Source: a virus | Direction: 5' to 3' (one strand) | Length of the DNA stretch: 64,000 nt | Virus record (IMG/VR): IMGVR_UViG_3300027899_001695 | Location: 1 to 64,000 of that record | Part shown: piece by piece, positions 1 to 64,000 of the stretch | Layout of the letters: every line of letters begins with the position of its first letter | Numbering within the stretch: the stretch's first letter is position 1 | Position numbers and translations under genes: made by a program | The notes under the pieces: model-generated | Told to the model about the DNA's origin: nothing | Databases searched by the model: none | The model's input: the letters and a program-made list of their open reading frames with translations, nothing else

Positions 1-663
1 ATGGAAAAGAAACGTAAGTATCCTAATATTTCTAAAGTTTTAAAAGAAAAATATGCAAATGACGAAGATTTTTATAATATGCATATAAATATACTAAGTA
101 AAAACTGGACTGTAAAAAGACCTTGTTGGAAAACAGGTTTAAATAAAGAAATATCTGAAGGTATACGTAAGTCTATAGAAAGCCAAAAAGCTACTATTGC
201 AAAGAAACAAAAAGAAGGGCTGTCTAATGGAGGGCATCATAAACCTCATTCAGAAGAAGCCAAAAAGAAGATTTCAATTGCAAGAAAGGAAATGTGGATA
301 ACTTATTCAGATGAGAAAAAACACGAATTAATTAAGAATAGGTCTATTAGAAAAGAACCTAGCGGACCTGAAACACAGTTTCAAAAAGAGTATATTGATA
401 AATATAATTTACCTTATATTTATGTAGGAAATGTAAGACAAAGAACATTAATAATTAAAGGAAAAATTCCTGATTTTGTGCATACTTCTGAAAAGAAACT
501 AATTGAAATTTATGGAGACTATTACCATAAAGGACATATCCCAGAAGATAGAATTAATTTCTTTAAAGAAAATGGGTATAAATGTATTGTTATTTGGGCT
601 AGTGAATTAAACAAAGAAGAAACTCTTAGTAAAGTTCTTGAATTTACTAAGGAGGGCAGATAA
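1..663 (+). CDS. Free-standing homing endonuclease, Vsr/DUF559-like PD-(D/E)xK nuclease with NUMOD3-like motif
   Basis: HKPHSEEAKKKIS (NUMOD3-like), PDF...KLIEIYGDYYH...GYKCIVIW nuclease core; start at window edge may be truncated. Confidence 0.75.
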   Translation: MEKKRKYPNISKVLKEKYANDEDFYNMHINILSKNWTVKRPCWKTGLNKEISEGIRKSIESQKATIAKKQKEGLSNGGHHKPHSEEAKKKISIARKEMWITYSDEKKHELIKNRSIRKEPSGPETQFQKEYIDKYNLPYIYVGNVRQRTLIIKGKIPDFVHTSEKKLIEIYGDYYHKGHIPEDRINFFKENGYKCIVIWASELNKEETLSKVLEFTKEGR

Positions 664-1753
664 CATTTTACGGTTTGATAATATATGGCAGTATAATGCC
701 GCTACAACAGCTACTCCCTATTTAGATTATACTAATAATAGTTATACTAACACGGATTTTACCTTTCTTTCTTCTTCCGCAAATTATATGTACTTGGGTC
801 TTAGTAATAGATTTACGGGAATATATACTGATTTAACTACAGTTGGTTCTTATGCAGGAATGTCCTATAAATATTATGATGGAGATGTATGGCAACCATT
901 GGCACTAATAGATAGTTATTCATTTAGTGAGTCTAAGTATGTGCGTTGGGTGTTGCCCAAATCTAATTGGGTCAAGTATAACTTTGACCAAGATACAGTT
1001 CAGCCCTCTGGTTATCCTGACACAACGGAAAGATACTGGGTTCGCATTTCTGCCAGCGGAGTGACCACTCCTGCAGTTATTAATAAAATTAGGGCAGTTC
1101 CATATGTTTCTTATTCTACCCCTACTAAAGTGTACCAGCTTTTGCAGTTAAAGAAAGATTTCGATTATACTACAAGTCCCACAGATTTAACAGTAGAAGA
1201 TATGATACGAAGAGCAGAAGATTTAATTGATTATAGAACAAGAAAGTCTTGGAGATTTAATGCCATTACAGAAGAAGCCAGTCCTATATTGATAGATTAT
1301 AATAGATACGGAATGTTCTTGAGGTATCGTAATTTTATTAAAGTTTATTCTGTTTCTTTATGGAATGGTGGAAGTTGGCAAGCATTGACAGAAGGACGAA
1401 ATAATGATTTCTTTCTTAATAAAGATTTAGGAATGATTTATATAACCAGGCTGTATTTATTGCCTGCAGCCTATGGAATGACTGGCAGATTTACGAGTTA
1501 TGGCTTTGGCGAATTTAAGAATTCCATTAAAGTAGACTATACCTATGGTAGAGACTCAGAAGTCTTTTCTGAGTTTTATATTGTTGAAGATATTGCTACT
1601 AAAATGGCGGCATGTGATGTGTTAAGACATACAGATTTTAGTGCATTACTAGTATCAGGAACGGATAAAGTTTCGATGGAAGCAAAAATAAGACTAATGG
1701 AAGAGCAGATAGAAGCAAAGATAGATAATCTTACAGGAATTAGCATATGGTAA
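638..1753 (+). CDS. Head-tail adaptor/neck protein with N-terminal beta-sandwich extension
   Basis: YSTPTKV...EDMIRRAEDLIDYRT and IKVDYTYG pattern typical of gp15/gp6-like adaptors; lies before tail genes. Confidence 0.6.
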   Translation: MNLLRRADNILRFDNIWQYNAATTATPYLDYTNNSYTNTDFTFLSSSANYMYLGLSNRFTGIYTDLTTVGSYAGMSYKYYDGDVWQPLALIDSYSFSESKYVRWVLPKSNWVKYNFDQDTVQPSGYPDTTERYWVRISASGVTTPAVINKIRAVPYVSYSTPTKVYQLLQLKKDFDYTTSPTDLTVEDMIRRAEDLIDYRTRKSWRFNAITEEASPILIDYNRYGMFLRYRNFIKVYSVSLWNGGSWQALTEGRNNDFFLNKDLGMIYITRLYLLPAAYGMTGRFTSYGFGEFKNSIKVDYTYGRDSEVFSEFYIVEDIATKMAACDVLRHTDFSALLVSGTDKVSMEAKIRLMEEQIEAKIDNLTGISIW

Positions 1754-2232
1754 GTAGTTTTTCGTACGTGGCGGAGAGCCTACCCCCAGAGCTCTTTAAG
1801 AGTTTGCTGGAAAAGAATTGGATTTCTGTACGAAATATGCCAAAGCCAGATATTATTGTAGTTAATGACCCAGAAGATGCAAGAATTAGGTTTGATATGA
1901 GTACTGGTGATATAATTACAATAGTAACAGGAGGACCTGAGACTATAAAGTATCGTGGTAATGTGAGTTATTATGATAGGGTTTATCCTCTTACGCTTGA
2001 AATTTGGACAAAGGTAGATAGACAAAGATTGCGGGACTTATGGAAACAGATAAAAGGAATTGTGTTTGACCATTTATTTGCTATTCAAGGATACCAGATA
2101 ATAAGACTTCAATCTTATACTGAAATGGTAAATGACGCAGTAAATATCTGGAAAGGACAAGTACGGCTAACAGTCGAGGCCGCTGGTGTTTGTGTAGAAA
2201 CAAATGGAGATTATGATAGATTCAATGTTTAA
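1747..2232 (+). CDS. Putative tail terminator/tail completion protein
   Basis: 161 aa, alpha/beta pattern, synteny between adaptor and tail tube. Confidence 0.5.
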   Translation: MVSSFSYVAESLPPELFKSLLEKNWISVRNMPKPDIIVVNDPEDARIRFDMSTGDIITIVTGGPETIKYRGNVSYYDRVYPLTLEIWTKVDRQRLRDLWKQIKGIVFDHLFAIQGYQIIRLQSYTEMVNDAVNIWKGQVRLTVEAAGVCVETNGDYDRFNV

Positions 2233-2419
2233 AGACAGAGATGAGTATATTGCTAGTTTAAATAAAACTCTTTCGTTTGAAGAAAAGAGGGTTATTAACT
2301 GGGCTTTTAGATACATGGGCAAGGAACAAGCCAATGAATATTTGGCAAATAAAATTGCGGGAAAAAAGGAAAAGAAAGAAGAGATAGTTAAAGTAAAGAA
2401 TAAAGAAGAGGTAATATAA
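2204..2419 (+). CDS. Hypothetical protein
   Basis: Tiles between neighbours. Confidence 0.5.
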   Translation: MEIMIDSMFKDRDEYIASLNKTLSFEEKRVINWAFRYMGKEQANEYLANKIAGKKEKKEEIVKVKNKEEVI

Positions 2420-2420
2420 T

Positions 2421-3467
2421 ATGGCTTATCCAATAAGAGGGGAACAATGGAAACTGGGCTGGTGTCCAGAAGTATCTTACGGTGTTGACCCAAGTACTGC
2501 AGGGAGTGGTTATACAAATTTCTTTGGTGTAGTACAAGATGCTACCTTACCAGATATTCAAACAGACTTTCAACCTTTCTATGGACTTGGCACAAATTCT
2601 GTTCGTAATTGGTATGTGATGTATCGTGGAAAACAGCAGATGTCTGGGTCAATTTCCAATTTTTTAATGTTAGATGGAAAATGCCTTTATCTTGCTTTTG
2701 GAGGTACTTCTGCGGCCCCTGTTGAAGCAAATCTTCTTCCTAGTTTTTCTATGCATGCAGGATATGTAGATACAAATGGGGACACTGCATTGAGACGAAG
2801 ATTTCATGGTGGAAAAGTAAATCGTATGACAATTTCTGCTAATGAAGGTGGTTTTTTAACTGCAAGTATTGATGAGATGATGTTTAGTGCTTATCATCAA
2901 AATGCAACTGCGTCTACAGCTTTTCCTTCTGCTTCTGCTACATATTCTGCGTTAACAGATATTCCTCCTACTACAGAAGGAGCGGGGACAGCTACCCCGT
3001 TTACTTGCGACCAGCCTTGGTTGTTCTCACAGGGGTCTTTACAGTTATGGGGGACTACTTTTGCAAGAGTGCGTAATTTTAGATTAAGTGTAAATAATGC
3101 ATGTCAGGCTAAATATTATATAACAGATACTGCAGCTGACCAACTTCCCTATGAAATAAGAGAAGGAAAACGAGACTATTCAATGAGTTGTACTATAGAT
3201 ATTGAAGATTCTAGTATATATAGCGAATTAGTAAGTCAAGGTGTAAATGCGTTAGGGGAGTTAACAGGTTTTCAAACTATTATTTCTTTTACTAGAGCAG
3301 ATGGAGACCATATTACGATTACTTCACCTACAGCAACTCCTGCTTGTGGAGGTGACTCTCAAGGATGTTTTATTAGACAAGCACCTCATAATATATCAAC
3401 TGGAGAAAACTTATTAGGTGTTCCTATTACAATTATGATGAGGAGTGTTGGGATACACTTAGGATAA
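2421..3467 (+). CDS. Major tail tube protein
   Basis: E.SYG N-terminus, F.GGKVNRMTIS, RVRNFRLSVNN, EIREGKRDYSMSCTID; GAGGT RBS; precedes chaperone and tape measure. Confidence 0.8.
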   Translation: MAYPIRGEQWKLGWCPEVSYGVDPSTAGSGYTNFFGVVQDATLPDIQTDFQPFYGLGTNSVRNWYVMYRGKQQMSGSISNFLMLDGKCLYLAFGGTSAAPVEANLLPSFSMHAGYVDTNGDTALRRRFHGGKVNRMTISANEGGFLTASIDEMMFSAYHQNATASTAFPSASATYSALTDIPPTTEGAGTATPFTCDQPWLFSQGSLQLWGTTFARVRNFRLSVNNACQAKYYITDTAADQLPYEIREGKRDYSMSCTIDIEDSSIYSELVSQGVNALGELTGFQTIISFTRADGDHITITSPTATPACGGDSQGCFIRQAPHNISTGENLLGVPITIMMRSVGIHLG

Positions 3468-3492
3468 AATAAAAACGGCTAGGAGGGAAAGA

Positions 3493-3843
3493 ATGGATAT
3501 AAATGATATTTATATTTCAGATGGTTTAAAGGAGATAGATTTAACTTATAAAACTGCTGAAATAAAGCTAAAAGTAAAACAGCTTTCTTGGAGCAAGAAA
3601 AACCAGATTCTATCAGCTTGTTTTACATACGGAGCAGATTCTCAGATGAAGTTTAACTTTGATAAATATATCAAGGATATGCTTTGTGAGATGATTGTAG
3701 AAGCTCCTTGGGGACAGACAAATCACATATTTCTAAGTAAGATAAGCCCAGAATTTGGAGCGATGTTGGAAAAGTTAGTGCCGAAGGCCTTTGAGGAAGG
3801 TGTCACAAACGATTTTTTCGCTCTAGAATCAAAAACATCATAA
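3493..3843 (+). CDS. Tail assembly chaperone (gpG-like)
   Basis: Between tube and TMP; slippery T TTT TTC at 3813-3819; AGGAGG RBS. Confidence 0.8.
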   Translation: MDINDIYISDGLKEIDLTYKTAEIKLKVKQLSWSKKNQILSACFTYGADSQMKFNFDKYIKDMLCEMIVEAPWGQTNHIFLSKISPEFGAMLEKLVPKAFEEGVTNDFFALESKTS

Positions 3844-4043
3844 GAGGGCATAAATCTTCAGGAGATGTTTTAGATTTATATATCTTTAGGAAAGTGATAG
3901 AGTATAGTCTTATGAAAGCTGGGATATCTTATGACAGTATACAACAAATGGGAGAAAATGAAGTAATGGAATTTGTTGCTATCATGAATGAAGTTGGTGA
4001 AATGGAAAGAGAGCATATTGCTCAAGCACAGGCAGGTGTTTAA
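3819..4043 (+). CDS. -1 frameshift extension of tail chaperone (gpGT-like C-terminal part)
   Basis: -1 frame open from the slippery site for 74 codons (RSRIKNIIRG...AQAGV), TAA abuts TMP ATG at 4044. Confidence 0.8.
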   Translation, partial: RSRIKNIIRGHKSSGDVLDLYIFRKVIEYSLMKAGISYDSIQQMGENEVMEFVAIMNEVGEMEREHIAQAQAGV

Positions 4044-5372
4044 ATGAGTCCCCCAGAAACGTGGACAATTATACTTCAGTCTGAAGCAGGAGGAGGGGAT
4101 GGGGCTGCTGGTGGTTCAGATGGTGCTACCGACAGAGGCGAAACTCCCAACCAACGAAAGAATCTCTTTGAAGATGCTGGAAAAGTGTTTGGGGCAATTG
4201 CAAGTTCTGCTGGAATTTTAGCCTTACTTATTAGAACTATCTATGGTAGTACTGTCTTTTCTACTTTCTTTGATGCTTTTATGAAAGTACTGTCTGCTCT
4301 GGCAGATTTATTTCTTGTTGCTTTTATTCCGTTGTTTATGGTAGTTTTACAATGGTTATTGAGTCTTTTACCAGTTGCTAAAAGATTAGGGGAAGCTTTA
4401 GAACCTTTAATAAAAATGGCAGCAGAGGCTCTTAAAGAAATTCTTACTGCTATAACTGATTGGATTGTTCCTAGATTATTTACATTAGTAGATGCGATTA
4501 CGGCTTTTGCTACTACTGGGGATATTTCTCCACTACTTGCATGGGGAGAGAAATTCTTCAAAGATTTATTTGAAATTGCTAGTAAGCTTTTTACAGACTT
4601 TATTGAATGGATTAAAACAAATGGTCCAGAAATTGTAGCCTCTATTGGGAAAAGCGTTACTTTATTTGCTGAATGGTTAAAGACAGAAGGTCCAAATATT
4701 GTTAAAACAATTGTTGATGGTATAAAAGTAGTACAAGCTACGTTAGACCCTTTATTTAAACAAATTGTGGCAGTACTAGGACCAATTGTTTTACAGTTTC
4801 TTGCTCCACTAGGAGTTGTTTTTGATAAATTTATGATTTATTTAAAAGATATCTTTAAAATTGTATTAGATGATACTATGGTTTATGCTAAACAGGTAAC
4901 AGATGTATTTATGGTTTTTCTTAAAGATTCAATGGTATGGTTGTTACAATTAACAGTTAAACTTATGGCGATTGCTTTAGACCCCTTAGCTTTTAGAAAA
5001 GCCTACGATATGAATAAAGAAATAGTTAAAGCGTGGGATAGTGTACCAGAACTTGGTAAAATACCAAGTTTAGCAGATTCTGCCCAGAAGACGCTAGAGA
5101 AAATTGAAGCTCTTCCTTTGCCTAATCTGGTAGCTTCTGCAGAAGAGCAGAATGTGTGGCTTGCAAAAGTCGTAGCACAGTTGGAGAAACTAGGTTTTAA
5201 ATTGGATAAAGTGGAGGCCGCTGCAGAAAAAGGGTCTGCAGGAAGCATCACCAATTCAACTCCTCCTACTAGTATTGCTGACCCTGCAGCACGTCAGACC
5301 ACTCAGCCAAGTAATCAACGATGGCTTGATAGACAGAATGGAATAATAAGAGCCAGTTCTTATTATTATTAG
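4044..5372 (+). CDS. Tape measure protein (short, 442 aa)
   Basis: Helical, periodic W/F residues, hydrophobic segments; directly after the chaperone pair. Confidence 0.75.
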   Translation: MSPPETWTIILQSEAGGGDGAAGGSDGATDRGETPNQRKNLFEDAGKVFGAIASSAGILALLIRTIYGSTVFSTFFDAFMKVLSALADLFLVAFIPLFMVVLQWLLSLLPVAKRLGEALEPLIKMAAEALKEILTAITDWIVPRLFTLVDAITAFATTGDISPLLAWGEKFFKDLFEIASKLFTDFIEWIKTNGPEIVASIGKSVTLFAEWLKTEGPNIVKTIVDGIKVVQATLDPLFKQIVAVLGPIVLQFLAPLGVVFDKFMIYLKDIFKIVLDDTMVYAKQVTDVFMVFLKDSMVWLLQLTVKLMAIALDPLAFRKAYDMNKEIVKAWDSVPELGKIPSLADSAQKTLEKIEALPLPNLVASAEEQNVWLAKVVAQLEKLGFKLDKVEAAAEKGSAGSITNSTPPTSIADPAARQTTQPSNQRWLDRQNGIIRASSYYY

Positions 5373-5383
5373 TGAGGAAATAG

Positions 5384-5818
5384 ATGGCAGTAGAATTAAT
5401 AGTAAAATTATCAAAAAGTGGGCAGTCTTATACTCTTAAAGCAGAAAGAATCACACATAGTTATGATAGAAGTGTTAGCCCAAATCCATTACCTTCGGGT
5501 ACGGCTGGAAGTGCTGGGCAGGTTTTTTATCTTGATTTAGGGCAATGTGTTCAAACTATTATAATTGAAGGGTTGATAGATTCTGTTTCAAAAGTACCAA
5601 GTGGGGCAAATCAAGAACCTACCAAAGTGCAGTTAGGAGATGTAGTTCGTACATGGTATGTACAATATTCATTAACTGGTGAGACTGAAGGTGGGACACC
5701 TGCTCTTTTAACGTATCCAGGAGGGAGTACCACAGTCTTTTTCAAGAGTGTCACATTTACAATGGTTGGAGCTCTAGAAGATAGGTGGCAGTATTCTCTT
5801 GTTTGTTTTGTAACGTAG
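5384..5818 (+). CDS. Putative distal tail/baseplate protein
   Basis: Synteny after TMP; beta-rich 144 aa. Confidence 0.45.
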   Translation: MAVELIVKLSKSGQSYTLKAERITHSYDRSVSPNPLPSGTAGSAGQVFYLDLGQCVQTIIIEGLIDSVSKVPSGANQEPTKVQLGDVVRTWYVQYSLTGETEGGTPALLTYPGGSTTVFFKSVTFTMVGALEDRWQYSLVCFVT

Positions 5819-5825
5819 GTTAGAT

Positions 5826-8800
5826 ATGGCAATTGGTACACAACTATATTATTCTAGTACTAATGACCCTGCTACAGAAACATGGCTTCCAGTAGGAGGG
5901 GAACCCGCAAAGATAAAGATAAAGATAGTAGATTCTGCTATAGGTGTTCCTAGAACAATGGAAGCCTACCTTATTAATACTATGGTAGGTGGGGTGCATG
6001 AGAAGGAAGGTATTTATACGGCATATAGACGTGTTAAAGTAGTAGAGTATGGAACAACTAAAACAATATTTGTTGGAAGAATTAATACTTCTCAACCTAC
6101 CCAAGATGATTCATATGGCCAAATCTTAATTATAACAGCTACTGATTATTTACAAGCTTTTCTTGACCGCAAAATTAATACAGACTATAATTCTGATACT
6201 GCTAATTTAACAGGGTATACACGTAGTCAGATTATTGGGTATATAATTAATGGAAAAAACGCAGATGGTGTGGTATATCCATCTTATAATGTACCTACTA
6301 ATTATATTACGACCAATATTACTGCTTCTCCCTCTACTGAAAAGATTAAAAGACAATACGCCTCTTCTAATAAGACAGTAGCAAGAGCAATTGAAGAATT
6401 GGCCCAAGAAGAGCCTTGGAGCGACAGAACTTGGTCAAAAGTATGGATTAACGGAACTTCTCGTACAGATATTAATACTAACGCTTATTCTTTTTTAACT
6501 GCGGGTAGTCAGTATGCTTATTGGGGTCAGACTGCTCCGTTTGTAGGAGTTAATGTTACTAATGTGTCTGTAGTAGGCAGCTATGGTAGTTTTACTTGGC
6601 AATACTATGCTTCTGATTTAACTTGGAAAAGTTTAACAATACTTCAGACTACTACTTTTGGTACAATTAGCATGGAAAGATGGGAAGTTCCTTCAGATTG
6701 GACCCAAGTTTCTGTGTTAGGTACTACTGCTTATTATGTTAGATGTCTTGCTTCTTCCGTTTCTTCTGTTTCTACGTTAAAAGCGGAGTGTGCGGTTGGA
6801 GTAGGTTTTAATTATTATGTTGATGAAAATGGGGTTTTTCAGTACTTTAGAAAGGGTTCAAGACCTGTAGGAGGCCCTGTTGCAGCAGGACTAACCTTTT
6901 CTCTTAGTCCAAATCCTTCATTACCTCTTACTCAAAGACAGATAATGGCTAATTATGAGTTTACGAATCAGCCTAAAGAGATTGTAACTAGAGTGTATGT
7001 GAAAGGAACTGCTGCAGATACAGGAAATATCGTGAGTGCTAGTGCTTGTAATGCTGCTCTTGAAACGCAGTTAAACACTATAAAAGAAAAATGGGATTTT
7101 ATATCTGGTTCTGGTATGACAACTGCTGAATTAACTACCTATGCTCAAAATAGAGCAAATAGTTTACTCTATTCTAGGTCTTCCACAGTTGAAAGAGGGG
7201 CTGTTAGTGTAGTTCGGTATCCTTATTATACTATTGGTGGAGTAGTTACACTTCTTAGAGCTGGGGATTTAGTTCGTGCCAAGTGTTCAATGACTGGAAC
7301 AGATATGGATTATGAAGTAATTGATATTGAGTATACAGAACCGAATGTTTCAGCTAGAATAAATCTTATCTCTCCATCTGCTGGAAGAGGTTCAGAAGCA
7401 GATGACATGTCAAATATAATAAATCGGTTAAAAGATGGAGATGACAGTGTTATTCCTTCTGCAAGAATTGGTGATTTAATTGCAAAACATATTACAGCAG
7501 GGGATATTGATGCTGGTTCCATTACAGTTGATATTGATTTAGCTAGCGATGGTGAGGGTGGGGGAGGAACTCTACAATCCGCTAACTTTGTTCATGGTAC
7601 TTCTGGGTGGCAAATTAACTATGATGGGGTAGCAGAGTTTCAAGATATATATCTTCGTGGTGAGATTTATAGTGGAAAAACATTAAGTGTTGGTGGTGGG
7701 TCTTTTACTGCAGGTACTGTAACACTTGATTCTTCTGGTGTAAAAATAAAAAATACGGCAGCAGATGCTTCTACATGTTCTTTTTATACTTATGGAAATG
7801 TTTTAAGTGGTGAAATTTATGCTAAATTTCCTGCTACTGGGATGTATTTATATAGTTATGGGACCATTGATTTAGAAGCCGCTAAAGGCGATATATCTAT
7901 TGGAACTGCTTCAGGCTCTGTTGATTTTTATGCTCCTTATGGAGATTATCATTTTCATAATGATGGTTTTACTTCTCCCCCATTTTTAATTCTTCCGAGT
8001 GCTGCAGCTACAGCAACAAAAGCCAACGGCTCTTTGTTTTTTAATTCTGCTACAGATGCTTTTATGGGTAAAACGGCAGCAGGTTGGGTTACTCTTGGTG
8101 CTTTGTCTTTTCCTGCACATGCTTTGGATAGTGCTTCGCACACTAATTCTGCTAATTTAACGAGTTCTTTAACGGCTACATCTGCTCGTACTGGTTTAAT
8201 GAGAGCCTTATCAAATGTTTCTGGTGAATATTTTAATGGTACTGGTGGTTGGACAGTTCCTACTACTGTGGCTACACATTATCTTGATGACACTTCTATT
8301 CATATTGGGTTATCTGATACTATAAATTTAAATACTTCTTCTTTTACTCATGGACTTTGTCCTAAATTAGATGGAAATGTGGCACACTTTCTTTCTGGTA
8401 TGGGTACTTGGCTGACCCCTTCTGTTGGGCATTCACCAAATGCCGATTGGGGGATGGCCTCTGGAGCTGGGGCAGCTTCAGGTACTTTATTTCTTTCTGG
8501 AGCTTTGGTATCTGATTTAACTATTAATAATGGGCTATCTATAAAAAGTGCAGGAGCTTTCAATGTTCAAGGAAATGGTTCTATTACTGTTAGAACTACT
8601 GGAGTAGGGGGTATTACATATATTGGGGATTCTAATATAACCAGTTCATCTGTTCGTATTTATGGTGGATTAAATGCAGACCTGCTTATACAGGCGACTG
8701 GAACTGGTCGTATTTATATGAGAGCGGCACAAGGAATGATAATGCCTACAGCTACAACGGCCCCTACTACGATAACTACTGGGGCCATGTACTATAATAC

Positions 8801-9914
8801 AACTGATAATATAATGTATTATAGAAATAGTACGACATGGGTAGACATGAGTGGTGGAGGAGGAGTGGCCTATCTGCCATTGGCTGGTGGCACAATGACT
8901 TCTCCAGGAAACATTAATATGTTTGCTGGAAGCGTTATGCATGGATTAGGGGCTTTTACTCTTGATGCTATAACCACCCTTAATCTAGCCGCAGGTGCTT
9001 CACAAGTAATAACGATTGGAAATAGTTCTAATACTAATATTATTCAGCTACAAGGAAGTAGAACTCAAATTGTGGGGCCATTTAGATTAAGTCCTTATAC
9101 TGGGAGAGACCCCACACCTGGAGCAGGCTCTTTACATTATAGAACTGATTTAACTAATGGCGTAGGTAACGGTATTATACGATACTATGATAGTAGTGGT
9201 AATTGGATAACTCTTGCAGCTACGGGTTCTAGTAGTATATCTAATCATTCTTTGGATAGTGCTTATCACACTACTCCTGCAGGAGTCACAAGAACAGATT
9301 TATTAGCTACTTCAGCTAGATTTGGCCTTTTACGAAATTTAAATATGGATACTACTACTTATTTAGATGGGAGTGGGTTATTTAGTCAACCTACGCACTT
9401 TTTAGACTCTATTGGTTATCATACTGCTTTACGAAATAATACTGTTTTTAATGTTTCTACTACAGCTCATGGTTTTTGTCCTGCTTTACCAAATCCTGTA
9501 GATACTACAAAGTTCTTATCTGGGGCAGGAACGTGGTTAGTTCCTCCTGGAACTGGTGGAGGTGGAGGGAGCATTAGTGTAACTCAGCTTTTCTATAATT
9601 ACACAGGAGACCCTTATTATGGAACAGGAGGTAGAACGGCATCTACTACATATACTAATGGAACTAAAATACGTATGGTAACAGTTGCAGGATACACTTC
9701 TGGAGGTTCTTACACGACTTTTATGAGGGTTAAAACAGGAGCATCAACTGCAAATCAGATAGTGGCAGTTGCTGGGAATGACCCAGGTATAGGAGCTCCT
9801 GAAAATATTGAAACCATTACTTTTTTAGTTCCCCCTAATTATAAATATATGGTAGAGTTTGGATATGGGTATACTTCTTATATTTTAACTTGGGCCGAAT
9901 GGGATTTAGGATAA
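5826..9914 (+). CDS. Tail hub/central fibre (Tal-like N-terminus fused to fibre/receptor-binding region)
   Basis: IFVGRIN, LRAGDLVR..VIDIEY hub motifs; SANFVHGTSGWQINYDGVAEF; long G/S/T-rich fibre with internal duplication. Confidence 0.75.
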   Translation: MAIGTQLYYSSTNDPATETWLPVGGEPAKIKIKIVDSAIGVPRTMEAYLINTMVGGVHEKEGIYTAYRRVKVVEYGTTKTIFVGRINTSQPTQDDSYGQILIITATDYLQAFLDRKINTDYNSDTANLTGYTRSQIIGYIINGKNADGVVYPSYNVPTNYITTNITASPSTEKIKRQYASSNKTVARAIEELAQEEPWSDRTWSKVWINGTSRTDINTNAYSFLTAGSQYAYWGQTAPFVGVNVTNVSVVGSYGSFTWQYYASDLTWKSLTILQTTTFGTISMERWEVPSDWTQVSVLGTTAYYVRCLASSVSSVSTLKAECAVGVGFNYYVDENGVFQYFRKGSRPVGGPVAAGLTFSLSPNPSLPLTQRQIMANYEFTNQPKEIVTRVYVKGTAADTGNIVSASACNAALETQLNTIKEKWDFISGSGMTTAELTTYAQNRANSLLYSRSSTVERGAVSVVRYPYYTIGGVVTLLRAGDLVRAKCSMTGTDMDYEVIDIEYTEPNVSARINLISPSAGRGSEADDMSNIINRLKDGDDSVIPSARIGDLIAKHITAGDIDAGSITVDIDLASDGEGGGGTLQSANFVHGTSGWQINYDGVAEFQDIYLRGEIYSGKTLSVGGGSFTAGTVTLDSSGVKIKNTAADASTCSFYTYGNVLSGEIYAKFPATGMYLYSYGTIDLEAAKGDISIGTASGSVDFYAPYGDYHFHNDGFTSPPFLILPSAAATATKANGSLFFNSATDAFMGKTAAGWVTLGALSFPAHALDSASHTNSANLTSSLTATSARTGLMRALSNVSGEYFNGTGGWTVPTTVATHYLDDTSIHIGLSDTINLNTSSFTHGLCPKLDGNVAHFLSGMGTWLTPSVGHSPNADWGMASGAGAASGTLFLSGALVSDLTINNGLSIKSAGAFNVQGNGSITVRTTGVGGITYIGDSNITSSSVRIYGGLNADLLIQATGTGRIYMRAAQGMIMPTATTAPTTITTGAMYYNTTDNIMYYRNSTTWVDMSGGGGVAYLPLAGGTMTSPGNINMFAGSVMHGLGAFTLDAITTLNLAAGASQVITIGNSSNTNIIQLQGSRTQIVGPFRLSPYTGRDPTPGAGSLHYRTDLTNGVGNGIIRYYDSSGNWITLAATGSSSISNHSLDSAYHTTPAGVTRTDLLATSARFGLLRNLNMDTTTYLDGSGLFSQPTHFLDSIGYHTALRNNTVFNVSTTAHGFCPALPNPVDTTKFLSGAGTWLVPPGTGGGGGSISVTQLFYNYTGDPYYGTGGRTASTTYTNGTKIRMVTVAGYTSGGSYTTFMRVKTGASTANQIVAVAGNDPGIGAPENIETITFLVPPNYKYMVEFGYGYTSYILTWAEWDLG

Positions 9915-9937
9915 AATAAAAAAGCGGAGAAAATGAA

Positions 9938-11155
9938 ATGGCTTGGGGAACAACAATAAAAACAACAAAGGTACCAATTGCAATAAAGGATTTTAAACTT
10001 TATACAATGTCTGGAACTGCTCTATGGACAAAATTAAGTCTTGCAGGAATTGGGACACCGATGGGCATGCTTGATAATACATATTATTATACAGATGAAG
10101 CAGGTTGGAAGTTAATTCTAGGAGATTTAGTGCAGAACTCTTCTCTTTATGTTACCGATAGATATGACTGTCCACTTCCATATGATTTAGCTTTCTCTTT
10201 TGGGCTTTTTTATGCAGATGGAAGTAGTTCTATCAATGAGAAAAAAGGGTATTATAATTGGTATATCTGCAATTCCAATAAAGAGTTGTTGGAACGTTGT
10301 ATAGGGCCTTTGGAACGAGAGTGGGGGTTTAATTTTAAAATACATTCTTATGATTCTGAGAAAAAGGGTACACAAACGAATTTTGGGGAAAGAAATAAAG
10401 ATATCTATAGATTAATTACTAATATTGGTGCAGGAAATAAAAGAAAAAGCCCTAGAAAAGACTTTATTAAAGAATGGCACCAAATGTTTCATACGGAAGG
10501 GGGTAGGAAGAGAGTTCCTGGGTGTATCATGGAAAGCCCCTTGGAAACTAAGCAGGCTTTTATTGATGGGGTTATTGAAGGAGACGCTCATAAGAAAGGC
10601 CATATGTTGGGTGTTAAGAATAAATATACTTTAATGGAGCTTTATATCATTATGGATGAGCTTAGTCTTAATCCAAAAGCTTATCCAGAAAAACGAAGAG
10701 AAGATTTCTGGTATTTGCATTATTCTTTCTTAAATAAGCACGATTCTTATATTGCAAGATTCTTGGAAAATAAAGATTGGACTTCTGTTCAGGCAATAGC
10801 GAATGAATTTAAAATGTCTAATGGAATGGTTGGGGGCATTTTAGAAGGAATGGAAAAGAAAGGAAATATTATATTTCAAAAACCTTGGTCACAAAGAAAA
10901 GAAGTAAAACTAGTAAAAGGAATTGAAGCACATTGTGACAAGTTTGCAATGAAAGCGAGGGTTTTAGCATTTGAAAGGTATGGATTAAATTCTTGTGGTT
11001 TTGTAATTGGTGATGTACCACAAGGAAGACATAGTTTTAATTTAATTGTAACGACAACTGGTTTTCTTTTATTTGAACCGCAAAATACTGTTGCAAACTT
11101 TGGGGTTTTTCCTTTGGGTGGTAGAGATTATAAAACGGACATTGTCTTAATCTAA
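9938..11155 (+). CDS. Papain/transglutaminase-like cysteine peptidase (YDCDKFA...HSFN...FEPQ) interrupted in frame by a LAGLIDADG element; candidate lysin
   Basis: Removing aa 78-332 restores a 150-aa protein with Cys-His-Glu triad motifs; position after tail genes and before membrane proteins. Confidence 0.65.
   Translation: MAWGTTIKTTKVPIAIKDFKLYTMSGTALWTKLSLAGIGTPMGMLDNTYYYTDEAGWKLILGDLVQNSSLYVTDRYDCPLPYDLAFSFGLFYADGSSSINEKKGYYNWYICNSNKELLERCIGPLEREWGFNFKIHSYDSEKKGTQTNFGERNKDIYRLITNIGAGNKRKSPRKDFIKEWHQMFHTEGGRKRVPGCIMESPLETKQAFIDGVIEGDAHKKGHMLGVKNKYTLMELYIIMDELSLNPKAYPEKRREDFWYLHYSFLNKHDSYIARFLENKDWTSVQAIANEFKMSNGMVGGILEGMEKKGNIIFQKPWSQRKEVKLVKGIEAHCDKFAMKARVLAFERYGLNSCGFVIGDVPQGRHSFNLIVTTTGFLLFEPQNTVANFGVFPLGGRDYKTDIVLI
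10169..10933 (+). mobile_element. In-frame LAGLIDADG homing endonuclease + winged HTH insertion lacking a Hint domain
   Basis: LAFSFGLFYADG and AFIDGVIEGDA motifs; C-terminal wHTH (SVQAIANEF...LEGMEKKGNI); starts Cys, ends His, followed by Cys. Confidence 0.7.
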
Positions 11156-11213
11156 TTTTAAAACACAGACCTTATAGGTTATAATTAGAATAGTAATTAA
11201 GGAGGTAGATTTT

Positions 11214-11306
11214 ATGCTTTGGACTATTACATGGTATGCGTTTTGGGTAATTGTTATCGGTTCAATTGGAACAATTATCTGGACCCTGATTAAAAACAAG
11301 AAATAA
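11214..11306 (+). CDS. 30-aa single-TM peptide (holin/antiholin-like)
   Basis: MLWTITWYAFWVIVIGSIGTIIWTLIKNKK with AAGGAGGT RBS; not in ORF track. Confidence 0.6.
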   Translation: MLWTITWYAFWVIVIGSIGTIIWTLIKNKK

Positions 11307-11318
11307 AGGAGGATAGAA

Positions 11319-12104
11319 ATGGCAATTAATATAACACCTGAAGAGAGGAATTTCCGATTTAAAGTAACCCAGTTAGGACGTTACCTATTGGCTTTCTTTG
11401 TTGTCGGATTGGCCTTTACTTTAATCTTTTTCTCACCCACTAAAGACCCAGCACCTTATATAGGTCTTGCTGGTACTTTGATTGGGGCTATTGTTATGTT
11501 CTACTTTAGGTCGTCTTCTTCAAATGAAAAGATGCCTGTTGATTCAACTAGCAATAATGAAGATGTCGTAGTTCCTGCGATGCTTCCGTTTGTAGGCAAT
11601 TCACCTGCTGCAAATACCCCAAGAATGTGTTCAACTGGAGAATTACACGCTCCGAATTGTGGATGTGGAGATTGTGAGCCTTATTCAGCTCCTATTGAGT
11701 ATGAAGAGGTTAAGAATTATTCCGCACCTTCTGTAAGTTTTGACTTTAATGCTGTATTAGCTAGACTTGAGAAAGAAGCTAAAGCAGACGGTATAAAGTG
11801 GACAAAGATGAAGGCCGCAATGGAGTTTAAAGTCTGGTTATTCAATAATATCACAATCGGTTCTGACCGTTGGGCAGAAGGTATGGATGTTGCTTTAGAC
11901 TTAGCTAGTAAGGCCTATGCTGATGTAATTGGTATAGCTGCTCCTATTGCTTATTCTGAGGTTGCTAACTATAATGCTCACATGAACAAACTGAAGAAAG
12001 ATGTTAAGAATAAGTACGGTTGTGGCAAAGTTCCTGCAGAAGCAGTAAGAGTTGCTGTAATGACACTAAGGGAAGTTTTAAAATATCATGAAGAGATTAG
12101 CTAA
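11319..12104 (+). CDS. Two-TM membrane protein, holin-like N-terminus plus soluble domain
   Basis: Two hydrophobic helices ending IVMFYFRSSS; AAGGAGG RBS. Confidence 0.5.
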   Translation: MAINITPEERNFRFKVTQLGRYLLAFFVVGLAFTLIFFSPTKDPAPYIGLAGTLIGAIVMFYFRSSSSNEKMPVDSTSNNEDVVVPAMLPFVGNSPAANTPRMCSTGELHAPNCGCGDCEPYSAPIEYEEVKNYSAPSVSFDFNAVLARLEKEAKADGIKWTKMKAAMEFKVWLFNNITIGSDRWAEGMDVALDLASKAYADVIGIAAPIAYSEVANYNAHMNKLKKDVKNKYGCGKVPAEAVRVAVMTLREVLKYHEEIS

Positions 12105-12450
12105 ACCTTTAGTACTAATAGCGATTTTTCTTCTTTTTCTTTCTTCCGCCTTTTTAGGCTGTAACAGAAATTATGAAGAGTTTGCTATTACCGAAGTAAA
12201 GTATGAGGTACAATGTGGCTACGTGTTTCTTTGTTGGTACACTACAGAGCCCGCAATAAGTACTGTGTATACTTGTACTTTACCACCGAATGGGACTTGT
12301 TCAATCATTGCAATAGAACCTGAGATGGGGACTTTACATCAGATAAGTGTTTGTACAGATGAAACTGTGGAAAAATACCAAATTAGGACGGTAAATGCTA
12401 CTGGTGAGGAAGATTGGCAAGAATTTGCCAACCCCTACTTGACAAAGTAA
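12088..12450 (+). CDS. Lipoprotein with Fn3-like domain
   Basis: Signal peptide with FLGC lipobox; WYTTEPAISTVY...LHQISV Fn3-like pattern. Confidence 0.55.
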   Translation: MKRLAKPLVLIAIFLLFLSSAFLGCNRNYEEFAITEVKYEVQCGYVFLCWYTTEPAISTVYTCTLPPNGTCSIIAIEPEMGTLHQISVCTDETVEKYQIRTVNATGEEDWQEFANPYLTK

Positions 12451-12467
12451 TAAAAATAGAGTAATAT
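12439..12467 (+). promoter_or_regulatory. Sigma70-type promoter
   Basis: TTGACA-N17-TAATAT. Confidence 0.55.
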
Positions 12468-12572
12468 AAGTACACCGACTCAATTGGATGGGGAGGGGAG
12501 GAGCCGAAACATGCTCGTCACCTTCCCTTCTGATTTTGGAGGGGGTATTGACACAGGGTATATAATAGTATT

Positions 12573-13016
12573 ATGAACTGCACAGATATTCGGAGTTATT
12601 GGGAAGATAAATACCTTAAAAAGTTTAAATATCCCTATTCTTCTCCAAAAGTTATCATGGAATTAACTCTTTTAAAGAGGTTAATAAAGGCATATAATGA
12701 ATATATAGTCTTAGAGGCTATAGATTCATTCTTTAGTGGTAGTAAAACAGCAGATAAAGTAACAATTCCGTATTTTGCCACACCAAAAGTATTCAAAGAT
12801 ATTAATAGAGAGATACTTTTACTTAAAGATGTTGCAAAGTACTTCAGATATTTAAAAGATAACAAAGTAGACAGAAAAAAGCGGAAGAAAATAGAAGAAT
12901 TATTGCATGAATATATAGATTACAAGACAGCGATGGTTCTATTTGATTACGAAAAGCTTAGATTACCAGAGATAATAAACGAATTAGAAGGAGAAATCAA
13001 TGCAACAGGGATATGA
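12573..13016 (+). CDS. Hypothetical replication-associated protein, probably leaderless
   Basis: Precedes helicase; TATAAT at 12561-12566 six nt before ATG. Confidence 0.5.
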   Translation: MNCTDIRSYWEDKYLKKFKYPYSSPKVIMELTLLKRLIKAYNEYIVLEAIDSFFSGSKTADKVTIPYFATPKVFKDINREILLLKDVAKYFRYLKDNKVDRKKRKKIEELLHEYIDYKTAMVLFDYEKLRLPEIINELEGEINATGI

Positions 13017-14208
13017 AGACCGTTTCCTATCATCAATCAATAATCTAGAAGACCTTTCAGACGTTAATTTAGCAGGGATTACTCCTGAAACCCTTGTAAT
13101 TCGTAGAGAAGTGCTTCAATTCATCATGACATACGCTTCTAGACATCAATCTTTCCCCGCAAGGGACTTAGTAGAGCTAGAATTCTCTGATTTTAAGTAT
13201 ATGGATGGGGTAAAGGCGGAAGAACGGCAGTTCTTGATGAAAGAGCTGATAAAATCCGAAGTTAGACGTAAGGTAGTTAATATTATAGATAAAAGCTCTA
13301 CTATGTTGCATAAAGATACGTATGGAACAATTGATTATCTTCAATCCCAAATTTCTCAAGTTAAAAGGCCCGTTTCTTTCTCTAAAAGTTACACAGATAA
13401 AGAAGCTTTAAGTCGTTTAGTAAAATTGCGGGAAAGAAAAGAAAAATTAAAGAAAGGCGGGATACTTGGAATTAAAACAGGACTATCTTTCTTTGATGCC
13501 CAGCTTCTTGGTTGGCAAGCTGGTAACTTAGTAGCTATTATTGCTAGATTAGGGATTGGGAAGTCTACTTTAGGTACTTATTTATCGTGTTTTGCCTATT
13601 CAGAGGGGTATAGAGTGGCCTATCTTAGTCCTGAAATGACTACAGAAGAAGAAGAATTGAAATGGGATACCACAATGGGTGCTTTAATGGGTTATAAGTT
13701 CTCTACTTCTGGGCTTATGAGAGGAGAAGTAAACGAAAAAGAGTATGAAGAGTTCCTTCTTAAGATGTCAGAACGAAAAGATTGGTTGACAATGGATTCG
13801 GCTCAGAATAAAGCTTTTACTTTACCTGCTATTGAGTCAATTATTGATGAGTTCTCACCAGATGTTGTCGTAATAGATGGCTTTTTGCTACTTAATATTG
13901 GTGATAAATCTCCACAGAATATGGAAAGGGCTGCAAATGAATTAAAAAGCATTGCTTTAAGTCGTAGAGTCGTGATGTTGGTTACATCACAGGCAAACCG
14001 TCAAGCTGGAACTGAGATGCCTGAGATGCATCAGGTCTATGGCACAGATGCTCTTGGGCATGCCGCAGATGTTGTCATTATGATGGCAGATGATGAAACT
14101 AAGCCTAATAAACGGTGGGTTTCTATCGCTAAAAAGCGTATGGGAGCAGGAATCAACAAGAAAGTACTCGTGAATTTTGATGTGGATATCGGCTCGATAG
14201 GTGGGTAG
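13000..14208 (+). CDS. dnaB: Replicative DnaB-like helicase
   Basis: Walker A ARLGIGKS, SPEM, VVVIDG Walker B, SQANR, ADVVI, KKR. Confidence 0.9.
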   Translation: MQQGYEDRFLSSINNLEDLSDVNLAGITPETLVIRREVLQFIMTYASRHQSFPARDLVELEFSDFKYMDGVKAEERQFLMKELIKSEVRRKVVNIIDKSSTMLHKDTYGTIDYLQSQISQVKRPVSFSKSYTDKEALSRLVKLRERKEKLKKGGILGIKTGLSFFDAQLLGWQAGNLVAIIARLGIGKSTLGTYLSCFAYSEGYRVAYLSPEMTTEEEELKWDTTMGALMGYKFSTSGLMRGEVNEKEYEEFLLKMSERKDWLTMDSAQNKAFTLPAIESIIDEFSPDVVVIDGFLLLNIGDKSPQNMERAANELKSIALSRRVVMLVTSQANRQAGTEMPEMHQVYGTDALGHAADVVIMMADDETKPNKRWVSIAKKRMGAGINKKVLVNFDVDIGSIGG

Positions 14209-14398
14209 AATGGAAGACAAGTTCTATTGTCCTAAAACCTATCTTTATTGCGATAGACCAATGGAATTAAAAGAAATAAAAGGTCCTAATGGGATTATTT
14301 ATTTAATACCTAACTGTCATACAGATACTAGAAAATGTAAGTTTGAAATACATAAAAGAATGGTGCAAGCATTGGAGAAATGTGCAGATGCAAGTTAA
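14201..14398 (+). CDS. Small Cys-rich hypothetical protein
   Basis: Tiles between helicase and primase. Confidence 0.4.
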   Translation: MGRMEDKFYCPKTYLYCDRPMELKEIKGPNGIIYLIPNCHTDTRKCKFEIHKRMVQALEKCADAS

Positions 14399-15263
14399 AC
14401 AGATTGTAAAAGAATTAGGAATTAAAATATATCAAGAGAATAATCATTCTCATGAGCTTTATTGTTGGTGTCCTTTTCATAATGAGAAGAGCCCCAGTTT
14501 TAATATCAACTATATTACAGGAAAATGGCAATGTCATGCTGCTTCGTGTGCTATAAAGGGGCGTTCAGTAGATGAGCTGTCTCAAAAGTTAGTAGGAAAG
14601 ACATTTAATCTTGAAGAAGAGGATAATTGGGCTGAACGAATTCATGAACAGCTGTATCCTACAATAAAAAGGGAAACACAGCCCTTTATTCCCTTACTGC
14701 CCTTAGCATTAAGAAATGCAGGGCAGGTTTTCTTAAACAAAAGAGGTATAGAGAATACTTCCATTAATAAATGGAATTTAATGTATTGGGAATCTGTAAA
14801 TGCGATTGTGATTCCTATAGCGTTCTACGGATATATACTAAGGTATATAGATGCGGAAAAAACAAAAGAAAAGTACAAATATGTAAGCGGAACTAAGATA
14901 ACAAACGGATTATTTGGTGAAGAAAACTTGACATTTGGGGAAGAAAGTAGTATAATATTAGTTGAAGGTAGTTTAGATGCTATTTCGATGCATCAAAAGG
15001 GATTTAAGAATACTTTGGCTTTGTTACATGCCGATATGTCGGATATGCAAATGAAAGTATTAACAAAGTATATGGTTCCTATATATTTGATGCTTGACCC
15101 TGATGTTGCAGGAATTATGGCTTCTATTAAAATCTACCAAAAGCTTCGCTCTACTTTTGTAGTGAGAACCTGTCTCTTGCCTGATGGTAAAGACCCAGAT
15201 TCTTGCTCAATTGAGGAAATAAATAAAGCGTTGGCGGAAGCCAAACTAGGAGGTGTAGCATAA
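14343..15263 (+). CDS. dnaG: DNA primase (CHC2 zinc finger + TOPRIM); likely start 14388
   Basis: CPFHNEKSPSF...WQCH; LVEGSLDA; LDPDVAG; KDPD. Confidence 0.9.
   Translation: MKYIKEWCKHWRNVQMQVKQIVKELGIKIYQENNHSHELYCWCPFHNEKSPSFNINYITGKWQCHAASCAIKGRSVDELSQKLVGKTFNLEEEDNWAERIHEQLYPTIKRETQPFIPLLPLALRNAGQVFLNKRGIENTSINKWNLMYWESVNAIVIPIAFYGYILRYIDAEKTKEKYKYVSGTKITNGLFGEENLTFGEESSIILVEGSLDAISMHQKGFKNTLALLHADMSDMQMKVLTKYMVPIYLMLDPDVAGIMASIKIYQKLRSTFVVRTCLLPDGKDPDSCSIEEINKALAEAKLGGVA
14928..14956 (+). promoter_or_regulatory. Perfect sigma70 promoter inside primase CDS
   Basis: TTGACA-N17-TATAAT. Confidence 0.7.
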
Positions 15264-15533
15264 GGACTAAGGGGGAACCCTGATGAAGCGTATAAATAAC
15301 TTTAGCTTTTTATGAGTTATTGAAGTGGGAGTAAAACAGACGACAATGGCACTTTATAAGGAGTCTTATAAAGGATAAATTAGGCTACTAATATAAGAAC
15401 ATATACTTTTGAGATTATATAGTATGTAAAAGCGGGAGTTAAACAGAAAAGACATGGCAAATTAATCAAAGGTGAATTCAAACGCCTTTGATGTGGGAAA
15501 CAAAATAAATAAAAAAACGGAGAAAAGAATTAA
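15264..15533 (+). repeat. Intergenic structured tandem element (two ~29-nt repeats each flanked by hairpins)
   Basis: AAGTGGGAGTAAAACAGACGACAATGGCA (15323-15351) and AAGCGGGAGTTAAACAGAAAAGACATGGCA (15430-15459); hairpins 15352-15373 and 15465-15492. Confidence 0.6.
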
Positions 15534-16259
15534 ATGTATACAGGACTAGATGAAATTAGGGAAAAAGTGGCAGACACAGAAAGCATGTTTGAGGGAACTA
15601 GAATCAAGAAGCTGATGATTAACGATGGAGAGACAGCGATTCTAAGGTTCATTACGGATGGAACAGATGTTATATTGGCACACATGCATGAAATGGAAGA
15701 GGTTGGGCCGAAGGGAAAACGCTTTGTGAAGCGTTATTGCACCAAGGAAGACACTGGTGTGTGTGAGTATTGCTCTGGTGGAGATAAACCCAAGGGTTTC
15801 TTGTATCTTTGGTCGTATGTTTATTCCATTATCCATGCAAGGCAGAACCCCCAGTTGGATATTAACCAAAATGCACCTCGTTGGCAACCTATTAAGATAG
15901 GTTCTCAGACCTTCTATAAGGAAGAGGTTAATTATCCTATGGTCTTTGCTACCAAGATTGGTAAGAAGTCCATGTACCGCAATGCAATTACTGGATTTTG
16001 GCAGGAGTATGGTACTCTTGGTGATAGGGACTATAAGTGGTCACGCAATGGGGCAGGTCTCGATACCATTTATACACTTCAGCCCAAAGACCCTACCAAG
16101 AAGTCTAAAGAGGTAGCAGAGTTTACCTTGGAAACGCTTCCCTCAATTACGGATTATATTGTGGGGAATCCGACTTCAATGGAAACTGTTAATGCTCCTA
16201 AGGAAGCTGCTGTAGTGGCTTCTAAGGGCAACGGCTCTTCCAAAGATGACCCGTTCTAA
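15534..16259 (+). CDS. ssb: Single-stranded DNA-binding protein (gp32-like)
   Basis: ILRFI, H...C...CEYC zinc site, D.KWSRNGAGLDT.Y, acidic DDPF C-terminus. Confidence 0.75.
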   Translation: MYTGLDEIREKVADTESMFEGTRIKKLMINDGETAILRFITDGTDVILAHMHEMEEVGPKGKRFVKRYCTKEDTGVCEYCSGGDKPKGFLYLWSYVYSIIHARQNPQLDINQNAPRWQPIKIGSQTFYKEEVNYPMVFATKIGKKSMYRNAITGFWQEYGTLGDRDYKWSRNGAGLDTIYTLQPKDPTKKSKEVAEFTLETLPSITDYIVGNPTSMETVNAPKEAAVVASKGNGSSKDDPF

Positions 16260-16392
16260 GTAAATAATTGGTAATGGTGGTCAAGTTTACGGAATATCTG
16301 AAGTTCTGCTCGTCAGAAGCAGTAGGATAGGATATAGGAGTGACCTTAAAAGTAGAGGGTACCATTATCAAAATAAAAAAGCGGAGAAAGAA

Positions 16393-16551
16393 ATGAAAGG
16401 TTTAGCAATTTATACATGAATCTTAATGGGGCTACTGGTGCTGTATGCAATCCTATCTCCAGATTATGAAGTATTCACCAAGTTATTTTGTTTAGGAATG
16501 TATACACCAGTAGTAATTTTAGCAATTAAAGTAGTAAAAGGAGACAGATAG
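16393..16551 (+). pseudogene. Small 2-TM membrane protein ORF with internal TGA at codon 9
   Basis: MKGLAIYT*ILMGLLVLYAIL...KGDR; GGAG RBS; stop abuts next ATG at 16553. Confidence 0.5.
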
Positions 16552-16552
16552 A

Positions 16553-16864
16553 ATGCCAAAAGTAAGCGTAAAGTGTGGGATGACAGTCAAACTATTCAAA
16601 GATTCACAGTATGAGTTTTTCCGTCCTGAAGTTAGCATTGAAGACATTGATACCGATGGTAATGTAGATGAACAACTTAAAATAGCAGTCATGGCTCTTA
16701 ACGATGTATGGGAAACGGTTACTGCAGAAGTAAACAAGAAAATTGTTGCAGAAATTCCTCGTGTAGATGCTGAAATGCAGTTACAGGTAAGCACAAAGAT
16801 GAAGAATATGGAACGTATTATCGGTAGTCTCCAGCGTGAAGTAGAGAGTTTGAAAAAGAAATAA
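16553..16864 (+). CDS. Hypothetical protein (beta-hairpin plus coiled coil)
   Basis: RBS AAGGAG; tiles to polA. Confidence 0.6.
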   Translation: MPKVSVKCGMTVKLFKDSQYEFFRPEVSIEDIDTDGNVDEQLKIAVMALNDVWETVTAEVNKKIVAEIPRVDAEMQLQVSTKMKNMERIIGSLQREVESLKKK

Positions 16865-18513
16865 TGAAAATGACCTTGCAGGAAGCCTTACAGGCTCCGA
16901 AGATACTTTCAATCGACCTTGAGACTCCAGATTTAAATTGGTGGAAAGAACGTGCATTGCTTATGGGGATTTATGCACCAGGATTTGAAGGGTATGTAAA
17001 TCTCTTTGAATATGATGATGCCACTCTTTCTTCCTTTTTTGCGGAGTTTGTAAAAGAAAGGTCATTTATATTTCATAATGCTAAATTCGACTTACACTAT
17101 CTACAAAAATGGGTTGATATCTATCCTGTAGAGTTTAGTGATACGATGATTCTTGCATATATGTATAAAGAAAACGTATCTCATAAACTTAAAGACCTAA
17201 GTAAAGAGTATTTTGGTGAGGAAGCATGTATTAATAAGGTATTAGTGGATGATTTTCTTAAAAAGAATACTAAAGGTAGGGGTAGCAAGAATTTCGATTT
17301 TAGTACAGTACCAAATGAAATGTTGGGCAATCGTGCTATAGAGGATGCGAAGAATACCTTTAATCTATTTGGTATTCTTCGTCCTAAAGTCTATAATAAG
17401 GAGATATACCTAACTGAAAAGACTCTGGTAAAGGTATTAATTCGGATGGAAGCCAATGGAATTATGGTGGATAAGAATTATCTAAAGACTTTGGATGAGG
17501 ATTTAACCCATCAGATAGAAATCTTTGAAAAGAAGTATTCAGACATTAATTTAAATTCTACTAAGCAGTTAAGTGAGTGGTTGTTCAATACGTTGGGTCT
17601 TACACCTTCTGAATACACTGGGAAGGGGTCACCATCAACAAAAACAGCCGCTTTGTTGCTTTTAGATTCTCCACAAGCTAGAGATTTGCTTGAATATCGT
17701 AAGATTGGAAAGCTACAAGGTGCTTTTACATCTAATTTATTGCAGAGAATTACAGTAAATGGGCGTATTCATGCTGATTTTAGACAAACTGGAACAGAAA
17801 CAGGTAGATTAAGTTGTTCTAACCCAAATCTTCAGCAAATGCCTAGTAAAAGCCCCATTATTCGTAGAGCATTTCTTGGTAAGAAAGACTTATGGTCATT
17901 TGATTACAGCCAGATGGAAGCGATACTCTATGCCGTCTACAATAAAGAGAAAGATTTATTAAAAGCCATTAAATATGGTGAAGATGTGTATACAGCGATG
18001 GCGGCAAAGATATTTAAAAAGTATGCAGAGGCGGTGACTAAGGACGAACGTAATAGAACCAAGACTATATTTCTTGGTTTAATGTATGGAATGGGAAAAG
18101 AGAAGTTTGAACGAACTACAGGTACTTCTTGGGCTACTGTTAATGGTTATTTTAATAAACGACCATTACAGAAATTGTTAAATAAACAGGTAGAAGAGCG
18201 TGGATATGTCGAAACAATGTTTGGTAGGCAGAGGCATTTACTTCCTGAAGAATCTTATAAAGCTATTAACTCTATTATACAAGGAAGTGCTGCAGATATG
18301 ATAAAAATGTCAATGGCTAAACTTCCATTAGAAATTCAAAATAAAATGCGGCTTACAGTTCATGATGAATTAGTTTTTGAAGATTTAGAAAAAGAGGAAG
18401 TTAAAACGATAAGCGACACAATGACATCTTTTGACCTACCGATTAAAGTAGGTATTGGAACGGGTAAGACTTGGTGGGATTGCAAAGAAAATGAGTACAG
18501 TTTGGAGAGTTAA
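16864..18513 (+). CDS. polA: Family A DNA polymerase with 3'-5' exonuclease
   Basis: IDLET, FHNAKFD, TETGRLSCSNPNLQQMP, DYSQME, K...LGLMYGMG, IQGSAAD, VHDEL. Confidence 0.95.
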   Translation: MKMTLQEALQAPKILSIDLETPDLNWWKERALLMGIYAPGFEGYVNLFEYDDATLSSFFAEFVKERSFIFHNAKFDLHYLQKWVDIYPVEFSDTMILAYMYKENVSHKLKDLSKEYFGEEACINKVLVDDFLKKNTKGRGSKNFDFSTVPNEMLGNRAIEDAKNTFNLFGILRPKVYNKEIYLTEKTLVKVLIRMEANGIMVDKNYLKTLDEDLTHQIEIFEKKYSDINLNSTKQLSEWLFNTLGLTPSEYTGKGSPSTKTAALLLLDSPQARDLLEYRKIGKLQGAFTSNLLQRITVNGRIHADFRQTGTETGRLSCSNPNLQQMPSKSPIIRRAFLGKKDLWSFDYSQMEAILYAVYNKEKDLLKAIKYGEDVYTAMAAKIFKKYAEAVTKDERNRTKTIFLGLMYGMGKEKFERTTGTSWATVNGYFNKRPLQKLLNKQVEERGYVETMFGRQRHLLPEESYKAINSIIQGSAADMIKMSMAKLPLEIQNKMRLTVHDELVFEDLEKEEVKTISDTMTSFDLPIKVGIGTGKTWWDCKENEYSLES

Positions 18514-18690
18514 ATGACTAACGAAGAAGCAGAGAAAGTTATAAGATTAATGATATGTGCTGATGGCGGGTGTTTTCACTGTGCAGGTACTTTATTAGTA
18601 GATTTTAATGAAACATTTCCTGAACATACGGAATTAGCCAAAATGATTTATAAAAAGAGGTTTAATAAGGAGTTAGAGTTATATGACTAA
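18514..18690 (+). CDS. Small hypothetical protein (58 aa, CxxxxCxxC)
   Basis: ATG abuts polA stop; not in ORF track. Confidence 0.5.
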   Translation: MTNEEAEKVIRLMICADGGCFHCAGTLLVDFNETFPEHTELAKMIYKKRFNKELELYD

Positions 18691-19687
18691 AGAAGATGTA
18701 GAGAATGCATTAGAAGTAGCAAAGAAATCCATGAAGGGGTCTATTTCTATGGGGGATGCCCCAGAACTGATACTTCAAAAAGTACCTTTTAACATACCTG
18801 TGTTAGATAATTTATTAAAAGGCGGATTAAAAAGAAAAGGAATGCATATATTTACAGGAGCCTTTTCTACTTGTAAGAGTTTTTTAGCTCAGAAAGCAAT
18901 TGCTTCTGTACAAAGTAGAGGAGGGGGAGCTGTTTATATTGATACAGAAAGACGTTTTGACCCTGACTGGTTCACTTTGTCGGGAGTCAATATTAAAGAT
19001 TTAATTGTAGCTACTCCTTTACATGGTGAGGAAGCTGTGGATGTAGCGATTAACTTCTTAGAGGCTGAAATTGACCTTGTGGTTTTTGATTCCTTTGCTG
19101 CTTTAATTCCCATTGAAGAATATGAAGAGGGAATGGAGCAGAAGTTCATAGGTTTACAGGCGAGAATGTTAAATAAAGCTATTAAAAAGATGATTCCAGC
19201 CAATACTAATTCTGTTGTTATTGCAACTAATCAAACTAGGGCCGATATAGGTAGTCATTTTAATGCTGGTATACAAGAAAATCTTGTGGGTGGAAAAGGA
19301 CAGTATTATGAGGCTTCTTTGATTCTACAGACACGTAGAAGGGGATGGTTGACTGAAACTAAAGAAGGCAAAATAGTAGAAAATGAAAAGGCATCAAAAG
19401 ATACCAAAAAAGTTGGTTTTGTTGTAGAATGTTTCTTACAGAAATGTAATTATGCCCCGCCTTTTACATTTTGTCAAATTCCGTTTAATTTCTATAAAGG
19501 AGCTTTGGATAATGTAGCGGCTATTATTGATTTAGCAGTCGATTCAGGCAAGATTATTCAAAAAGGTCCTTGGTATAAGTATAAGGAAGAGAAATTTATG
19601 GGAAGACAGGCTGTTGTAGATTTCTTTGAGAAGCCTGAAAATCAAGAAGCTTTTGAAACGCTTAAATCAGAGATTATTAATAGTTGA
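18683..19687 (+). CDS. recA: RecA/UvsX-like recombinase
   Basis: YIDTE, VVFDSFAAL, GLQARML, TNQTR, GGKG, KGPWY. Confidence 0.9.
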   Translation: MTKEDVENALEVAKKSMKGSISMGDAPELILQKVPFNIPVLDNLLKGGLKRKGMHIFTGAFSTCKSFLAQKAIASVQSRGGGAVYIDTERRFDPDWFTLSGVNIKDLIVATPLHGEEAVDVAINFLEAEIDLVVFDSFAALIPIEEYEEGMEQKFIGLQARMLNKAIKKMIPANTNSVVIATNQTRADIGSHFNAGIQENLVGGKGQYYEASLILQTRRRGWLTETKEGKIVENEKASKDTKKVGFVVECFLQKCNYAPPFTFCQIPFNFYKGALDNVAAIIDLAVDSGKIIQKGPWYKYKEEKFMGRQAVVDFFEKPENQEAFETLKSEIINS

Positions 19688-19731
19688 TATACTGATTTTA
19701 GTTGTAGAGATAAATAAGGTATAATTATACT

Positions 19732-20745
19732 ATGATTAAAGAAGACCGTTGGGAATGGCGAGAATGCAAGAAGTGTTCTTATAAATTTAAAGTAAGAATA
19801 AAGCACCCTAAGCAATACTGCTCTTTAAAATGCCGTCTTGCAGATATAGAAGGACCAAAAAATCCTAATTATAATAATAAATGGTCTGTGCAACAGAAAA
19901 CACAGGCGAGAGATAGAGTTAAAAATTGTATTATATTAGGGCAGTTTCCAATTTATACGAATACTAAACCGCATTTAAAATTAGAAAGCTTATTACAGGA
20001 ACTGGATTTCAAAGTAGACAAAGAGGTCTGTTTTGGTGGTTTTTTGGTAGATTGTTTTTTACCTGAGTTCCATGTTGCTTTAGAAGCAGATGGTCCTTTT
20101 CATTCTAAACGAAGAGATAGAAAGAGAGATTCCTTTATATTAGAAAATTATAATGTTCCTATATTACGGTTTGAATCAACTGTATTAATGAATCCAATGA
20201 AAGAGCTAGATATTAAAAACAGTATTCTTAGTTTTGTGGATACTTATAAAGGAAGTGTTAAAGAAAGAGAGCAAGATAGTAAGTTAAAAGAATTTGGAGC
20301 AGTTATAACTAAAGATTTTAAATCATGGAAAAAAGATAAAATGCGAAAACAAGACACTTCAACAGGCGTATTATATTGGGTGGCTCTAGAATACAAACAG
20401 TTTATTTGTCCAACTTGTGGAAAAAACATGTTAGTTGCAGAGACTGATAAAAGAAAGTATTGTTCATCATTCTGTGCTAATAAAAGACCAAATCGTGCTT
20501 ATGCTCTTAAGATAGTGTTGTGCAAGTTCTGTAAAAAAGCGTTTAAAAGCAATGATTGGAAAACTAGGAAGTATTGTTCTCACGATTGTTATAAACAAGA
20601 TATTCCAAGTTGGAATACAGGTTTAACCAAGGAGACTTCAACTAAATTAAAACTAATTGGCGAGCATATTAGTAAAGCTAAATGTGAACAAAGTGCGAAT
20701 AAGTTAAATAAGTGTAAAAAAGAAGGAGATAACCCATTTGAATAA
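19732..20745 (+). CDS. Free-standing homing endonuclease, DUF559-like with zinc-binding repeats
   Basis: VDCFL...ALEADGPFH...RDSF; repeated C..C...KYCS..C; WNTGLTKET motif shared with gene 1-663. Confidence 0.75.
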   Translation: MIKEDRWEWRECKKCSYKFKVRIKHPKQYCSLKCRLADIEGPKNPNYNNKWSVQQKTQARDRVKNCIILGQFPIYTNTKPHLKLESLLQELDFKVDKEVCFGGFLVDCFLPEFHVALEADGPFHSKRRDRKRDSFILENYNVPILRFESTVLMNPMKELDIKNSILSFVDTYKGSVKEREQDSKLKEFGAVITKDFKSWKKDKMRKQDTSTGVLYWVALEYKQFICPTCGKNMLVAETDKRKYCSSFCANKRPNRAYALKIVLCKFCKKAFKSNDWKTRKYCSHDCYKQDIPSWNTGLTKETSTKLKLIGEHISKAKCEQSANKLNKCKKEGDNPFE

Positions 20746-21436
20746 GGGAATAAAAGCAATTATGGAGACACGAAATCCAAAGCAATGGTTGGAAGGAGCA
20801 ATTGATAACTATCTGGAGACAAAGCCAGTAGAACAACGAATAGGGAGTCATTTTCATCCCTCAAGTGCTGGAAAATGCCCACGAAGTATTCAATTAACAA
20901 TGGCAGGAGTTTTAACTTCCAAGCATGAGGCTAGAATTCTTCGTATCTTTGATACAGGTCATGATATGCATGATAAATATGGTAGATACTTTGAGAAAAT
21001 GGGTATATTAGTCTCTAAAGAAGCGGACGTATTCTATGAAAGAGATGGAGTAGTAATAAAGGGTAATTGTGACTATGTAGTTAAAGATGACACTAATAGG
21101 CCACATATTCTAGAATTAAAGTCTATCAATGCTAGAGGTTTTAATGATTTATGGGTTACAAATGTTCCTCATACGAATCACTTTTTACAATGGAATGTAT
21201 ATTCTGGTTGTTTAAAGATTCCTTTGGGTGAGATTTTATATGAGAATAAAGATGACCAGAATATGAAGATATTTAGTGTTGCTTTTAATGAAGCACAGTT
21301 TGAAGAAACCTTTGCAATATTTAAAAGTATTCATGAGTATACTCAAAAAGGACTATTAGTGCCGATTCCTTCGAAATGTAATGATAAATACTGTCCTGCC
21401 AAGCAAATATGTAGTAAGGAGAGGGCAACAAGATGA
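20738..21436 (+). CDS. Cas4-like PD-(D/E)xK exonuclease
   Basis: HPSSAGKCPR, GNCD...LELKS, Q...Y, C-terminal C...C.....C. Confidence 0.8.
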   Translation: MNKGIKAIMETRNPKQWLEGAIDNYLETKPVEQRIGSHFHPSSAGKCPRSIQLTMAGVLTSKHEARILRIFDTGHDMHDKYGRYFEKMGILVSKEADVFYERDGVVIKGNCDYVVKDDTNRPHILELKSINARGFNDLWVTNVPHTNHFLQWNVYSGCLKIPLGEILYENKDDQNMKIFSVAFNEAQFEETFAIFKSIHEYTQKGLLVPIPSKCNDKYCPAKQICSKERATR

Positions 21437-21924
21437 GTGAAGAAATAATCTTAAAACCATTACGAGAGAAGATAAGTAAATTTCCCTTACCCCAAAAACC
21501 AGTTACATTTGGGCAGTCTTATGTCTTTCCAGAAGACGCTACGGTGCTTACATCTCCACAATTGGGTAATTGGATGTTTAAATTGGCGGGATGGAAAGGA
21601 TATGCTTTGCACCAACTCGCTTTTGTAGAGATGGACGTAGCGGTTATGGAAGATGTGTATACAACAAAAATGGAAATGGCGATGTCACAGGTACAATCAG
21701 AGAAAAAGCTTGTAAAAGAAACCCTAAGAGGACAAGTTATGACTTCAAATAGAGAGATAAATGAGTTAAAGGCTCGTTGTATGGAAAGAGCAGGAACATT
21801 AGCTGCTTTAAAACGTATAGTGGAACTTTATACTATACAATTAGAGATTGTTAGTAGGGAACTCACTCGTAGGACGTATGACTTAAAGCTTATGCAGAAA
21901 GGAATACAGAATTTTGACGATTAA
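21433..21924 (+). CDS. Coiled-coil protein, possibly UvsY-like recombination mediator
   Basis: Helical, ends SRELTRR; near RecA and exonuclease. Confidence 0.4.
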   Translation: MSEEIILKPLREKISKFPLPQKPVTFGQSYVFPEDATVLTSPQLGNWMFKLAGWKGYALHQLAFVEMDVAVMEDVYTTKMEMAMSQVQSEKKLVKETLRGQVMTSNREINELKARCMERAGTLAALKRIVELYTIQLEIVSRELTRRTYDLKLMQKGIQNFDD

Positions 21925-22351
21925 AGTTATATATGGAAAGTATCACTCGGTTCCTTGTAAATTTGTTATTACAGAGGAACAGATTAACGAGGCTAAAGAG
22001 GCTATGCAATATCTAAATAATTGCAAATGGCAAGGAAATTTACAGATTAATATTAAACCAGACAAGATTTATCATGAAAATGCTAAAGAACTGCTACAGG
22101 AACTAAATGCTTTTATTTATGTGGATAAAGAGTTCATGAGTTTATCTTATGATGGCTATGAAGGCGTTGATTATATTACAGAGATGCTGGATATTAGGAA
22201 ACTCCCAAAGATGTGGGCCTCAACCTCTTTTATGGATAACTTGACAGATAAGTACGGTGGTGATATAATAGACAGGCGTTTATTATCAGATGAAGATAAA
22301 GAGAATTTAAGACATTTAACTATTATGTATAAATTAGAGGAGAGCCAATAA
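21914..22351 (+). CDS. Hypothetical protein
   Basis: Tiled ORF. Confidence 0.5.
   Translation: MTIKVIYGKYHSVPCKFVITEEQINEAKEAMQYLNNCKWQGNLQINIKPDKIYHENAKELLQELNAFIYVDKEFMSLSYDGYEGVDYITEMLDIRKLPKMWASTSFMDNLTDKYGGDIIDRRLLSDEDKENLRHLTIMYKLEESQ
22241..22269 (+). promoter_or_regulatory. Perfect sigma70 promoter with extended -10, inside CDS
   Basis: TTGACA-N17-TATAAT, preceded by TGn. Confidence 0.7.
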
Positions 22352-22662
22352 TGGGCATGTTTAATATTGTAAAACTTCTTATTCCTTGCCCAAATTGCGG
22401 AAAAGAAGTAGGAGAATTGCAGACAAAAGATGATTATTATGAAGCGTTATATTTGGAACAGGTCGAATTGTGGATGATACGGGAATGCCACACTATTTGT
22501 CCTCATTGTAATGCTTGGATTGAGATTAAATTAAAGAAAGAAAAGATGATGGAATTGACTCTTGCTGATTATGATATAACAACTCGACCATTAGGAGAAT
22601 TTAAAGAGGTGAAATTAAATGAGGAACCCAAACAGAATAGTGCCAATAATGTGTCTAATTGA
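22351..22662 (+). CDS. Zinc-ribbon protein
   Basis: MGMF..V...CPNCG..QTKD...CPHC. Confidence 0.6.
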   Translation: MGMFNIVKLLIPCPNCGKEVGELQTKDDYYEALYLEQVELWMIRECHTICPHCNAWIEIKLKKEKMMELTLADYDITTRPLGEFKEVKLNEEPKQNSANNVSN

Positions 22663-22813
22663 AACAATATGGAAACGAAACCCAGATTTAAGACTTTGTC
22701 AGTTGATTGGTAATGCTACGTTTGATAAACGAGATAATTATAGCATTGAAGATGACGAATTAGAGAAAAGATTAAAGGAGTTATATTGTGCCGATAAAAA
22801 AGAAGTTATTTAA
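22619..22813 (+). CDS. Conserved small phage protein (MRNPNRI...PDLRLCQL family)
   Basis: Recognisable phage motif. Confidence 0.65.
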   Translation: MRNPNRIVPIMCLIETIWKRNPDLRLCQLIGNATFDKRDNYSIEDDELEKRLKELYCADKKEVI

Positions 22814-23792
22814 TGCCCCTGTAGTACTCTCATTTGGGAGTGGCGCAGGAAAGATAATCTCAAAGATTGAGACTCCTATGGGGGTTTATAAAATTGCAGT
22901 TAATTCATCTGAAAGAGATTTGCAGATGATTGATACTAGAGTAGATGAAACCGTAGTTTGTGGACAAGGCATTGGTAGTGGTATGGACCCTACACAAGGT
23001 CGTGAGGATTTATATAATGGTCTTCGTAAGGTCTTTAAATACATTGATGACGCTTGTTATGAAGCAAAGGCTACAGATGTGGATATTATTCCAATTATTT
23101 CTTCTCTTGGGCATGGTTTTGGTAGCGGTAGTCTTACATCTGCCATTGGAGAATTACAGAGAAGGTATAAAAATGCTATTATATTGCCTTTTGTGGTGAC
23201 CCCGTTTACTTGGGAAGGTACAGAAGTAATAAAAAGAGCTTATGAAAGCCTAAAAGAGGCTACAGATGTTAGTCCTTGTTTTGTAATTTCAAATGAAGAG
23301 GTAGGAAATGTATACAAAGATATTGGAGCCAGTTATGAATCTATCAATGGGCTTATTGGAGACAGCATTTCTGTTATCCTTAGGAGCTTTTCTGCTACAG
23401 AAGGGGTATTACAAACTATTGATAGGAACGATTTTAGTAAGTTTTTCATTAGGGATATTGCTACTATTCGTCATATGCGTATTAAGTCTGCTAAAGATTT
23501 AACCTTTGATGATATAAAGGAAAACATTGGCAAGAGATGGCTAAAGATTGATGCTAAGATGTTTAAACCTATTAGTAAGCTCAATGTAACCTATATTCTT
23601 GATGGAAAAGGTCCTTTTAGCCCCAAAGTTTTACAGGAATTGCAGGAAAACGCCACAAAGAAAGATTATATCAATAAAGAGTATATTAAACCTTTACTTA
23701 TTGAACGTAAGAAGGTTAAATATTGTGACTTTGTCTGGATGGAATCTGGGTTTAAATTAAAGTGCGATAAAAACATTTATGGTGAATACTAA
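22788..23792 (+). CDS. Divergent tubulin/FtsZ-family GTPase
   Basis: FGSGAGK (T1), AVNS, GSGMDPTQG (T3), SLGHGFGSG (T4), PFTWEG, ISNE, IDRNDF (T7). Confidence 0.85.
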   Translation: MPIKKKLFNAPVVLSFGSGAGKIISKIETPMGVYKIAVNSSERDLQMIDTRVDETVVCGQGIGSGMDPTQGREDLYNGLRKVFKYIDDACYEAKATDVDIIPIISSLGHGFGSGSLTSAIGELQRRYKNAIILPFVVTPFTWEGTEVIKRAYESLKEATDVSPCFVISNEEVGNVYKDIGASYESINGLIGDSISVILRSFSATEGVLQTIDRNDFSKFFIRDIATIRHMRIKSAKDLTFDDIKENIGKRWLKIDAKMFKPISKLNVTYILDGKGPFSPKVLQELQENATKKDYINKEYIKPLLIERKKVKYCDFVWMESGFKLKCDKNIYGEY

Positions 23793-23816
23793 TATTTGCT
23801 TTGAAAGAATTAAAAA

Positions 23817-24119
23817 TTGCGGAGAAAAAGAAAGATGATAATAATACCAGATAAAACAAAAGTAGTTTATTTGATAGACTCTCATCCTGACACACCAGAA
23901 GATGCCGAGTATATGGAAGTGAGTGAATGTGATACTATTGAGATAGCAGATAAAGAAGAATGGAATATTATTTATCAAGGGTATAATGCTACGTATAGAA
24001 TTGGATTTTCAAGATGGGCGGATTGGAATTTATATTGGGTGCAATATCCATTTTCTCAATATTTAGAAGACTTAATTAAATTAAAAATTGCGGAGAAAGA
24101 AAAGAATGGAAAAGATTAA
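23817..24119 (+). CDS. Hypothetical protein (likely start 23835)
   Basis: GGAG RBS before ATG 23835. Confidence 0.5.
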   Translation: MRRKRKMIIIPDKTKVVYLIDSHPDTPEDAEYMEVSECDTIEIADKEEWNIIYQGYNATYRIGFSRWADWNLYWVQYPFSQYLEDLIKLKIAEKEKNGKD

Positions 24120-24260
24120 GATTAGACATATGGCAAATGGTGGCACATATTCTTCTTATGACTTAGCAGTAATGAACGCTTTTAATCAAATGGCTGAATA
24201 TATTAATCCTATGATTGATGAAATTGAGGAAAGATTAAAAAAGTTGGAGGAAGAAAAGAA

Positions 24261-24482
24261 ATGAAAACAGAGTTAGATTTAAGATGGGCAAACCCAGAGT
24301 CCAATAATATTGCAGAGCGTCATTCTTTTCTCGGTGTTAGACTATATCCAGAAACAAATGCAGAGTTTGCTGCTTTAAGACAGTTAGTAACTTATTGTGA
24401 GGATATAAAAGAAATGGGTAGTTTTGGTACTATTCATTATTTAATAAAGTTAGAAGAAAAATCGGAGAAAGAAAAGAAATGA
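24261..24482 (+). CDS. Hypothetical protein
   Basis: GGAGG RBS. Confidence 0.5.
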   Translation: MKTELDLRWANPESNNIAERHSFLGVRLYPETNAEFAALRQLVTYCEDIKEMGSFGTIHYLIKLEEKSEKEKK

Positions 24483-24626
24483 AATTAGTAGGATTTGGAT
24501 TAACTCTTGTGTGTCTATCTTTAGGGATGTTTGTATTACTTGTAAACAACCTTCCTCAAACAATCGGTCAATTATGTTTTGCAGTTAATATGATTTGTTT
24601 AGGAATATGTTTTAGGAGTGCTTTAA

Positions 24627-24926
24627 TTGGATAAGATAAAACGTCATAAAGAGATTTGCGATTTGCTTCATGATACTTATAAGAAGAAGAATGAGGCATA
24701 TGGAGACTCCTTTGGGAAAACTTTTAAGGAATTAGGAATAATATCTGCAGTAACTCGTATATATGATAAGGTAAATCGTATATCAGCCTTGACACGGGGA
24801 GCTAAAAATGATATAATAGATGAGTCAATATTAGATACTCTTTTGGACCTTTCGAACTATGCAATAATGAGTATAATTGAGGTTGAAGCGAATGCAAGAA
24901 AAGATAATAATAGCATACCCCAGTAA
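24627..24926 (+). CDS. DUF1599/nucleotide-modification-associated domain protein
   Basis: KKNEAYGDSF...RIYDKVNR...ESILDTLLDLSNYAIM. Confidence 0.8.
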   Translation: MDKIKRHKEICDLLHDTYKKKNEAYGDSFGKTFKELGIISAVTRIYDKVNRISALTRGAKNDIIDESILDTLLDLSNYAIMSIIEVEANARKDNNSIPQ

Positions 24927-25206
24927 TAATATTTGGGCTAAAATAAAGAAATTTATTATTACCCACTTTTTTCCTACTCGTTGTTATGAGTGCAGTTGTA
25001 TTGATTGTCAAATGGGTGAGGATGGAAGAGAATATTGGTACTGTCCACATTTAAATGCTGATATATGCACAATATGTTGTGTTTATGATTCATTGGGTGA
25101 AAATTATCCAGAATGTGTCTCTTGTGAACATGATAAAGATAGAGCACTTTTTGATGATGGCAATGGTTATAGTTTAAATGATTTATGGGAACCAAAGGAG
25201 GAATAG
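24877..25206 (+). CDS. Cys-rich hypothetical protein
   Basis: Multiple CxxC. Confidence 0.45.
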   Translation: MRLKRMQEKIIIAYPSNNIWAKIKKFIITHFFPTRCYECSCIDCQMGEDGREYWYCPHLNADICTICCVYDSLGENYPECVSCEHDKDRALFDDGNGYSLNDLWEPKEE

Positions 25207-26305
25207 TTTGAAATACACTTACTTATTACCAGGATTTAGTTTTTATGATGGTTGCATCTTCTACCGCAATTATCAACCAGCATTGGCAATGCAGAAATTA
25301 GGGCATCAGGTAGATTTTACTCTTCTTAACCCGCAATTTAATCGAGAGAAATTGCTTAATTTGGATTTTGTCATATTTAGTAGGTACTACCCAATGGATT
25401 TATCTCCGTTGGTGCTTTATCTTAAAAGAAATGGGGTAAAGATAGTTTATGAGACGGACGATGATTTGGAGAATATCCCACCTACTAATCCCACTAAGAA
25501 AATTATAGAACAGTTCTTAGAATCAGTTTATATGCTAGGAAATGCGTGTGATTTAATTACTACAACTACTCCTTATTATGCTAAACAGTTAGAAAAAAGA
25601 TACCCTACTAAACCTGTAAAAATTGTTCCTAATTGTATTGATTTTAATATGTTTAAACCTAGACAGCATTCTGATAGATTAAAAATAGGATGGGCAGGAG
25701 GTGTTACACATTGTACTGATTTAGCAGAAATGCTTGATGCTATCATTAAACTTCAAACAAAACATGAGTTTGATTTTCTGGTTAATGGTATTAGTGCTAA
25801 TCCTATTGAGGCTCAGGCTTTTGATTGGGAAAAATCATGCGAGCTAGGATTAATGAATCCGAATGATGTTTTTGTTAAAACAGGATTAGCTTTTGTTAGA
25901 AAATTACCGCAAATAAAGAACTTTAATTTTTATCCTTTTTATCCTACTGTAATGTACCCAACTATCCTAACTAAGATGGATTTAGATATAGGTATTGCTC
26001 CAGTTGGAGATAATGTATTTTCTAGGTCAAAAAGCAATCTTAAAATGTATGAATATGCTGCTGTAGAAAGTTTAACACTAGCCTCTAATGTAATTCCCTA
26101 TAATACTGAAATGACCCACCCAGAGTGTTTAGTAGAAAATACAGTAGAAGATTGGCACGATAAATTAGAAATGTTTATTAAAGATAAGTCCTTAAGAGAG
26201 AAAACACAGAAAGAACAAACAAAGTGGGTAAAAGAAAATAGAGATAATGATAAAATTGTAAAACAATGGGAAACAACCTTTGAAGAAATGCTGGATACAA
26301 AATAA
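25178..26305 (+). CDS. GT-B glycosyltransferase (GT4-like)
   Basis: YETDDDL, VPNCID, IGWAGG..H, DIGIAP...FSRSKSNLKMYEY. Confidence 0.85.
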   Translation: MIYGNQRRNSLKYTYLLPGFSFYDGCIFYRNYQPALAMQKLGHQVDFTLLNPQFNREKLLNLDFVIFSRYYPMDLSPLVLYLKRNGVKIVYETDDDLENIPPTNPTKKIIEQFLESVYMLGNACDLITTTTPYYAKQLEKRYPTKPVKIVPNCIDFNMFKPRQHSDRLKIGWAGGVTHCTDLAEMLDAIIKLQTKHEFDFLVNGISANPIEAQAFDWEKSCELGLMNPNDVFVKTGLAFVRKLPQIKNFNFYPFYPTVMYPTILTKMDLDIGIAPVGDNVFSRSKSNLKMYEYAAVESLTLASNVIPYNTEMTHPECLVENTVEDWHDKLEMFIKDKSLREKTQKEQTKWVKENRDNDKIVKQWETTFEEMLDTK

Positions 26306-26820
26306 TGCATGCTTCTGCTTCAGAAAATATACAAAGATTTATTAATAAATATCTTGAAGATAAAAAAGATAAAGAATTGCTTATATTAGATGTAGGTAGT
26401 TCTAGTAGCGGTGGTTCTTGTAGTAATTTATTTAAGCAAGGGAAATGGGTTTATGAAGGACTTGATATACATCCTGATACTAATACTACTATTGTTGTAT
26501 CTGACCCTTACCATTGGAAGGAAGTTGATTCGAATAAATATGATGTAGTTATTTCTACTTCTACATTTGAACATATTGCGTATTTCTGGGATACAGCCTT
26601 AGAAATGGCACGAGTATTAAAACAAGATGGTTTTTGTTGCATTGTAGCCCCTTCTACTGGGGAGATTCATAATTTTCCAATAGATTGTTATAGATTTTAT
26701 CCAGATGGTATGAAAAGCATTGCTAAATATGCAAACTTAAATGTGCTAGAGGCATATATAGACCCTACAGATGCTAAATGGAATGATTGTGTGTTAGTTT
26801 GTAAGAAAGGAGCTGTTTAA
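26305..26820 (+). CDS. Class I SAM-dependent methyltransferase
   Basis: ILDVGS, DVVISTSTFEH, RVLKQDG, H.FPIDCYRF. Confidence 0.85.
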   Translation: MHASASENIQRFINKYLEDKKDKELLILDVGSSSSGGSCSNLFKQGKWVYEGLDIHPDTNTTIVVSDPYHWKEVDSNKYDVVISTSTFEHIAYFWDTALEMARVLKQDGFCCIVAPSTGEIHNFPIDCYRFYPDGMKSIAKYANLNVLEAYIDPTDAKWNDCVLVCKKGAV

Positions 26821-27407
26821 TGGAACCAAAATATATAAGTGGTCATTCTGCTTGGGTAGAGAACATCCCTTTTGTGTTTGAGTTAGTAAAAGAACGAAAG
26901 CCTCAAATTATTGTAGAATTAGGAGTGCACTATGGAGATTCCTATTTTGCTTTCTGTCAAGCTGTTAAAGAGTGTTCGTTATCAACTTCTGTTTTTGGAA
27001 TTGACTTATTTGAAGGGGATGATTTAACAGGATATTATGGTCGTGAGGTATACCAACAAGTTATAAAATATAATGAAGATAACTATGCACCTAATTGTAG
27101 TATCTTCAAAATGTCTTTTGATAAAGCGGCTACTCAATTTAAGGATTTAGATATTGATATCTTGCATATTGATGGAAGTCACTATTATGATGATATTAAA
27201 CATGATTTCTATATATGGTTACCAAAAGTTAAAGAAGGAGGGGTAATTCTTTTACACGATATTAAAGTATTAAAAGAAAGGTATGGTGTATGGAAATTCT
27301 GGAAAGAACTAAAAGAGATTTTTGAATGCAAGGAAATTGATAATCAATATGGTTTAGGTATAGTGTATATAAAAAAAGCGGAGGAAAAGAAAAATGAAAG
27401 CAAGTAA
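26820..27407 (+). CDS. Class I SAM-dependent methyltransferase (Methyltransf_24-like)
   Basis: VELGVHYGDS, IDILHIDGSHYY, GGVILLHD. Confidence 0.85.
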   Translation: MEPKYISGHSAWVENIPFVFELVKERKPQIIVELGVHYGDSYFAFCQAVKECSLSTSVFGIDLFEGDDLTGYYGREVYQQVIKYNEDNYAPNCSIFKMSFDKAATQFKDLDIDILHIDGSHYYDDIKHDFYIWLPKVKEGGVILLHDIKVLKERYGVWKFWKELKEIFECKEIDNQYGLGIVYIKKAEEKKNESK

Positions 27408-27845
27408 GTATGATAAGTGTAAGTATCCTCCTTGTAATGGTAGTGTTACAGGGCCTTATGCTCAGGTAGGTCTATGTAACCGTCATGGAGAGCAGTTAGA
27501 GTTCTTGTTATGGGCTCTTAATGTAGTTAAAATGTCAGAAGAAGTACCAGAACAGAAAGACTCTAGTATAAAGATAAAATAATGAAAGCCTTACTGTATG
27601 ATGATAATAATAAAGTAGTAGCTTACTCTTTGATTGACCCAGTTAATATGTATCCTGGAGATACTTTAACAATAAAATGGAATTTAACTTTTAATAATCA
27701 TAGCATTTGTGACTATTGTGGAAAAGTGATGGCGCATGAAAAAGATGAGAGAATACTACAGATGACTGAAGTTAAGGGGAATTATTATTATTTATGTGGG
27801 CTGAGATGTAAAATATTAACATCCTTAAAACAGGCGTTAGCATGA
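27394..27845 (+). CDS. Two small Cys-containing hypothetical proteins (27394-27582, 27582-27845)
   Basis: Tiled ORFs with coupled stop/start. Confidence 0.5.
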
Positions 27846-28318
27846 GGGTAGTAGGTATAGATATAGATAGTAGGAAGTTTGGAGCCGTCTTATTAGAAAA
27901 TGGTAAATGGGCAGGAGATTGTTTTCATCTTTCTACTTCTAAGAATGTAGATGATAGAATTACAGTACTTTATGATGAGGTAGAGAAACTCTTAATAAGA
28001 TGGGCCCCAGATAAGGTTTATATTGAGGAAGTAATTTATATACAGTCATTTAACGCTACAAAAGCGATAGCTGAAGTTGTAGGGAACTGCAAATCTATTT
28101 GTAGAATTCATAAAATTGCTTATGAGACAGTACCAAATAAAACGTGGAAAAAAGAAATAGTTGGTAATGGTAATTGCTCCAAAGAAGATACAAAGAAGTT
28201 TATTGAGAAGTTAAATCCGATGTTCGTAGGAAGAAAAGAAGATTGCTACGATGCCTACGGTTTGTGTTTACTAGGGACAAAAAGAATGAGTAAGGAGAAA
28301 AATGGCAAAGTGGAATGA
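27842..28318 (+). CDS. RuvC-like Holliday junction resolvase
   Basis: VVGIDID, VYIEE, WKK...GNGNCSKE, DCYDAYG. Confidence 0.85.
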   Translation: MRVVGIDIDSRKFGAVLLENGKWAGDCFHLSTSKNVDDRITVLYDEVEKLLIRWAPDKVYIEEVIYIQSFNATKAIAEVVGNCKSICRIHKIAYETVPNKTWKKEIVGNGNCSKEDTKKFIEKLNPMFVGRKEDCYDAYGLCLLGTKRMSKEKNGKVE

Positions 28319-29912
28319 TTCGGCTAAAGAGATTTTGAAGGCTAGATATTTAAAAAAGGATTCAAATGGGGAAGTTATTGAATCTGAAGATGGTATGTTA
28401 GAGAGGGTAGCAAAGCATGTTGCTAAAAATGAGAAAAATGCGGAAAAATGGGAAAAGAAGTTCTCGGATATCATGGACTCTCTTGAGTTTTTGCCGAATT
28501 CTCCCACATTGATGAACGCAAATAGTCGTACAGGACAACTCAGTGCCTGCTTCTGCTTACCTGTGGAGGACAGTTTAGCTGCTATCTTTGAAGTAGTGAA
28601 AGAGTCTGCTCTAATTCATAAGACTGGTGGAGGGACAGGGTTTAACTTCTCTAAATTGCGTCCTAATGGGTCTATTGTTAATACGACTAAGGGAACCGCA
28701 AGTGGTGTCGTAAGTTTTATGAGCGTATTTGATGCGGCTACGAATGCAGTTAAGCAGGGTGGCGTGAGACGTGGTGCTAACTTAGGAATGCTCTCGATTA
28801 CCCATCCAGATATATATGAATTTATAAATTGTAAGAAAGATTTAACTAAGTTTAATAATTTTAATATTTCTGTAGCCATGACAGGAAAGTTTCTTGATAT
28901 AACCAAGAATGGTAAGAAACATTGGCTTGTTAATCCAAATAATCATGAAGAGAGGTTAGTAACTGATGCTGGAGATTTGTTTACGCTTATTTGTAGTAAT
29001 ATCTGGGAGAATGGCGAACCTGGAGTCATATTTCTGGACACTATTAACGCTTATAATCCTATTCCTTGGATGGGTAAACTCGATGGTGTAAATCCTTGTT
29101 CCGAACAGCCTTTGCTCCCTTGGGAGTCTTGTAATCTTGGTTCTATTGATGTTTCCAAGTTTGTAAACGCCAAAGGGGAGATAAATTGGGAAAAGCTTAC
29201 TAAGACAGTTGAAATAGCTGTTCGATTTCTTGATGATGTTATTGATGTAAATATATATCCTCGTGTTAAGATTGCAAGAAAGACTTTATCCACGAGAAAA
29301 ATTGGATTAGGAATCATGGGTTGGGCAGATATGCTTTTAATGCTGAAGATAAAGTATGATTCGGCTGAAGCCTTAGATTTAGCAGATAAACTGATGTTTA
29401 CTATTAATAAGGTAGCACATGATGCTTCTGAAGAATTAGGAAAAGAAAAAGGAGCCTTCCCTGCAAATAATGGTGTATTTACAAGGCGTAATGCTACATT
29501 GACTACAATTGCACCTACTGGTACGCTTTCAATGCTTGCAGATTGTTCTAGTTCGATTGAGCCTGTATTTGCTAAGAAGTTTACTAAGACTGTTCTTGGC
29601 AACGTTACTCTTGATATATCAAAGAAGTACCAAAAGTTTGATGGGGATTATTTTGTAACAGCACTAGAGATTTCTCCAGAATGGCATATAAAAATGCAAG
29701 CCACTTTTCAGAAACATGTGGACAATGCCATAAGTAAGACTGTTAATTTACCACATGAAGCAACTATTCAAGATATTAAGAATACTATTTATCTAGCACA
29801 TAGTTTAGGTTGTAAAGGAGTAACTTTATATCGACAGGATACACGAGAGGCCCCTATTCAAGTTACGAGTGAAGGGTTGTCGGAATGTATAGGTGACAAG
29901 TGTAGTGTTTAG
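28302..29912 (+). CDS. nrdJ: Class II (B12-dependent) ribonucleotide reductase
   Basis: PNSPTLMN, LSACF, GGGTG, RRGAN, NPCSEQ, CNLGS, TIAPTGT; no NrdB/NrdG partner nearby. Confidence 0.85.
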   Translation: MAKWNDSAKEILKARYLKKDSNGEVIESEDGMLERVAKHVAKNEKNAEKWEKKFSDIMDSLEFLPNSPTLMNANSRTGQLSACFCLPVEDSLAAIFEVVKESALIHKTGGGTGFNFSKLRPNGSIVNTTKGTASGVVSFMSVFDAATNAVKQGGVRRGANLGMLSITHPDIYEFINCKKDLTKFNNFNISVAMTGKFLDITKNGKKHWLVNPNNHEERLVTDAGDLFTLICSNIWENGEPGVIFLDTINAYNPIPWMGKLDGVNPCSEQPLLPWESCNLGSIDVSKFVNAKGEINWEKLTKTVEIAVRFLDDVIDVNIYPRVKIARKTLSTRKIGLGIMGWADMLLMLKIKYDSAEALDLADKLMFTINKVAHDASEELGKEKGAFPANNGVFTRRNATLTTIAPTGTLSMLADCSSSIEPVFAKKFTKTVLGNVTLDISKKYQKFDGDYFVTALEISPEWHIKMQATFQKHVDNAISKTVNLPHEATIQDIKNTIYLAHSLGCKGVTLYRQDTREAPIQVTSEGLSECIGDKCSV

Positions 29913-29917
29913 ACTAC

Positions 29918-29946
29918 TTGACATTTGAACGTATTTGTGGTATCAT
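29918..29946 (+). promoter_or_regulatory. Sigma70 promoter for leaderless transcript starting at ATG 29953
   Basis: TTGACA-N17-TATCAT with TGn extension. Confidence 0.65.
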
Positions 29947-29952
29947 ATAAGT

Positions 29953-31072
29953 ATGAGTAAAGAATATAAGAAAGTAGAACGAAATGAAGTCTCAGATATT
30001 ATCTGTGACATGTGCCATCGGTCATGTAAACGTGGCATGACTTCAGAATATATGGAAGTATATGCTAAGTGGGGCTTTTCAAGTGGAAAAGATACTACTA
30101 AATGGGAAGCACACTTTTGTGAAGAATGTGCAGATAAAATAGATGAGTTTGTAACGAAAGAAGGAGGTCAAATACCAAGAGATGTCTATTTCCTTGTTGT
30201 GTAAGAATTATTCCTGCCCACATAATGTGCAATTAAAAGAACCTGTTTCTTTTTCTTTTTCCGCAATTTATACACCCTTTGAGGGTGATAAATGTAATGG
30301 TAAATGCTCTATTCAACCACAGTTCTGGAATTTTTATGAAATTATAAATGATTTTGTATATGAAGGAGCCGAATGTAGTATTACTAAAGGAGCAGGGTGT
30401 TATAGACTTGATTGTGTGCATAACCAAAATGGAACTTGTACACGGTCTGAAATATTAGTAGATAAGTTAAATAATCATTGGGCATGCAAATGTTTCTCTT
30501 ATAGAAAGATAAGAGGACACACTGATTGGTCAGCATTATTACAAGGTGGCCATGCCAAAGGTGGGCATATCGATGATAAAGATGCTGAAAAGATGAATAA
30601 ATATGCTAAAACAACTCGTAGTTATCGTACCCACATGAAACAGTTTTCTACGTAAGGGGAAATGATTATATTTGTTAAAATGAAAGATAAGTCCTTACTT
30701 CACTATGAAGTATGTGATGCTTGTGAGAAACCTATTGATATGGATATCAAGAAAGGACTCATAAAGTATGTTGTTATCAAGAAGCCTTCAGTAGGTCTTA
30801 AGGTTTGTGCAGAGTGCAAAAGAAAGAAGGAGAAGAAAAATGAGAAGTAATGAGTGCATGACGCAGGGCTAACAAATATAGTGTTAGCCATATTTAGGTA
30901 CACCGCACAAGATATACGGTACGGGACTCCTGCAAATAAGAAAGATGCAGAAGAGTTTCTAGAATCTCAATGGTTTGAAGACCTTTGTGGTATATTTAAA
31001 GATATTCCTTCTAAACGAGTAAAGAAAATGATAAAAGAGAACCCAGTATGTTGGAGAGATAAGTATGAGTAA
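29953..31072 (+). CDS. Cluster of four small, mostly Cys-rich hypothetical proteins (29953-30204, 30182-30655, 30662-30850, 30854-31072)
   Basis: Tiled ORFs with CxxC motifs. Confidence 0.5.
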
Positions 31073-31637
31073 CGAAGAACCCTTAATGATTGAGGCACCT
31101 AAGAAAGGTGGAAGACCAAAGGGTGCAAAAACTACTAAGCAACTTTCTCCTGCAGATATTAATAAGGCAAAAACTCTCTTTGTATCTGGTAAGACCCTTT
31201 CTGATATTATGAGAGAGATGGGTCTTTCTAGTACCAATACGCTATATAGATATATGGAGAAGGATAATTGGCTTATTGAACGTGATAAGTTTTTAAGTAA
31301 AGCAACAGATTCGCATCTTGATTCTCTTCTATCTCAGTCATTAGCTGAAACCAATGAGATATTGTTAGATTTAGAAGAAATACGGCAGAAATCAATGGAT
31401 GCTATTACTACAGGAGCTGTAGAACCTCGCAGATATTCCGAAGCAAGCAGTTCTTACATCGATTCTGTGAATACAACAATGAAAATACGTGCTGAGGCTT
31501 TACAGCTATCTTTTATCTCTGAAGTAGGTAAGATATTACGCATTAGGGTGCAAGACCCTAAATTATTAGCGGAAATTAGCAATGATTTACGAGAATTATT
31601 TAAAAAGAAACAAGAAATTGCGACAATAGTAAGATAA
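31065..31637 (+). CDS. Terminase small subunit
   Basis: KGGRPKG, HTH (TLSDIMREMGL...TLYRY...W), directly upstream of TerL. Confidence 0.7.
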   Translation: MSNEEPLMIEAPKKGGRPKGAKTTKQLSPADINKAKTLFVSGKTLSDIMREMGLSSTNTLYRYMEKDNWLIERDKFLSKATDSHLDSLLSQSLAETNEILLDLEEIRQKSMDAITTGAVEPRRYSEASSSYIDSVNTTMKIRAEALQLSFISEVGKILRIRVQDPKLLAEISNDLRELFKKKQEIATIVR

Positions 31638-31638
31638 T

Positions 31639-34600
31639 ATGTCTGAAGAATTAATTGATTTTAATCAAGCCTTTGAAGAGTTAGCCAATTCTATCTCAAC
31701 CTCTAAATCTGCCATTGAGATTACTACTTTTGAGGATTTTATTATCAAGGTGTTTTCATTAAGTTACCCTGAGTATAATTTTGATACTTGGCATGTGCAT
31801 TCTATTGGGAATTTCTTAGATAGAGTACTAGCTTCTGAAAATAAGATGTCCGTCTCAGTATTACCTAGATACCATCTTAAAAGTACCCTTTTAGGCTACG
31901 CTTTTTCTATTTACCGTATGCTAACTGCTTTTGGTGATGGTTTGTATATATCTTATAAAGATGAGCTTGCTAATTTCCATTTAAGCAATATTAAAAATGC
32001 TATTAGTCGTAATCCAATTCTTAATCCAATTATGAAAGACCTTAGGCCACAGTCTACAGCAGGAATAGAGTATAAGATAGGGAATAAGCGGGTTAGGATG
32101 TTTTCCTCTGGTATCTTTGCTATGAAACGTGGTTTGCATACAGATTTGTGTCTTGTTCCTGATACAAAGATTAGATGTCATAATGGTTATAGAAATATAT
32201 CAGATATTAATGTTGGAGAGTCTGTATGGACACATACTGCGAAGTGTAAGAAGGTCTCTAAAGTTATGAAAAGAGCAATTAAAGACAGTTTGGTTGTGCT
32301 TTTCTTGAGTAATGGAGAAATAATTAAAGTAACTTCAAACCATCCTATTTTAACTACTAAAGGATGGAAGGAAGCTGGAAACTTAGAATTAACAGATGTC
32401 TTATTTAAACTTGAGTATGATAGTAAATTAAAAGGTAGAACTTATGAAGATATTCATGGTATTGAGAAAGCTAAGATACTAAGACATAAATTTACAACTA
32501 TTGATAGAAGCACTCAGTATAAACCAGTTAAAGGTAAAACATTAGAAGAATATTATGGTGTAGAAAAAGCGGAAGAAATGAAAAAAGCTGTAAGTAATGC
32601 CAATAAAGGAGTGGTTAGATTAGAATGTAGAAAACGAAAGACCGTTACATGTGCATGTGGAAAAGAATTTGAAGTTGTAGCAAGTTCTAAAAGAAAGTAC
32701 CATGCTTTAAAGTGTTACCATAAATATTCTAACTGTGGAAATAACTTTAGGGCTAAGGTTGGTAGTTTCAAATTGCAAAATAACCCTAATTGGAAAAATG
32801 GAGCTTCTTTTGAGCCTTATCCAATTGAGTTTAACTCTAATTTAAAGAAAATGGTTTTAGAACGAGATGGGTATAAATGTGCTGTATGTAGTGGAAATAA
32901 GGTATTACAAATTCATCATATAGACTATGATAAAAATAATTGTTGTGATGAGAATCTAATTACTTTATGTAAATCTTGTCACTCTAAAACTAATAATAGT
33001 AGACTCGAATGGATGGAGTATTTTATTAATGGGGTAATTTCTAATTATATTACTCTTCATAATGGTACTCATATTTTAAAAATTGAACAGGAGCCCTATG
33101 ATGGTTTTGTATATAATTTAGAGGTAGAAGAAGACCATACTTATGTTGGAAAAGGTATTATCTATCATAATTGCACAATTGTTGACGATGTGCTTGGTAC
33201 GGTTGAAAATCCGTTGTCTATGCTGGAACTGGACAAAGCGAAACTTATGTTTAATACAGAGGTACAGAATATTCCTAATAGGGACTGTCCTCTTATTGTA
33301 TTTGGTACTGTTATGTCATATTCAGACTTGTTATTTGATTTGAAAGATAATGCGGAGTTTATGAGTCTTTGGTACCCTGCATTGAATCCAGATAAAGACC
33401 ATGATGTATTATGGGAAGATAAATATCCTAAAGAATGGCTAGAAAAGAAAAAGAGGCAGTCTGGTTGGAAGTCTTTCTCTACTGAGTTCTTACTGATGCC
33501 TGTTATGGCTACAGAGGCTTTCTTTACAAGAGAAGAATTAGACAACAATGCTATAGATTCTACTCTTAAGAACCATTCTATTTACCGCATTTTTAATAAA
33601 GAATGGCATCATGTAGTGGCAGGATTGGATATTGGTAAAAGACGGAACCCTTCTCATCTCGCTATTTTTGTAGACAATGATGAAGGGGTGCTTACGCAAT
33701 TACACCAAGAGTTTTGGGATGGGATGGAGTATACAGAGCAGATTGAGAAAATTAAGGCTGCTGTAGAGAATTTTAAGATAGATAAGTTGTATATTGATGC
33801 TACTCGTGGTGAAATGGAAGAAAGAGGGCTACCTCGTGAGTGTATGATGGTTAAGTTTACTGGTAGAGGTTTTAGAAGCCAGTCTTCGTATGCTACTGAT
33901 TTTGCAAAGTATGTAGAGAACAAAAAGATTAAACTGTTAGATGATACTCGTTTTATAAACCAAATCACGTGTGTAACGAATGATTTGAAAGCTCCAGAGT
34001 CTCCATTAGGGCATGGTGATTGTTATGACCAAGATACTGAAATACTAACAAACAAAGGTTGGAAATTGTTCGCAGACTTAGATAAAACAGAAAAAGTAGC
34101 TACTCTTAATAGTGAGGGGTTTTTAGAATGGCAACAACCTACAGATTATATTGTAAAACATCGTAGTGGGCCAATGTATCAAGTAAAATCAACCCAAGTG
34201 GATTTAATTGTTACTCCTCTACATAAAATGTTTGTAAATGGTACATTAAAACAACCAGAAGAGATATTTAATAAACAAGTTCATTATAAAAAAGATGCCA
34301 AATGGAATGGAGAAGAAGTAGAGTTTATTACTATATTGGATAAACAGATAAAGATGGATGACTGGCTTGAATTTATGGGTTATTATATTAGTGAAGGGCA
34401 TACGACTAAAAGAAAAGGCGATGGCAAGAAGAGCCAATCTTGTATTTCGCAAGGAGAGCAAAAGAGAGACAGAATTAGAGAGTGTTTAAATAGGCTTCCA
34501 TTTAAATATACTGAGAATAAAAGTGGGTTTTGGCTATATAATTCAGACTTGGGAGCTTTATTATTACCATTAGGAAAAAGTTTTGATAAATACATACCTA

Positions 34601-35241
34601 CAGAACTCTTGAACTTATCAACACGCCAATTAAACATTCTTTATGAAGCTTTAATGTATGGGGATGGTACTTTTAATAAAACTTTTAGACAATATTATAC
34701 CTCTTCTATAAGACTCGCAAACCAGTTTCAAGAGTTATTATTAAAAATTGGAAAAAGTGGGAATATATATATTCGTGATTTTATAGGTAGGCAAGCACCA
34801 CATGGTATAACTAGAGGTGTGTGCTATGCTATAGGGATAATTGAGAAAAAGAATAACCCTATGGTAAATAAAGACAAAAAGCGTGGAAAGATTGCGGATA
34901 GTTGGATAAAATATACTGGATGGATTTACTGTGTTACAGTACCTAATCATATAGTGTATGTCAGGCGAAATGGAAAACCCTGCTGGTCTGGGAATAGCTT
35001 TTGGAGCGTTGCTTTGTCTGTAGGAGCCTATCAAGATTACTTTGCTCCAGATAGGGTTAAGGGGTTTAGTTATTTAGGAGATGCTCAGGAAACATTAGAA
35101 ATTAAAAAAGGCGTAGCTTTATCGAAAGATAGAAATGATATATGTAAAATGTGTAATAAACGAACTGTTAGAGTGCTTGAAAATGGTTCATTGCATTGTG
35201 ATAGTTGTTTTACAACATATGCTTTAATGGCAACAAAATAG
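31639..35241 (+). CDS. terL: Terminase large subunit with two inteins (mature ~534 aa)
   Basis: LPRYHLKST Walker A, RGLH..IVDD Walker B, FGT, GLDIG nuclease, IDATR, HGD. Confidence 0.9.
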   Translation: MSEELIDFNQAFEELANSISTSKSAIEITTFEDFIIKVFSLSYPEYNFDTWHVHSIGNFLDRVLASENKMSVSVLPRYHLKSTLLGYAFSIYRMLTAFGDGLYISYKDELANFHLSNIKNAISRNPILNPIMKDLRPQSTAGIEYKIGNKRVRMFSSGIFAMKRGLHTDLCLVPDTKIRCHNGYRNISDINVGESVWTHTAKCKKVSKVMKRAIKDSLVVLFLSNGEIIKVTSNHPILTTKGWKEAGNLELTDVLFKLEYDSKLKGRTYEDIHGIEKAKILRHKFTTIDRSTQYKPVKGKTLEEYYGVEKAEEMKKAVSNANKGVVRLECRKRKTVTCACGKEFEVVASSKRKYHALKCYHKYSNCGNNFRAKVGSFKLQNNPNWKNGASFEPYPIEFNSNLKKMVLERDGYKCAVCSGNKVLQIHHIDYDKNNCCDENLITLCKSCHSKTNNSRLEWMEYFINGVISNYITLHNGTHILKIEQEPYDGFVYNLEVEEDHTYVGKGIIYHNCTIVDDVLGTVENPLSMLELDKAKLMFNTEVQNIPNRDCPLIVFGTVMSYSDLLFDLKDNAEFMSLWYPALNPDKDHDVLWEDKYPKEWLEKKKRQSGWKSFSTEFLLMPVMATEAFFTREELDNNAIDSTLKNHSIYRIFNKEWHHVVAGLDIGKRRNPSHLAIFVDNDEGVLTQLHQEFWDGMEYTEQIEKIKAAVENFKIDKLYIDATRGEMEERGLPRECMMVKFTGRGFRSQSSYATDFAKYVENKKIKLLDDTRFINQITCVTNDLKAPESPLGHGDCYDQDTEILTNKGWKLFADLDKTEKVATLNSEGFLEWQQPTDYIVKHRSGPMYQVKSTQVDLIVTPLHKMFVNGTLKQPEEIFNKQVHYKKDAKWNGEEVEFITILDKQIKMDDWLEFMGYYISEGHTTKRKGDGKKSQSCISQGEQKRDRIRECLNRLPFKYTENKSGFWLYNSDLGALLLPLGKSFDKYIPTELLNLSTRQLNILYEALMYGDGTFNKTFRQYYTSSIRLANQFQELLLKIGKSGNIYIRDFIGRQAPHGITRGVCYAIGIIEKKNNPMVNKDKKRGKIADSWIKYTGWIYCVTVPNHIVYVRRNGKPCWSGNSFWSVALSVGAYQDYFAPDRVKGFSYLGDAQETLEIKKGVALSKDRNDICKMCNKRTVRVLENGSLHCDSCFTTYALMATK
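32149..33171 (+). mobile_element. Intein 1 of TerL (341 aa, HNH endonuclease)
   Basis: CLVPDTKI...TSNHP...VYNLEV...IIYHN|C; HHIDYDKNN..NLITLCKSCH. Confidence 0.9.
34021..34995 (+). mobile_element. Intein 2 of TerL (325 aa, LAGLIDADG)
   Basis: CYDQDTEILT...VTPLH...FMGYYISEG...LMYGDG...YCVTVPNH...WSGN|S. Confidence 0.9.
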
Positions 35242-35249
35242 GAGGAGAA

Positions 35250-35624
35250 ATGGACTTTAAAGAGATTGTACCTGAGAGATTCAAAGCAAGGCATGATAGC
35301 AAGACAGATTGTTTTTATATTTTGGATACGTGGCATCCACAGGTAATGAATCTTCCTAATCTAGACGAAGAAATTCCAGAAGCCTCTCCTGCAATGAAAG
35401 TTTTAGCTGGCGCAGAGATAAATGCTATCATTGCTGAAATGAAACGTATTGGTTATTTAGATAAAATTATAAAAGTTAATAGTGGACAGGATATAATTAG
35501 AGAGGAAACTGCACAGCATTTATTGGAATCATTACAGAAGATGGTTGCTGCTTTGGCGACTAAGAACATTCCAGAAAATGCGGAGAAAAAGAAAAGAGAT
35601 AGGATTGTAGTATTGAATCCTTAG
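35250..35624 (+). CDS. Hypothetical protein between TerL and portal
   Basis: GGAGGAG RBS before ATG 35250. Confidence 0.55.
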   Translation: MDFKEIVPERFKARHDSKTDCFYILDTWHPQVMNLPNLDEEIPEASPAMKVLAGAEINAIIAEMKRIGYLDKIIKVNSGQDIIREETAQHLLESLQKMVAALATKNIPENAEKKKRDRIVVLNP

Positions 35625-35633
35625 GGGTAATTT

Positions 35634-38411
35634 ATGAAATTAAATGAATTCTTGCCTGATTTAGCTGCTCAAAATCAAAGTCTCGTTAAGATGAATACCG
35701 CTATCCAGAATGTATATGATGGTGGTTTTGCGTCTTTTGCTAAAGGACGGATGGGTGGAGGAGTACAGACTTCTTCTCCTTCTCCATTAGGTATTGAACA
35801 GCTTTATTTTGATTGGTTGCGTACTGCCTATGCTTATAGACGACAGTTTATTCAGGATTTATACTTACTAGCATATGATGTTACAGAAATACGTACTCCT
35901 TTATTGCATTTACGTGGTGAAATCTTCAGGAAAGGTTTAGATGCGTGGATTCCTAAATTTGCGGTAAAATGTGAAAGATGTGGGGAAGAGTATGATGAAG
36001 TAAAGAAGAAGTGTGCTAGATGTGGTAATAAAGAGATGAAGAAACCTGACCATAAGCAAGTAGAGTATTTTGATGAAATGCGAAAGTCTTGTAATATCTT
36101 TGGTCAAAGTTTTGAAGAAATTCTTCAAACTTGTGAAGATGATATGAATATTGTTGATGATTGTTTTGTGCATTTGCAAAAACAATACTTATTGGCAAAA
36201 GATACGCTTTGGAGTAGGGTATTGGAGTTAAGGCGTATTCATCCTGCTTTAATGGAATATGATTTAGATAAAGCAGGACTTCCTCGTAATTCGCATTGGT
36301 TATGCCCATTTCATCGTGAAGATGTTGAAATAGCTCCTGGTCCTTGCAAAGAGTGTGGTTTTGAGATGCTTCCTGTCATGTATATTTATAACCATCGTGG
36401 AAAGAGAGTATACTTACTTGAAGAAGAGATTATTCACATGTCTAAGTTCTCTCCTTCGGAAACCTACGGTTACTCTCCTTTACTTACAATCATGCAGAAG
36501 GTTTTAACTATCTCTGGTATGGATAGGTTCTTATATCGTTATTTCTTTGAGAGAAAGGCTCCTACAGGGATGATATTGACCTATACAGATGACCCACAAT
36601 CATTAGAGGTGGAAAGAGCCAGAATTGAGGCTAAGATGATGGAAGACCCAACATACATGCCTTGGGTAGCGGTATCTCAGAAAACAGGACGTGGAAGAAC
36701 TGACTTTGTTAGATTATTTCATACTCTGCAAGAAATGGACTACATGAATGTGCGTAATGAGATTAGGGATAGAATCGCTTCTATGTATGGTGTACCACAA
36801 GTCTATCTTAATATCTTTGAAGGTGTCGGAGCCATGTCTGGTCAGTCTGTTTCTGGTGATACACCATTATGGATACGCAAAGATGAAAAGTTTATTGACT
36901 TGATTCCTATTGAGTCGTTGCATCATAATTCTGCTAACCAACATGACCAGTTCCCCAAGAATTTGGAAGTGCTTTCTCAGGATGGCTGGACTAAGCCTAA
37001 ACATATTTGGAGGCATAAATGCAGGGAAGAGAACACCCTTGCGTTTGAATTTGGTGGAGGTTTTGCTGAGACTACAGTAGACCATTCTCTTATGAAAGAC
37101 AAACAGGAAGTAAAGGCTTCTGATTTGAAGGTAGGCGACAGTATTGATACTGTTGAATACCCTAAATCTGAAGAATATGACTCAATGACTGAAGATTTTG
37201 CTTGGTTGTTAGGTTTTTATTCTGCGGAAGGTTCTATTCTCTTTGAAGAAGCGGGTTTAGACCTATCAAACAACAAAGTAGAGCTCTTAGAAAAGTGCCA
37301 GAGAATATTGGAAGCTAGGTATAATAAAAAGGCTAAAATAGCTTTCTATGAAGGTAATGATTGTGGTAGGGTGCTTATTTATGGTAATAGCATTGTAGAA
37401 GATTTTAAAGGTCTTGTATACTATGCCTATAATACTGTTAGTAGCAAAGACAGCAAGCCTATACGAGTACCTAAGTTAGTCCGAAAGGTTCCTACTCAAG
37501 TTATTAATGGTTCTTCTGCTATTAAGCAATCTTTCTTAAAGGGTTACATTGATGGAGATGGTAGTGTTACTAGTGATGATTCCTATAGATGTGTTTCTAC
37601 TTCATTGCTTCTATTAGCTGGTATTGAGTACTTAGTTAAGATTCTTGGTTACAATACTAACGTAGAGTTTAGAAAGAGCGATAATCAAAACTGGAACCAT
37701 AACTGGAGACTTACATTTGGTAAAGGTAATAGAAAGACAGAATCAAATGTAATCAAAAGAATTCTTTCTTTACCCGCAAATAAATATGTCTATGATATTG
37801 AAACTGAGAGCCATACGTTTGTTGGTGGTATCGGCTGTCTTGTTTTCCATAACAGTCAGCAGTTAAAGGTATTTAGTAACATTATTGACGCTGACCAGAG
37901 ACGCTACAATGAGAAGCTATTTCCACAGCTATTAAAAGCTTTCCATATAACGGATTGGAGTTTGAAGTTATTACCACCTGAAGAGAAAATAGATTCAATG
38001 GTGCTTCAACAGGCACAACAAAGGGTAGCAATAGCTACGCAGATGATGACATTGGGCTTTCAGGTTGAATTAAAACCTGGAACTAAGAATATTAAGGATT
38101 TGGACTTTATCTTTACAGGTAAAGTTGAAAATCCAATGCAGGCCATGATGGGAGGTGCTGGTGGTGCTGGTGGCATGCCCCCGCTACCTCCAGGTGGAGA
38201 AGGAAGCCAAGGTGGAGAAGGCGCAGAGGGTGGAGCATCAGGCATGACCACCGCACCACCTAGAGTTCCAGAAAAGGGTGTGGAAAAAGCAGAAGGAATA
38301 GAACACTATGCTTGGAATAAGCGAAATCCGAAGGAAGAGGCTGTTAGTAGAGATATTGAGGCCGAGAAGATATATCAAGGAAAGAACTTAGAGGAGCAGC
38401 TTGAACCATAA
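35634..38411 (+). CDS. Portal protein with zinc-finger insertions and one intein (mature ~589 aa)
   Basis: EEIIH...YGYSPLL, YF...AP.GM, EMDY...R.RIASMYGVP portal motifs. Confidence 0.85.
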   Translation: MKLNEFLPDLAAQNQSLVKMNTAIQNVYDGGFASFAKGRMGGGVQTSSPSPLGIEQLYFDWLRTAYAYRRQFIQDLYLLAYDVTEIRTPLLHLRGEIFRKGLDAWIPKFAVKCERCGEEYDEVKKKCARCGNKEMKKPDHKQVEYFDEMRKSCNIFGQSFEEILQTCEDDMNIVDDCFVHLQKQYLLAKDTLWSRVLELRRIHPALMEYDLDKAGLPRNSHWLCPFHREDVEIAPGPCKECGFEMLPVMYIYNHRGKRVYLLEEEIIHMSKFSPSETYGYSPLLTIMQKVLTISGMDRFLYRYFFERKAPTGMILTYTDDPQSLEVERARIEAKMMEDPTYMPWVAVSQKTGRGRTDFVRLFHTLQEMDYMNVRNEIRDRIASMYGVPQVYLNIFEGVGAMSGQSVSGDTPLWIRKDEKFIDLIPIESLHHNSANQHDQFPKNLEVLSQDGWTKPKHIWRHKCREENTLAFEFGGGFAETTVDHSLMKDKQEVKASDLKVGDSIDTVEYPKSEEYDSMTEDFAWLLGFYSAEGSILFEEAGLDLSNNKVELLEKCQRILEARYNKKAKIAFYEGNDCGRVLIYGNSIVEDFKGLVYYAYNTVSSKDSKPIRVPKLVRKVPTQVINGSSAIKQSFLKGYIDGDGSVTSDDSYRCVSTSLLLLAGIEYLVKILGYNTNVEFRKSDNQNWNHNWRLTFGKGNRKTESNVIKRILSLPANKYVYDIETESHTFVGGIGCLVFHNSQQLKVFSNIIDADQRRYNEKLFPQLLKAFHITDWSLKLLPPEEKIDSMVLQQAQQRVAIATQMMTLGFQVELKPGTKNIKDLDFIFTGKVENPMQAMMGGAGGAGGMPPLPPGGEGSQGGEGAEGGASGMTTAPPRVPEKGVEKAEGIEHYAWNKRNPKEEAVSRDIEAEKIYQGKNLEEQLEP
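36846..37853 (+). mobile_element. Portal intein (336 aa, LAGLIDADG, Ser1)
   Basis: Q|SVSGDTPL...TVDHSL...LLGFYSAEG...FLKGYIDGDG...VYDIET...VFHN|S. Confidence 0.9.
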
Positions 38412-38534
38412 TGTATTTATTATGTATAGCATGTAATCAGAGAAGCCATCTTAGTTTATGGAAACGTATTGGCGTTTATACATTTGCTTGCCCACATTGT
38501 GGAGCAACTAGAGTCGTTGATTAAGGAGGAAAGA

Positions 38535-38987
38535 ATGTCAGCAGGAGACCCTATTAACTATACAACCAACTCTACAAGTATTAACTATTTTACTACAGGA
38601 GCATACATAGACGACACAGACCCATTTAAACGTTTAATTGCTTGGAAAGGTCTAAAGATTCGTTCTATATCTATTCTTGGTAACACTATCAGTATTGAGT
38701 GTTATAAAGGAAAGAAGACATATTTTGTTACTATAGACGAAGACTTTGTTAAAGTATTTAATAATAAGAAAGAAGTTATTGATACTGTGCCTATTCCAAA
38801 GGTCTATAAGTACCAACCTAGCACAATAACGACTGGAGGGAACACTTGGATTTATCCAACTACTACTGACCATACGACTGCACTACCGTCTAATAGTGTC
38901 GTCTGGAGAGATAGCACCACCCTTGACCCTAAATGGACAACAACCAGCAATAATACTGCTGCAGGGTATAAAATATCATTCGAATAA
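38535..38987 (+). CDS. Thr-rich hypothetical protein
   Basis: AAGGAGG RBS before ATG 38535. Confidence 0.5.
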   Translation: MSAGDPINYTTNSTSINYFTTGAYIDDTDPFKRLIAWKGLKIRSISILGNTISIECYKGKKTYFVTIDEDFVKVFNNKKEVIDTVPIPKVYKYQPSTITTGGNTWIYPTTTDHTTALPSNSVVWRDSTTLDPKWTTTSNNTAAGYKISFE

Positions 38988-39014
38988 AAATAAAAAAGGG
39001 GAGAAAAGAAAGAA

Positions 39015-39680
39015 ATGATAGCACCTATTAATCGACTACGCAGGGATGAAATCGCAGAACTGGCAAAGGGACGTTGCAAGCATGGGCATACTTACTTGGA
39101 GCATTATAATTGTTTCAAGGCGGAAAAAGGAGAAGGAGAAAAGATTGGCTTCTTTGACATTGAAGCATCCAATCTAAAGGCAAACTTTGGTATAATGTTG
39201 TCGTACTGTATTAAGGAACACAATAGTGAGAAGATGTTGTATGATGTTATAACAGAGAAGGATATGAGGTCTGGTGTAATGGATAAAAGACTGGTTAGAA
39301 ATTGTATACGGGACATGAAGAAGTTTGATAGACTTGTAGGCCATTATTCTACTAAATATGACCTACCTTTTGTACGTACAAGGGCTCTCTCAATGGGTCT
39401 TAAGTTTCCTGAGTATGGTGAGATTAAACATACTGATACCTATTATATGGCAAAGAAATTGCTCTGCTTATCTAGCAATAGACAGGGAGTAGTAGCGGAG
39501 GCTATACAAGGTGAGGACATTAAGACTAGGATTGACCCCAAGTACTGGATACCTGCATTACAGGGTAATGTAAAAGCTTTGGAGTACATTCTTGACCATA
39601 ATAAAAAGGATACTCTTCAGTTGGAAGGAAACTATAAAAAGTTAGTTATATTTGTTAAACCACTACAGAAGAGCATGTAG
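39015..39680 (+). CDS. RNase H-like/DnaQ-family 3'-5' exonuclease
   Basis: FFDIEA, GHYS.KYDLPF, HTDT, HNKKD. Confidence 0.8.
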   Translation: MIAPINRLRRDEIAELAKGRCKHGHTYLEHYNCFKAEKGEGEKIGFFDIEASNLKANFGIMLSYCIKEHNSEKMLYDVITEKDMRSGVMDKRLVRNCIRDMKKFDRLVGHYSTKYDLPFVRTRALSMGLKFPEYGEIKHTDTYYMAKKLLCLSSNRQGVVAEAIQGEDIKTRIDPKYWIPALQGNVKALEYILDHNKKDTLQLEGNYKKLVIFVKPLQKSM

Positions 39681-39720
39681 TTTGAAAGTTGACACAAATG
39701 TGGGATAATTAAGTAGTAAA

Positions 39721-40116
39721 ATGAACAGGGAAGAAGCTCAGTCTACTATAGTTCAGGCTTTAATAGAAGCATTAAGAGCTAGGGCACGTAATGGTTTTGA
39801 ACTATCACAATCATCATGCCCCGTTGTTACAATGACTTTGAAGAATTCTGGGTCTATAACAGACATCCCTAATGGTAGTGTGCTTAGTTATAAAGCACCA
39901 TATGCTTCTATTGTAGAAAGAGGAATTGAAGACCATACGGAAATCGTTCCTGGATATGCAAGAAGGGGGCATATGGTGCGTAGCCACACCAGACGAGTAC
40001 GTGCCAAAGAGGGTATTCATTTCATTGAAAACTCTCTTAAAAAGGCTTTTGAAACTTTATCTAATTCAGTAGATGGGGAATTGAGGGTAAAGTTTACAAG
40101 AGTAGAACGTAGTTAA
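39721..40116 (+). CDS. HK97 gp10-like neck/tail-completion protein
   Basis: CPV.T.TLKNS, YKAPYASIVERG, HFIENSL. Confidence 0.65.
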   Translation: MNREEAQSTIVQALIEALRARARNGFELSQSSCPVVTMTLKNSGSITDIPNGSVLSYKAPYASIVERGIEDHTEIVPGYARRGHMVRSHTRRVRAKEGIHFIENSLKKAFETLSNSVDGELRVKFTRVERS

Positions 40117-40132
40117 AGTAAGGAGGATTGTT

Positions 40133-40450
40133 ATGGATAAGTATCTTGAATATCTTGTGACTCGTTTAATCGAGTGTATGAGTTTATCGGTTCCGAAGGA
40201 TAAATTGGACCAAGTATCGGCATTGATTACACGTCATGCTGCTGAATTGTTAGAACAAGTTAAAGCTTCTAAAGATGCTGAGTTTATTAAAGCCAAATTT
40301 TCCAATTTCATTAATAAAGTACTTAGTACTATAGAAGCACTTGATTTGGCAGAAACGCAGTATAAAGCTGTGCGTAAGTTAGTCTTATCAGAAATTCATG
40401 GCTGTTTGGATATGATAATAATAAATTTGGGGAAAAAAGAAGATGGATAA
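40133..40450 (+). CDS. Helical hypothetical protein
   Basis: AAGGAGG RBS. Confidence 0.55.
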   Translation: MDKYLEYLVTRLIECMSLSVPKDKLDQVSALITRHAAELLEQVKASKDAEFIKAKFSNFINKVLSTIEALDLAETQYKAVRKLVLSEIHGCLDMIIINLGKKEDG

Positions 40451-42635
40451 TAATGAACGACCTGAAGACATGTTTATAAATGACCCAGCACAAGCGGAGG
40501 CTATGAAACTTAGTTCTCCGTATGTTGCTATGTTTGATGATTACATGAAGAAGGGTGAGGGATTTTATAAAGATATTCCACAAGTAGGGCAAGTACCAGA
40601 AGTTCCTGGATTAGGAGGTGTGGGTGGAGTACCAGAAATTCCTAATATGTTTAAACGTATGGAGAAATCTAGAGAGGTTAAACATTGGGAACAGAAGATA
40701 AGAAAGCAGGGATTATATAATGAATTGAGCCACATGAATGCCTCTCAATTGGATGGAATGATTAATCGTATTGAGAAGGCGATAGAAAATAAATCTACAA
40801 AGAGGGTTACTATGAAAAAACAAAAAGCAATGATTAAAAGCTTTTCTCCTGACTTGAGGAAAGCCTTATTGCGTAAAGGTATGTCTATAGATGATGTTAG
40901 GCATGTTGAAAATGAATTTAAGACTAATCTTCCTCCTGAAGCTATTAATATAATGAATAGTTATGTTGATACTGCGGTTAGGAAAGGTTGGGGCGGTGCT
41001 GCAGTTGGGGGTCTATTAGGAGCAGGTGGTGGCCCTCTTGGGATTGCTATTGGTGCTTATATTGGTCATAAATTAGGCGAAGCTGTTGGTAGAGGGCAAA
41101 TATCGTCTAAACAGGCTAAAGTAGCGAAAGAAGCAATGCTTCAGAGGTCACAGAATGAGTTAACAAGCCAAAAGATTATTGATAAGGCATTACAACAATA
41201 TTTAAATGGTACGGCTGCTGCAGGTGGCCCTGCTGCTCCGCCTAGTGTGTCACAACAAATACTGGGTAGAGTAATGGATAGATTCTTGCCACCTAAGACG
41301 GCTACTCCTTCTGCAGGTGCAGGACCGACTGCGAGTACTTCTGGTACTACAAGTGGTGCTGGGTCTGCTGCAGGTGCAAGTTCTAATACAAGTACTGGTG
41401 CTCCTCCGCCTCCTACTGCTGGTGCAGGAGCAGGAGCACCTTCTCCTTCTGCTAGTACAGGGGCACCTTCTGCTGGTGCAGGAGCAGGAGCACCTTCTCC
41501 TTCTGCTAGTACAGGGGCACCTCAGACTGGTGCTAGTGCTGGAGCAGCTCGTTGGCAAGCTAATGTTCAAGCAGGTTTGAAAAGGCAAGCTGCTGCACAC
41601 AAAGCAGCACAGACCAAAGCAAATAAGCCAAAACAGTCTACACAACAACCTAGTCAGCAACCTGTAGATGGGGGGGCACCCCCAGGTCCTAAGCCTGTTC
41701 TTGGTGGACGTAAACAAAAGAAAGTAGAGACACCACCTATAGAACCTGAAGTAACACAGTCAGAAAAAGATGCTTCTAAGAAAGGTAGAATACCTAGGAA
41801 ACCGAAGAAACCAATGGATGCAATGAGTGAAGCATCTGCGAGACTTGCTGCAGGAGAGGATGAGGATACTATCATGAAATGGATGTTAGATAATAATATG
41901 ACAGATGACCAAATTGGTCAAGTTATGGAAGAGAGAAATAAACAGGCAATGGGCAAAATGATGAAAGGAGAGGTGAATCCAATGAAACCACAATCACCTA
42001 TTGAATTAAAAAAGGCTATTTATAGTGTAAATAGGGCTATAGAGATGATAAAGAAAGAGGCTCCTTGGACTAAGGAAGACCCATCAATGTCTCCTGCTCA
42101 AGAACAATCTGGCGGAGGAGAAGAGAAAGATATTAAGTGGCTTTCTCATGCATTGGAAGGTGGTGGGCTCGATTCTTTATCTAAACACCCTGTAGTGGGA
42201 GAAAATATTGGGAATGCTGCTGATAAGGTAGGTTCCAAGTTCTTAGAGAAGATACAATCAATGGGTAAAGAAGGTAGTTTTGACCATGCTGACCCTAAAG
42301 CGATTGGTTTAGCTATTCTTGAATCTATTGATGGTATGGCCAATGATGCTGGTGATGAGAAGATAGGAAAAGCTTGGACAGGTGCAATGGCATCTCTTAT
42401 TGATAAATATGGTAAGAAAGTTGTTGCAGATGTTGCACAAGGTCTTGCTCAAGAAGGTGGACAAGGACAATTCCGTAAAGCAGTTGCTGAACCTATTGGT
42501 CCTACGCATTATCCTGCCAAAAATAAAAAAACGGCTAAAACAGATTTTGGTGGGCAATCTGAAGTATATGGTGATGGAGCCAATATGGATACAGAGTCAC
42601 TCACTGAAAATAGCAAGATGTTAGAAACTGAATAA
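40443..42635 (+). CDS. Modular low-complexity protein, putative internal head/ejection polyprotein with glycine zipper
   Basis: Repeated hydrophobic-x-K-[A/S/G/E] sites, GWGGAAVGGLLG...GAYIG zipper, A/G/P/S/T linker. Confidence 0.5.
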   Translation: MDNNERPEDMFINDPAQAEAMKLSSPYVAMFDDYMKKGEGFYKDIPQVGQVPEVPGLGGVGGVPEIPNMFKRMEKSREVKHWEQKIRKQGLYNELSHMNASQLDGMINRIEKAIENKSTKRVTMKKQKAMIKSFSPDLRKALLRKGMSIDDVRHVENEFKTNLPPEAINIMNSYVDTAVRKGWGGAAVGGLLGAGGGPLGIAIGAYIGHKLGEAVGRGQISSKQAKVAKEAMLQRSQNELTSQKIIDKALQQYLNGTAAAGGPAAPPSVSQQILGRVMDRFLPPKTATPSAGAGPTASTSGTTSGAGSAAGASSNTSTGAPPPPTAGAGAGAPSPSASTGAPSAGAGAGAPSPSASTGAPQTGASAGAARWQANVQAGLKRQAAAHKAAQTKANKPKQSTQQPSQQPVDGGAPPGPKPVLGGRKQKKVETPPIEPEVTQSEKDASKKGRIPRKPKKPMDAMSEASARLAAGEDEDTIMKWMLDNNMTDDQIGQVMEERNKQAMGKMMKGEVNPMKPQSPIELKKAIYSVNRAIEMIKKEAPWTKEDPSMSPAQEQSGGGEEKDIKWLSHALEGGGLDSLSKHPVVGENIGNAADKVGSKFLEKIQSMGKEGSFDHADPKAIGLAILESIDGMANDAGDEKIGKAWTGAMASLIDKYGKKVVADVAQGLAQEGGQGQFRKAVAEPIGPTHYPAKNKKTAKTDFGGQSEVYGDGANMDTESLTENSKMLETE
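41416..41522 (+). repeat. 54-bp tandem duplication (AGAGAGAPSPSASTGAP x2)
   Basis: Exact 53-nt copies at 41416 and 41470. Confidence 0.9.
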
Positions 42636-42644
42636 GAGGTAGTT

Positions 42645-42929
42645 ATGGAGCGATTGGCTTCCGAATATGACCCTAAGACAGGGCAGTTTACGTTTACAGT
42701 AGGCGATGAGTTAACGGCTGAGATATCTCCAGAACAATATGTGGAGTTTATATCTCAGTCAATGATGCTTGTCCAACACGTTGTAGAAAATTACTTTAAT
42801 GGGTCAATGAAGAGGTTTATCAAATCAACTGAGCATGCTCCCTCAATACCCATAGATTCGGCAGATTTAGTAGAAGACTTGGATAAATGGTTGAGACATA
42901 AATCAACACATATAGATTTTGGAGCATAA
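42645..42929 (+). CDS. Hypothetical protein
   Basis: GAGGT RBS. Confidence 0.55.
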   Translation: MERLASEYDPKTGQFTFTVGDELTAEISPEQYVEFISQSMMLVQHVVENYFNGSMKRFIKSTEHAPSIPIDSADLVEDLDKWLRHKSTHIDFGA

Positions 42930-45900
42930 TATGACAGAAAGAACTATATTGTTGTCTAGAATTGAACAGATAATGAGACTTGGTAAAAAGAAAGAGCCTA
43001 CTGTTGCAGACTATTTAAGTCAGTTTGATATGGATCGGCTTATTGATACAAAGAATCCCGCTAATAATGATTATAGAAGAGAGTTTGTTAATAGTTTCTT
43101 TAAACATCTTCCTATAGATAGACGACCTATGCTATTACTAGGAAGGTCAGGTCCCCAGGTTCTAGCCTACATTAATACAGACTCCAGTTTAGCCAAAAGA
43201 CATGCCCCAGTTATGATAAGATATGAAGCTGCTATGGAAAGACAACTTCCTTTAGTTAGTGTGAAGTTATTTAATGATAAATTTAAAGATATGAGTCAAG
43301 TGGCCGCAAATTTGCAACCTTTTAGTGAAACTAAAGCAAATAATGTCAATAAAGAAGCTTTCATAAATAAGTGGGCAACTAGATTAATTTCTGATTTAAA
43401 AGCAGGAGAATTCGCACCTGATAAATTTATAGGACATGGTTTAGATGAACAAGAGTTAGCAAACCTTCCAACTAAAGTAAAACTTGTTCCAGGAAATAAG
43501 AAAGGAAAAGCAGTAAGAATCCCTAAAGAAGAACGAGAGCATCGACATTTATTACCTAAAGTTGATAAACCATTGGGAAGTGGAAAGCAACCTTTAACCA
43601 AATATCATCCTCGTGGAGCAAGTGTTCATAATCAAAAGTTATGGAGAGCTATACATCGTGCTTTACAAACACCAGAAGATATAAAGAAATTAAGTATGGA
43701 AGTAGTCAATGCTACTCCGTCTAATCAGAAGTTTTATAGTCCCTATATTGACCCTGAAACTGGGCAATTAAAAGATAGAGTTCCTAAAGATGTAGACCAA
43801 CAGTTTCATCAAGATATGAGAGACCTTATTGAGAAAAAGGGGCAAGAGTTTCATGATAGGTATATAATATCTCCAGAATATGTAGATGATGATGGTACAG
43901 TGCATCCTGCACATCCAGAGTATAATGGAAAAAAGGGGGATAAAAGCAATGCTGGAGAGTGGTCCAAGAAAACACCAGCGGATGTTAAAAGGGCATATTC
44001 CCAAGCTGAAGGAGAAATAACAGGACATCTAGAGACATATAAGGAAGATGAGAAGCTTAAAGAAGATGCAACTATAGATTCAGGAGAAGAGCCTCCCGTA
44101 ACTCCTTGGTATGAGCAACTTGGAGTAAAGGTACAACGAGAAGGTCAAGTAAAAAATGCAACAGGTATCTGGACAGATTCAAAAGGTAAGAAATACCGTC
44201 TTAAAGGCGATGAGGTTTATCATCACCCAAAAATTGGTGATATTATTGTACGAAATCTAAATGGAATGAGAACTCGTATTTTTGCTCCAGGTATAAATAG
44301 AACCTTTGTTAATAGTAAAGGTATCCAAGATATTATTAGGATGTATTTTGAACGTAACCTTCCGATACCTAAAGATTATAAACCTTATTTAATAGGGTAT
44401 GAGGATTGGAAACAGTTAGCAGTTTTAAGAGAAGAGATTTATCAAGATGATTTAAAAAAGGCAAAAACAGAGAAACAACGTCAGAAACTTACGACTGCTT
44501 ATGAAGATTGGAAAAAGAAATTTAGAGGAGTTAGTCTAAAAGCTAGAGAAGAAGATTCTAAAGAATGGGGAAACCAAGACTTAGAATCGCAGTTACTTAG
44601 AGATAATACAGACCCTAAGTTTGATATCAAGCTTAGAGAGTTTCAAGATTTACAACATGAAGGGAATTCAAATGAGATACAAAGAAAGGATTTCTATGAT
44701 GGTTTTACACCTGCTCAAAAGGACTTCTTTGACCAATTTAAGAAGAATCTTACTACTAAAATAAAAGCCCTTAAACAAAAATTTGATGCAGAACAAGACT
44801 TAAATATACCTAATCCAATGGATATTAATTTTAGTCCATTAGATGCAGGAGAGGCTAGACTTCCTTATATGAGTAATAAGGACCGTTTACAGTCTGATAG
44901 CGATAGAGAGTACCAAGCTCTTAAAGACAAAGCTGCTGAAAGTATAAAAAATACACCTGCCTTTCAAGAGTTCCATAAATGGTCTGCTTTACATGGAGAA
45001 TTAGCAAGTAAGGGGTACAAACATGTAGCATTAGATGATGCTGCAGAGGCTGCTTATGACAAAGCTTTATTAGATAGAACCGAAGCAGAAGAAAAGGCTG
45101 CGGAAAAGAAACAAAAAAATAGATACAAGAAGTACAAGGAAGCGGACGAAAATAAAAAAGGTGCTATAGGAACAACAGAAAGTAGCCAAGGAAAGAGTAA
45201 CCCTACACTTACTAAATTTGAAAAGCGTCAATTAGAATGGTTAAAAGCTAAAAAAGATATAGCAAGAACTGCGGTTAAACTTGAATATCATAAAGCTTTC
45301 GCTAAAATATTACAAGAAGCATCTCCTACTAAAGAACGTAGAATTTCGCATGTTGATAATTTACTAAGTGATGACGGTACTTATACATATGATGCAACTG
45401 TTGATTCAGATGGACAAATAACAGATATTAGGAATAAAAAGCAACTTAAGCCTAATCAAATAAAGGCTTTTAAAGAGGCCAATAGTCCATCTATGTACAA
45501 ACGTTATAATCCTGCAAGTGCTGCAGCTTATGATAAAGCTTATGCAGATAGAATGAAAAGTATGCAAACAAAAGATATTAAAGATATTAAATCAGATAGG
45601 GCAAAGAAAGTAGGCATAGAGCCTCTTTCAGATAACCCAGACCGTGGTTTTGGAGACCCTAGTCCTCATAGAGATTGGCAAGACAGATTAGATAGAGCTA
45701 TAACAGAAGCCATTAAAATTGGTACAGAAACAAAAGATTGGACAGAATTAAACCGATTATACGATGCTTTTCCAAACGAGAAGATGCATTATAGAAATAC
45801 TCAAGACCCACGCAGTAAAAGAAGTGGGGCATATGCAAAACGAGCAAATCTGGCGTTTGATAAGAAAAAACAAGAAGAAGCTGCAGCCAATGCTGCTAAA

Positions 45901-46728
45901 GCTGCTGCTAATGTACCTCCTCCACCTCCTCCAAAAGATAAAACTGCAGAACGAGATTCCGCTATTCGTTGGGAAATTGAAAGAGCCAAAGAAACTTCTA
46001 ATGCAAGCGCAAAAGAATTTGCTCTTGAAGCGAGTCAAAAAGGTATAAGAGACCCAAAAGAAAAACAAAAATATATTGATGATGGAATGGACCAGGCTTT
46101 TAATAGAGAGCTTATGTATATTGGAAAGAAGTTTGGTGTAATTATTACGCCCTCTGCGCCTATAAAAACTAAACCTGAGAAACCGATAAAATCGCCTGAA
46201 GGTAAGAGACGTGAAAAGGACCCTACTAGACCTTGGGTAGAAGAGAATAAAAATAAAGTAACTTATAAGATAGAGGAACTTCCACAAACTGTTAAAGAAC
46301 AAACAAAAGTTAAAGATAAAGCACGTATTAATGCTGGAATTAAACATCTTGAAGATAAAACAAAGAAGCTTACTGCTAAGAAAGTTGAAGCACCTGTTCC
46401 AGAAGAGGAGGTACCTGAGAAACCTAAAACTTGGCAAGAACGGCTAGCTACTATAAAGGCTGAACGAGCAAGTTCAGCACCTGCTTCTACCCATGTGGAA
46501 ACGAAAAAGAAAGAGACTACTTCAGAAGTTGGAGTCACTAAACAACCTAAAACTTGGCAAGAACGGTTAGCTACTATAAAGGCTGAACGAGCAACGGCAA
46601 CTCCTCCTATTCCCAAAGCTGAAAAAGGGCTGACATGGCAAGAAAGATTAGCTAATATAAAGGCTGAACGAGCAAAAAGTACTTCTAAGCAGACTTGGCA
46701 AGATAAGTTATCTACTATAGGGAATTAA
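42919..46728 (+). CDS. Large charged protein (1269 aa), putative internal virion protein
   Basis: N-terminal amphipathic helix LLSRIEQIMRLGK; C-terminal TWQERL repeats. Confidence 0.45.
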   Translation: MEHNMTERTILLSRIEQIMRLGKKKEPTVADYLSQFDMDRLIDTKNPANNDYRREFVNSFFKHLPIDRRPMLLLGRSGPQVLAYINTDSSLAKRHAPVMIRYEAAMERQLPLVSVKLFNDKFKDMSQVAANLQPFSETKANNVNKEAFINKWATRLISDLKAGEFAPDKFIGHGLDEQELANLPTKVKLVPGNKKGKAVRIPKEEREHRHLLPKVDKPLGSGKQPLTKYHPRGASVHNQKLWRAIHRALQTPEDIKKLSMEVVNATPSNQKFYSPYIDPETGQLKDRVPKDVDQQFHQDMRDLIEKKGQEFHDRYIISPEYVDDDGTVHPAHPEYNGKKGDKSNAGEWSKKTPADVKRAYSQAEGEITGHLETYKEDEKLKEDATIDSGEEPPVTPWYEQLGVKVQREGQVKNATGIWTDSKGKKYRLKGDEVYHHPKIGDIIVRNLNGMRTRIFAPGINRTFVNSKGIQDIIRMYFERNLPIPKDYKPYLIGYEDWKQLAVLREEIYQDDLKKAKTEKQRQKLTTAYEDWKKKFRGVSLKAREEDSKEWGNQDLESQLLRDNTDPKFDIKLREFQDLQHEGNSNEIQRKDFYDGFTPAQKDFFDQFKKNLTTKIKALKQKFDAEQDLNIPNPMDINFSPLDAGEARLPYMSNKDRLQSDSDREYQALKDKAAESIKNTPAFQEFHKWSALHGELASKGYKHVALDDAAEAAYDKALLDRTEAEEKAAEKKQKNRYKKYKEADENKKGAIGTTESSQGKSNPTLTKFEKRQLEWLKAKKDIARTAVKLEYHKAFAKILQEASPTKERRISHVDNLLSDDGTYTYDATVDSDGQITDIRNKKQLKPNQIKAFKEANSPSMYKRYNPASAAAYDKAYADRMKSMQTKDIKDIKSDRAKKVGIEPLSDNPDRGFGDPSPHRDWQDRLDRAITEAIKIGTETKDWTELNRLYDAFPNEKMHYRNTQDPRSKRSGAYAKRANLAFDKKKQEEAAANAAKAAANVPPPPPPKDKTAERDSAIRWEIERAKETSNASAKEFALEASQKGIRDPKEKQKYIDDGMDQAFNRELMYIGKKFGVIITPSAPIKTKPEKPIKSPEGKRREKDPTRPWVEENKNKVTYKIEELPQTVKEQTKVKDKARINAGIKHLEDKTKKLTAKKVEAPVPEEEVPEKPKTWQERLATIKAERASSAPASTHVETKKKETTSEVGVTKQPKTWQERLATIKAERATATPPIPKAEKGLTWQERLANIKAERAKSTSKQTWQDKLSTIGN
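46421..46728 (+). repeat. Four KTWQERLATIKAERA-like repeats
   Basis: Near-identical ~50-nt copies at ~46421 and ~46544; diverged copies at ~46633 and ~46693. Confidence 0.85.
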
Positions 46729-46730
46729 TA

Positions 46731-48236
46731 ATGGAAGAAGTAATGTATACATATAAGTCTGGGGAAAATGAGGTAACTTTACAGGAACAAAATGGTAAAT
46801 ATACGGTTATTACGAATGGAAGTCCTGTACTATCTACTTCTGTGTTCCCAGATGCTTTAAATAAGTACTATCGTGATATTTCTACTATTTCTGATGCCCA
46901 GCAAAGTGGTCATGATATGGCTATGACCTTATTTGGTAATGAGGTAGTAAAAATAAATAGAGTTATTATTCCTCGACTGGCTCAATTGGGCCATTTAAAG
47001 GAGTCTAGGTATGTTAAAATGCTAACAAAGCAGTTAGAAGATGTTATGAAGTTTGTACCGCCAAGAGAGGCAGGGGCATGGATTCCGTCTCCAAATGATG
47101 GTGATATGAATCAAGGCACAAATGAGATTAATTTACATCCTAGTAGAGAAAGCGGTTATAAAGTAAAGAAAGTTAAACTACGCCAAGCTGATACAGGTAT
47201 GCAACCCTATAATGAGTTTAATGATTTACCGCATTCCGAAGTAGAGAGGCCCACTAAGATATCTAATACATATCAACAGAAGGTTAAAACTAGAGAACAA
47301 AGACCTATTGAGGGAGATTACTTTGAACCCGCCTATTTAAGCAAGGAGTACCAATATAATACAGATTGGACTCCTGAAGAAGAAGCGTTTGCTAAGAAAT
47401 ATTATGAAGAAGAAAGCGGAGAAGGTAGCTGGGATAAGTTAGATGATTGGACTAAAGGAATTGAAATTGCTAGACCCACACACGAAAATATGACCAAAGA
47501 TGACGTTATAGGAACTTTAAGAGATAAATATGTTAAACCTGTTTCAAAAGATAAGGTATTAAATACAATACCTTATAAAAACTTACCTCCGCCTATTTTA
47601 AATATGCGTAAGTCTAGAGTAGCAAGAGATGATGCCTTTGATTTAGGCGAGAAGGTAGGTGTTGATTTTAATAAGGTAGGGTTTGATGATTGGATGGAAG
47701 GGTTAAAGATAGAGCATGAGCATAAAGATGTAGTGCATGATGACCATCTTATGATTGCTAAGATTGCGAATGCCCATCTTAAAGAAGACCCTAAGTATTA
47801 CACAAAGCTTAAGAAATATGTAGAAAAGAGTTTAAGAAAAGAAGCAGAGAAGATGACAGAAGGCGAACAAGCACATCAGAATATGGGATTGGAGAATAAA
47901 CAGCGTAATGGCAGGCCTCAACCACCTATTAGTGGTGGAAAGATGGAGAAAGCCGCATTTTCTCCAGATGCCCCAAAGGTTGTAACTGGCGAGACACAGG
48001 AACCTATTGAAATTCGTAAGGAGGGAATCGGTAGTTTTTCAATTGAAAATGCAGATTATAATCCTGAGATTGACAACAATGTAGGTCGTCCAAAGAAACT
48101 TGTTTTACGCCAACAACTGGAGGACGGAGGCGATGTGGAAGAAAATAAAGGAGAGTTCTTTAAGAACTCAAAGGATTTTTATTCATTGAAGTCTTGGATT
48201 AGTTCAATTATCGAGGAGAAACATGGCAGAGTATAA
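46731..48236 (+). CDS. Modular putative head protein containing a DUF5661-like domain
   Basis: GLKIEHEH...AKIANAHLKEDPKYYTKL. Confidence 0.6.
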   Translation: MEEVMYTYKSGENEVTLQEQNGKYTVITNGSPVLSTSVFPDALNKYYRDISTISDAQQSGHDMAMTLFGNEVVKINRVIIPRLAQLGHLKESRYVKMLTKQLEDVMKFVPPREAGAWIPSPNDGDMNQGTNEINLHPSRESGYKVKKVKLRQADTGMQPYNEFNDLPHSEVERPTKISNTYQQKVKTREQRPIEGDYFEPAYLSKEYQYNTDWTPEEEAFAKKYYEEESGEGSWDKLDDWTKGIEIARPTHENMTKDDVIGTLRDKYVKPVSKDKVLNTIPYKNLPPPILNMRKSRVARDDAFDLGEKVGVDFNKVGFDDWMEGLKIEHEHKDVVHDDHLMIAKIANAHLKEDPKYYTKLKKYVEKSLRKEAEKMTEGEQAHQNMGLENKQRNGRPQPPISGGKMEKAAFSPDAPKVVTGETQEPIEIRKEGIGSFSIENADYNPEIDNNVGRPKKLVLRQQLEDGGDVEENKGEFFKNSKDFYSLKSWISSIIEEKHGRV

Positions 48237-51200
48237 GTGGCAAAGAAGAGAAAGGAAACAAAAAAAGAATAGAGAACGTATGCCTAAACATGGTAAGGCA
48301 CAGGCACAAATTTATTCTGATAGCTTAGAAAAGCGGGAAAAGGAGAAGAATAAATTGCTTGGTAGGATTGATAAAATGCTTATGAAGCAAACTCCTCTTG
48401 AAGACACTATGGGTAAGAATCTTCAAACTATAAAACCGCAACAGTTAGCAAAAGTAACTAATACAACTATACCTCAAGCAGGACAACAGATTAAACAGCA
48501 ACAAACCCAGAATAGGCAGGTAGGACAAAATGCTCCTCAGCAACCACCCGCACAGAGAAACATATCCTTTGGCCCTAATGGAGCAGACTTATTACCAAAT
48601 GAGATAAAACAACGTCTGGATAAGTTTAATAGTCAGGACCAACTTATGCAGATAAATGAGACTGTAAATCTTAATGCTAAGAATCCGCAAGATTATGAGA
48701 TGGCCAAGTATCTAGCACGGTCTGGTAGTCCAAAGGTGCAAACAATGGCATTGAATAAGCTATCAGCACAGGATTTAGATACAATGATACAACCAACGAG
48801 TCCTAATACAGATGCCGTAGCGATACTTGCTCAAAAGACTCAAAATCCTAGCTATATGCGTAGTATGACAAAACATACTTCTCCCCAAGTACGAATGAAT
48901 CTGTTAAAGAATCCGAATATAACTGACTTGACGATGAGTGAGATGTATGATGATAATGATGACCAGATACGGAATCGGATTGTAGGACAATCAACTAATC
49001 AAGAGCTATTACATTTATTCATTAGTGATAAGAATCCACAAATACGTGCTAGATTAGTAGATAAACTTGACCACGATGGTCTAAAGATTTTACTTACAGA
49101 CTCAGACCCTCATGTACAAGCAATGGCTAAAAAGAAGCTACAAGGTCGTTTTAGTAAAATGGAAAAGTCTGGCAACTTCCAGAAACCTAAACGCCCAATT
49201 TTTATTCAACAAGAGACAGATAGACTTGATAATAATCAGACGACCAGTATCTCTCCTGAGAGACTACCACACTTTAGTCATTTAGGAGATGTAGGTAGTA
49301 ATTCTGTTAATGGTAAGACTTATAATACTCCTTCCTTTAGCAACAAGTCTCTTATATTAAAAGAGATTACTCATTTTATAAAAAAAGCGGAAGGAGAGAT
49401 AGAACATAGGATGCTCAAACCTGAAGATATACAGGCTTGGATTGAGGACCAGATTAAAAGTGCTAAAGAAGAATATCCAGATATAGATATAAATGATATT
49501 AATAGTAAGAATCTGTCTCCTTTACATTCTCGTGTTATCAAACCTATTATATATGCAAAACAATTACTTGTAGATTACCCAGAGTTAAATGCAAAAGATA
49601 GAGCAAATATAACAGGCACCTTCAAAAATGGTAAATTAGAAGCGGTTCATTCAATAAGAGAAAGTGGTCCTTTTGGTTCTCATCTAAATGTGGTACTTTC
49701 TCATATTAAAAATGCTAATCCAAATAACCCAAATGCTTCTAAAGGTATGGGTAAGGCTGCTGCACGTAGAGCCATTGAAATTAGCCGTAATGGTGGAAAA
49801 ACTTTAACAATTAGTCCAGATACGAATGCTGCAGAATGGTGGCGTAAAAATGTAAAAGACCCTACGAATGGGATGATTACAATTAAACCTGCTGAATATG
49901 AGGGGGTGTTATCACGAATGGACACTCCTAAGATTGAAAATGAAATGGATGAAGAGTTTACATCCTATGCAGAACCTTTGAGAAAAGATAAGATAATGAA
50001 AGCTGACAAGCAGAAGACTTTCCCAATAGAGGGGGAACAGTTACCATTGCCAGATGTAGGACATGAGTATGATAAAGAAGCTACACAGTTTCCTGTAAGA
50101 TTGCCTACTAAAGCAAATTCGTATCATAATGCATTTGGTAGATACTATCAAGGTCCAGATGGGGGAAAAAGACGTCTTGTTCCTTTAGATGAGTTAATAG
50201 ATGCGCCAAAAACACATATGGCTACGAATTTAGGTATGACTGAAAGTGGACGATGGTATAGACATAGATTTCCTGATACAATGCAAGATGAAGCTGAACA
50301 ACATGAATCGAATAGAGAGTATGATAGAGAAGAGGAAAGACGTAGACTTCAACAAGAGACAGATGATGATGAAAGAGAAAGAGAATATGGTTATGATTCT
50401 GATAGAGATGATGATGAAGATATAACAGGAGATGAGGATTATAGTAGTAGTGCAAATCTACCAGAAACAGAACTACCAAATGGGGCTATTAAACGAGGTG
50501 ACCATGTGTTCCATAAAGCTAGAAATATACAGATAAATGATGAGGAGAATGAGAAGTTTTTAAGACAGGCCTCACAGGAATGGTCTCGTTATTCTAATTA
50601 CAATCCTTCAACAAGTGGTAAATATGGAGGTAGAGGGGGTCGAGGTGCTGCTAGTGTGAGCATGCTACAGGGGGTTCTCGGTTCTTATTTTAGAGATGTA
50701 CGTGCAAAAGAAGAGGACCCTAGTTATGAACCTTGGAATAAGTATATGTTTGTAACCTCTAAAAGAGGCACAAAGAAAAAGTTAGAAGGGGCGACTCGAT
50801 ATCAGATGGGAGATGGTAATATACATATTGAATATTTAGCGTCTTCTCCACGAAATGAGAAAGGTATGCCTAATAGATTAAATGGAACTGGTAAAAGAAT
50901 AATCTATAAACTTGCTAAGATGTTAGATAAGCAATCTAAAGTTCCTGGTGGGAATCAACTGCCTTATATACATCTAACCTATCTTCCAGATGCTGTTCCT
51001 TTTTATGAAAGGATAGGTTTTAAACATGATGGGTATGGTCTTACTTTAGATACTCAGGGCATTCGTAACTTGCTTAAAAATGTGCGTAAAGATGACAAAT
51101 CAGGTAGTCCTTTCTTTAGAAAGGATGCCGATGATTGGGATAATGGATGGGATGACCCTGATGATTATGCAGAAGACGAAGTTGTTAATAAAGCTGTAGG

Positions 51201-51348
51201 GATGGTTGGTGATGTATCCACTCCTACGTTCAATGGTTCTGCAGGACAGAACTATAAGAAGAAGATTGGTAGTGCTTTGCATTTCAAGGCAAGGGGAGTA
51301 GAAGGAGTCTTTGATGTAATGAAGTCTGTTAAATTTGAGGATGTATAA
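48223..51348 (+). CDS. Polyvalent protein: HEAT/LRV-like repeats plus two GNAT-like acetyltransferase domains
   Basis: D.DP.VR-type repeats; KGMGKAA..RA...NAAEWWRK; IHIEYLAS...NGTGKRII...DAVPFYERIGF. Confidence 0.65.
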   Translation: MAEYKWQRRERKQKKNRERMPKHGKAQAQIYSDSLEKREKEKNKLLGRIDKMLMKQTPLEDTMGKNLQTIKPQQLAKVTNTTIPQAGQQIKQQQTQNRQVGQNAPQQPPAQRNISFGPNGADLLPNEIKQRLDKFNSQDQLMQINETVNLNAKNPQDYEMAKYLARSGSPKVQTMALNKLSAQDLDTMIQPTSPNTDAVAILAQKTQNPSYMRSMTKHTSPQVRMNLLKNPNITDLTMSEMYDDNDDQIRNRIVGQSTNQELLHLFISDKNPQIRARLVDKLDHDGLKILLTDSDPHVQAMAKKKLQGRFSKMEKSGNFQKPKRPIFIQQETDRLDNNQTTSISPERLPHFSHLGDVGSNSVNGKTYNTPSFSNKSLILKEITHFIKKAEGEIEHRMLKPEDIQAWIEDQIKSAKEEYPDIDINDINSKNLSPLHSRVIKPIIYAKQLLVDYPELNAKDRANITGTFKNGKLEAVHSIRESGPFGSHLNVVLSHIKNANPNNPNASKGMGKAAARRAIEISRNGGKTLTISPDTNAAEWWRKNVKDPTNGMITIKPAEYEGVLSRMDTPKIENEMDEEFTSYAEPLRKDKIMKADKQKTFPIEGEQLPLPDVGHEYDKEATQFPVRLPTKANSYHNAFGRYYQGPDGGKRRLVPLDELIDAPKTHMATNLGMTESGRWYRHRFPDTMQDEAEQHESNREYDREEERRRLQQETDDDEREREYGYDSDRDDDEDITGDEDYSSSANLPETELPNGAIKRGDHVFHKARNIQINDEENEKFLRQASQEWSRYSNYNPSTSGKYGGRGGRGAASVSMLQGVLGSYFRDVRAKEEDPSYEPWNKYMFVTSKRGTKKKLEGATRYQMGDGNIHIEYLASSPRNEKGMPNRLNGTGKRIIYKLAKMLDKQSKVPGGNQLPYIHLTYLPDAVPFYERIGFKHDGYGLTLDTQGIRNLLKNVRKDDKSGSPFFRKDADDWDNGWDDPDDYAEDEVVNKAVGMVGDVSTPTFNGSAGQNYKKKIGSALHFKARGVEGVFDVMKSVKFEDV

Positions 51349-52019
51349 TGGATAGTAGAAATAAGATATTAGAAGATTTATATTTTCTTCTTGTTAAAGC
51401 AGAAGATGCGGAAGAAATGATTGAAGAAGAGGCAAAGCCTGTTAAACCAAAGACAGAAATGCAACATCATATTCTTGATAGAGTAAAACATTTTAGTAAG
51501 GAGATGGATAGAATTCTAAAAGAAGAACAGAACATACAGAGTTTCTTACAGGGTTACTCACGATTAGCTTTGTTGTCTAAGTCGTATACTACTGATGAGG
51601 TAGGCGACTTATATGAAACAGCTAAGAGAGTTAATCTCTTTAAAGAGTTTAATATTGCCGAACCTATGGAACAAACAAGGCTTGATAAGGTAATCTTTAT
51701 AGATAACATTGCTCATCATTTACATCAGTTCAAGGAACCTAATGGTGCAGCGGTGTATAAGCAATTAGATAAACTTGCAGATATATCAAAATCTGCGGGA
51801 GAAAAAGAAAGAGATGATAGGTTACTTATTCTTGATAATCCTATGAATTTAAGAAAATTAGCCAAGATGAATAATCTTGAGATAATACAGAAAGGAGCCA
51901 TGCTTGATAGAGGGAGTTCTTTCTGGAGACTATTTGAGAAAGGTCTAAAAGTAGGTGTAGAAAGAATGTCGGATACAGAATTAGTAATTCTTAGAGAATG
52001 GTTGTATTCGAAAGTTTAA
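51348..52019 (+). CDS. Hypothetical putative head protein
   Basis: N-terminal KILEDLYFLLVKA helix. Confidence 0.5.
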   Translation: MDSRNKILEDLYFLLVKAEDAEEMIEEEAKPVKPKTEMQHHILDRVKHFSKEMDRILKEEQNIQSFLQGYSRLALLSKSYTTDEVGDLYETAKRVNLFKEFNIAEPMEQTRLDKVIFIDNIAHHLHQFKEPNGAAVYKQLDKLADISKSAGEKERDDRLLILDNPMNLRKLAKMNNLEIIQKGAMLDRGSSFWRLFEKGLKVGVERMSDTELVILREWLYSKV

Positions 52020-52072
52020 TAGTTGAATGTAACGTGGTAAAATTAAGTTAGTAATTAGGGAGGTACAGTAAT

Positions 52073-52849
52073 ATGTCACAAAGTGTATGGGATTCTGATT
52101 TTGGTGCTGTGTTTAAGCAAAGGTATGATATTCTTAAAGGAATAGATATAAAAAAAGGTGTCATGGGTGCTGTAGGTGGTGCAGTAGGCCATATGGTTGA
52201 CCCAACTGGTGTAGTTGGTCCTGCGATTGGTGGTGGTCTTGGTGCAGAGTTGGATAAATCGGAGAAAATGGAGAAAGAAAAGATAGATAAGACAGGTTAT
52301 ATGGATAATGAGTATAATAGATTAAATCCTATTGGTGGAGATAAACCTACTGCGACAGGGTATGAGCATGGTGATTCTCTACCGCCTAATCGGCCTCAAC
52401 CATATAATAGCCCACGTAGAAAACAAGATGTAAATGATGAAGATTTAGGTGATTTAAGAGTAGAGAATATGAATAAATCGCTTTATAAAGCTATTCGTTC
52501 TGTTGATAGGGTTCTTAAAGAACTTAGAGTCGTAGATACAGGTCTTAAAGGAGAACGGGTAGGAGAGATACGCCACGACTCCAATCCTAAAGGTAGTTCT
52601 GGTGGAGGTACAACTGCTCCTAGACCCAAAGAAAGAAAATTGCCGATAAAGAAAGAAGAAGAGTTTGCTATGAGTATGAATAAGTCACTTAATAAGTCTA
52701 TTAAGTCTGTTACTAAGATGCTTCATAAGCTTGATTCTTGTGGTGGTTCTACTGCTGGTTTAAATATTAAAAATGTTAAGGCAAAGAAGGATGGTGGAGG
52801 CGTATATCCTTCAAAAACTCCTCCGAAGCCTAAAACAAGGAAGGCATAA
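52073..52849 (+). CDS. Modular putative head protein with glycine zipper and repeated NKSL..KSI helices
   Basis: GVMGAVGGAVG...GGGLGA; MNKSLYKAIRSV, MNKSLNKSIKSV. Confidence 0.5.
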   Translation: MSQSVWDSDFGAVFKQRYDILKGIDIKKGVMGAVGGAVGHMVDPTGVVGPAIGGGLGAELDKSEKMEKEKIDKTGYMDNEYNRLNPIGGDKPTATGYEHGDSLPPNRPQPYNSPRRKQDVNDEDLGDLRVENMNKSLYKAIRSVDRVLKELRVVDTGLKGERVGEIRHDSNPKGSSGGGTTAPRPKERKLPIKKEEEFAMSMNKSLNKSIKSVTKMLHKLDSCGGSTAGLNIKNVKAKKDGGGVYPSKTPPKPKTRKA

Positions 52850-52850
52850 C

Positions 52851-53330
52851 ATGACTGCATGGTATAAAGAACCTAAGTATAACGGTGCTGGTATTATAGA
52901 GCAAATAGACTTAAAGAAAGCTATACCTGCTTTAGCTATGGCTGCCGCTCCTGTAGTTGCTGAAGCTGCAAAACCAGTTGCTCAAAATCTTGGGCAAAGA
53001 GCTTCAAAGCATATAGACAAAAAAGGCATTAATGTTCCTATAACAGGAGTTCCTATTGGACCTAGATTAAAAATTGGCGGGGATAAGAAAATGGAAAAAG
53101 AGCTTCCTACAGATGCTATGACGATGACTAATAAATCCTTAGTCAAATCAATTGACACCTTCCTAATGAGAAAGGGCATTCTTCAGAAGACTGCCAATAA
53201 GTCAGGGATGGCTCTTGGTTCGTATCAAAAATTGGGCGACCCAGTAAAGAGAATGGTAAACAATAGTGCCACCATTCAATCTCCAGATGTGTGGAGTGCT
53301 GGAAAGAAAACAACTAAAACAAAGGAATAA
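52851..53330 (+). CDS. Modular putative head protein
   Basis: LKKA, MEKE, NKSLVKSIDTFLMRKG. Confidence 0.5.
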   Translation: MTAWYKEPKYNGAGIIEQIDLKKAIPALAMAAAPVVAEAAKPVAQNLGQRASKHIDKKGINVPITGVPIGPRLKIGGDKKMEKELPTDAMTMTNKSLVKSIDTFLMRKGILQKTANKSGMALGSYQKLGDPVKRMVNNSATIQSPDVWSAGKKTTKTKE

Positions 53331-53332
53331 GA

Positions 53333-54775
53333 ATGACTGACTTAGATAGCATACGGTATAGGTTAGAATTACTATTAACCAAAGCTACACCTATGTCTGA
53401 ATATGATAGGATGATAAATGAACCAGACTTTGGTGCAGATATTGGTGGTATTCCTAACTTTTCTTCTTCTTCCGCAAAATCTAGAAAACCCAAAGCTCCT
53501 AAAATTCCAGTAGCGGAAGAGGGTGAAGTACAGCCGTATGTGTCTAATAGACAAAAGAAAGCAGAGAAGAGACGAAAAAGACAAGCAAAATTAGACGCAT
53601 TATTTGGTCAGTTTGTTGACCAAGAACAACAAGGGCTTCCTCCTAATCCTAAATTAAAAGGTCAAATAGACAAATATCTTAGAAGAATGTTTAAGGTGGA
53701 TGACTTAGATAAGGAATTAGCAGGAATGTCTCCTGAGGACCCTAATTATGCATCTACTCAAGATAAGAGAGACATGGCTCATAAGTTATGTGCAATTCGT
53801 GTTAATGCGGAGAAAGCAAAAGCCAGAACAAGTATGGGGCATAAAATGGAGAAAGCTTTATGGGGGGGAGACCCAAATGCTGTTCCAGAAGAACACCCCA
53901 ATCAAGCTAAACAAAGCCAACTTAACTTCTTTCCACAACATGAAAAAGCACCGCCTGTTAGACCCCAGTCAACAAAAGAAGGCCGAAGAGTATCAAGACG
54001 CCCTTTACGGAACTCGTTAATAAAGAGCATATTTAATTTTGGTAACATGCTTGAAAAAGCAGAAGGACCAAGAGACTATTCACAACCTGTCGATAGTGCT
54101 GAGGCATTTAAATATCGCAGGAATGTCCCCTCTGAACGAAGGGCTAATTACGAAGTTCTTAGAGAACAGGGTTTTACACCAGAAGAAGCTACTCGCTTAA
54201 AGGATTGGAAACCTGGGCCTTTAAGGACTATCATCCAGAACAAAGATAAACCCAATAGGGGGTTAGACCCTGAATGGATTGATGACCCACAACAGAAAAT
54301 GGATAAAGAGTTTGAGTTACTGGATGATTATAAAAATGCGGGAATAAAGAAAATTCCAGGAATGGAACCAATTGATGCAAATGAAGCACAAAGACTAAAT
54401 CAGTATTACCAACAAGTAGGTAAACCACTTATTCATGTACCTACACCAGAAGAATTTCAATCTCAAATGTTACAATACAAAGAAATGAAGAGAGAGGGTA
54501 AAGCACCCCCTATGTTTAACAAGGCATTAGCATATTTATTTGATTTAGATATCTCTAAAGCAGGAAATGCTATTAAGGAACTTGAAGACTTTATTAGAGA
54601 GTATGAAGCTACAATTAAATCAAGACCAAAGAACTGGTCACCAAAGGATATAGCTTCGCATACTCGTATGTTAAACAATGCTAAACAGCACTTAGAGGGC
54701 TACTATAAAAATAAACTTGTAGCTCCTGAAGCTCCTAAAATGCCCTTACAACAACAGTTACCTTTGGAGTATTAA
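53333..54775 (+). CDS. Modular putative head protein
   Basis: LTKA, MEKA, NSLIKSIFNFGNMLEKA, ISKA. Confidence 0.5.
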   Translation: MTDLDSIRYRLELLLTKATPMSEYDRMINEPDFGADIGGIPNFSSSSAKSRKPKAPKIPVAEEGEVQPYVSNRQKKAEKRRKRQAKLDALFGQFVDQEQQGLPPNPKLKGQIDKYLRRMFKVDDLDKELAGMSPEDPNYASTQDKRDMAHKLCAIRVNAEKAKARTSMGHKMEKALWGGDPNAVPEEHPNQAKQSQLNFFPQHEKAPPVRPQSTKEGRRVSRRPLRNSLIKSIFNFGNMLEKAEGPRDYSQPVDSAEAFKYRRNVPSERRANYEVLREQGFTPEEATRLKDWKPGPLRTIIQNKDKPNRGLDPEWIDDPQQKMDKEFELLDDYKNAGIKKIPGMEPIDANEAQRLNQYYQQVGKPLIHVPTPEEFQSQMLQYKEMKREGKAPPMFNKALAYLFDLDISKAGNAIKELEDFIREYEATIKSRPKNWSPKDIASHTRMLNNAKQHLEGYYKNKLVAPEAPKMPLQQQLPLEY

Positions 54776-55086
54776 TATGGAAGAAAGACTGATAGGAGAA
54801 TGTTATGAGCCTCCAGACGTTATTGAAGTTGCCAAAGAGAGCAACGCAGAAAAGATACGACACAATAAAGTATATAACGATTGCATTTGGAGCAGTCAGT
54901 ACAGTTATGGACATGTATATAGCGTTCCTGTTCGGAGCAGAGAACTATGTATTGGCATTCACCCTGCTAGGGGTGTCGATTATTCTGACTCTGATTGATA
55001 GTGTCCTATGGGTCTGGGTCTTGGAACAGATGGGAAGGAAAAAAGTGGAGCATGGAAAAAGAAATGGAAAGAGGAAGGAATAGAAT

Positions 55087-55455
55087 ATGGATTGGCACGA
55101 TGTAGTAGCAATAGTATCGCCTATTATGACTATATTTATATTTGTAATTGGTGGTCTTGTATCTTATTTTACTATAATTGGGGATATGAAAAATAGACTG
55201 ACGAAATTGGAGACTCAAATGCAACCATTTTGGAATTTAATAGAGAGAGAACTTCCAAAGATTATCCATTCCCCACATACACCAGAAATAGATGCCTTAT
55301 TAGAGAAAATGATAGAGGGCGTATTAACTAGAGACGAGGCGATAGACCTTAAATTTAAATTAAAAGAAGAGATGGAGATACCTGATGTGGCTAAGAAATT
55401 AGCCATAGTACTGATAATAGCGAGATTGGATTCATTAATAAAGGGGGTTAAATAG
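55087..55455 (+). CDS. Membrane-anchored coiled-coil protein
   Basis: N-terminal TM followed by RLTKLET coil. Confidence 0.55.
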   Translation: MDWHDVVAIVSPIMTIFIFVIGGLVSYFTIIGDMKNRLTKLETQMQPFWNLIERELPKIIHSPHTPEIDALLEKMIEGVLTRDEAIDLKFKLKEEMEIPDVAKKLAIVLIIARLDSLIKGVK

Positions 55456-55456
55456 A

Positions 55457-55789
55457 GTGGACTGCTATACTGTATTCGACACACTTGATATTATAACATT
55501 TATAATACTGTGTATTACTAGTTGGTATTCTTATAAAATATATAAGTTATTACCAGCACAAATGGTAACCTTTTTATTTATTGGATTTATTCTTTCCGCT
55601 TTTTTACAAATAGGGTTTGTAATAATTAGTTTTATACCTTTAGATGGGGAGTTTTTGATTGTAAATAGATTTATTGGAGAACTGACAGTAGCTTTAAGAG
55701 TAATACCGATTGCTTTTATTATGATTGGAACGATAAATCTGTATAAAGTAGTTACTAAATATATCAATGGAAATGGAGGTATACACTAA
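55457..55789 (+). CDS. Three-TM membrane protein
   Basis: Three hydrophobic segments; GTG start. Confidence 0.55.
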
Positions 55790-56035
55790 TGGGTTGTTCA
55801 ACATGCCCAATTTGCGGAGAAAGAAAACCTTGTCACGATGAGATTTGCTATAAATGTGAGTTGCAAAATCTCGATATAGGTAGAGATAAAAAGGAAGATA
55901 AATAAATGCCGTTTGGTCTATGTTGTTGTTTCTGGACTAACCTTGGGATGGGATTAGCATTGCTATTTCCTTTTCTTTCTGCCGCAATTTTTTATATAAC
56001 TAGTAAGTTCAAGAAACATGAATGTGAGGACGAAG

Positions 56036-56269
56036 ATGCCTGCTGTTAGTCGTGCACAGCATAGATTTATGGGTTTAGTAGCTTCTGGTAAGAAGAAAGT
56101 TAAAGGGCTATCTAAAGAAGATGCAAAAGAGTACATTCGTGGGCAAAAACGAGAAAATCTACCAGAACGAATTGAGAAATTTGTGCGGGAAAAGAAAGAA
56201 AAGATGAATTTACCATATAATCAAGGAACGTTTGGAGTCTCCCAAGCAGGAGTAGGAGCAAGAATATGA
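56036..56269 (+). CDS. Small basic protein, DUF3008-like (MPAVSRAQHRFM)
   Basis: N-terminal motif common in phage head regions. Confidence 0.5.
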   Translation: MPAVSRAQHRFMGLVASGKKKVKGLSKEDAKEYIRGQKRENLPERIEKFVREKKEKMNLPYNQGTFGVSQAGVGARI

Positions 56270-57321
56270 TAAGAAAAGACTTAGGTAACTATATGCGTTG
56301 GAAAACAATCCAACAACAAGGACCTTGTGAAGGACAATTTGATGGAATATGCCAAGGACCGAAGGGTATTGATGTACCAATGAGGCAACTTGCACATCGT
56401 AGACCTAAAGATAGAGAGGATGCTGAAAGAAGACTTATGTCTATGAACCAAGCTCCCAATAAAAAACCAGGGCATAAACCTAGGTTATATGATTCCTTGA
56501 ATAGACCTCATGCGTATCGTCATTTATGCCCTACTTGCCATCTCCATCATGATAACCATATGTTTGATGAAGGCTATCAAGAGCCTAAATGGGTGCTGGA
56601 TAATAAGTTTAGGCAGCTTATTAGAGATAGAAATAAGAATAAACAAAAGATAAAAAGGCATGGTGGAATTGTTAAATCTATAAATGACTTTGTAAGAAAA
56701 TTTGATAATACTATTGACCCAAATGAGCCAAGGCAAACAAGGTATTTACATAATTTACCTTCTAGAGACACTCATATTAAATATGAAGACCCGTTTGACC
56801 CTGAAATTTATATAGAAGAAGAATCAGATGAGGAGTACGTTCCTGAAATGCACACCCAAAATACAAGATTGCCAATAGAAACAAAAAGATATAATAAGAT
56901 AATGGATAGAATAAGCCCTCATGGAAGTCAAAAGATATTGGATAAAATTGTGGGTAAAGAAGATATACCATATGCGAAATCATTATGTAAGTCTATTAAT
57001 CAATTTGTAAGAAAGTTTGATACTTCTTATCTACCACATGAAGGAACGGCTAAATATAAACCACAGAACGAAGCAAGAGCAAGAATAAATAACAAGCTTG
57101 GACCACACTCTATGTCCAATCGTAAGCAAGAAGTAAATCCAGCCTCTTCACCACCTATGGGGTTTGGACAAAAGACTAATCCTGAAGAGCATATAGTACC
57201 TAACTATGTACCAAAGGATAAGACCCATGCTTTCAAGTATCGTGGTAGGACATATGATGCAAGCAGAATGACACCCGAAGAGCTTTCAGACATATTATCA
57301 GAGATGGAGCAACAGATATAA
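56266..57321 (+). CDS. Modular protein with HNH-like zinc nuclease module and two KSIN.FVRKFD helices
   Basis: CEG...C...LAH...LCPTCHLHHD; IVKSINDFVRKFD and LCKSINQFVRKFD. Confidence 0.55.
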   Translation: MIRKDLGNYMRWKTIQQQGPCEGQFDGICQGPKGIDVPMRQLAHRRPKDREDAERRLMSMNQAPNKKPGHKPRLYDSLNRPHAYRHLCPTCHLHHDNHMFDEGYQEPKWVLDNKFRQLIRDRNKNKQKIKRHGGIVKSINDFVRKFDNTIDPNEPRQTRYLHNLPSRDTHIKYEDPFDPEIYIEEESDEEYVPEMHTQNTRLPIETKRYNKIMDRISPHGSQKILDKIVGKEDIPYAKSLCKSINQFVRKFDTSYLPHEGTAKYKPQNEARARINNKLGPHSMSNRKQEVNPASSPPMGFGQKTNPEEHIVPNYVPKDKTHAFKYRGRTYDASRMTPEELSDILSEMEQQI

Positions 57322-58775
57322 TGAAGAATATTCTTCGTGACGTAGAACAAGAAATTGAGAGACGTGGCATCCAAGAAGATGATGTTGCAGATATTGTACA
57401 AAGTGTGCCTGCATTAAAGAATCGGAGGATAGTGGGCGGTTATGCAAGTGTAATTATGGTAGATAGAGAAGGCCACAAGATTACCAAAGAAGCTTTAGTT
57501 GATGCTACAAAGAGATTTATGGCTGAGATTTATTATCGCCCCATAAATGTGTTTCATTGCTTGACGGGGGAAACTCAAATAAGAACTACCTCAGGTTATA
57601 AAAATATAGAAGCAATTAAAGTAGGAGATAAGGTTTATACTCATACTGGAAAGAGCCAAAAAGTAACTAAAACGATTATGCATGAAAACAATGGCTTGGC
57701 TTTAAGATTAGAATTAGAGAATGGTGAAGTTATTCGTGTAACAGACGAGCATCCTATCTTAACTAAACGTGGGTGGGTAAAAGCAGGTGACTTAACTACT
57801 CAAGATATTCTTCTGCATTTAGAATCGTCTGCTAAAGAATACCATGATAAAGTACGAGGAAAGTCTTTAGTAGGTATATTTGGTATAGAGAAAGCTAAAG
57901 AAGTGTTATTAAAAATGCGGGGAAAAAGAGAAAGTTATACTGTTACAGAAAAACATAATTCGCAACAAAGAAAAGGGCATACATGGCAAGAAGTATATGG
58001 TCATAATAAACCTGATTATGGTGGCTGTGTTGGAGAAAAGAACCCTCAATTTGGTAACAAGGGTAGAATAACTGGAGAAAAGAACCCTAACTGGAACAAT
58101 GGGGCTTCTCTTATAGCTTATGGAATAGGGTTTACTAAAGAATTAAAAGAAAATATACGAAAAGCGTGTGACAACAGATGCTTCTTATGTGGAGAACAAC
58201 CCAAATATAGTCTTTCAATACATCATATTGATTACAATAAGAAGAATAATCAAGAAGATAATTTAATTGCATTATGTAGAAAGTGCCACATGAAAGCACA
58301 TAATGAAGAACGATTGGCTATTAAGAACGGAACTAATATCAAGTCTATCGAGAAGTTTTGGTATACTGGAAAGGTGTATAATCTTGAAGTAGATATAGAC
58401 CACACATATGTAGGAAAAGGTATTATCTACCATAATTCAGATGTTACAGTTGGAAGGATACTTCCTAAGTGGGCAAACCCAAAAACAGGTCAGATAGTAG
58501 TAACGCATGTAGATGATACTGGATGGTATATAGTTGCAGAAATTCGTGATGATGTTGAGATTGCTGATAAGGTATGGGAAGAGATAGAAAAAGGAAACTT
58601 ACGAAGTTTCTCAATTGCAGGGTCTTCTAAAGATAAAACTGAGGGATATAAAGATGGGAAGTTTATGACTGAAATAACAAAGTTAGACATATACGAAACT
58701 ACGATTTGCGAAGAGCCCGTTTGCCCTATGGCTAAATTTGACTTCTTCTATAATCCTAACGAAACTATAATGTAA
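57321..58775 (+). CDS. Prohead (capsid maturation) serine protease, HK97-type, with intein (mature ~191 aa)
   Basis: GYASV..VDREG, NVFH|S.VTVG, G.LRSFSIAG, YETT..EEP. Confidence 0.9.
   Translation: MKNILRDVEQEIERRGIQEDDVADIVQSVPALKNRRIVGGYASVIMVDREGHKITKEALVDATKRFMAEIYYRPINVFHCLTGETQIRTTSGYKNIEAIKVGDKVYTHTGKSQKVTKTIMHENNGLALRLELENGEVIRVTDEHPILTKRGWVKAGDLTTQDILLHLESSAKEYHDKVRGKSLVGIFGIEKAKEVLLKMRGKRESYTVTEKHNSQQRKGHTWQEVYGHNKPDYGGCVGEKNPQFGNKGRITGEKNPNWNNGASLIAYGIGFTKELKENIRKACDNRCFLCGEQPKYSLSIHHIDYNKKNNQEDNLIALCRKCHMKAHNEERLAIKNGTNIKSIEKFWYTGKVYNLEVDIDHTYVGKGIIYHNSDVTVGRILPKWANPKTGQIVVTHVDDTGWYIVAEIRDDVEIADKVWEEIEKGNLRSFSIAGSSKDKTEGYKDGKFMTEITKLDIYETTICEEPVCPMAKFDFFYNPNETIM
57558..58436 (+). 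mobile_element. Prohead protease intein (293 aa, HNH)
   Basis: CLTGETQI...TDEHP...HHIDYNKKNN..NLIALCRKCH...IIYHN|S. Confidence 0.9.
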
Positions 58776-58946
58776 GGAGAGTAAGAATGACAGTAGCAAT
58801 AATATGGATGATATGTGTAATAATATTACAAGTAGTACTAACAGTATTAATATGGAACAATGATACAAGATTAACAAGACTTGAAAAGACCAAGAAATCT
58901 TCTCTTTTCCCCGCAAAATTAAAAACAAAAGGTAAGGTAATACCCT

Positions 58947-59564
58947 ATGTCGCACCTATTAGAAAGAATAAATAGTTTAATTATTAAAGACGAGAAAACA
59001 AGAGGGCTAGTTACACCTAAAGATGTAATGGCCAAGCCTCATGCTATGGCTGGTAAAGTACGTAAGAAGCTTCGTAACGTAGAAGGAGGGCCACAAGACG
59101 AACCCATAAGTCCTACAAAAGAACGACATAGTGGAAAAAAGGGAAAAGTACCTAAGATAATCATGGAATGGGTAAGACGTAATGGTAAGATGTTTATGCG
59201 TAGGCGGACTATCATGGTAAATCCAGAAGAAGTTGAGTCACATGATAAAGTAGTAAAAGTATATTTGAACAAAAAGCATATAGATAACCCAAGATGGGTA
59301 GAGTTTGCGATGCAGGCCTATGCAAGAAATATTAAATTTACAAAGAAAATGGAAGGGTATGCAGTATGGCATGACCCTGAAGACCCTTTGCAGAAAATAG
59401 TATATAAGTCACATGATGATAAAAAGAAGACTGTACTGGTACATAATACAAAATTATCTGAAAAGGTATTATTGAGAGTATTTAATATTACGCAAAAAGA
59501 AAAACAAGAAGGCCTTGAAGAAGTCGAACAGCAACAAAAGAAACAAGGAATTATTCCTGAATAA
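58947..59564 (+). CDS. Basic putative head protein
   Basis: MSHLLERINSLIIKD N-terminal helix; VRRNGKMF...MVNP motif. Confidence 0.5.
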   Translation: MSHLLERINSLIIKDEKTRGLVTPKDVMAKPHAMAGKVRKKLRNVEGGPQDEPISPTKERHSGKKGKVPKIIMEWVRRNGKMFMRRRTIMVNPEEVESHDKVVKVYLNKKHIDNPRWVEFAMQAYARNIKFTKKMEGYAVWHDPEDPLQKIVYKSHDDKKKTVLVHNTKLSEKVLLRVFNITQKEKQEGLEEVEQQQKKQGIIPE

Positions 59565-59565
59565 A

Positions 59566-59603
59566 TGAAGAAGCCCAGACTAAAAATCTGGGCTTTCTTT
59601 CAT
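59566..59603. terminator. Intrinsic, probably bidirectional terminator
   Basis: AAGCCCAGA-CTAAAAA-TCTGGGCTT followed by TCTTT; between convergent genes. Confidence 0.8.
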
Positions 59604-59754
59604 ATACCGACATCGCAACATCGGTACTTAAATTGGTGGTGTACACCACAATGCAAGAGCAGTAAACAAGAGTATTAGTCCGATTGCCCATACAAGTAAT
59701 AACCTACCAAATCCCTGCATACTGTCAGTCTCCATATTATTCATCTTATGTCTA

Positions 59755-60069
59755 TTATACTCCTTTAGAGACATCTTTCAAACTATCTAGCTTTGTATTA
59801 ATTCCTTTTCCCCACATTTTTATTTTAATTGGTTCGTTATTTCCAAACTTCTTGTATACTCTGCATATCTCACAGATGGAAGTATCATCCCCTGTTGCAC
59901 CGAAGTCATTGAGTTTGCAGTAAGTCCCTTCAATTTCCCAACAATGTAGGAACGTGTATTTAGGTGCAGGACAGTCACGCTTAATCATCTCAGGACAATG
60001 GCACTTGTCCCAACAGGCTTCTGTGTCTTGCCATACACTTGTTTTGGTTTCCATTTCTATCTTATTCAT
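59755..60069 (-). CDS. Two-CW-type Cys-rich protein; only credible minus-strand gene
   Basis: CW..CHCP....CPA.....CWEIEGTYC...C..C.VY; AGGAGG RBS; TTGACC-N18-TATAAT promoter at 60126-60097. Confidence 0.75.
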   Translation of the reverse strand: MNKIEMETKTSVWQDTEACWDKCHCPEMIKRDCPAPKYTFLHCWEIEGTYCKLNDFGATGDDTSICEICRVYKKFGNNEPIKIKMWGKGINTKLDSLKDVSKGV

Positions 60070-60177
60070 GATTTCCTCCTACTTGATTTATACCTTATTA
60101 TATAGTATAATAGGATGGTGGGTCAATAGAGCAAAAGGCGTAATCGGATATACGCATAAATGCTTAGAGTATGGGGT

Positions 60178-60208
60178 AGGTAGCTTCAAAACCCCCCTGT
60201 GCTATACT
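60178..60208 (+). promoter_or_regulatory. Putative early promoter, copy 1
   Basis: AGGTAGCTTCAAAACCCC..TGTGCTATACT, 29/31 identical to 63894-63924; extended -10 TGcTATACT. Confidence 0.7.
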
Positions 60209-60273
60209 GTCCACAGAGAGAAAAAATGCGAAGAAAAAGACAAAAAGCAATTAAAAATGTGGAGAAAAAGAAA

Positions 60274-60910
60274 ATGCTTATTAATGAGATTAAATGTACT
60301 CTTGCAGAATGCCCTCATTATCATGCTTGGCATAATGGTAAGTATCCTACTGATGGAAGATTGTGTGCTTATTATCCTAATTTAAGTACTACTCATTGTA
60401 ATAAATGGACAAGGATAGATGAATTTAAGTTGTTTTTAGCAATTCATAAGGAGAAACGAAATGTCGAGAAGTTATAAACATATTGCTTGTTATACAGACC
60501 ATAATGCTTCTACATGGAGAAGAAAGCGTTGGGCATCCAAAGCTATTCGTAGGAAGATACTTGAGTTAGTAGATGGTAATATGTATAAGAAAATATATGA
60601 AACTTGGGCTATTTGTGATTATCGTTTTAAGGTAGGATTTAAGATACCTAACCATTGGTCATACGAAGATTTAGCTAAAGCAAGGAGAAAGTAAATGGAA
60701 TGTAAAGAATGTAACAATGCTATTGTGCATGTTGATGGAGTAACGGCCCATATACAAGGAGAGTGGCACGTAGTAGAACGTAAAGCACGTATGGTTAAAG
60801 CACATAAATGCGGTTATCATTTAAACTGCTTTGAGTATAGGTTTGACCCTTTTAAACGATGTCTATTAATAAAAAAAGCGGAGAAAGAAGAAAATGAAAA
60901 CAGAGATTAG
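60274..60910 (+). CDS. Three small early-region hypothetical proteins (ending 60477, 60694, 60910)
   Basis: Tiled ORFs with GGAG RBS. Confidence 0.5.
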
Positions 60911-61529
60911 ATGGTGTTCAGATATAGGACTGTATGTACTTGATAGGTCGAAAGACTCTTGTGCTTATCGTACTACATTTTGTGTCTTGAACTGTTATAA
61001 CAATAAGATGTATAAGGTATTCAAGAATATGCTCAAGAAAGATGTAAGAAATGAAGCATATTGGGCATCACTTACACCAAAGGAATTTGCTCGTGGATTA
61101 AGATATAAGCGTCATAGTGTAGCAAGATTTAGGTTCTGTGCAAGAGGAGAGCCGTTTGATGATGGTAGTGCTGTTGTTAAGATAGCAGATATAGTATCAT
61201 CATTTCCAAATATACTATTTCAGCTTCCTACAAGGGCATGGCGAAATCCTTTAATGAAACTATTAATTGAAGATAGAGTTATGAAGTTTCCCAATGCAAG
61301 AGTAATAGCTTCAATTGACCCATCAAATACAGAGAAAGAATTATTAAGTGCTCATGAATGGAGAACATTCTTCTTTGGTGATGATACTAAGCATCCATAT
61401 GAGAATGAAAATCCTAATCGAGTATTTAGATGCCCAAAAACATGGCAACATATGAAAGGGCATTGTGAGATATGTGAAGCAGGGTGCTTTAATAAGGAGA
61501 AGAAACACGTATGGCTAAAACAGCATTAG
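60894..61529 (+). CDS. Gp88-like (radical-SAM-related) phage protein
   Basis: SC......C...CY, RFRFCARGE, CP........CEICEAGC. Confidence 0.6.
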   Translation: MKTEIRWCSDIGLYVLDRSKDSCAYRTTFCVLNCYNNKMYKVFKNMLKKDVRNEAYWASLTPKEFARGLRYKRHSVARFRFCARGEPFDDGSAVVKIADIVSSFPNILFQLPTRAWRNPLMKLLIEDRVMKFPNARVIASIDPSNTEKELLSAHEWRTFFFGDDTKHPYENENPNRVFRCPKTWQHMKGHCEICEAGCFNKEKKHVWLKQH

Positions 61530-63899
61530 AAATAAAAAAAGATAGGTTGTTGGGGAGACGTTATGTGCTTTATAGTGATATAAAGTGGGAATGTACTCAT
61601 GACAATAAAATAATAAATAGGCTTAAAATATCAACAAAAGATGGAAAAAGTTTATATCCAAACCATTTCTATCTAAGCGACCATGACTATCTTACTGTAC
61701 CAATGATGTGTGAACAATGCTTCAAGAAAAAGCGATTGTTACTGGCATTGGGTGGAAGAAAGTTAGAACGGATAGATAAATGATAAGTATAGAACATGCA
61801 CAAGCCTTATGTGAACTTGTATCAGAAATACCGAAATTTCAAAATTGTAACCATCCTATCTTTTGCAAACTTGCTCCACAAGGTGGTTGTGTTGTGTGGC
61901 ATAATATAGACCCATTTAAACGCAAGTTACTGGAGATAAAATATAAGGAGAAAAATGAGCGAAACAGTATCAAATGATTATTTCTGTACTTTGGAATTAG
62001 ATAATATCAAGAAATGCAGAGTACGTCTTAATACAGGAAGTCTTATGGGGTTAGGCAATAGGATTGTCTGCTCTCATAAATACAACATGTATAAAGAACT
62101 GAATGACCCAAAGCAGTATGGCTGTGAACGAGTGTCTTCTATTGGGCAAGTAAAGTCAGAACTACTTTGTCTTATTCAAGACCCATTCAAGAAGACTTTG
62201 CTAAAAGCAAAAGCAAAAATACTATTCAAAGAATTGGCACGTAAGGAGAAGAAAAATGAAAATTCTTAAAACAGAGGACATTAAAACAGCACTCGTAGCA
62301 TGGCTAAAAACAGCATATACAGACAATTATGAGATAGATGCAGGACATTATTATACATCGATTCGTATGAAAGATGTAGGTAGTGTAGAGTTACATTTTC
62401 TTAAGAGACGCCATATTCGTGTAAAAGGAATGACTGGAGAGCAGTTAATTGGTGGTGGTGTTTCGTTTAATGGTAGGCGTGATGGTGATATGCTTGTTCA
62501 TGGTGGTGCTAAGAGCGATTTTGGCGTCTTTGATGAAGTAGAGTTTAAAAGACGTATTGATGCTCGCTTTAAGGGCAAGATAGAACAAGCCGAAGCTTCT
62601 AAGAAATCACAGCAAGAATGGAAAGATAAATGTGTCACTTTAGACCCAATACTAACAGCCATTGGGTTTACTCTCGATAATAGATATTCTTGGCAAAAAG
62701 CATGGGAGTATGACCGTAAAGTAAGTATAAATCTGCGTCAAGGGTCTAAATTAAGTATAGACCTGCATAGTCAGAATATATCCGAAGAGGAAATACTAAA
62801 ATTGGCTAAAGTAATAAAGGAGACTTTAAGTGGAGAACTTACAAGTAATACTATCTGAATGTCTTAAAATGGTAGATATAACAGGAGAGGTTAAAGCTAC
62901 TGATAGAGAGTTTCACTATATCTTAGATGGTATGGTGGTAGAAAATAAACATGTGATTAAACATATGTCTAAAGATATCATAGCTAAACCTGTCTTTCAG
63001 TTGTTGCATGATTGGCTTATTTGTGATAAAATGGATTATATCATGAATAGGCAACATATCATGACAATAGCATCAGGATATTTAAGCAGATATAAAGATA
63101 TATTTGCTGTTGATTTATATCCTTTAACCGCAAAAATAAAAATAGAAGAACCAGTACTAATTAAGGAGAAAAAACGTGGAAAATTCAAAAAAGCTATGCC
63201 CAAACTGCAATAGAGAACTCGCTCCCGCAGGAGTAAACAGTGCAAATGAGTTAGCCTATCAATGTGGGCATTGTCTCTTGACTGGTGGTACTCTTGCAGA
63301 AATGGCAAGAATAGCAATAGAGAAAAAGAAGCGAGTAGAAGCTACCGCTTCCTTATTCAAATGCAAGATGTGTAATGAGAGTGTGCCATCTACCAAAATA
63401 AATCTTGCTGATACATTTCCAACTGGAATGTTAGAACTTATACATGTTTGTGATGATTGTATGCCACTTTTGGCTATATCGGAAGCAAAACGTAGGGAGA
63501 AAATAAATGACACAAGAAGAGCGTAAAGAGTTTGATGAACTTATATGTGGTTCAACCTGTTTTTCAAGACCTTGTTGTATAAGACGTACTGCCGCACATC
63601 AATTAGTATATTCTGATGGCATATACCATTGTTCTATGCACTCATATTGTTCACGAGTAACGCCTGTTCGTGGTAAGATTGCTAAATGGGTAGGTCGGTA
63701 TGAGGGCAAGAATGATGCTTTTAAGATTAACTTAATAAATCGTAAACTCAAAGCCTTAAAAACTGAGATTAAGGCAAGCACAATGAAACTGATTACACAA
63801 AATGGTAAAACATGGGTGGAAGTAAATGGTATGGTGGTATCGCCATCACGCTTTTCTTCGCAATGGTGGAAATTCAAGTTTGAGCGAGAAGAGAGGTAG
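61511..63899 (+). CDS. Run of small early-region hypothetical proteins, many Cys-rich; several share a DPFK motif
   Basis: Overlapping stop/start tiling; FDPFKR, IDPFKR, QDPFKK. Confidence 0.5.
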
Positions 63900-63950
63900 C
63901 TTCAAAACCCCTGTGTGCTATACTAAAGAACAGGTGGAAAACCACCTGTT
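63894..63950 (+). promoter_or_regulatory. Putative early promoter, copy 2, followed by a 5' hairpin
   Basis: Repeat of 60178-60208; AACAGGTGG-AAAA-CCACCTGTT at 63929-63950. Confidence 0.7.
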
Positions 63951-64000
63951 ACTGATAGTAGGAGAGAAAAGAAATGTTTTTATTTATCACAATAAGTTTA

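Follow-up and report, generated by a model that had tools for sequence, protein, structure and literature searches.

The 64,000-nt window analyzed here belongs to the genome of an uncultivated 100-kb freshwater phage, which carries, on both strands and within as well as between genes, ~56 copies of an asymmetric word of ~25 bases in which an A/T run is followed by GCGG and a purine run. The 5' part consists of a T and a TpA-free A(n)T(m) tract of 5-7 bp, the GCGG core is invariant, and the purine run of the 3' part extends over 12-18 nt. Genome-wide, we have counted 56 full copies (42 plus, 14 minus), 30 of them in the window, together with 74 A-tract-GCGG cores per 100 kb; the density of the word is ~1 copy per 1.3-1.8 kb. 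All modules contain copies (tail, lysis, replication, packaging, head, and the small-gene region), and their spacing is random (CV 1.06), with no clustering. As the copies also share no sequence similarity outside of positions -12 to +20, the word is no mobile repeat. The 25 plus-strand and 8 minus-strand positions listed in the initial annotation all have GCGG (for the minus copies, CCGC on the plus strand) in the context described there, and ~18 of the 25 and seven of the eight also fit the stricter definition used here, whereas those at 14853, 39120, 45100, 51408, 51795, 53807, 56185, and 12146 do not.

On the plus strand of the window, a full copy at 2351..2372 (AAAATT-GCGG followed by 12/12 purines) is located 64 nt 5' of a minor-tail gene at 2421 (PHROG tail match), a weaker one (9/12 purines) at 15428..15447 in the gap 15264-15533, and a further full copy at 16375..16396 in an intergenic gap with the ATG of a short ORF at +12. 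Five full copies are of the RBS type: 9918..9939 (ATG at +14, start of gene 9938-11155), 23812..23834 and 24083..24105 (ATG at +16 of a 94-aa gene behind the tubulin gene and of a 52-aa gene, respectively), 27371..27393 (ATG at +16, overlapping the 3' end of the methyltransferase gene 26820-27407), and 60871..60893 (ATG at +16, start of gene 60894-61529). The remaining plus copies lie inside reading frames and are full unless stated otherwise: 12875..12896 in gene 12573-13016 (first G at codon position 3, 119 nt 5' of the DnaB-like gene), 13422..13443 in the DnaB-like helicase gene itself, 22392..22412 in the small gene 22351-22662 (a separate AGGAGA follows), 28434..28455 in the conserved N-terminal domain of the ribonucleotide reductase (RNR) gene, which has no insertion there, 32564..32584 in the terminase-gene intein, 35575..35595 at the 3' end of ORF 35205-35624 (54 nt 5' of the portal gene), 35955..35976 in the portal gene (weaker, 9/12 purines), 48329..48348 and 49380..49402 in the 1041-aa gene 48223-51348, 54332..54353 in gene 53333-54775, 55809..55829 in a 38-aa Cys-rich ORF (55789-55905), and 57911..57932 in the prohead-protease-gene intein. 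On the minus strand, full copies with 12/12 purines are found at 765..785 (in the plus-strand gene 638-1753, with no start codon behind it), 30249..30269 (in gene 30182-30655), 53460..53480 (in gene 53333-54775), and 58899..58920 (between the protease gene and gene 58947). Copies with 11/12 purines lie at 37762..37781 (portal intein/LAGLIDADG region) and 55970..55993 (gap 5' of gene 56018), one with 9/12 at 55584..55605 (in gene 55457-55789), and weaker ones, likewise 9/12, at 25252..25271 and 25319..25339 (both in gene 25178-26305) and 33573..33594 (terminase gene).

Genome-wide, ~15-17 plus-strand copies precede an ATG that opens a gene by 10-23 nt (mostly 14-17) and supply its GGAG ribosome-binding site within GCGGAG, which bears out the earlier remark that certain copies also serve as ribosome-binding sites. 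GCGGAG occurs in 12 of 18 start-proximal copies vs 8 of ~40 others, the general RBS of the genome, AAGGAG(A/G), sits at a similar distance, and many start-proximal copies fall in the small-gene region with its paralogous microproteins. One may thus think of a translation-initiation cassette, in which an A-rich enhancer would lead to a GCGGAG Shine-Dalgarno and a purine spacer, maybe also acting as the operator of an RNA-binding regulator or as an RNase target, and which would have spread with duplicated small genes, leaving the copies elsewhere as by-products. We regard this as improbable, since no start codon follows 38 of the 56 full copies and in-frame ATGs after in-gene copies do not exceed chance (6/28 vs ~16% expected). 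Moreover, the invariant GC and the TpA-free tract would play no part in pairing with a standard 16S tail, as judged from the canonical anti-SD, and no flank similarity points to descent by duplication. At 78553, 75138, 49387, and 22397 a separate AGGAGAG follows 3' of GCGG, and GCGG itself is therefore not the Shine-Dalgarno of these copies.

Regarding the significance of the word, GCGG ranks first among the 256 four-base cores on each strand by the proportion of occurrences flanked as W3-core-R4 (22.5% vs ~5%; other strand 8.8% vs ~1.5%), and for the full three-part architecture also by absolute number (42 plus, 14 minus), with GCGG itself being rare in the genome (151 and 91 copies). The dispersed motif claimed in the initial annotation is strongly enriched in genes: compared with shuffles that preserve protein and codon usage (n=400), a null that is blind to codon-context effects such as exist in this genome, the full motif occurs genome-wide 17 times in sense vs 2.15 (7.9-fold, shuffle maximum 7) and 11 times in antisense orientation vs 1.06 (10.4-fold, shuffle maximum 4). 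A weight matrix trained on 64-100 kb and tested on the window has given 19 in-gene plus matches vs 6.3 +/- 1.9 and 6 minus matches vs 0.7 +/- 0.7 in synonymous-codon shuffles, counts that none of the 300 shuffles has matched on either strand. The survival of in-gene enrichment under amino-acid-keeping shuffles, even on the antisense strand, speaks further against a translation cassette. Rare codons are drawn on for the word: Ala GCG makes up 8.5% overall vs 8/20 in WWW_GCN_GRRRR (p = 1e-4), and Arg CGG 4% overall vs 5/13 in WWG_Arg_RRRR (p = 9e-5). In-gene copies use all three reading frames and occur, as had been noticed earlier, even within inteins, at 32569 (terminase), 37777 (portal), and 57917 (protease). 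With these copies and the one in the insertion-free RNR domain, RBS use and runs of Lys/Glu codons, named at the outset as what could explain the enrichment away, fail as an explanation, and the word is clearly maintained by selection. Among the codon-context effects of this phage genome is a preference for GAC-C, which results from the avoidance of GATC.

The enrichment in genes over synonymous-codon shuffles is about equal in both orientations. For an A(n)T(m) tract of four before GCGG, 25 sense copies vs 5.3 (4.7-fold) and 19 antisense copies vs 4.1 (4.6-fold) have been found, and for a tract of five, 20 vs 2.7 (7.4-fold) and 14 vs 1.8 (7.8-fold); as the counts are small (11-25), a two-fold strand difference is compatible with these data. 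Before GCGG, each of the six A(n)T(m) pentamers (AAAAA to TTTTT) shows enrichment, whereas A/T tracts with a TpA step show no enrichment (0.8-0.9-fold), and this TpA-free rule is specific to the GCGG core. Such a rule is a property of the duplex and not of a single strand. Together with the equal enrichment in both orientations, it favors a signal that is read on double-stranded DNA and disfavors a promoter or a ribosome-binding site as its primary role. Perfect antisense copies lie at 780, 30264, 53475, and 58914 in the window and at 76758, 81976, and 98370 outside of it, and none of the seven has a start codon or ORF behind it. Three observations count against a duplex word: the intergenic copies are nearly all plus-oriented, the strongest copies sit 10-23 nt 5' of start codons like an expression signal, and the T, A-tract, and purine run together resemble a -10-like element with its initial transcribed region.

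The last resemblance is the starting point for a promoter without a -35 element, in which TAAAAA(W) would serve as the -10-like element and RNA synthesis would begin at GCGG or immediately 3' of it, giving a purine-rich leader. A phage factor would redirect the host RNA polymerase to read the word, the in-gene copies would be internal promoters, and the antisense copies would give rise to antisense RNAs. Of the 56 full copies, 39 (13/14 minus, 26/42 plus) indeed have a T 5' of the A-tract, some antisense copies (780, 30264) contain TATAAT-like or TATAAA-like hexamers, the copies at 2357, 12881, 35580, 56185, 96809, and 98632 lie 35-120 nt 5' of genes, the separate AGGAGAG elements mentioned above leave GCGG without a Shine-Dalgarno role in those copies, and a promoter needs no ORF behind it. 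We nevertheless consider a promoter unlikely. Antisense promoters are expected to be neutral or purged, yet the antisense enrichment in genes is as strong as the sense one; the tract accepts TTTTT like AAAAA and bars TpA, unlike -10 elements; the distance from TA to GCGG is not fixed (5 to 8 bp); and in-gene copies are evenly distributed along genes with no lean towards the next gene. In addition, sigma-70-type promoters (TTGACA with an extended -10) are already present before most modules, and a search of the phage for sigma-70 region 2, a T7-type RNA polymerase, and a DxDGD motif has found none.

The most likely reading is that a protein recognizes the word on duplex DNA, and we tentatively propose, at somewhat less than even odds, an asymmetric ~25-bp recognition signal read by a putative chromosome-handling protein. 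The A(n)T(m) tract without TpA is of the kind that narrows the minor groove, the putative reader would bind the word and handle the phage chromosome as DNA, and selection keeps copies wherever the coding sequence tolerates them, whichever way they point with respect to the genes. In the intergenic gaps, whose sequence has to be rich in A and purines in any case, the word has merged with the translation start region, GCGGAG providing the GGAG Shine-Dalgarno. Candidate processes are protection from or control of a helicase-nuclease, recombination, compaction, and uptake-type recognition, so that the word would act as a Chi-type or uptake-signal-type 'genome word', unlike a promoter or RBS. Of the initial annotation's proposal of binding sites for a genome-handling factor, the general idea thus stands, supported by the equal enrichment in both orientations and the duplex rule, while the specific functions listed with it are no more than candidates. 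A link to segregation via the tubulin homologue is unsupported: the products of the two small genes behind the tubulin gene are acidic and not TubR-like DNA binders, and the sites are unclustered.

By analogy, the closest working models are words of the Chi-like kind, such as AGCGG and GAAGCGG, and uptake signals built around GCGG. Chi and Chi-like words of RecBCD/AddAB (GCTGGTGG in E. coli, AGCGG in B. subtilis, GAAGCGG in S. aureus) are short, asymmetric, host- or lineage-specific, and located in genes in all frames with skewed codon choice, and protection of linear or rolling-circle DNA by such words is known. Two of them end in (A)AGCGG, as the phage word does (PMC8022716), and its purine run parallels the strong increase of E. 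coli Chi activity by A or G at 3'-flank nucleotides 4-7 (PMC5041463). The Chi-like option considered earlier thus has some literature support, but the phage word is much longer (~25 bp), its 5' part follows the duplex A-tract rule (AAAAA to TTTTT, no TpA), to which Chi, being read as single-stranded DNA, is a poor fit, and no polarity to ends or replication has emerged. Uptake signals resemble the phage word in their behavior: with roughly one per 1.2-1.8 kb, they populate both strands and all reading frames of genes, and their recognition takes place on duplex DNA. The Pasteurellaceae signals (AAGTGCGGT / ACAAGCGGT) and the Neisseria DUS are, however, shorter than the phage word, which does not match the 9-bp core, has a purine run instead of phased AT tracts on its 3' side, and is carried by a virulent-looking environmental phage with no evident drive mechanism. 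The sequence likeness to the Pasteurellaceae signal drawn in the initial annotation comes down to the GCGG core and the A-rich 5' side, with flanking A/T tracts.

Two further systems share its abundance. Stoperators of cluster A mycobacteriophages (L5 gp71 sites) are likewise asymmetric, present in dozens per genome in all gene modules, and often located in short stop-to-start gaps, but they are defined 13-14 bp sites, tied in orientation to transcription and read by a prophage repressor, whereas the phage word is enriched independently of orientation and degenerate in two of its three parts, and a search of its genome for an integrase, a resolvase, and an HTH_3 repressor has found none. T4 TATAAATA-type late promoters are again numerous (dozens per genome, in part within genes) and consist of an A/T-rich element that lacks a -35 box and precedes a short leader; the phage word differs from them in its antisense enrichment, TpA-free tract, variable spacing, and lack of a detected phage sigma factor.

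A transcription-coupled reader is conceivable in the full NusG homologue of the phage (genome 81398-81904; NGN 1e-12, KOW 1e-8), which would read the word on the non-template strand of the transcription bubble in the manner of an ops element, and be recruited by it or set a pause coupling transcription to ribosome loading before start codons. Among its relatives of solved structure, the best match is B. subtilis NusG, the reader of TTNTTT on the non-template strand, from which five of seven DNA-contact residues differ, so that another specificity is possible. The RfaH ops element contains GCGG and is placed before the first gene (PMC7819879), and near relatives of the phage have NusG (62-83% identity) while a 106-kb relative has neither NusG nor word. 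This co-occurrence is a single comparison, a general NusG needs no site, and the word matches GGCGGTAGnnTG in GCGG only. Furthermore, ops occurs once per operon in the leader, vs ~50 copies per 100 kb inside genes here, there is no fixed distance to the sigma-70-type promoters, and equal antisense enrichment and a duplex-type tract rule are not expected for a single-strand signal. We therefore give this option little credence. Least probable are preferred start sites for a phage DnaG-type primase or R-loop primers, with the pyrimidine strand as template and pppGCGG-purine as primer. The phage encodes a DnaB-like helicase, a CHC2/Toprim primase, a family A polymerase, and RecA, the copy density would suit priming, hybrids of purine RNA with a pyrimidine template are stable, and the occurrence on both strands would be needed as forks run both ways in recombination-dependent replication. 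DnaG-type primases, however, read trinucleotides, so that a 25-bp word would be unneeded, and the A(n)T(m) rule is left without explanation. The copies show neither regular spacing nor an orientation switch along the genome, contrary to what a priming or polar signal leads one to expect.

Outside of this genome, the complete 106-kb relative does not contain the full word and has only two W4-GCGG-R6 matches vs 38 here, with 58 vs 242 occurrences of GCGG. Judged by the genomes compared, the word is restricted to one lineage. In the close relative L202, the copy orthologous to 91393 is kept, with the surrounding sequence having diverged.

The initial annotation had described a GCGG core with an A/T run on its 5′ side and a purine tract on its 3′ side, and every position it named has been found to carry GCGG (or CCGC) in this context. 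Among the 256 four-base cores, counted on both strands, GCGG ranks first by the share of its copies lying in a W3-core-R4 context and also gives the most full-architecture copies in absolute number (42 plus, 14 minus), though GCGG itself is rare. A weight matrix has been trained on sequence from outside the window and then tested on the window, and shuffles (n = 300) that hold each protein and the codon usage of each gene constant have served as the null. In-gene plus copies number 19 versus 6.3 ± 1.9 in the shuffles and in-gene minus copies 6 versus 0.7 ± 0.7, with 0 of 300 shuffles as high in either case. An unbiased 8-mer scan against a synonymous-codon null has returned AAATGCGG and AAAAGCGG as the top 8-mers. 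Codon choice is bent towards making the word, as 40% of the alanine codons in motif context are GCG versus 8.5% overall, and 38% of the arginine codons are CGG versus 4% overall. The proposed enrichment over codon-preserving shuffles holds, and is not reduced to ribosome-binding sites or to runs of Lys and Glu codons. The word is real and strongly selected; it is a novel form of "genome word", and it is most likely read on DNA.

Full copies consist of a T, a tract of the form A(n)T(m), the GCGG core and a purine run; 74 A-tract + GCGG cores have been counted, with 56 full copies genome-wide and 30 in the window. The only tracts enriched before GCGG are A(n)T(m) tracts free of TpA, ranging from AAAAA via AATTT to TTTTT, and their enrichment is 4.7-fold for four bases and 7.4–7.8-fold for five; TpA-containing tracts stand at 0.8–0.9-fold, and the rule is absent with the other cores tested. 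In most full copies the tract is 5–7 bp long (4–8 bp overall), usually with a T just 5′ of it. C never occurs at position −1 of GCGG because CGCG is totally avoided. Short palindromes are almost wholly avoided in the record (observed versus expected: GATC 2 versus 321, CGCG 0 versus 103, CCGG 0 versus 103, GCGC 11 versus 103, TCGA 80 versus 321), and codon pairs reflect the avoidance of GATC, in that GAC is strongly preferred when C follows. Downstream of GCGG, 12 nt contain on average 10.0 purines in plus copies and 8.7 in minus copies, for which ∼5 are expected, the median length of the purine run being 14–16 nt. Purine words are also enriched in genes over the whole record (AAAGAAA 90 versus 54 in synonymous shuffles), as are their complements (TTTCTTT 30 versus 13, CTTTCTT 20 versus 6), and motif copies alone are insufficient to explain this. 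Beyond about −12 to +20 no similarity among the copies has been found. A regular spacing, raised earlier as a matter to check, has not been borne out, since the copies are scattered at random (CV 1.06), and their strand ratio does not switch along the genome. Two copies, at window 49380–49402 and genome 78546–78568, have 19 or more bases in common. At the copies at 49388, 49399 and 58914, contigs from the source run and from a second metagenome break or switch precisely, and the word therefore behaves as an assembly repeat.

The expectation that some copies double as ribosome-binding sites has been confirmed for 15–17 plus copies located 10–23 nt (mostly 14–17) before a gene-opening ATG. The majority of these read GCGGAG, so that the motif provides the GGAG of the ribosome-binding site, and several lie partly within the 3′ end of the preceding gene. 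A few copies are followed by a separate AGGAGAG, so GCGG is not itself the Shine-Dalgarno sequence there. As an account of the word in general, translation initiation fits the GGAG-type element 5–11 nt before the start codon in these 15–17 of the 42 plus copies, but neither the 25–27 other plus copies nor any of the 14 minus copies have one. The other plus copies lie anywhere within genes, in all three frames and also in inteins, and none of the minus copies, some of which match the consensus perfectly, is followed by a start codon or an ORF. The copy in the ribonucleotide reductase gene falls into the conserved N-terminal domain, which has no insertion in the Pfam alignment. Several further readings have been rejected. 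Internal in-frame starts after copies are not more frequent than by chance, the −1 frameshift heptamer A_AAA_AAG fits the copy at 12881 only, and antisense copies are not significantly paired with sense copies in their neighborhood (6–7 of 14 within 400 nt versus 33% expected). A mobile element or insertion has been discarded as well, given the dissimilar flanks and the uninterrupted reductase domain.

The in-gene copies allow the two orientations to be compared against a synonymous null, which takes no account of codon-context effects, although such effects occur in this genome because GATC is avoided. The four-base tract with GCGG has been observed 25 times versus 5.3 in sense and 19 versus 4.1 in antisense, the five-base tract 20 versus 2.7 and 14 versus 1.8, and the full motif 17 versus 2.15 and 11 versus 1.06. 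Fold-enrichment is thus similar in both orientations, the counts being small and the confidence intervals compatible with a two-fold strand difference. The 3:1 excess of plus copies is therefore what the purine-rich coding strand allows and not the result of a stronger pull. This equality and the A(n)T(m) rule, a feature of the double helix, together favor a signal that is read on duplex DNA irrespective of genes. A promoter or a ribosome-binding site as the main function predicts no antisense enrichment, and sigma-70-type promoters (TTGACA + TGTGnTATAAT, together with nine arrayed promoters of the form GTAGCTTCAAAACCC...TATACT) are already present before most modules. The intergenic copies are therefore read as the DNA word, which would have been sited where its cost is lowest and merged there with ribosome-binding sites.

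Another reading would make the motif a −10-like element followed by the initial transcribed region. The T 5′ of the tract, the purine run and the frequent TA at the tract boundary resemble such an arrangement, but the tract can be all A or all T, lacks TpA and varies from 4 to 8 bp, unlike a −10 element at fixed distance with A(−11) and T(−7). Searches of the record for a polymerase or sigma factor of the phage's own have come up empty, with neither sigma-70 region 2 nor a T7-type polymerase detected, and the idea has been dropped. Apart from the word, a promoter-like box of 29 bp (GTAGCTTCAAAACCC-N4-GTGnTATACT, containing an extended −10) occurs in nine copies ahead of small-gene cassettes (window 60180–60208 and 63896–63924; the seven others at genome 68810–76093), and this nine-copy array pattern has no match among viral contigs. 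The leader downstream of the 60180 promoter contains near-copies of the word with variant cores at window 60228 (GCGA) and 60259 (GTGG); at 60228 a relative's contig from a second metagenome has GCGG in place of GCGA, followed by a deletion of ∼230 nt. Elsewhere, strong −10 boxes of the TGTGGTATAAT or TATAAT type end 5–11 nt before an ATG that has no Shine-Dalgarno sequence (window 12540–12575 and 19715–19734; genome 81908–81930 and 86793–86809), which suggests that the mRNAs of some genes are leaderless or nearly so.

The gene content of the phage supplies two candidate readers. The single 100,207-bp record from a freshwater metagenome, with the window as its first 64 kb, has a G+C content of 36% and carries ∼95% of its ORFs on the plus strand. 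It encodes tail proteins, a terminase, a portal and a prohead protease that each contain an intein, a ribonucleotide reductase, a DnaB-like helicase, a DnaG-type primase, a family A polymerase, RecA and a PD-(D/E)XK nuclease; outside the window lie the genes for an SU10-type capsid protein, for a NusG homologue and for a small two-HTH protein. Rfam has given no match within the window. The NusG homologue is full-length (NGN + KOW; genome 81398–81904, equal to L200:17398–17904), and its own homologues at 62–83% identity have been found in near-relative contigs only, the next best being NusG of Patescibacteria at 31%. It could be supposed to read the motif on the non-template strand in the manner of ops, all the more as its best solved relative, B. 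subtilis NusG, recognizes TTNTTT on that strand. Of the 7 residues for non-template-strand DNA contact, 5 differ from B. subtilis NusG, so that another specificity is possible. However, only GCGG is shared with the 12-nt ops sequence GGCGGTAGnnTG, the copies are not confined to leaders, and antisense enrichment raises the same orientation problem as for promoters. TubR-like proteins have been considered beside the tubulin gene and rejected, the products of the neighboring genes being acidic. A possible candidate for a sequence-specific binder of duplex DNA is the 167-aa early protein (genome 77606–78109, equal to L200:13606–14109), which combines two HTHs (one like sigma-70 region 4, the other HTH_17) with a Cys4 zinc ribbon and a basic tail. 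More narrowly, a DNA-handling machine might recognize the word, as a Chi-like site for a helicase-nuclease or as a site of an uptake or organization type, and this machine would belong either to the host (uncultivated, possibly Patescibacteria) or to the phage; we hold this proposal at low confidence. The phage would then write the word ∼60 times in both orientations, recoding even conserved genes and combining the word with ribosome-binding sites.

Chi, uptake signals, KOPS and stoperators are short words selected genome-wide, each of which has revealed a DNA-handling machine. Chi-type words and GCGG-core uptake signals are the closest working analogies. The resemblance to the Pasteurellaceae uptake signal that had been pointed out stands for GCGG and the A-rich 5′ side and fails for the 9-bp core, as AAGTGCGGT/ACAAGCGGT is not matched by the consensus T-A(n)T(m)-GCGG-R. 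GCGG-core uptake signals are read on duplex DNA and placed in genes on both strands, but the Pasteurellaceae signal has two helically phased AT-rich tracts downstream where the phage motif has a continuous purine run. Such signals abound in the genomes of naturally competent hosts, which take them up preferentially, whereas Chi sites are recognized by RecBCD/AddAB of the host and attenuate its nuclease. Chi-like words include AGCGG and GAAGCGG (PMC8022716), and the activity of E. coli Chi is raised by purines at positions 4–7 of its 3′ flank (PMC5041463). The phage word is over-represented in genes, with 69–75% of its copies on the plus strand, but it is longer than 5–8 nt, equally enriched on both strands, and follows a duplex-type rule in its 5′ tract. 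A stoperator network belongs to temperate phages with integrase and repressor and has an orientation tied to transcription, whereas the phage word is equally enriched in sense and antisense inside genes, and Phage_integrase, Resolvase and an HTH_3 repressor have not been found in the 100-kb record, despite its IMG/VR label as provirus.

In this phage, which is large, comes from an environmental sample and has no cultured host, the genome word is very clear; its three-part anatomy is unusual, the A-tract gives it a structural component, and it overlies both coding sequence and ribosome-binding sites. If it serves a DNA-handling machine, it would be the first of its kind for that host group, with a novel three-part architecture of A-tract, GCGG and purine run that is recognized on duplex DNA. 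A host enzyme as the reader would make the word a host-specific mark by which phages might be connected with uncultivated hosts, and a phage protein would imply a new genome-wide DNA-protein system; with either, the sites are directly usable as a pull-down probe. Such words also matter for annotation, as they imitate the motifs of ribosome-binding sites and promoters and can lead predictions of genes and promoters astray.

The distribution among relatives has been found to be narrow. The word is absent from distant relatives found via the polymerase (64% identity or less), and the relatives at 82–97% are known as proteins (P0001–P0005, P0126–P0133). L202, a close relative found via the capsid protein (78% protein identity, 79–93% DNA identity), retains, with reading frame and rare GCG codon intact, an ortholog of the copy at 91393, while the surrounding sequence has diverged and contains an indel; site-by-site conservation has been assessed at this one orthologous copy. 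The complete avoidance of GATC, CCGG and CGCG is common to L202 and the phage genome. A more distant complete genome of 106 kb with the same G+C content (63% capsid, 46% polymerase identity) has only 2 W4-GCGG-R6 matches versus 38 and 58 GCGG versus 242 in the phage genome, and lacks a comparable word with a different core, the avoidance of GATC and a NusG gene. Kept in L202 and nearly absent in the 106-kb relative, the word is thus recent and restricted to one lineage, and it travels with host-specific traits, e.g., restriction-site avoidance. A scan of the genome collection has returned no prophage relative or host, and a literature search with the literal motif sequence has returned primers only. 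The exact motif 16-mer has given single chance matches only in viral contigs, plus one unrelated contig of 27% G+C (L112, IMGVR_UViG_3300032247_000524), where tandem GCGGAGAAA repeats lie inside an inverted duplication (7924–7950 and 10974–11010).

Follow-up and report, generated by a model that had tools for sequence, protein, structure and literature searches.

A Hint-less, intein-derived LAGLIDADG insert at the catalytic cysteine of a predicted phage peptidase

The interrupted gene and its genomic setting

The window, i.e. the whole stretch of 64,000 nucleotides analysed here (positions 1 to 64,000 of IMG/VR virus record IMGVR_UViG_3300027899_001695), covers part of a tailed phage genome that was obtained in a freshwater metagenome. 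Its genes are located on the plus strand throughout and encode, among others, a family A DNA polymerase, a ribonucleotide reductase and a DnaB-like helicase, plus a terminase and a portal protein that both bear inteins. An earlier note, made from the sequence alone, had counted four true inteins in the window; three could be confirmed as canonical inteins, two in the terminase and one in the portal. The open reading frame of interest lies directly 3' of a 1362-aa tail-fibre gene and its translation reads ...YVTDRYD/CPLPYDLAFSFGLFYADG...KLVKGIEAH/CDKFAMK...HSFN...FEPQ, where the slashes mark the borders of an in-frame insert. The features of the gene are compiled in Table 1.

Table 1. Features of the interrupted peptidase gene and of its insert (positions in the window)
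Feature	Position	Strand	Remarks
GGAG	9926-9929		8 nt upstream of the ATG of ORF 9938-11155
Whole gene, predicted MOA/PSL-type papain-fold peptidase split by the insert	9938-11155	+	405 aa plus stop
N-extein, aa 1-77	9938-10168	+	last residue is the invariant Asp77
Hint-less insert, 255 aa (aa 78-332)	10169-10933	+	
Cys1 codon TGT of the insert	10169-10171	+	derives from block A of the intein
Two-motif LAGLIDADG endonuclease domain, aa 78-267	10169-10738	+	fold as in intein endonuclease domains and I-DmoI
LAGLIDADG motif 1 (LAFSFGLFYADG), aa 84-95	10187-10222	+	acidic residue D94
LAGLIDADG motif 2 (AFIDGVIEGDA), aa 207-217	10556-10588	+	acidic residue D216
Winged helix-turn-helix, aa 268-331	10739-10930	+	only in some Hint-less lineages
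Cys+1, peptidase catalytic Cys333	10934-10936	+	equivalent of MOA Cys215
C-extein, aa 333-405	10934-11152	+	holds His365 (11030-11032) and Glu380 (11075-11077)

Removal of the insert from the reading frame leaves a peptidase of 150 aa. By searching shorter proteins, about 20 uninterrupted homologues of 142-153 aa were found, which run ...RYD-CDKFAMK... unbroken; their identity reaches 91% in the best local BLASTP segment, and in the case of P0005 it amounts to 86-89% for each extein. A profile of these homologues matched the C-terminal protease/dimerisation domain of mushroom lectins (PSL1a, 3phz, E 0.002; MOA, 2iho, E 0.004), and the alignment paired the fDC[DE]dFA, His and fEPq motifs with those of the host peptidase. 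The MOA domain is both a dimerisation domain and an active protease; its catalytic residues are Cys215, His257 and Glu274, and Trp208 belongs to the oxyanion hole (PMC8244254). Host residue Y71 aligns with this Trp208. In both structure models described below, the two exteins fold jointly into the PSL1a/MOA protease domain, with Z scores of 11.1 and 10.2 for the first model and of 11.3-11.9 over 116 residues for the second one, the PSL1a-E64 complex being among the matches of the latter. In an alignment of 79 sequences comprising empty, Hint-less and full-intein alleles, D77, C333 and H365 are invariant and E380 is nearly so. A Cys-His-Glu triad in the order fDC..H..EPQ on the MOA/PSL fold is thus present. 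The protease domains of MOA and PSL1a (2iho, 3phz, 5mua) share the fold and the motif order fDC[DE]xFA...H...EPQ with the host, whereas the host is a stand-alone 150-aa phage protein without a lectin domain.

Identification of the host as a MOA/PSL-type papain-like peptidase is therefore supported by motifs and fold, but remains a prediction without activity data. Membership of the family at Pfam thresholds was not reached, since all matches of the host protein to PF18021 and PF18022 were below the gathering cut-offs; a weak Agglutinin_C signal covered the C-terminal part of the reading frame. A search of PHROGs returned nothing significant and no homologue was matched by tblastn in GenBank phage records, while the search of species genomes yielded one empty homologue, located on a contig of a Dehalococcoidales metagenome-assembled genome.

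The borders of the insert were determined at the protein and the DNA level. Alignment with the approximately 20 uninterrupted homologues opened a single clean gap of 255 aa from D77 to C333, and the insert sits exactly between Asp77 and the catalytic Cys333. The metagenome contig L009 carries an empty allele with 92% protein identity to the window, its ORF being located at 355-804. By BLASTN, its positions 323-588 correspond to window positions 9905-10171 (92.5%) and its positions 586-1573 to 10934-11923 (81%). As the two matches overlap by the TGT codon only, the insert comprises exactly 765 nt, with an ambiguity of 3 nt. Apart from this TGT, the repeat search detected neither terminal repeats nor repeats pairing the junctions. 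An empty allele was also found in two other lake metagenomes, where short contigs run from the N-extein straight into ...NDIYD-CEDF.... Among the sequencing runs listed for this DNA there was no RNA run, and runs X2-X4 covered short parts of the region only.

Misassembly, which the earlier note had named as a possible refutation, can be excluded on the basis of these independent empty-allele contigs and of a 59-kb contig from an independent assembly of the probable source run by a second assembler, which spans the occupied gene at a depth of 28. The same architecture is moreover present in independent metagenomes (L007, L008 and many protein clusters from JGI, ENA and Logan), and an assembly artefact or chimera is hardly conceivable.

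Structure of the insert and its alleles

Scanning of the complete reading frame with Pfam revealed no Hint or intein family. LAGLIDADG_3 was detected on aa 83-160 but reached its cut-off only when the insert was scanned alone (22.7 bits versus a cut-off of 22.5), and weak FeoC/MarR winged-helix signals were obtained for aa 273-322. Two structure models were generated. The first was based on four insert-bearing sequences only and had a pLDDT below 50 in the insert part; the second, obtained by AlphaFold2 with the 79-sequence alignment, reached a pLDDT of 88.4 and a pTM of 0.74. In the AlphaFold2 model, residues 82-261 form two alpha-beta-beta-alpha-beta-beta-alpha halves and residues 269-325 a winged helix, and strands between Cys1 and the first LAGLIDADG helix are absent. 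Using VIA-align, residues 73-267 were superimposed onto the endonuclease domains of the inteins TliVMA, PI-TkoII, PhoVMA and PI-SceI. The best match was TliVMA (7qsu, Z 16.5), covering chain residues 130-316 only, and PI-SceI was matched over residues 187-390 only. The same residues match the entire I-DmoI (Z 13.4-13.8), and residues 267-331 match MarR and Z-alpha winged helices (Z about 10). The structure search of the model gave no match to a Hint domain, and all intein matches cover endonuclease domains only. With two helices, each bearing a terminal acidic residue, and Z scores of 13-16.5, the insert meets the criterion for a monomeric two-motif LAGLIDADG fold.

LAGLIDADG motif 1 begins 6 residues after Cys1, and what is left of intein block A is Cys1 with about four residues. 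Blocks B and F and the terminal Asn are missing, the insert ending in His. Measured against class-1 inteins, the insert fulfils the demand for Cys/Ser at position 1 and Cys/Ser/Thr at +1 (Cys78 and Cys333); it fulfils neither that for a Hint fold with blocks A, B (TxxH), F and G nor that for a C-terminal Asn (or Gln/Asp), a position occupied by His in the window. From the absence of the Hint fold, canonical protein splicing by the insert is inferred to be impossible. No start codon occurs in frame from the junction up to motif 1, and the nuclease can consequently be made solely as a fusion.

The earlier note had described an in-frame LAGLIDADG element at the catalytic Cys of a papain-like peptidase, a compact protein of 150 aa remaining after its removal, a winged helix-turn-helix in its C-terminal part, and the absence of Hint blocks, block F and a terminal Asn. 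The first of these descriptions is corroborated by the ORF reading, the 255-aa gap, the triad and the fold, the second by the homologues of 142-153 aa, and the third by the assignment to aa 268-331; on the last one, the Pfam families listed, the AlphaFold2 model, the junctions and the profile-profile alignment given below agree. The full-length structure prediction it had proposed thus returned endonuclease, winged helix and peptidase but no Hint, and the proposed searches found both uninterrupted homologues and further alleles with an insert at the same junction.

To obtain the latter, the 255-aa insert was searched against 1.8 billion cluster representatives. The 149 hits were scanned with an HMM of the empty alleles and the junctions were then measured. 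Empty, full-intein and Hint-less alleles have one common insertion site. The full-intein class comprises about 30 clusters of 460-625 aa, in which inteins of 312-364 aa interrupt the same peptidase at the same site; these proteins read FHD/CLLPDTPVIV ... TxDHK ... VYDINTxxHxFVA..LVHN/CDNFA. Cys1 and the terminal Asn were each present in 19 out of 19 full-intein alleles, the penultimate residue being His or Lys, and the Pfam family Intein_splicing matched 8 of these 19 proteins. Judged by insert length only, the same-site inteins appear to be without a winged helix.

The Hint-less class consists of about 40 diverged clusters of 323-504 aa with inserts of 196-272 aa, in which the first LAGLIDADG glycine follows 11 residues past Cys1 (C-x-V/I/L-P-x-D/E-L-A-...-GLFFADG). 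The last residue of the insert is A, G, H, L, F, C, R or Q, but N in none of 41 clusters. Among the best 25 of the 43 Pfam families matched by the 41 Hint-less proteins there was no Hint or intein family, which does not exclude a Hint match in a single member. Profile-profile alignment of the two classes by hhalign (E 4.5e-65) aligned the N-extein, the DC-x-P sequence, the endonuclease domain and the C-extein, and left the intein Hint-N (about 115 columns, including TxDHK) and Hint-C (VYDINT...VHN) without a counterpart in the Hint-less form. The element of the window is therefore an intein minus its Hint domain. A further derivative is P0065, a close relative of P0025, whose insert is internally deleted to 144 aa with the reading frame kept. 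While its neighbouring residues vary, Cys1 is retained in 40 of the 41 Hint-less clusters, the exception being P0026 with Asp instead, which has retained the insert and the host Cys, His and Glu. Cys+1 is present in all 41.

Phylogeny, spread and selection

FastTree, applied to 149 rows of the endonuclease domain, placed 40 Hint-less inserts in one clade (support 98), which also contains P0026 and the fragment P0087. This clade is nested among the same-site inteins, and the inteins of other proteins branch outside. IQ-TREE recovered the same Hint-less clade from 88 rows (SH-aLRT 93), and a tree also holding the stray P0053 in the clade (all 41) scored better than the free search (AU p 0.70). 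The Hint-less inserts hence have a single origin. In the extein tree, for which the insert was left out, the Hint-less alleles are dispersed between full-intein and empty ones. This tree demands 18 changes, at least 8 of which are forced by well-supported branches, and a single Hint-less clade is rejected (delta lnL 573, AU p 3e-8). Empty alleles were sampled only around the subfamily of the query. One of them, P0009, is a mosaic with its breakpoint at the insertion site: its N-extein is 91% identical to that of the window, while its C-extein is 89% identical to that of P0010 and only 68% to that of the window. A mosaic of this kind is what repair of cuts at the insertion site would be expected to produce. 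P0009 and P0010 represent a variant of the site, which reads CEDFAIKAK.

The contrast between one clade on the endonuclease tree and a scattered distribution on the extein tree is most simply read as one loss of Hint, after which the element passed horizontally from allele to allele by homing, by recombination or by both. Vertical descent with many precise losses or replacements is not fully excluded, and the incongruence between exteins and insert could in part result from recombination between occupied alleles rather than from homing into empty ones.

Codon-level comparisons were performed between the window, L007 (also occupied; protein 84% identical to that of the window) and the empty allele L009. 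For window versus L007, dN/dS was 0.07 for the insert (dS about 1.0) and 0.036 for the LAGLIDADG core (dS about 1.1); for the N- and the C-extein it was 0.31 and 0.21, respectively (dS about 1.0), and for both exteins together 0.26 (dS 1.03). For both exteins, window versus L009 gave 0.12 (dS 0.45) and L007 versus L009 gave 0.18 (dS 1.47). The insert is under strong purifying selection, which extends at the codon level up to both junctions, and the exteins of occupied alleles are conserved as well. All 41 Hint-less clusters have D or E at the position of D94, and 37 of them have D at that of D216; on the host side, all 41 retain C333 and H365, and 40 have E or D at the position of E380.

Removal of the 765 nt as RNA, by a group I or group II intron or other processing, or skipping of the insert by the ribosome was considered as well, since group I introns often house LAGLIDADG genes. 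Coding constraint over the entire insert argues against it, as do the relatives of the insert, which are inteins, and the maintenance of its frame relative to the downstream exon across about 40 diverged clusters whose lengths differ. In addition, Rfam revealed no intron or other meaningful family in 9500-11600 at E values up to 10, the predicted folding energy of the RNA of 10120-10980 did not surpass that of shuffled sequence (z 0.3), and no offset within the TGT ambiguity supplies both the U that in group I introns usually precedes the 5' splice site and a G as the last intron base. An RNA-level explanation is accordingly very improbable, and the statement of the earlier note that no non-coding group I core is left holds.

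The same data bear on the possibility that the insert is a decaying intein remnant in a non-working or dispensable gene and that occupied alleles look intact through recent invasion only. The element is clearly a deletion derivative of an intein, P0065 displays further internal decay, extein dN/dS is somewhat higher between occupied alleles (0.26) than between occupied and empty ones (0.12-0.18), and a few Hint-less alleles, P0046 and P0050, have diverged C-exteins. Against recent invasion stands the constraint on exteins and insert at a dS of about 1 between occupied alleles. Furthermore, Cys and His are invariant and Glu is nearly so over 41 clusters that are only 23-36% identical, as well conserved as in the splicing full-intein alleles, and the reading frame is kept in all Hint-less alleles including the internally deleted one. 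Decay is for these reasons unlikely. Taken together with expression of the nuclease only as a fusion, selection and the kept acidic residues suggest that nuclease and peptidase both appear to be functional in occupied alleles and that the frame matters, in the absence of protein or activity data.

The earlier note had left the choice between a new class of in-frame homing element and a decayed intein. Both proposals were partly right: the element descends from an intein at the same site, and it is not a decaying singleton. The finding of close full-intein homologues with this copy being a singleton deletion, which would have refuted the note, applied by half, as full-intein homologues do exist and the copy is one of about 40 diverged clusters.

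Proposed mode of persistence and its implications

The insert is probably an intein-derived, splicing-free and still mobile homing element that is tolerated as a domain insertion, a reading for which no protein, RNA or activity data are available. The criterion for a splicing-free in-frame homing-endonuclease insertion, namely an in-frame nuclease without intein or intron signature and with a sporadic distribution, is met. Its ancestor is a canonical class-1 intein at the same site of the same peptidase family, from which both Hint halves were deleted. Cys1, about four block-A residues, the full two-motif LAGLIDADG endonuclease and a variable linker have remained, and a winged helix is added in some lineages. 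The insert is inferred to stay unspliced, as an extra domain hanging from the peptidase between Asp77 and Cys333. Since the endonuclease domain was formerly located in a loop of Hint, its N- and C-terminal ends are presumed to be close together, and both peptidase halves could then still form one papain-like domain; this is inferred without coordinates or PAE values. The fusion protein would cut empty alleles at ...GAC/TGT GAC... and repair would copy the element in. For cleavage and homing the evidence is indirect only, consisting of presence or absence at one exact site and of one clade on the insert tree that is scattered on the host tree. In inteins of the PI-SceI type the splicing domain provides DNA contacts, and the winged helix may make up for contacts that formerly came from the Hint domain.

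An invariant Asp and the catalytic Cys flank the insertion, which follows the residue aligned with the MOA Trp at a distance of 6 residues and has an N-terminal linker of only about 5 residues. Because this is the heart of the active site and not a permissive loop, and because the linker is short, unimpaired peptidase activity is not obvious. A permanent domain of 255 aa in the centre of the active site might interfere, which would favour unconventional post-translational removal or detachment of the insert. The Cys333/His365 pair might replace Hint and attack the Asp77-Cys78 bond, leading to splicing or N-terminal cleavage; alternatively, the peptidase might cut both junctions, perhaps in trans within a dimer, with an enzyme of two chains and a released endonuclease as the result. 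Such processing would fit the retention of Cys1 in 40 of 41 clusters, where its neighbours and the last residue of the insert vary freely; moreover, Cys+1 is the nucleophile of the active-site thiolate pair and adjoins both junctions by construction, and the MOA domain is dimerising and protease-active (PMC8244254). On the other hand, the insert never ends in Asn, its end residue is variable and the C-junction shows no conserved cleavage motif, which speaks against true splicing; without a conserved terminal Asn/Gln there is no known route to break the bond between the insert and Cys333. The cluster with Asp in place of Cys1 has nevertheless kept the insert and the host Cys, His and Glu. We know of no precedent for the removal of such an insert by protease chemistry. 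Removal or detachment in any of these forms thus has only a small chance of being correct, and excision or cleavage by the chemistry of the host protease is not excluded. The narrower proposal that, with Cys1 beside the papain-type Cys/His, the host peptidase fold itself replaces Hint and excises or detaches the insert by protease-assisted chemistry is still more doubtful; if true, it would constitute a second, independent way of protein splicing or programmed self-cleavage. The retention of Cys1 is unexplained: no reason for it is known, and it has no role if the insert is purely tolerated.

In comparison with known systems, canonical class-1 inteins (PI-SceI; TliVMA, 7qsu; PI-TkoII, 2cw7; the same-site P0096 and P0072) are likewise located in frame before the catalytic +1 Cys. 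They have in common with the insert Cys1 and the first block-A residues (C-x-hydrophobic-P), a homologous endonuclease and sporadic alleles, whereas the insert lacks the rest of block A, blocks B, F and G, the terminal Asn and the Hint fold. Monomeric LAGLIDADG enzymes of the I-DmoI type, free-standing or intron-encoded, share the fold, the two motifs and the conserved acids; in contrast to them, the insert lacks start and stop codons of its own, being joined to host protein at either end. The yeast HO endonuclease is a free-standing domesticated gene keeping Hint-like sequence, while the insert has no Hint and still resides inside its host protein. HO is an intein-derived, non-splicing LAGLIDADG protein (PMC7282813), and with the insert it shares descent from an intein, loss of splicing and a kept nuclease function, the last being inferred for the insert.

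In the literature searched, a similar arrangement is described for actinobacteriophages, where DNA methylases contain a 'seemingly lone LAGLIDADG' that was reported as vertically inherited and for which no intein ancestor was named, and where the ShiLan domain, itself inserted in frame, conceals an HNH encoded in another frame (Arsenault, Gosselin and Gogarten 2025, PMC11855218). As in the peptidase, a homing-type nuclease sequence lies in frame within a phage enzyme, no intein or intron can be detected, and the sequence is presumed to be tolerated as an additional domain or loop. The peptidase site differs in that full-intein ancestors, empty alleles and a decayed form occur there alongside about 40 diverged mobile descendants, and in that the catalytic nucleophile is itself the insertion site. 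In a 2025 survey of actinobacteriophage inteins, non-canonical endonuclease arrangements all still had a splicing domain. New here are the direct link to same-site intein ancestors, a Hint-less lineage that is both large and mobile, the location at the catalytic nucleophile and the retained Cys1.

From a practical point of view, the site and its linkers could guide the engineering of domain insertions, and the family represents many new LAGLIDADG specificities. The question is raised of how an active site tolerates or processes a domain of 255 aa immediately before its nucleophile. Homing endonucleases are thought to persist in essential or conserved genes only if the intron or intein self-splices. 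At the peptidase site, one gene family offers the whole series of empty allele, full intein, Hint-less endonuclease and internally deleted remnant, and with it a concrete path by which inteins can evolve into the non-splicing, in-frame nucleases now being found inside phage genes. As the element is still conserved and has moved between gene variants, selfish nucleases may live unspliced inside the active site of an enzyme.

Inteins in other genes and the surroundings of the peptidase gene

Canonical inteins interrupt two further genes of the window, those of the terminase large subunit and the portal protein (see table). The first of the two terminase inteins occupies approximately residues 171–511 and is recognized by its Intein_splicing and Hint domains, and the second, which carries a LAGLIDADG domain of its own, starts at HGD|CYDQDTEIL and ends at CWSGN|SFWS.

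Positions of intein-bearing genes and of open reading frames downstream of the peptidase gene
Feature	Window position	Length	Inteins or other characteristics	Pfam match
Terminase large subunit	31639-35241	1200 aa	two canonical inteins	
Portal protein	35634-38411	925 aa	one intein with two-motif LAGLIDADG domain	Intein_splicing, LAGLIDADG_3
Two ORFs downstream of the peptidase gene	11319-12450	261 and 120 aa	hydrophobic N-terminal segments	none found

Possible roles for the two downstream ORFs are those of lysis or membrane partners to the peptidase. Upstream of this gene, no similarity could be detected between the C-terminus of the tail fibre (window 9584-9904) and positions 1-322 of L009, a contig with an uninterrupted peptidase homologue; downstream of the gene, an identity of about 81% is maintained over 1 kb. 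On the basis of this sequence comparison, it is therefore suggested that the end of the fibre gene is a mosaic boundary.

Uninterrupted peptidase homologues

The empty allele P0009, a homologous protein cluster without the insert, has a mosaic sequence, and the breakpoint coincides with the insertion site: identity is 91% between its N-extein and that of the window, and 89% between its C-extein and that of the cluster P0010. Just after the insertion site, both clusters read CEDFAIKAK in place of CDKFAMKAR, and alleles of this type may therefore be cleavage-resistant variants, as far as can be judged from the residues alone. Sequences of the runs X3 and X4, which cover only short parts of the window, show loose ends at window position 10151.

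Among species-representative genomes the sole match was L054 (CAZQDF010000097.1), an empty homologue with 45% identity. The contig that carries it is 6 kb long and was assigned by binning to the MAG of an uncultured member of the Dehalococcoidales; it may represent a piece of a phage or prophage.

Variation and reduction of the Hint-less inserts

In alignment A4, the ADG-x-C position two residues after LAGLIDADG motif 1 (the column of S97 in the window) is occupied by Cys in 35 of the 41 inserts that lack Hint, compared with only 6 of the 19 same-site inteins; Ser is present in the clade of the window. This excess of Cys remains unexplained. The Hint-less inserts fall into two length classes of 196–227 aa and 244–272 aa, and a winged helix is present in some lineages and absent from others. 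Since inserts with and without it are interleaved on the endonuclease tree, the winged helix was gained or lost several times among these lineages. In P0065, a 292-aa relative of the cluster P0025, an internal deletion has left a Hint-less insert of only 144 aa. It retains both motif 1 and the winged helix and has lost the remainder of the nuclease core, with the reading frame still intact; this looks like a stage of decay in the homing cycle.

Follow-up and report, generated by a model that had tools for sequence, protein, structure and literature searches.

In phage T4 the internal proteins (IPI-III and Alt) carry a capsid targeting sequence that is removed by the prohead protease gp21, and the propeptides of SPN3US and phiKZ follow the same theme (PMC10052503, PMC9026906). 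Phage P1 packages large anti-defence Dar proteins in its head; according to the part of the account that we draw on (PMC12810830), the prohead protease trims about 70 residues from the N-terminus of DarA and the helical domains of the Dar proteins touch the inner capsid surface. Packaging has also been predicted for the polyvalent proteins of phages and conjugative elements, whose repertoire includes ART, zincin and GNAT domains (Iyer et al., 2017, PMC5512222, in excerpt); their processing is ascribed to in-built metallopeptidase domains, and the excerpt describes no shared helix tag or prohead-protease sites. The haloarchaeal virus HVTV-2 has the gene order portal, 1048-aa protein, MuF, zeta-toxin-ART, protease, MCP. 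In HK97, whose protease is the archetype of the S78 family, cleavage occurs after Lys (K103/S104; PMC10275583), and an encapsidation signal of the maturation protease is on record (Duda, Oh and Hendrix, 2013, as cited in an excerpt of PMC12749128).

We use sequence comparison to study a fast-evolving array of about 19 kb, encoding mostly basic proteins, between the portal and prohead protease genes of an uncultured tailed phage with a 100-kb genome (the window, below, is the whole stretch of DNA that was analysed, 64,000 nucleotides long). Some 15 co-directional genes lie between the portal (35634-38411) and the S78 protease (57321-58775), and the ORFs of at least 60 aa that tile 40443-59564, which we call the block, are all on the plus strand. 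Portal and terminase genes adjoin this block, which is part of the head-morphogenesis module. The first-pass annotation had placed the entire array between portal and protease; this stands except for two genes of its range (58787-59564), which are downstream of the protease. Its description of the proteins as otherwise unrelated is borne out, as an all-against-all BLASTP among the block proteins gives nothing significant. In marine relatives the portal, scaffold, MCP and protease genes all fit within 9 kb, and the freshwater clade has an insertion of 13 to over 20 kb between portal and protease, made up of large genes that are for the most part non-homologous. The block proteins mostly have a pI of 9 to 10.5, and the scaffold (pI 4.5) and MCP (pI 4.8) are acidic; the MCP finds no match among GenBank phages. 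Standing between portal and array are four small genes whose products are, in order, an unknown protein, an RNase H-like exonuclease (Pfam RNase_H_2), a weak Neck1/tail-completion-like protein and another unknown protein (the PHROG matches of these genes are PHROG 403 and PHROG 5). The portal, with 667 homologues of which the intein-less ones are about 590 aa long, carries a LAGLIDADG intein, and its C-terminal tail includes V-E-K-A-E-G-I-E-H.

What recurs through the block is a helix of about 15 residues, three-turn and amphipathic, with the consensus L-L-x-K/R-(S)-I-D/N-x-F-L/I-x-K-A/S/G and a single hydrophobic face flanked by Lys and Arg. The features are as follows, with the nucleotide positions of helices and of [KR]MEK sites.

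35634..38411, plus strand: portal (Pfam Phage_portal, Intein_splicing, LAGLIDADG_3)
38469..40450, plus strand: four small genes, portal-adjacent in relatives too (synteny with G001, G002, G003)
40443..42635, plus strand: protein A, 730 aa; RMEK at 40656-40667; helices at 40752-40796 and 42000-42044
42645..42929, plus strand: protein B, 94 aa, acidic; BLASTP matches to L013, L011 and L005
42931..46728, plus strand: protein C, 1265 aa, net charge +41; N-terminal leader helix at 42943-42987
46731..48236, plus strand: protein D, 501 aa; DUF5661 (Pfam E 4.4e-17); KMEK at 47940-47951
48223..51348, plus strand: protein E, 1041 aa; helices at 48349-48393 and 49348-49392; KMEK at 49156-49167
51348..52019, plus strand: protein F, 223 aa; leader helix at 51360-51404, second helix at 51465-51509, then the F domain
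52073..52849, plus strand: protein G, 258 aa, pI 9.6; KMEK at 52265-52276; helices at 52475-52519 and 52682-52726
52773..53330, plus strand: protein H, 185 aa at most, pI 10.3; KMEK at 53088-53099; helix at 53133-53177
53333..54775, plus strand: protein I, 480 aa; leader helix at 53345-53389; helix at 53648-53692; KMEK at 53843-53854
54805..55789, plus strand: J, K and L, three small membrane proteins, recognised from their sequence
56018..57321, plus strand: proteins M (83 aa, basic) and N (351 aa); helices of N at 56662-56706 and 56977-57021
57321..58775, plus strand: S78 prohead protease with a Hint/HNH intein (Pfam Peptidase_S78, PF04586)
58947..59564, plus strand: protein Q, 205 aa, pI 9.9; N-terminal leader helix at 58950-58994, ending I-I-K-D

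The first-pass annotation had reported this recurrent helix, and all of the helix strings that it quoted are present in the sequence; we find that the recurrence is real and, in this genome, confined to the block. The pattern [LIVM]xK[SAE][IL]xx[FV] matches nine times in seven block proteins, and its one match elsewhere is in a minus-strand ORF of doubtful status. A broader core pattern gives seven matches in the 6,286 aa of the block (0.3 in shuffles) versus none in the other 24,870 aa of the genome (1.0 in shuffles). When HMMs are built leaving out one protein at a time, G, H and N are each the first match in the proteome (E 2e-4 to 3e-3) and I comes second (E 0.16); the models miss A and E, although the helix of A is still conserved in its orthologues. 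With an HMM trained on the instances of relatives alone, six block sites top the whole proteome. The leader directly follows the Met on C, F, I and Q. Because the codons of the motif vary synonymously among helix copies, the conservation is at the protein level, and we reject a DNA-level repeat or recombination junction for the same reason. Internal translation starts at the KMEK Met are likewise disfavoured, because the upstream Shine-Dalgarno-like sequence is inconsistent.

We put the probability at roughly one half that the array encodes lineage-specific, rapidly diversifying head-internal (ejected) proteins of the head-assembly module, with the helix as a loading and Lys-cut signal. Judged from the sequence, a loading and/or cutting signal for capsid-carried proteins is the most likely role of the helix; that the proteins are packaged in the capsid, that the helix binds a prohead component and that cleavage follows Lys is what we infer. 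The helix, standing ahead of every protein or, in long proteins, of every module, would act as a portable prohead-core signal and would bring the protein into the assembling prohead alongside the protease, which bears the same type of helix at its own N-terminus. It would also mark a later cut by the S78 protease after the helix-end Lys, and the same enzyme may cut at [KR]MEK-type sites in disordered linkers. Cleavage would free basic cargo modules (GNAT-like, DUF5661, glycine-zipper and others), and these would exit with the DNA at infection. A bolder version, which we offer tentatively and find somewhat doubtful, is that in this clade of phages with an HK97-type protease a single helix, working in any position (at the N- or C-terminus, internally or in tandem), serves as both prohead ticket and Lys-cut mark, with the protease using the ticket as well, such that effector modules could be fused, split or swapped at these points with no loss of delivery.

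The protease is recognised through its C-extein (PF04586, 25.9 bits against a cut-off of 21). Its intein is inserted at the conserved H|S-D; in an alignment with relatives the H-S-D and S-I-A-G-S blocks are conserved, and their residues are predicted to be catalytic. The N-terminus (nt 57324-57368) is a helix of the leader type that ranks second among 150 ORF N-termini. A PF04586 family search of the records of five relatives returned none despite the protease of G001, this filter being too coarse for divergent proteases; a clade-wide protease alignment was too divergent for scanning, and a narrower one gave 6 loci. No delta domain or leader is seen in the MCP, whose N-terminus aligns from residue 1 in 10 relatives; the MCP therefore offers no internal reference for protease specificity, and the scaffold is a separate gene. 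The marine scaffold N-terminus E-I-L-G-R-I-E-K-Q-M-E-G and the central helix of the freshwater scaffold do resemble the tag, and the G001 scaffold is the nominal top match of profiles from this phage, with scores of 4-7; a profile of marine scaffold N-termini reaches a best E of 0.34 against this phage. The similarity of tag and scaffold is suggestive, not significant. A complex prediction of MCP, scaffold and residues 100-150 of H scored 0.00, run without controls, and speaks neither for nor against binding.

The helix also occurs in relatives, whose portal identities range from 51 to 72%. Right after the start Met it heads at least nine of their non-homologous proteins: G001 15072, of 1006 aa with a DRAT-like ADP-ribosyltransferase (Pfam E 3.8e-16), G002 34222 and 19175, G003 31653 and 15688, the L013 orthologue of C, and L094 10620, 12150 and 14229. 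In G003 it stands at a C-terminus too (HMM E 3e-5). G001, a complete relative, shows no significant concentration of the core pattern in its block (2 matches in 4,673 block aa versus 5 in 28,532 aa). Relatives' blocks encode a DRAT-like ADP-ribosyltransferase, an ATLF-like zincin and a GNAT-like domain, and the G001 proteins have one Pfam domain each (DRAT, ATLF or DUF5661). Single-protein locus searches with N and with G found no relatives. A collection-wide pattern scan returned 24 stretches, most of them chance matches in short spurious ORFs; on an unrelated contig the leader heads an ORF of 304 aa that precedes an XkdF-like protease gene by two genes.

The placement of the helix coincides with boundaries. 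It is often the protein N-terminus or immediately precedes a conserved domain, and at some helix sites a single gene of the relatives corresponds to two in this phage. The D domain, with which a gene begins in this phage, is internal to longer proteins in G001, G002, G003 and L016, directly behind a helix or an h-x-K-A site. A cassette, 'GM..DV.TPTF / helix 1 / PKT / helix 2 / F domain', runs unbroken in P0129, extends through helix 2 in the GNAT protein of G001, and is here split between genes E and F right before helix 1. If a polyprotein were cut at tag sites anyway, gene fission at those sites would be neutral. In a different reading the proteins are capsid cargo whose address is not the helix: a carrier domain (for example the conserved C-terminal F domain, next to or fused to the protease) would load them, with the helices and KMEK sites as linker or processing elements. 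Nearly all of 62 representative homologues have the F domain at the extreme C-terminus, behind variable parts of 0-820 aa; it runs on into the protease in L016, L094, P0171 and P0174, and the two helices form a fixed part of the cassette ahead of it. However, many leader-bearing proteins lack an F domain (Q, C, G001 15072, G003 31653, L094 10620) and the protease itself begins with the helix; we consider loading by such a carrier unlikely.

It is improbable, in our view, that these are non-virion proteins whose helix was inherited as a structural or oligomerisation element within a duplicated linker, was passed between neighbouring genes by recombination and is free of any signalling role. Near-identical helix pairs in N and in G do suggest local duplication, and the scaffold has weakly similar helices. 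Yet the flanks of the helices show no similarity, their codons differ synonymously, and the motif is kept on non-homologous proteins across the range of portal identities from 51 to 72%.

The proteins that carry the helix are diverse. In A, a glycine-zipper segment and a low-complexity Ala/Gly/Pro/Ser stretch are followed, after the helices, by a conserved C-terminal domain; this domain and its junction K-K-E/A-P-W are kept in L013, G001 and L005, and B comes after A in relatives also. Protein C has no recognised domain. Protein E has weak HEAT-like repeats, an acidic tract, a weak GNAT-like domain and a conserved tail h-x-K-A-x-GM..DV.TPTF. Protein G has a glycine zipper and two helix copies with low-complexity linkers on either side, H an Ala-rich hydrophobic segment, I a further helix (nt 54011-54055) that ends L-E-K-A-E-G, and N a Cys/His-rich N-terminal part. 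PHROGs give no match for A to I, N or Q. AF2 models of G, with helices at residues 122-158 and 192-223, and of the C-terminus of E average a pLDDT of about 45, and we take from them no more than secondary structure and a weak lead on the fold. Of the domains named in the first-pass annotation, DUF5661 is confirmed (Pfam E 4e-17) and the glycine zippers are visible in the sequence (E 0.002 in the G001 orthologue of A). A GNAT in E is weakly supported (Pfam E 0.04; the top Foldseek matches of the low-confidence model are all GNATs, E about 0.04), and the 'HNH-like' domain in N is unsupported, the sole HNH match being the endonuclease within the protease intein. 'Polyproteins' was an interpretation rather than an observation. 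As to several effector-type domains in one polypeptide, as in the polyvalent proteins, E has weak HEAT and weak GNAT signals, and D has DUF5661 only. The ESM Atlas gives a weak GNAT lead.

Several of these segments would suit a helix that binds membrane, in a block of membrane-active proteins (a conduit for DNA delivery once ejected, or organisers of assembly at the cell membrane) with no proteolytic release at Lys. Glycine-zipper or Ala-rich hydrophobic segments in A, G and H, a weak SctB2 translocon-like match in A (E 0.0036), the Lys and Arg flanking the hydrophobic face, and the three integral membrane proteins within the block all point this way; among the last, a homologue of J is kept immediately 5' of the protease in G001, and K has a weak holin-like PHROG match. 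However, the helix also heads soluble enzymes (the ADP-ribosyltransferase and the protease), and membrane binding leaves its placement at domain and gene-fission boundaries unexplained; we regard this account as decidedly improbable.

Now we consider the Lys sites, with expectations from 100 shuffles for the block and for the rest of the genome. The first-pass annotation had described the proteins as punctuated by h-x-K-[ASGED]. This broad motif is enriched just 1.7-fold in the block (87 observed, 50.4 expected), versus 1.28-fold elsewhere (218, 170.6), and amphipathic Lys-rich helices yield h-x-K from composition alone. The narrower h-x-K-[AS] stands out better (42 against 18.5, or 2.3-fold, versus 75 against 65.4, or 1.15-fold), and the enrichment of [KR]MEK is strong (6 against 0.3, or 20-fold, versus 1 against 0.5). 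Overall the Lys-site enrichment is more modest than the confinement of the helix. The leaders of C (R-L-G) and of the protease (R-R-G; in G001, N-R-N) do not keep the helix-end Lys, and a cut after Lys can therefore not be the rule for every leader. Chance or composition, short Lys-rich amphipathic matches chosen by eye, is already disfavoured and to us highly improbable: single matches do score low and mixed-instance helix profiles reach E near 0.1-1 in other genomes, yet the core pattern and [KR]MEK counts of the block far exceed their shuffles, the leave-one-out E values are 2e-4 to 3e-3, and the G003 match (E 3e-5) is independent.

The reading as cargo with an address tag and Lys cleavage, which the first-pass annotation had put forward, is plausible because HK97 cuts at K103/S104 and T4, P1 and the polyvalent proteins are precedents. 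It gains from the recurrent helix, its N-terminal or pre-domain placement, the head-module context, the effector-type domains in relatives and the S78 protease; it loses from the helix-end Lys not being universal, the weak broad Lys motif, the MCP without a leader, and the membrane proteins J, K and L (which are probably not cargo) inside the array.

HK97-type capsids are widely used nanocontainers, and a short terminal peptide is reportedly enough to bring proteins into an HK97-type prohead. If the helix does serve for loading and cutting, it would be a simple transferable tag for loading foreign proteins into such capsids, and it would help to predict from sequence which proteins are delivered by the virion in uncultured phages without annotated relatives. 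It would also explain a fast-turnover arsenal of injected effectors, whose modules could be fused, split and exchanged at tags with delivery undisturbed. The T4 principle would then extend to a phage with an HK97-type protease, and tagged, protease-trimmed cargo would have arisen independently with another protease family and another cut-site chemistry.

How does this locus compare with the described systems? As in T4, head-module genes encode otherwise unrelated proteins with a short N-terminal peptide in common that ends in a protease-type site, and an ADP-ribosyltransferase, as in Alt, is among the putative cargo (in G001). Unlike T4, the protease is of the S78 (HK97) type rather than the gp21 type, the tags end in h-x-K-[A/S/G/D] with a putative P1 of Lys instead of the Glu of L/I-x-E, the tag is a longer helix that is also internal, tandem and C-terminal, and many of its carriers are very long and multi-module. 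Like the polyvalent proteins and HVTV-2, as far as the excerpt describes them, the array has large, putatively multi-module proteins with candidate effector-type domains (ART, zincin, GNAT) between portal and protease, for which packaging and injection are predicted. Polyvalent proteins are typically encoded in the portal-terminase head module, together with or fused to MuF; Pfam, at E up to 0.01, finds Phage_Mu_F in none of the block proteins and no MuF domain in the window. The modules here are often separate genes. The incorporation of P1 Dar proteins is hierarchical and protein-specific, with no common short tag described in the excerpt (PMC12810830), and in this it differs from the helix array. 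With HK97 the locus shares the protease family and the precedent of Lys cleavage; the HK97 signal, however, is a C-terminal tail of the protease docking on the MCP delta domain, whereas here the MCP has no such domain, the scaffold is a separate protein and the helix sits at the protease N-terminus.

The array of proteins encoded between the portal and prohead protease genes is best read, by analogy with known phages, as capsid cargo carrying a common helix signal. The window is the opening 64 kb of one viral contig of 100,207 bp, and from 36 to 60 kb every convincing gene lies on the + strand.

Layout of the head region (window positions unless marked genome)
31639-35241: large terminase, in which intein domains are also present
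35634-38411, + strand: portal (Phage_portal match) with a LAGLIDADG intein inside
38469-40450, + strand: four small conserved genes between portal and array
Array before the protease, in order: A (730 aa), B, C (1265 aa), D (501 aa), E (1041 aa), F, G, H, I, J-L (three small membrane proteins), M, N
57321-58775, + strand: Peptidase_S78 (S78) prohead protease, split by a Hint/HNH intein
After the protease: P and Q
Genome 87650-89854 (L002:3650-5851): major capsid protein (MCP, SU10_MCP family) and an acidic scaffold-like protein, 28 kb downstream of the protease

The head module falls into two parts in this phage; in marine relatives portal, scaffold, MCP and protease all fall inside 9 kb (locus L052). 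Inteins interrupt all three of terminase, portal and protease (31639-38411, 57321-58775), and that of the protease sits between a conserved His and a Ser-Asp that adjoin in intein-free relatives; the protease intein of G001, a relative described below, occupies another site, near the C-terminus. Between the head block and the next small-gene region lie about 900 bp in which no ORF is convincing (59565-60460); tRNAs and Rfam matches were looked for there, and none turned up.

The first-pass annotation had described a recurrent helix shared by otherwise unrelated proteins, and on both counts we agree: all the helices it quoted are found in the block sequences, and an all-against-all BLASTP gives no similarity beyond the helix. 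The pattern [LIVM]xK[SAE][IL]xx[FV] has nine matches across seven block proteins and one elsewhere, and a broader regular expression, the core pattern, has seven in the 6,286 residues of the block (0.3 expected from shuffling) and none in the 24,870 residues outside it (1.0 expected). When profiles were built with one protein left out at a time, G, H and N each came out as the best match in the proteome (E 2e-4 to 3e-3) and I was borderline, while A and E were missed in this phage's proteome. Because the motif codons vary synonymously between copies, the helix is a short linear protein motif, and a DNA repeat as its source is ruled out by the same differences.

Portal homologues occur in hundreds of uncultured relatives, and our comparison covers 80 fetched loci together with longer stretches of three records, namely G001 (a complete 106-kb relative with a portal identity of ~67%) and the partial G002 and G003. 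G001 is syntenic with this phage, yet homology can be recognised there only for A (in its C-terminal domain), B, D, the GNAT-like end of E, F, J and the protease; the remainder of its 13-kb block differs. The helix is present in relatives' blocks too, often as the extreme N-terminus, such leaders being found at G001 15072, G003 31653, G002 34222 and G003 15688, in the L013 orthologue of C and in three L094 proteins. Aligned in register, these leaders and the internal 'NKSLxKSIxxF' helices form one motif, with hydrophobic residues at -4, -3, 0, +3 and +4, D/N/E at +1, Lys at +6 and a small residue at +7. One rival explanation of the helix is that it binds membranes. With a profile trained on relatives' instances only, the six best-scoring sites in the proteome of this phage all lie in the block, and a profile built from this phage's own copies picks up the motif at a C-terminus in G003 (E 3e-5). 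Replication is not uniform, the core pattern having two matches inside the block and five outside it in the complete G001 proteome.

Beyond these relatives, an unrelated contig (L121, IMGVR_UViG_2837079487_000001, reverse strand 67-2288) carries a 304-aa ORF that has this leader at its start (…K-L-L-K-S-I-D-T-F-I-R-K-A-E-E-G). An XkdF-like S78 protease gene lies two genes downstream of it, so the tag may be in use outside this clade. A second module, VY[LV]xPGExxPxG...GxRGGxYY, is common to four G001 block proteins (L091, 5072-13286) and absent from the window; it stands shortly behind the helix in G001 19569, L094 10620 and the relatives' proteins P0124 and P0131, with other copies further in, and no Pfam family covering it was reported in the G001 proteins scanned.

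Within the proteins, the helix is placed ahead of globular or conserved parts. In A the conserved C-terminal domain comes after it, with a conserved junction K-K-E / A-P-W, and the D domain, which opens its own gene in this phage, is internal to longer proteins in G001, G002, G003 and L016, with a helix or an h-x-K-A site (h, hydrophobic) immediately ahead of it. If the polypeptides were cut at the helices anyway, genes would be expected to fuse and split there. A second rival is that the helix is an inherited linker of purely structural role.

The most detailed case is the domain of protein F (51348-52019), for which we collected 62 representative homologues (P0121-P0182). With few exceptions it forms the extreme C-terminus, occupying the final 160-200 residues of proteins of 157-1021 aa whose N-terminal parts are variable and mutually unrelated. 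Upstream of it runs a conserved cassette, h-x-K-[AE]-x-GM..DV.TP.[FY], helix 1, PKT.LQ and helix 2 (K-I-L-G-x-I-E-x-F), which is fully contiguous in P0129, unbroken as far as helix 2 in the GNAT protein of G001, and divided in this phage by the boundary of genes E and F, which falls right before helix 1. In L016, L094, P0171 and P0174 the F domain continues into the protease. It may be a carrier or anchor for head cargo, and the remaining rival is that this domain, rather than the helix, is the carrier.

The protease itself starts with a helix of the same kind, and its N-terminus ranks 2 of 150 N-termini, behind C and ahead of Q; because training drew on orthologues of C and of the protease, those two ranks are in part circular, and that of Q is independent. 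Helices of the scaffold are weakly similar to the tag, and marine scaffolds begin E-I-L-G-R-I-E-K-Q-M-E-G, neither likeness being statistically significant. A 75-aa ORF at genome 78343-78570 (L001:14343-14570) repeats scaffold N-terminal residues (…E-M-L-D-V-L-K-D-I-G-G…). The MCP can be aligned to its relatives from residue 1, an alignment that reveals no delta domain, and its h-x-K-G at residues 40-43, with Lys at position 42, is invariant in ten relatives.

The Lys-based cleavage sites claimed in the first-pass annotation are enriched in the block, less strikingly than the helix.

Lys motifs, observed / expected from shuffling
h-x-K-[ASGED], as first proposed: block 87 / 50.4; rest 218 / 170.6
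h-x-K-[AS]: block 42 / 18.5; rest 75 / 65.4
[KR]MEK: block 6 / 0.3; rest 1 / 0.5

The [KR]MEK motif, which we had not anticipated, has a single copy in every one of the block proteins A, D, E, G, H and I, each time in linker-like sequence. After a Lys, K-A-E-G-(x)-I-E-H occurs in the C-terminal tail of the portal (35634-38411) and behind the second helix of E (48223-51348), and the third helix of I (53333-54775) ends in K-A-E-G; sequences of this type may be a common processing site, the portal included. Two leaders, those of C and the protease, lack the helix Lys. Cleavage after Lys by the S78 protease of this phage is plausible by analogy, because HK97, the archetype of S78, cleaves K103/S104 (PMC10275583).

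As for what would be carried, DUF5661 in D (E 4e-17) is the only family that Pfam recognised in the array proteins, and PHROGs recognised none of A-I, N or Q. The HEAT and GNAT signals of E are weak, and the top Foldseek matches are all GNAT folds, from a low-confidence model of the C-terminal part. In the G001 block a leader heads a DRAT-like ADP-ribosyltransferase (E 3.8e-16), and an ATLF-like zincin (E 1e-6), DUF5661 and a glycine zipper are encoded there as well. In this phage the block's products are mostly basic (pI 9 to 10.5), and scaffold and MCP are acidic.

Among GenBank phages, the portals closest to this one belong to haloarchaeal tailed viruses (HVTV-1/2, HCTV-1/5; 23-25% identity) and to a Methanomassiliicoccales virus; one distant homologue is labelled Candidatus Daviesbacteria, and the MCP has no match among GenBank phage records. 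Haloarchaeal virus HVTV-2 has the order portal, large proteins, MuF, toxin-domain protein, protease and MCP, an arrangement that the domain repertoire and gene position seen here resemble. The proposed helix signal has an analogue in the T4 capsid targeting sequence (PMC9026906, PMC10052503), and the proposed cargo in processed P1 DarA (PMC12810830). In domain repertoire and gene position these blocks also resemble the 'polyvalent proteins', for which packaging and injection are predicted (PMC5512222). The underlying principle is already familiar from T4, phiKZ-like phages, P1 and polyvalent proteins; new here are the clade itself, none of whose members is in culture, the evidence of gene fission and fusion at tags, the combination of a tag with an S78 protease and Lys-type sites, and a tag that, if functional, would be usable N-terminally, internally and in tandem.
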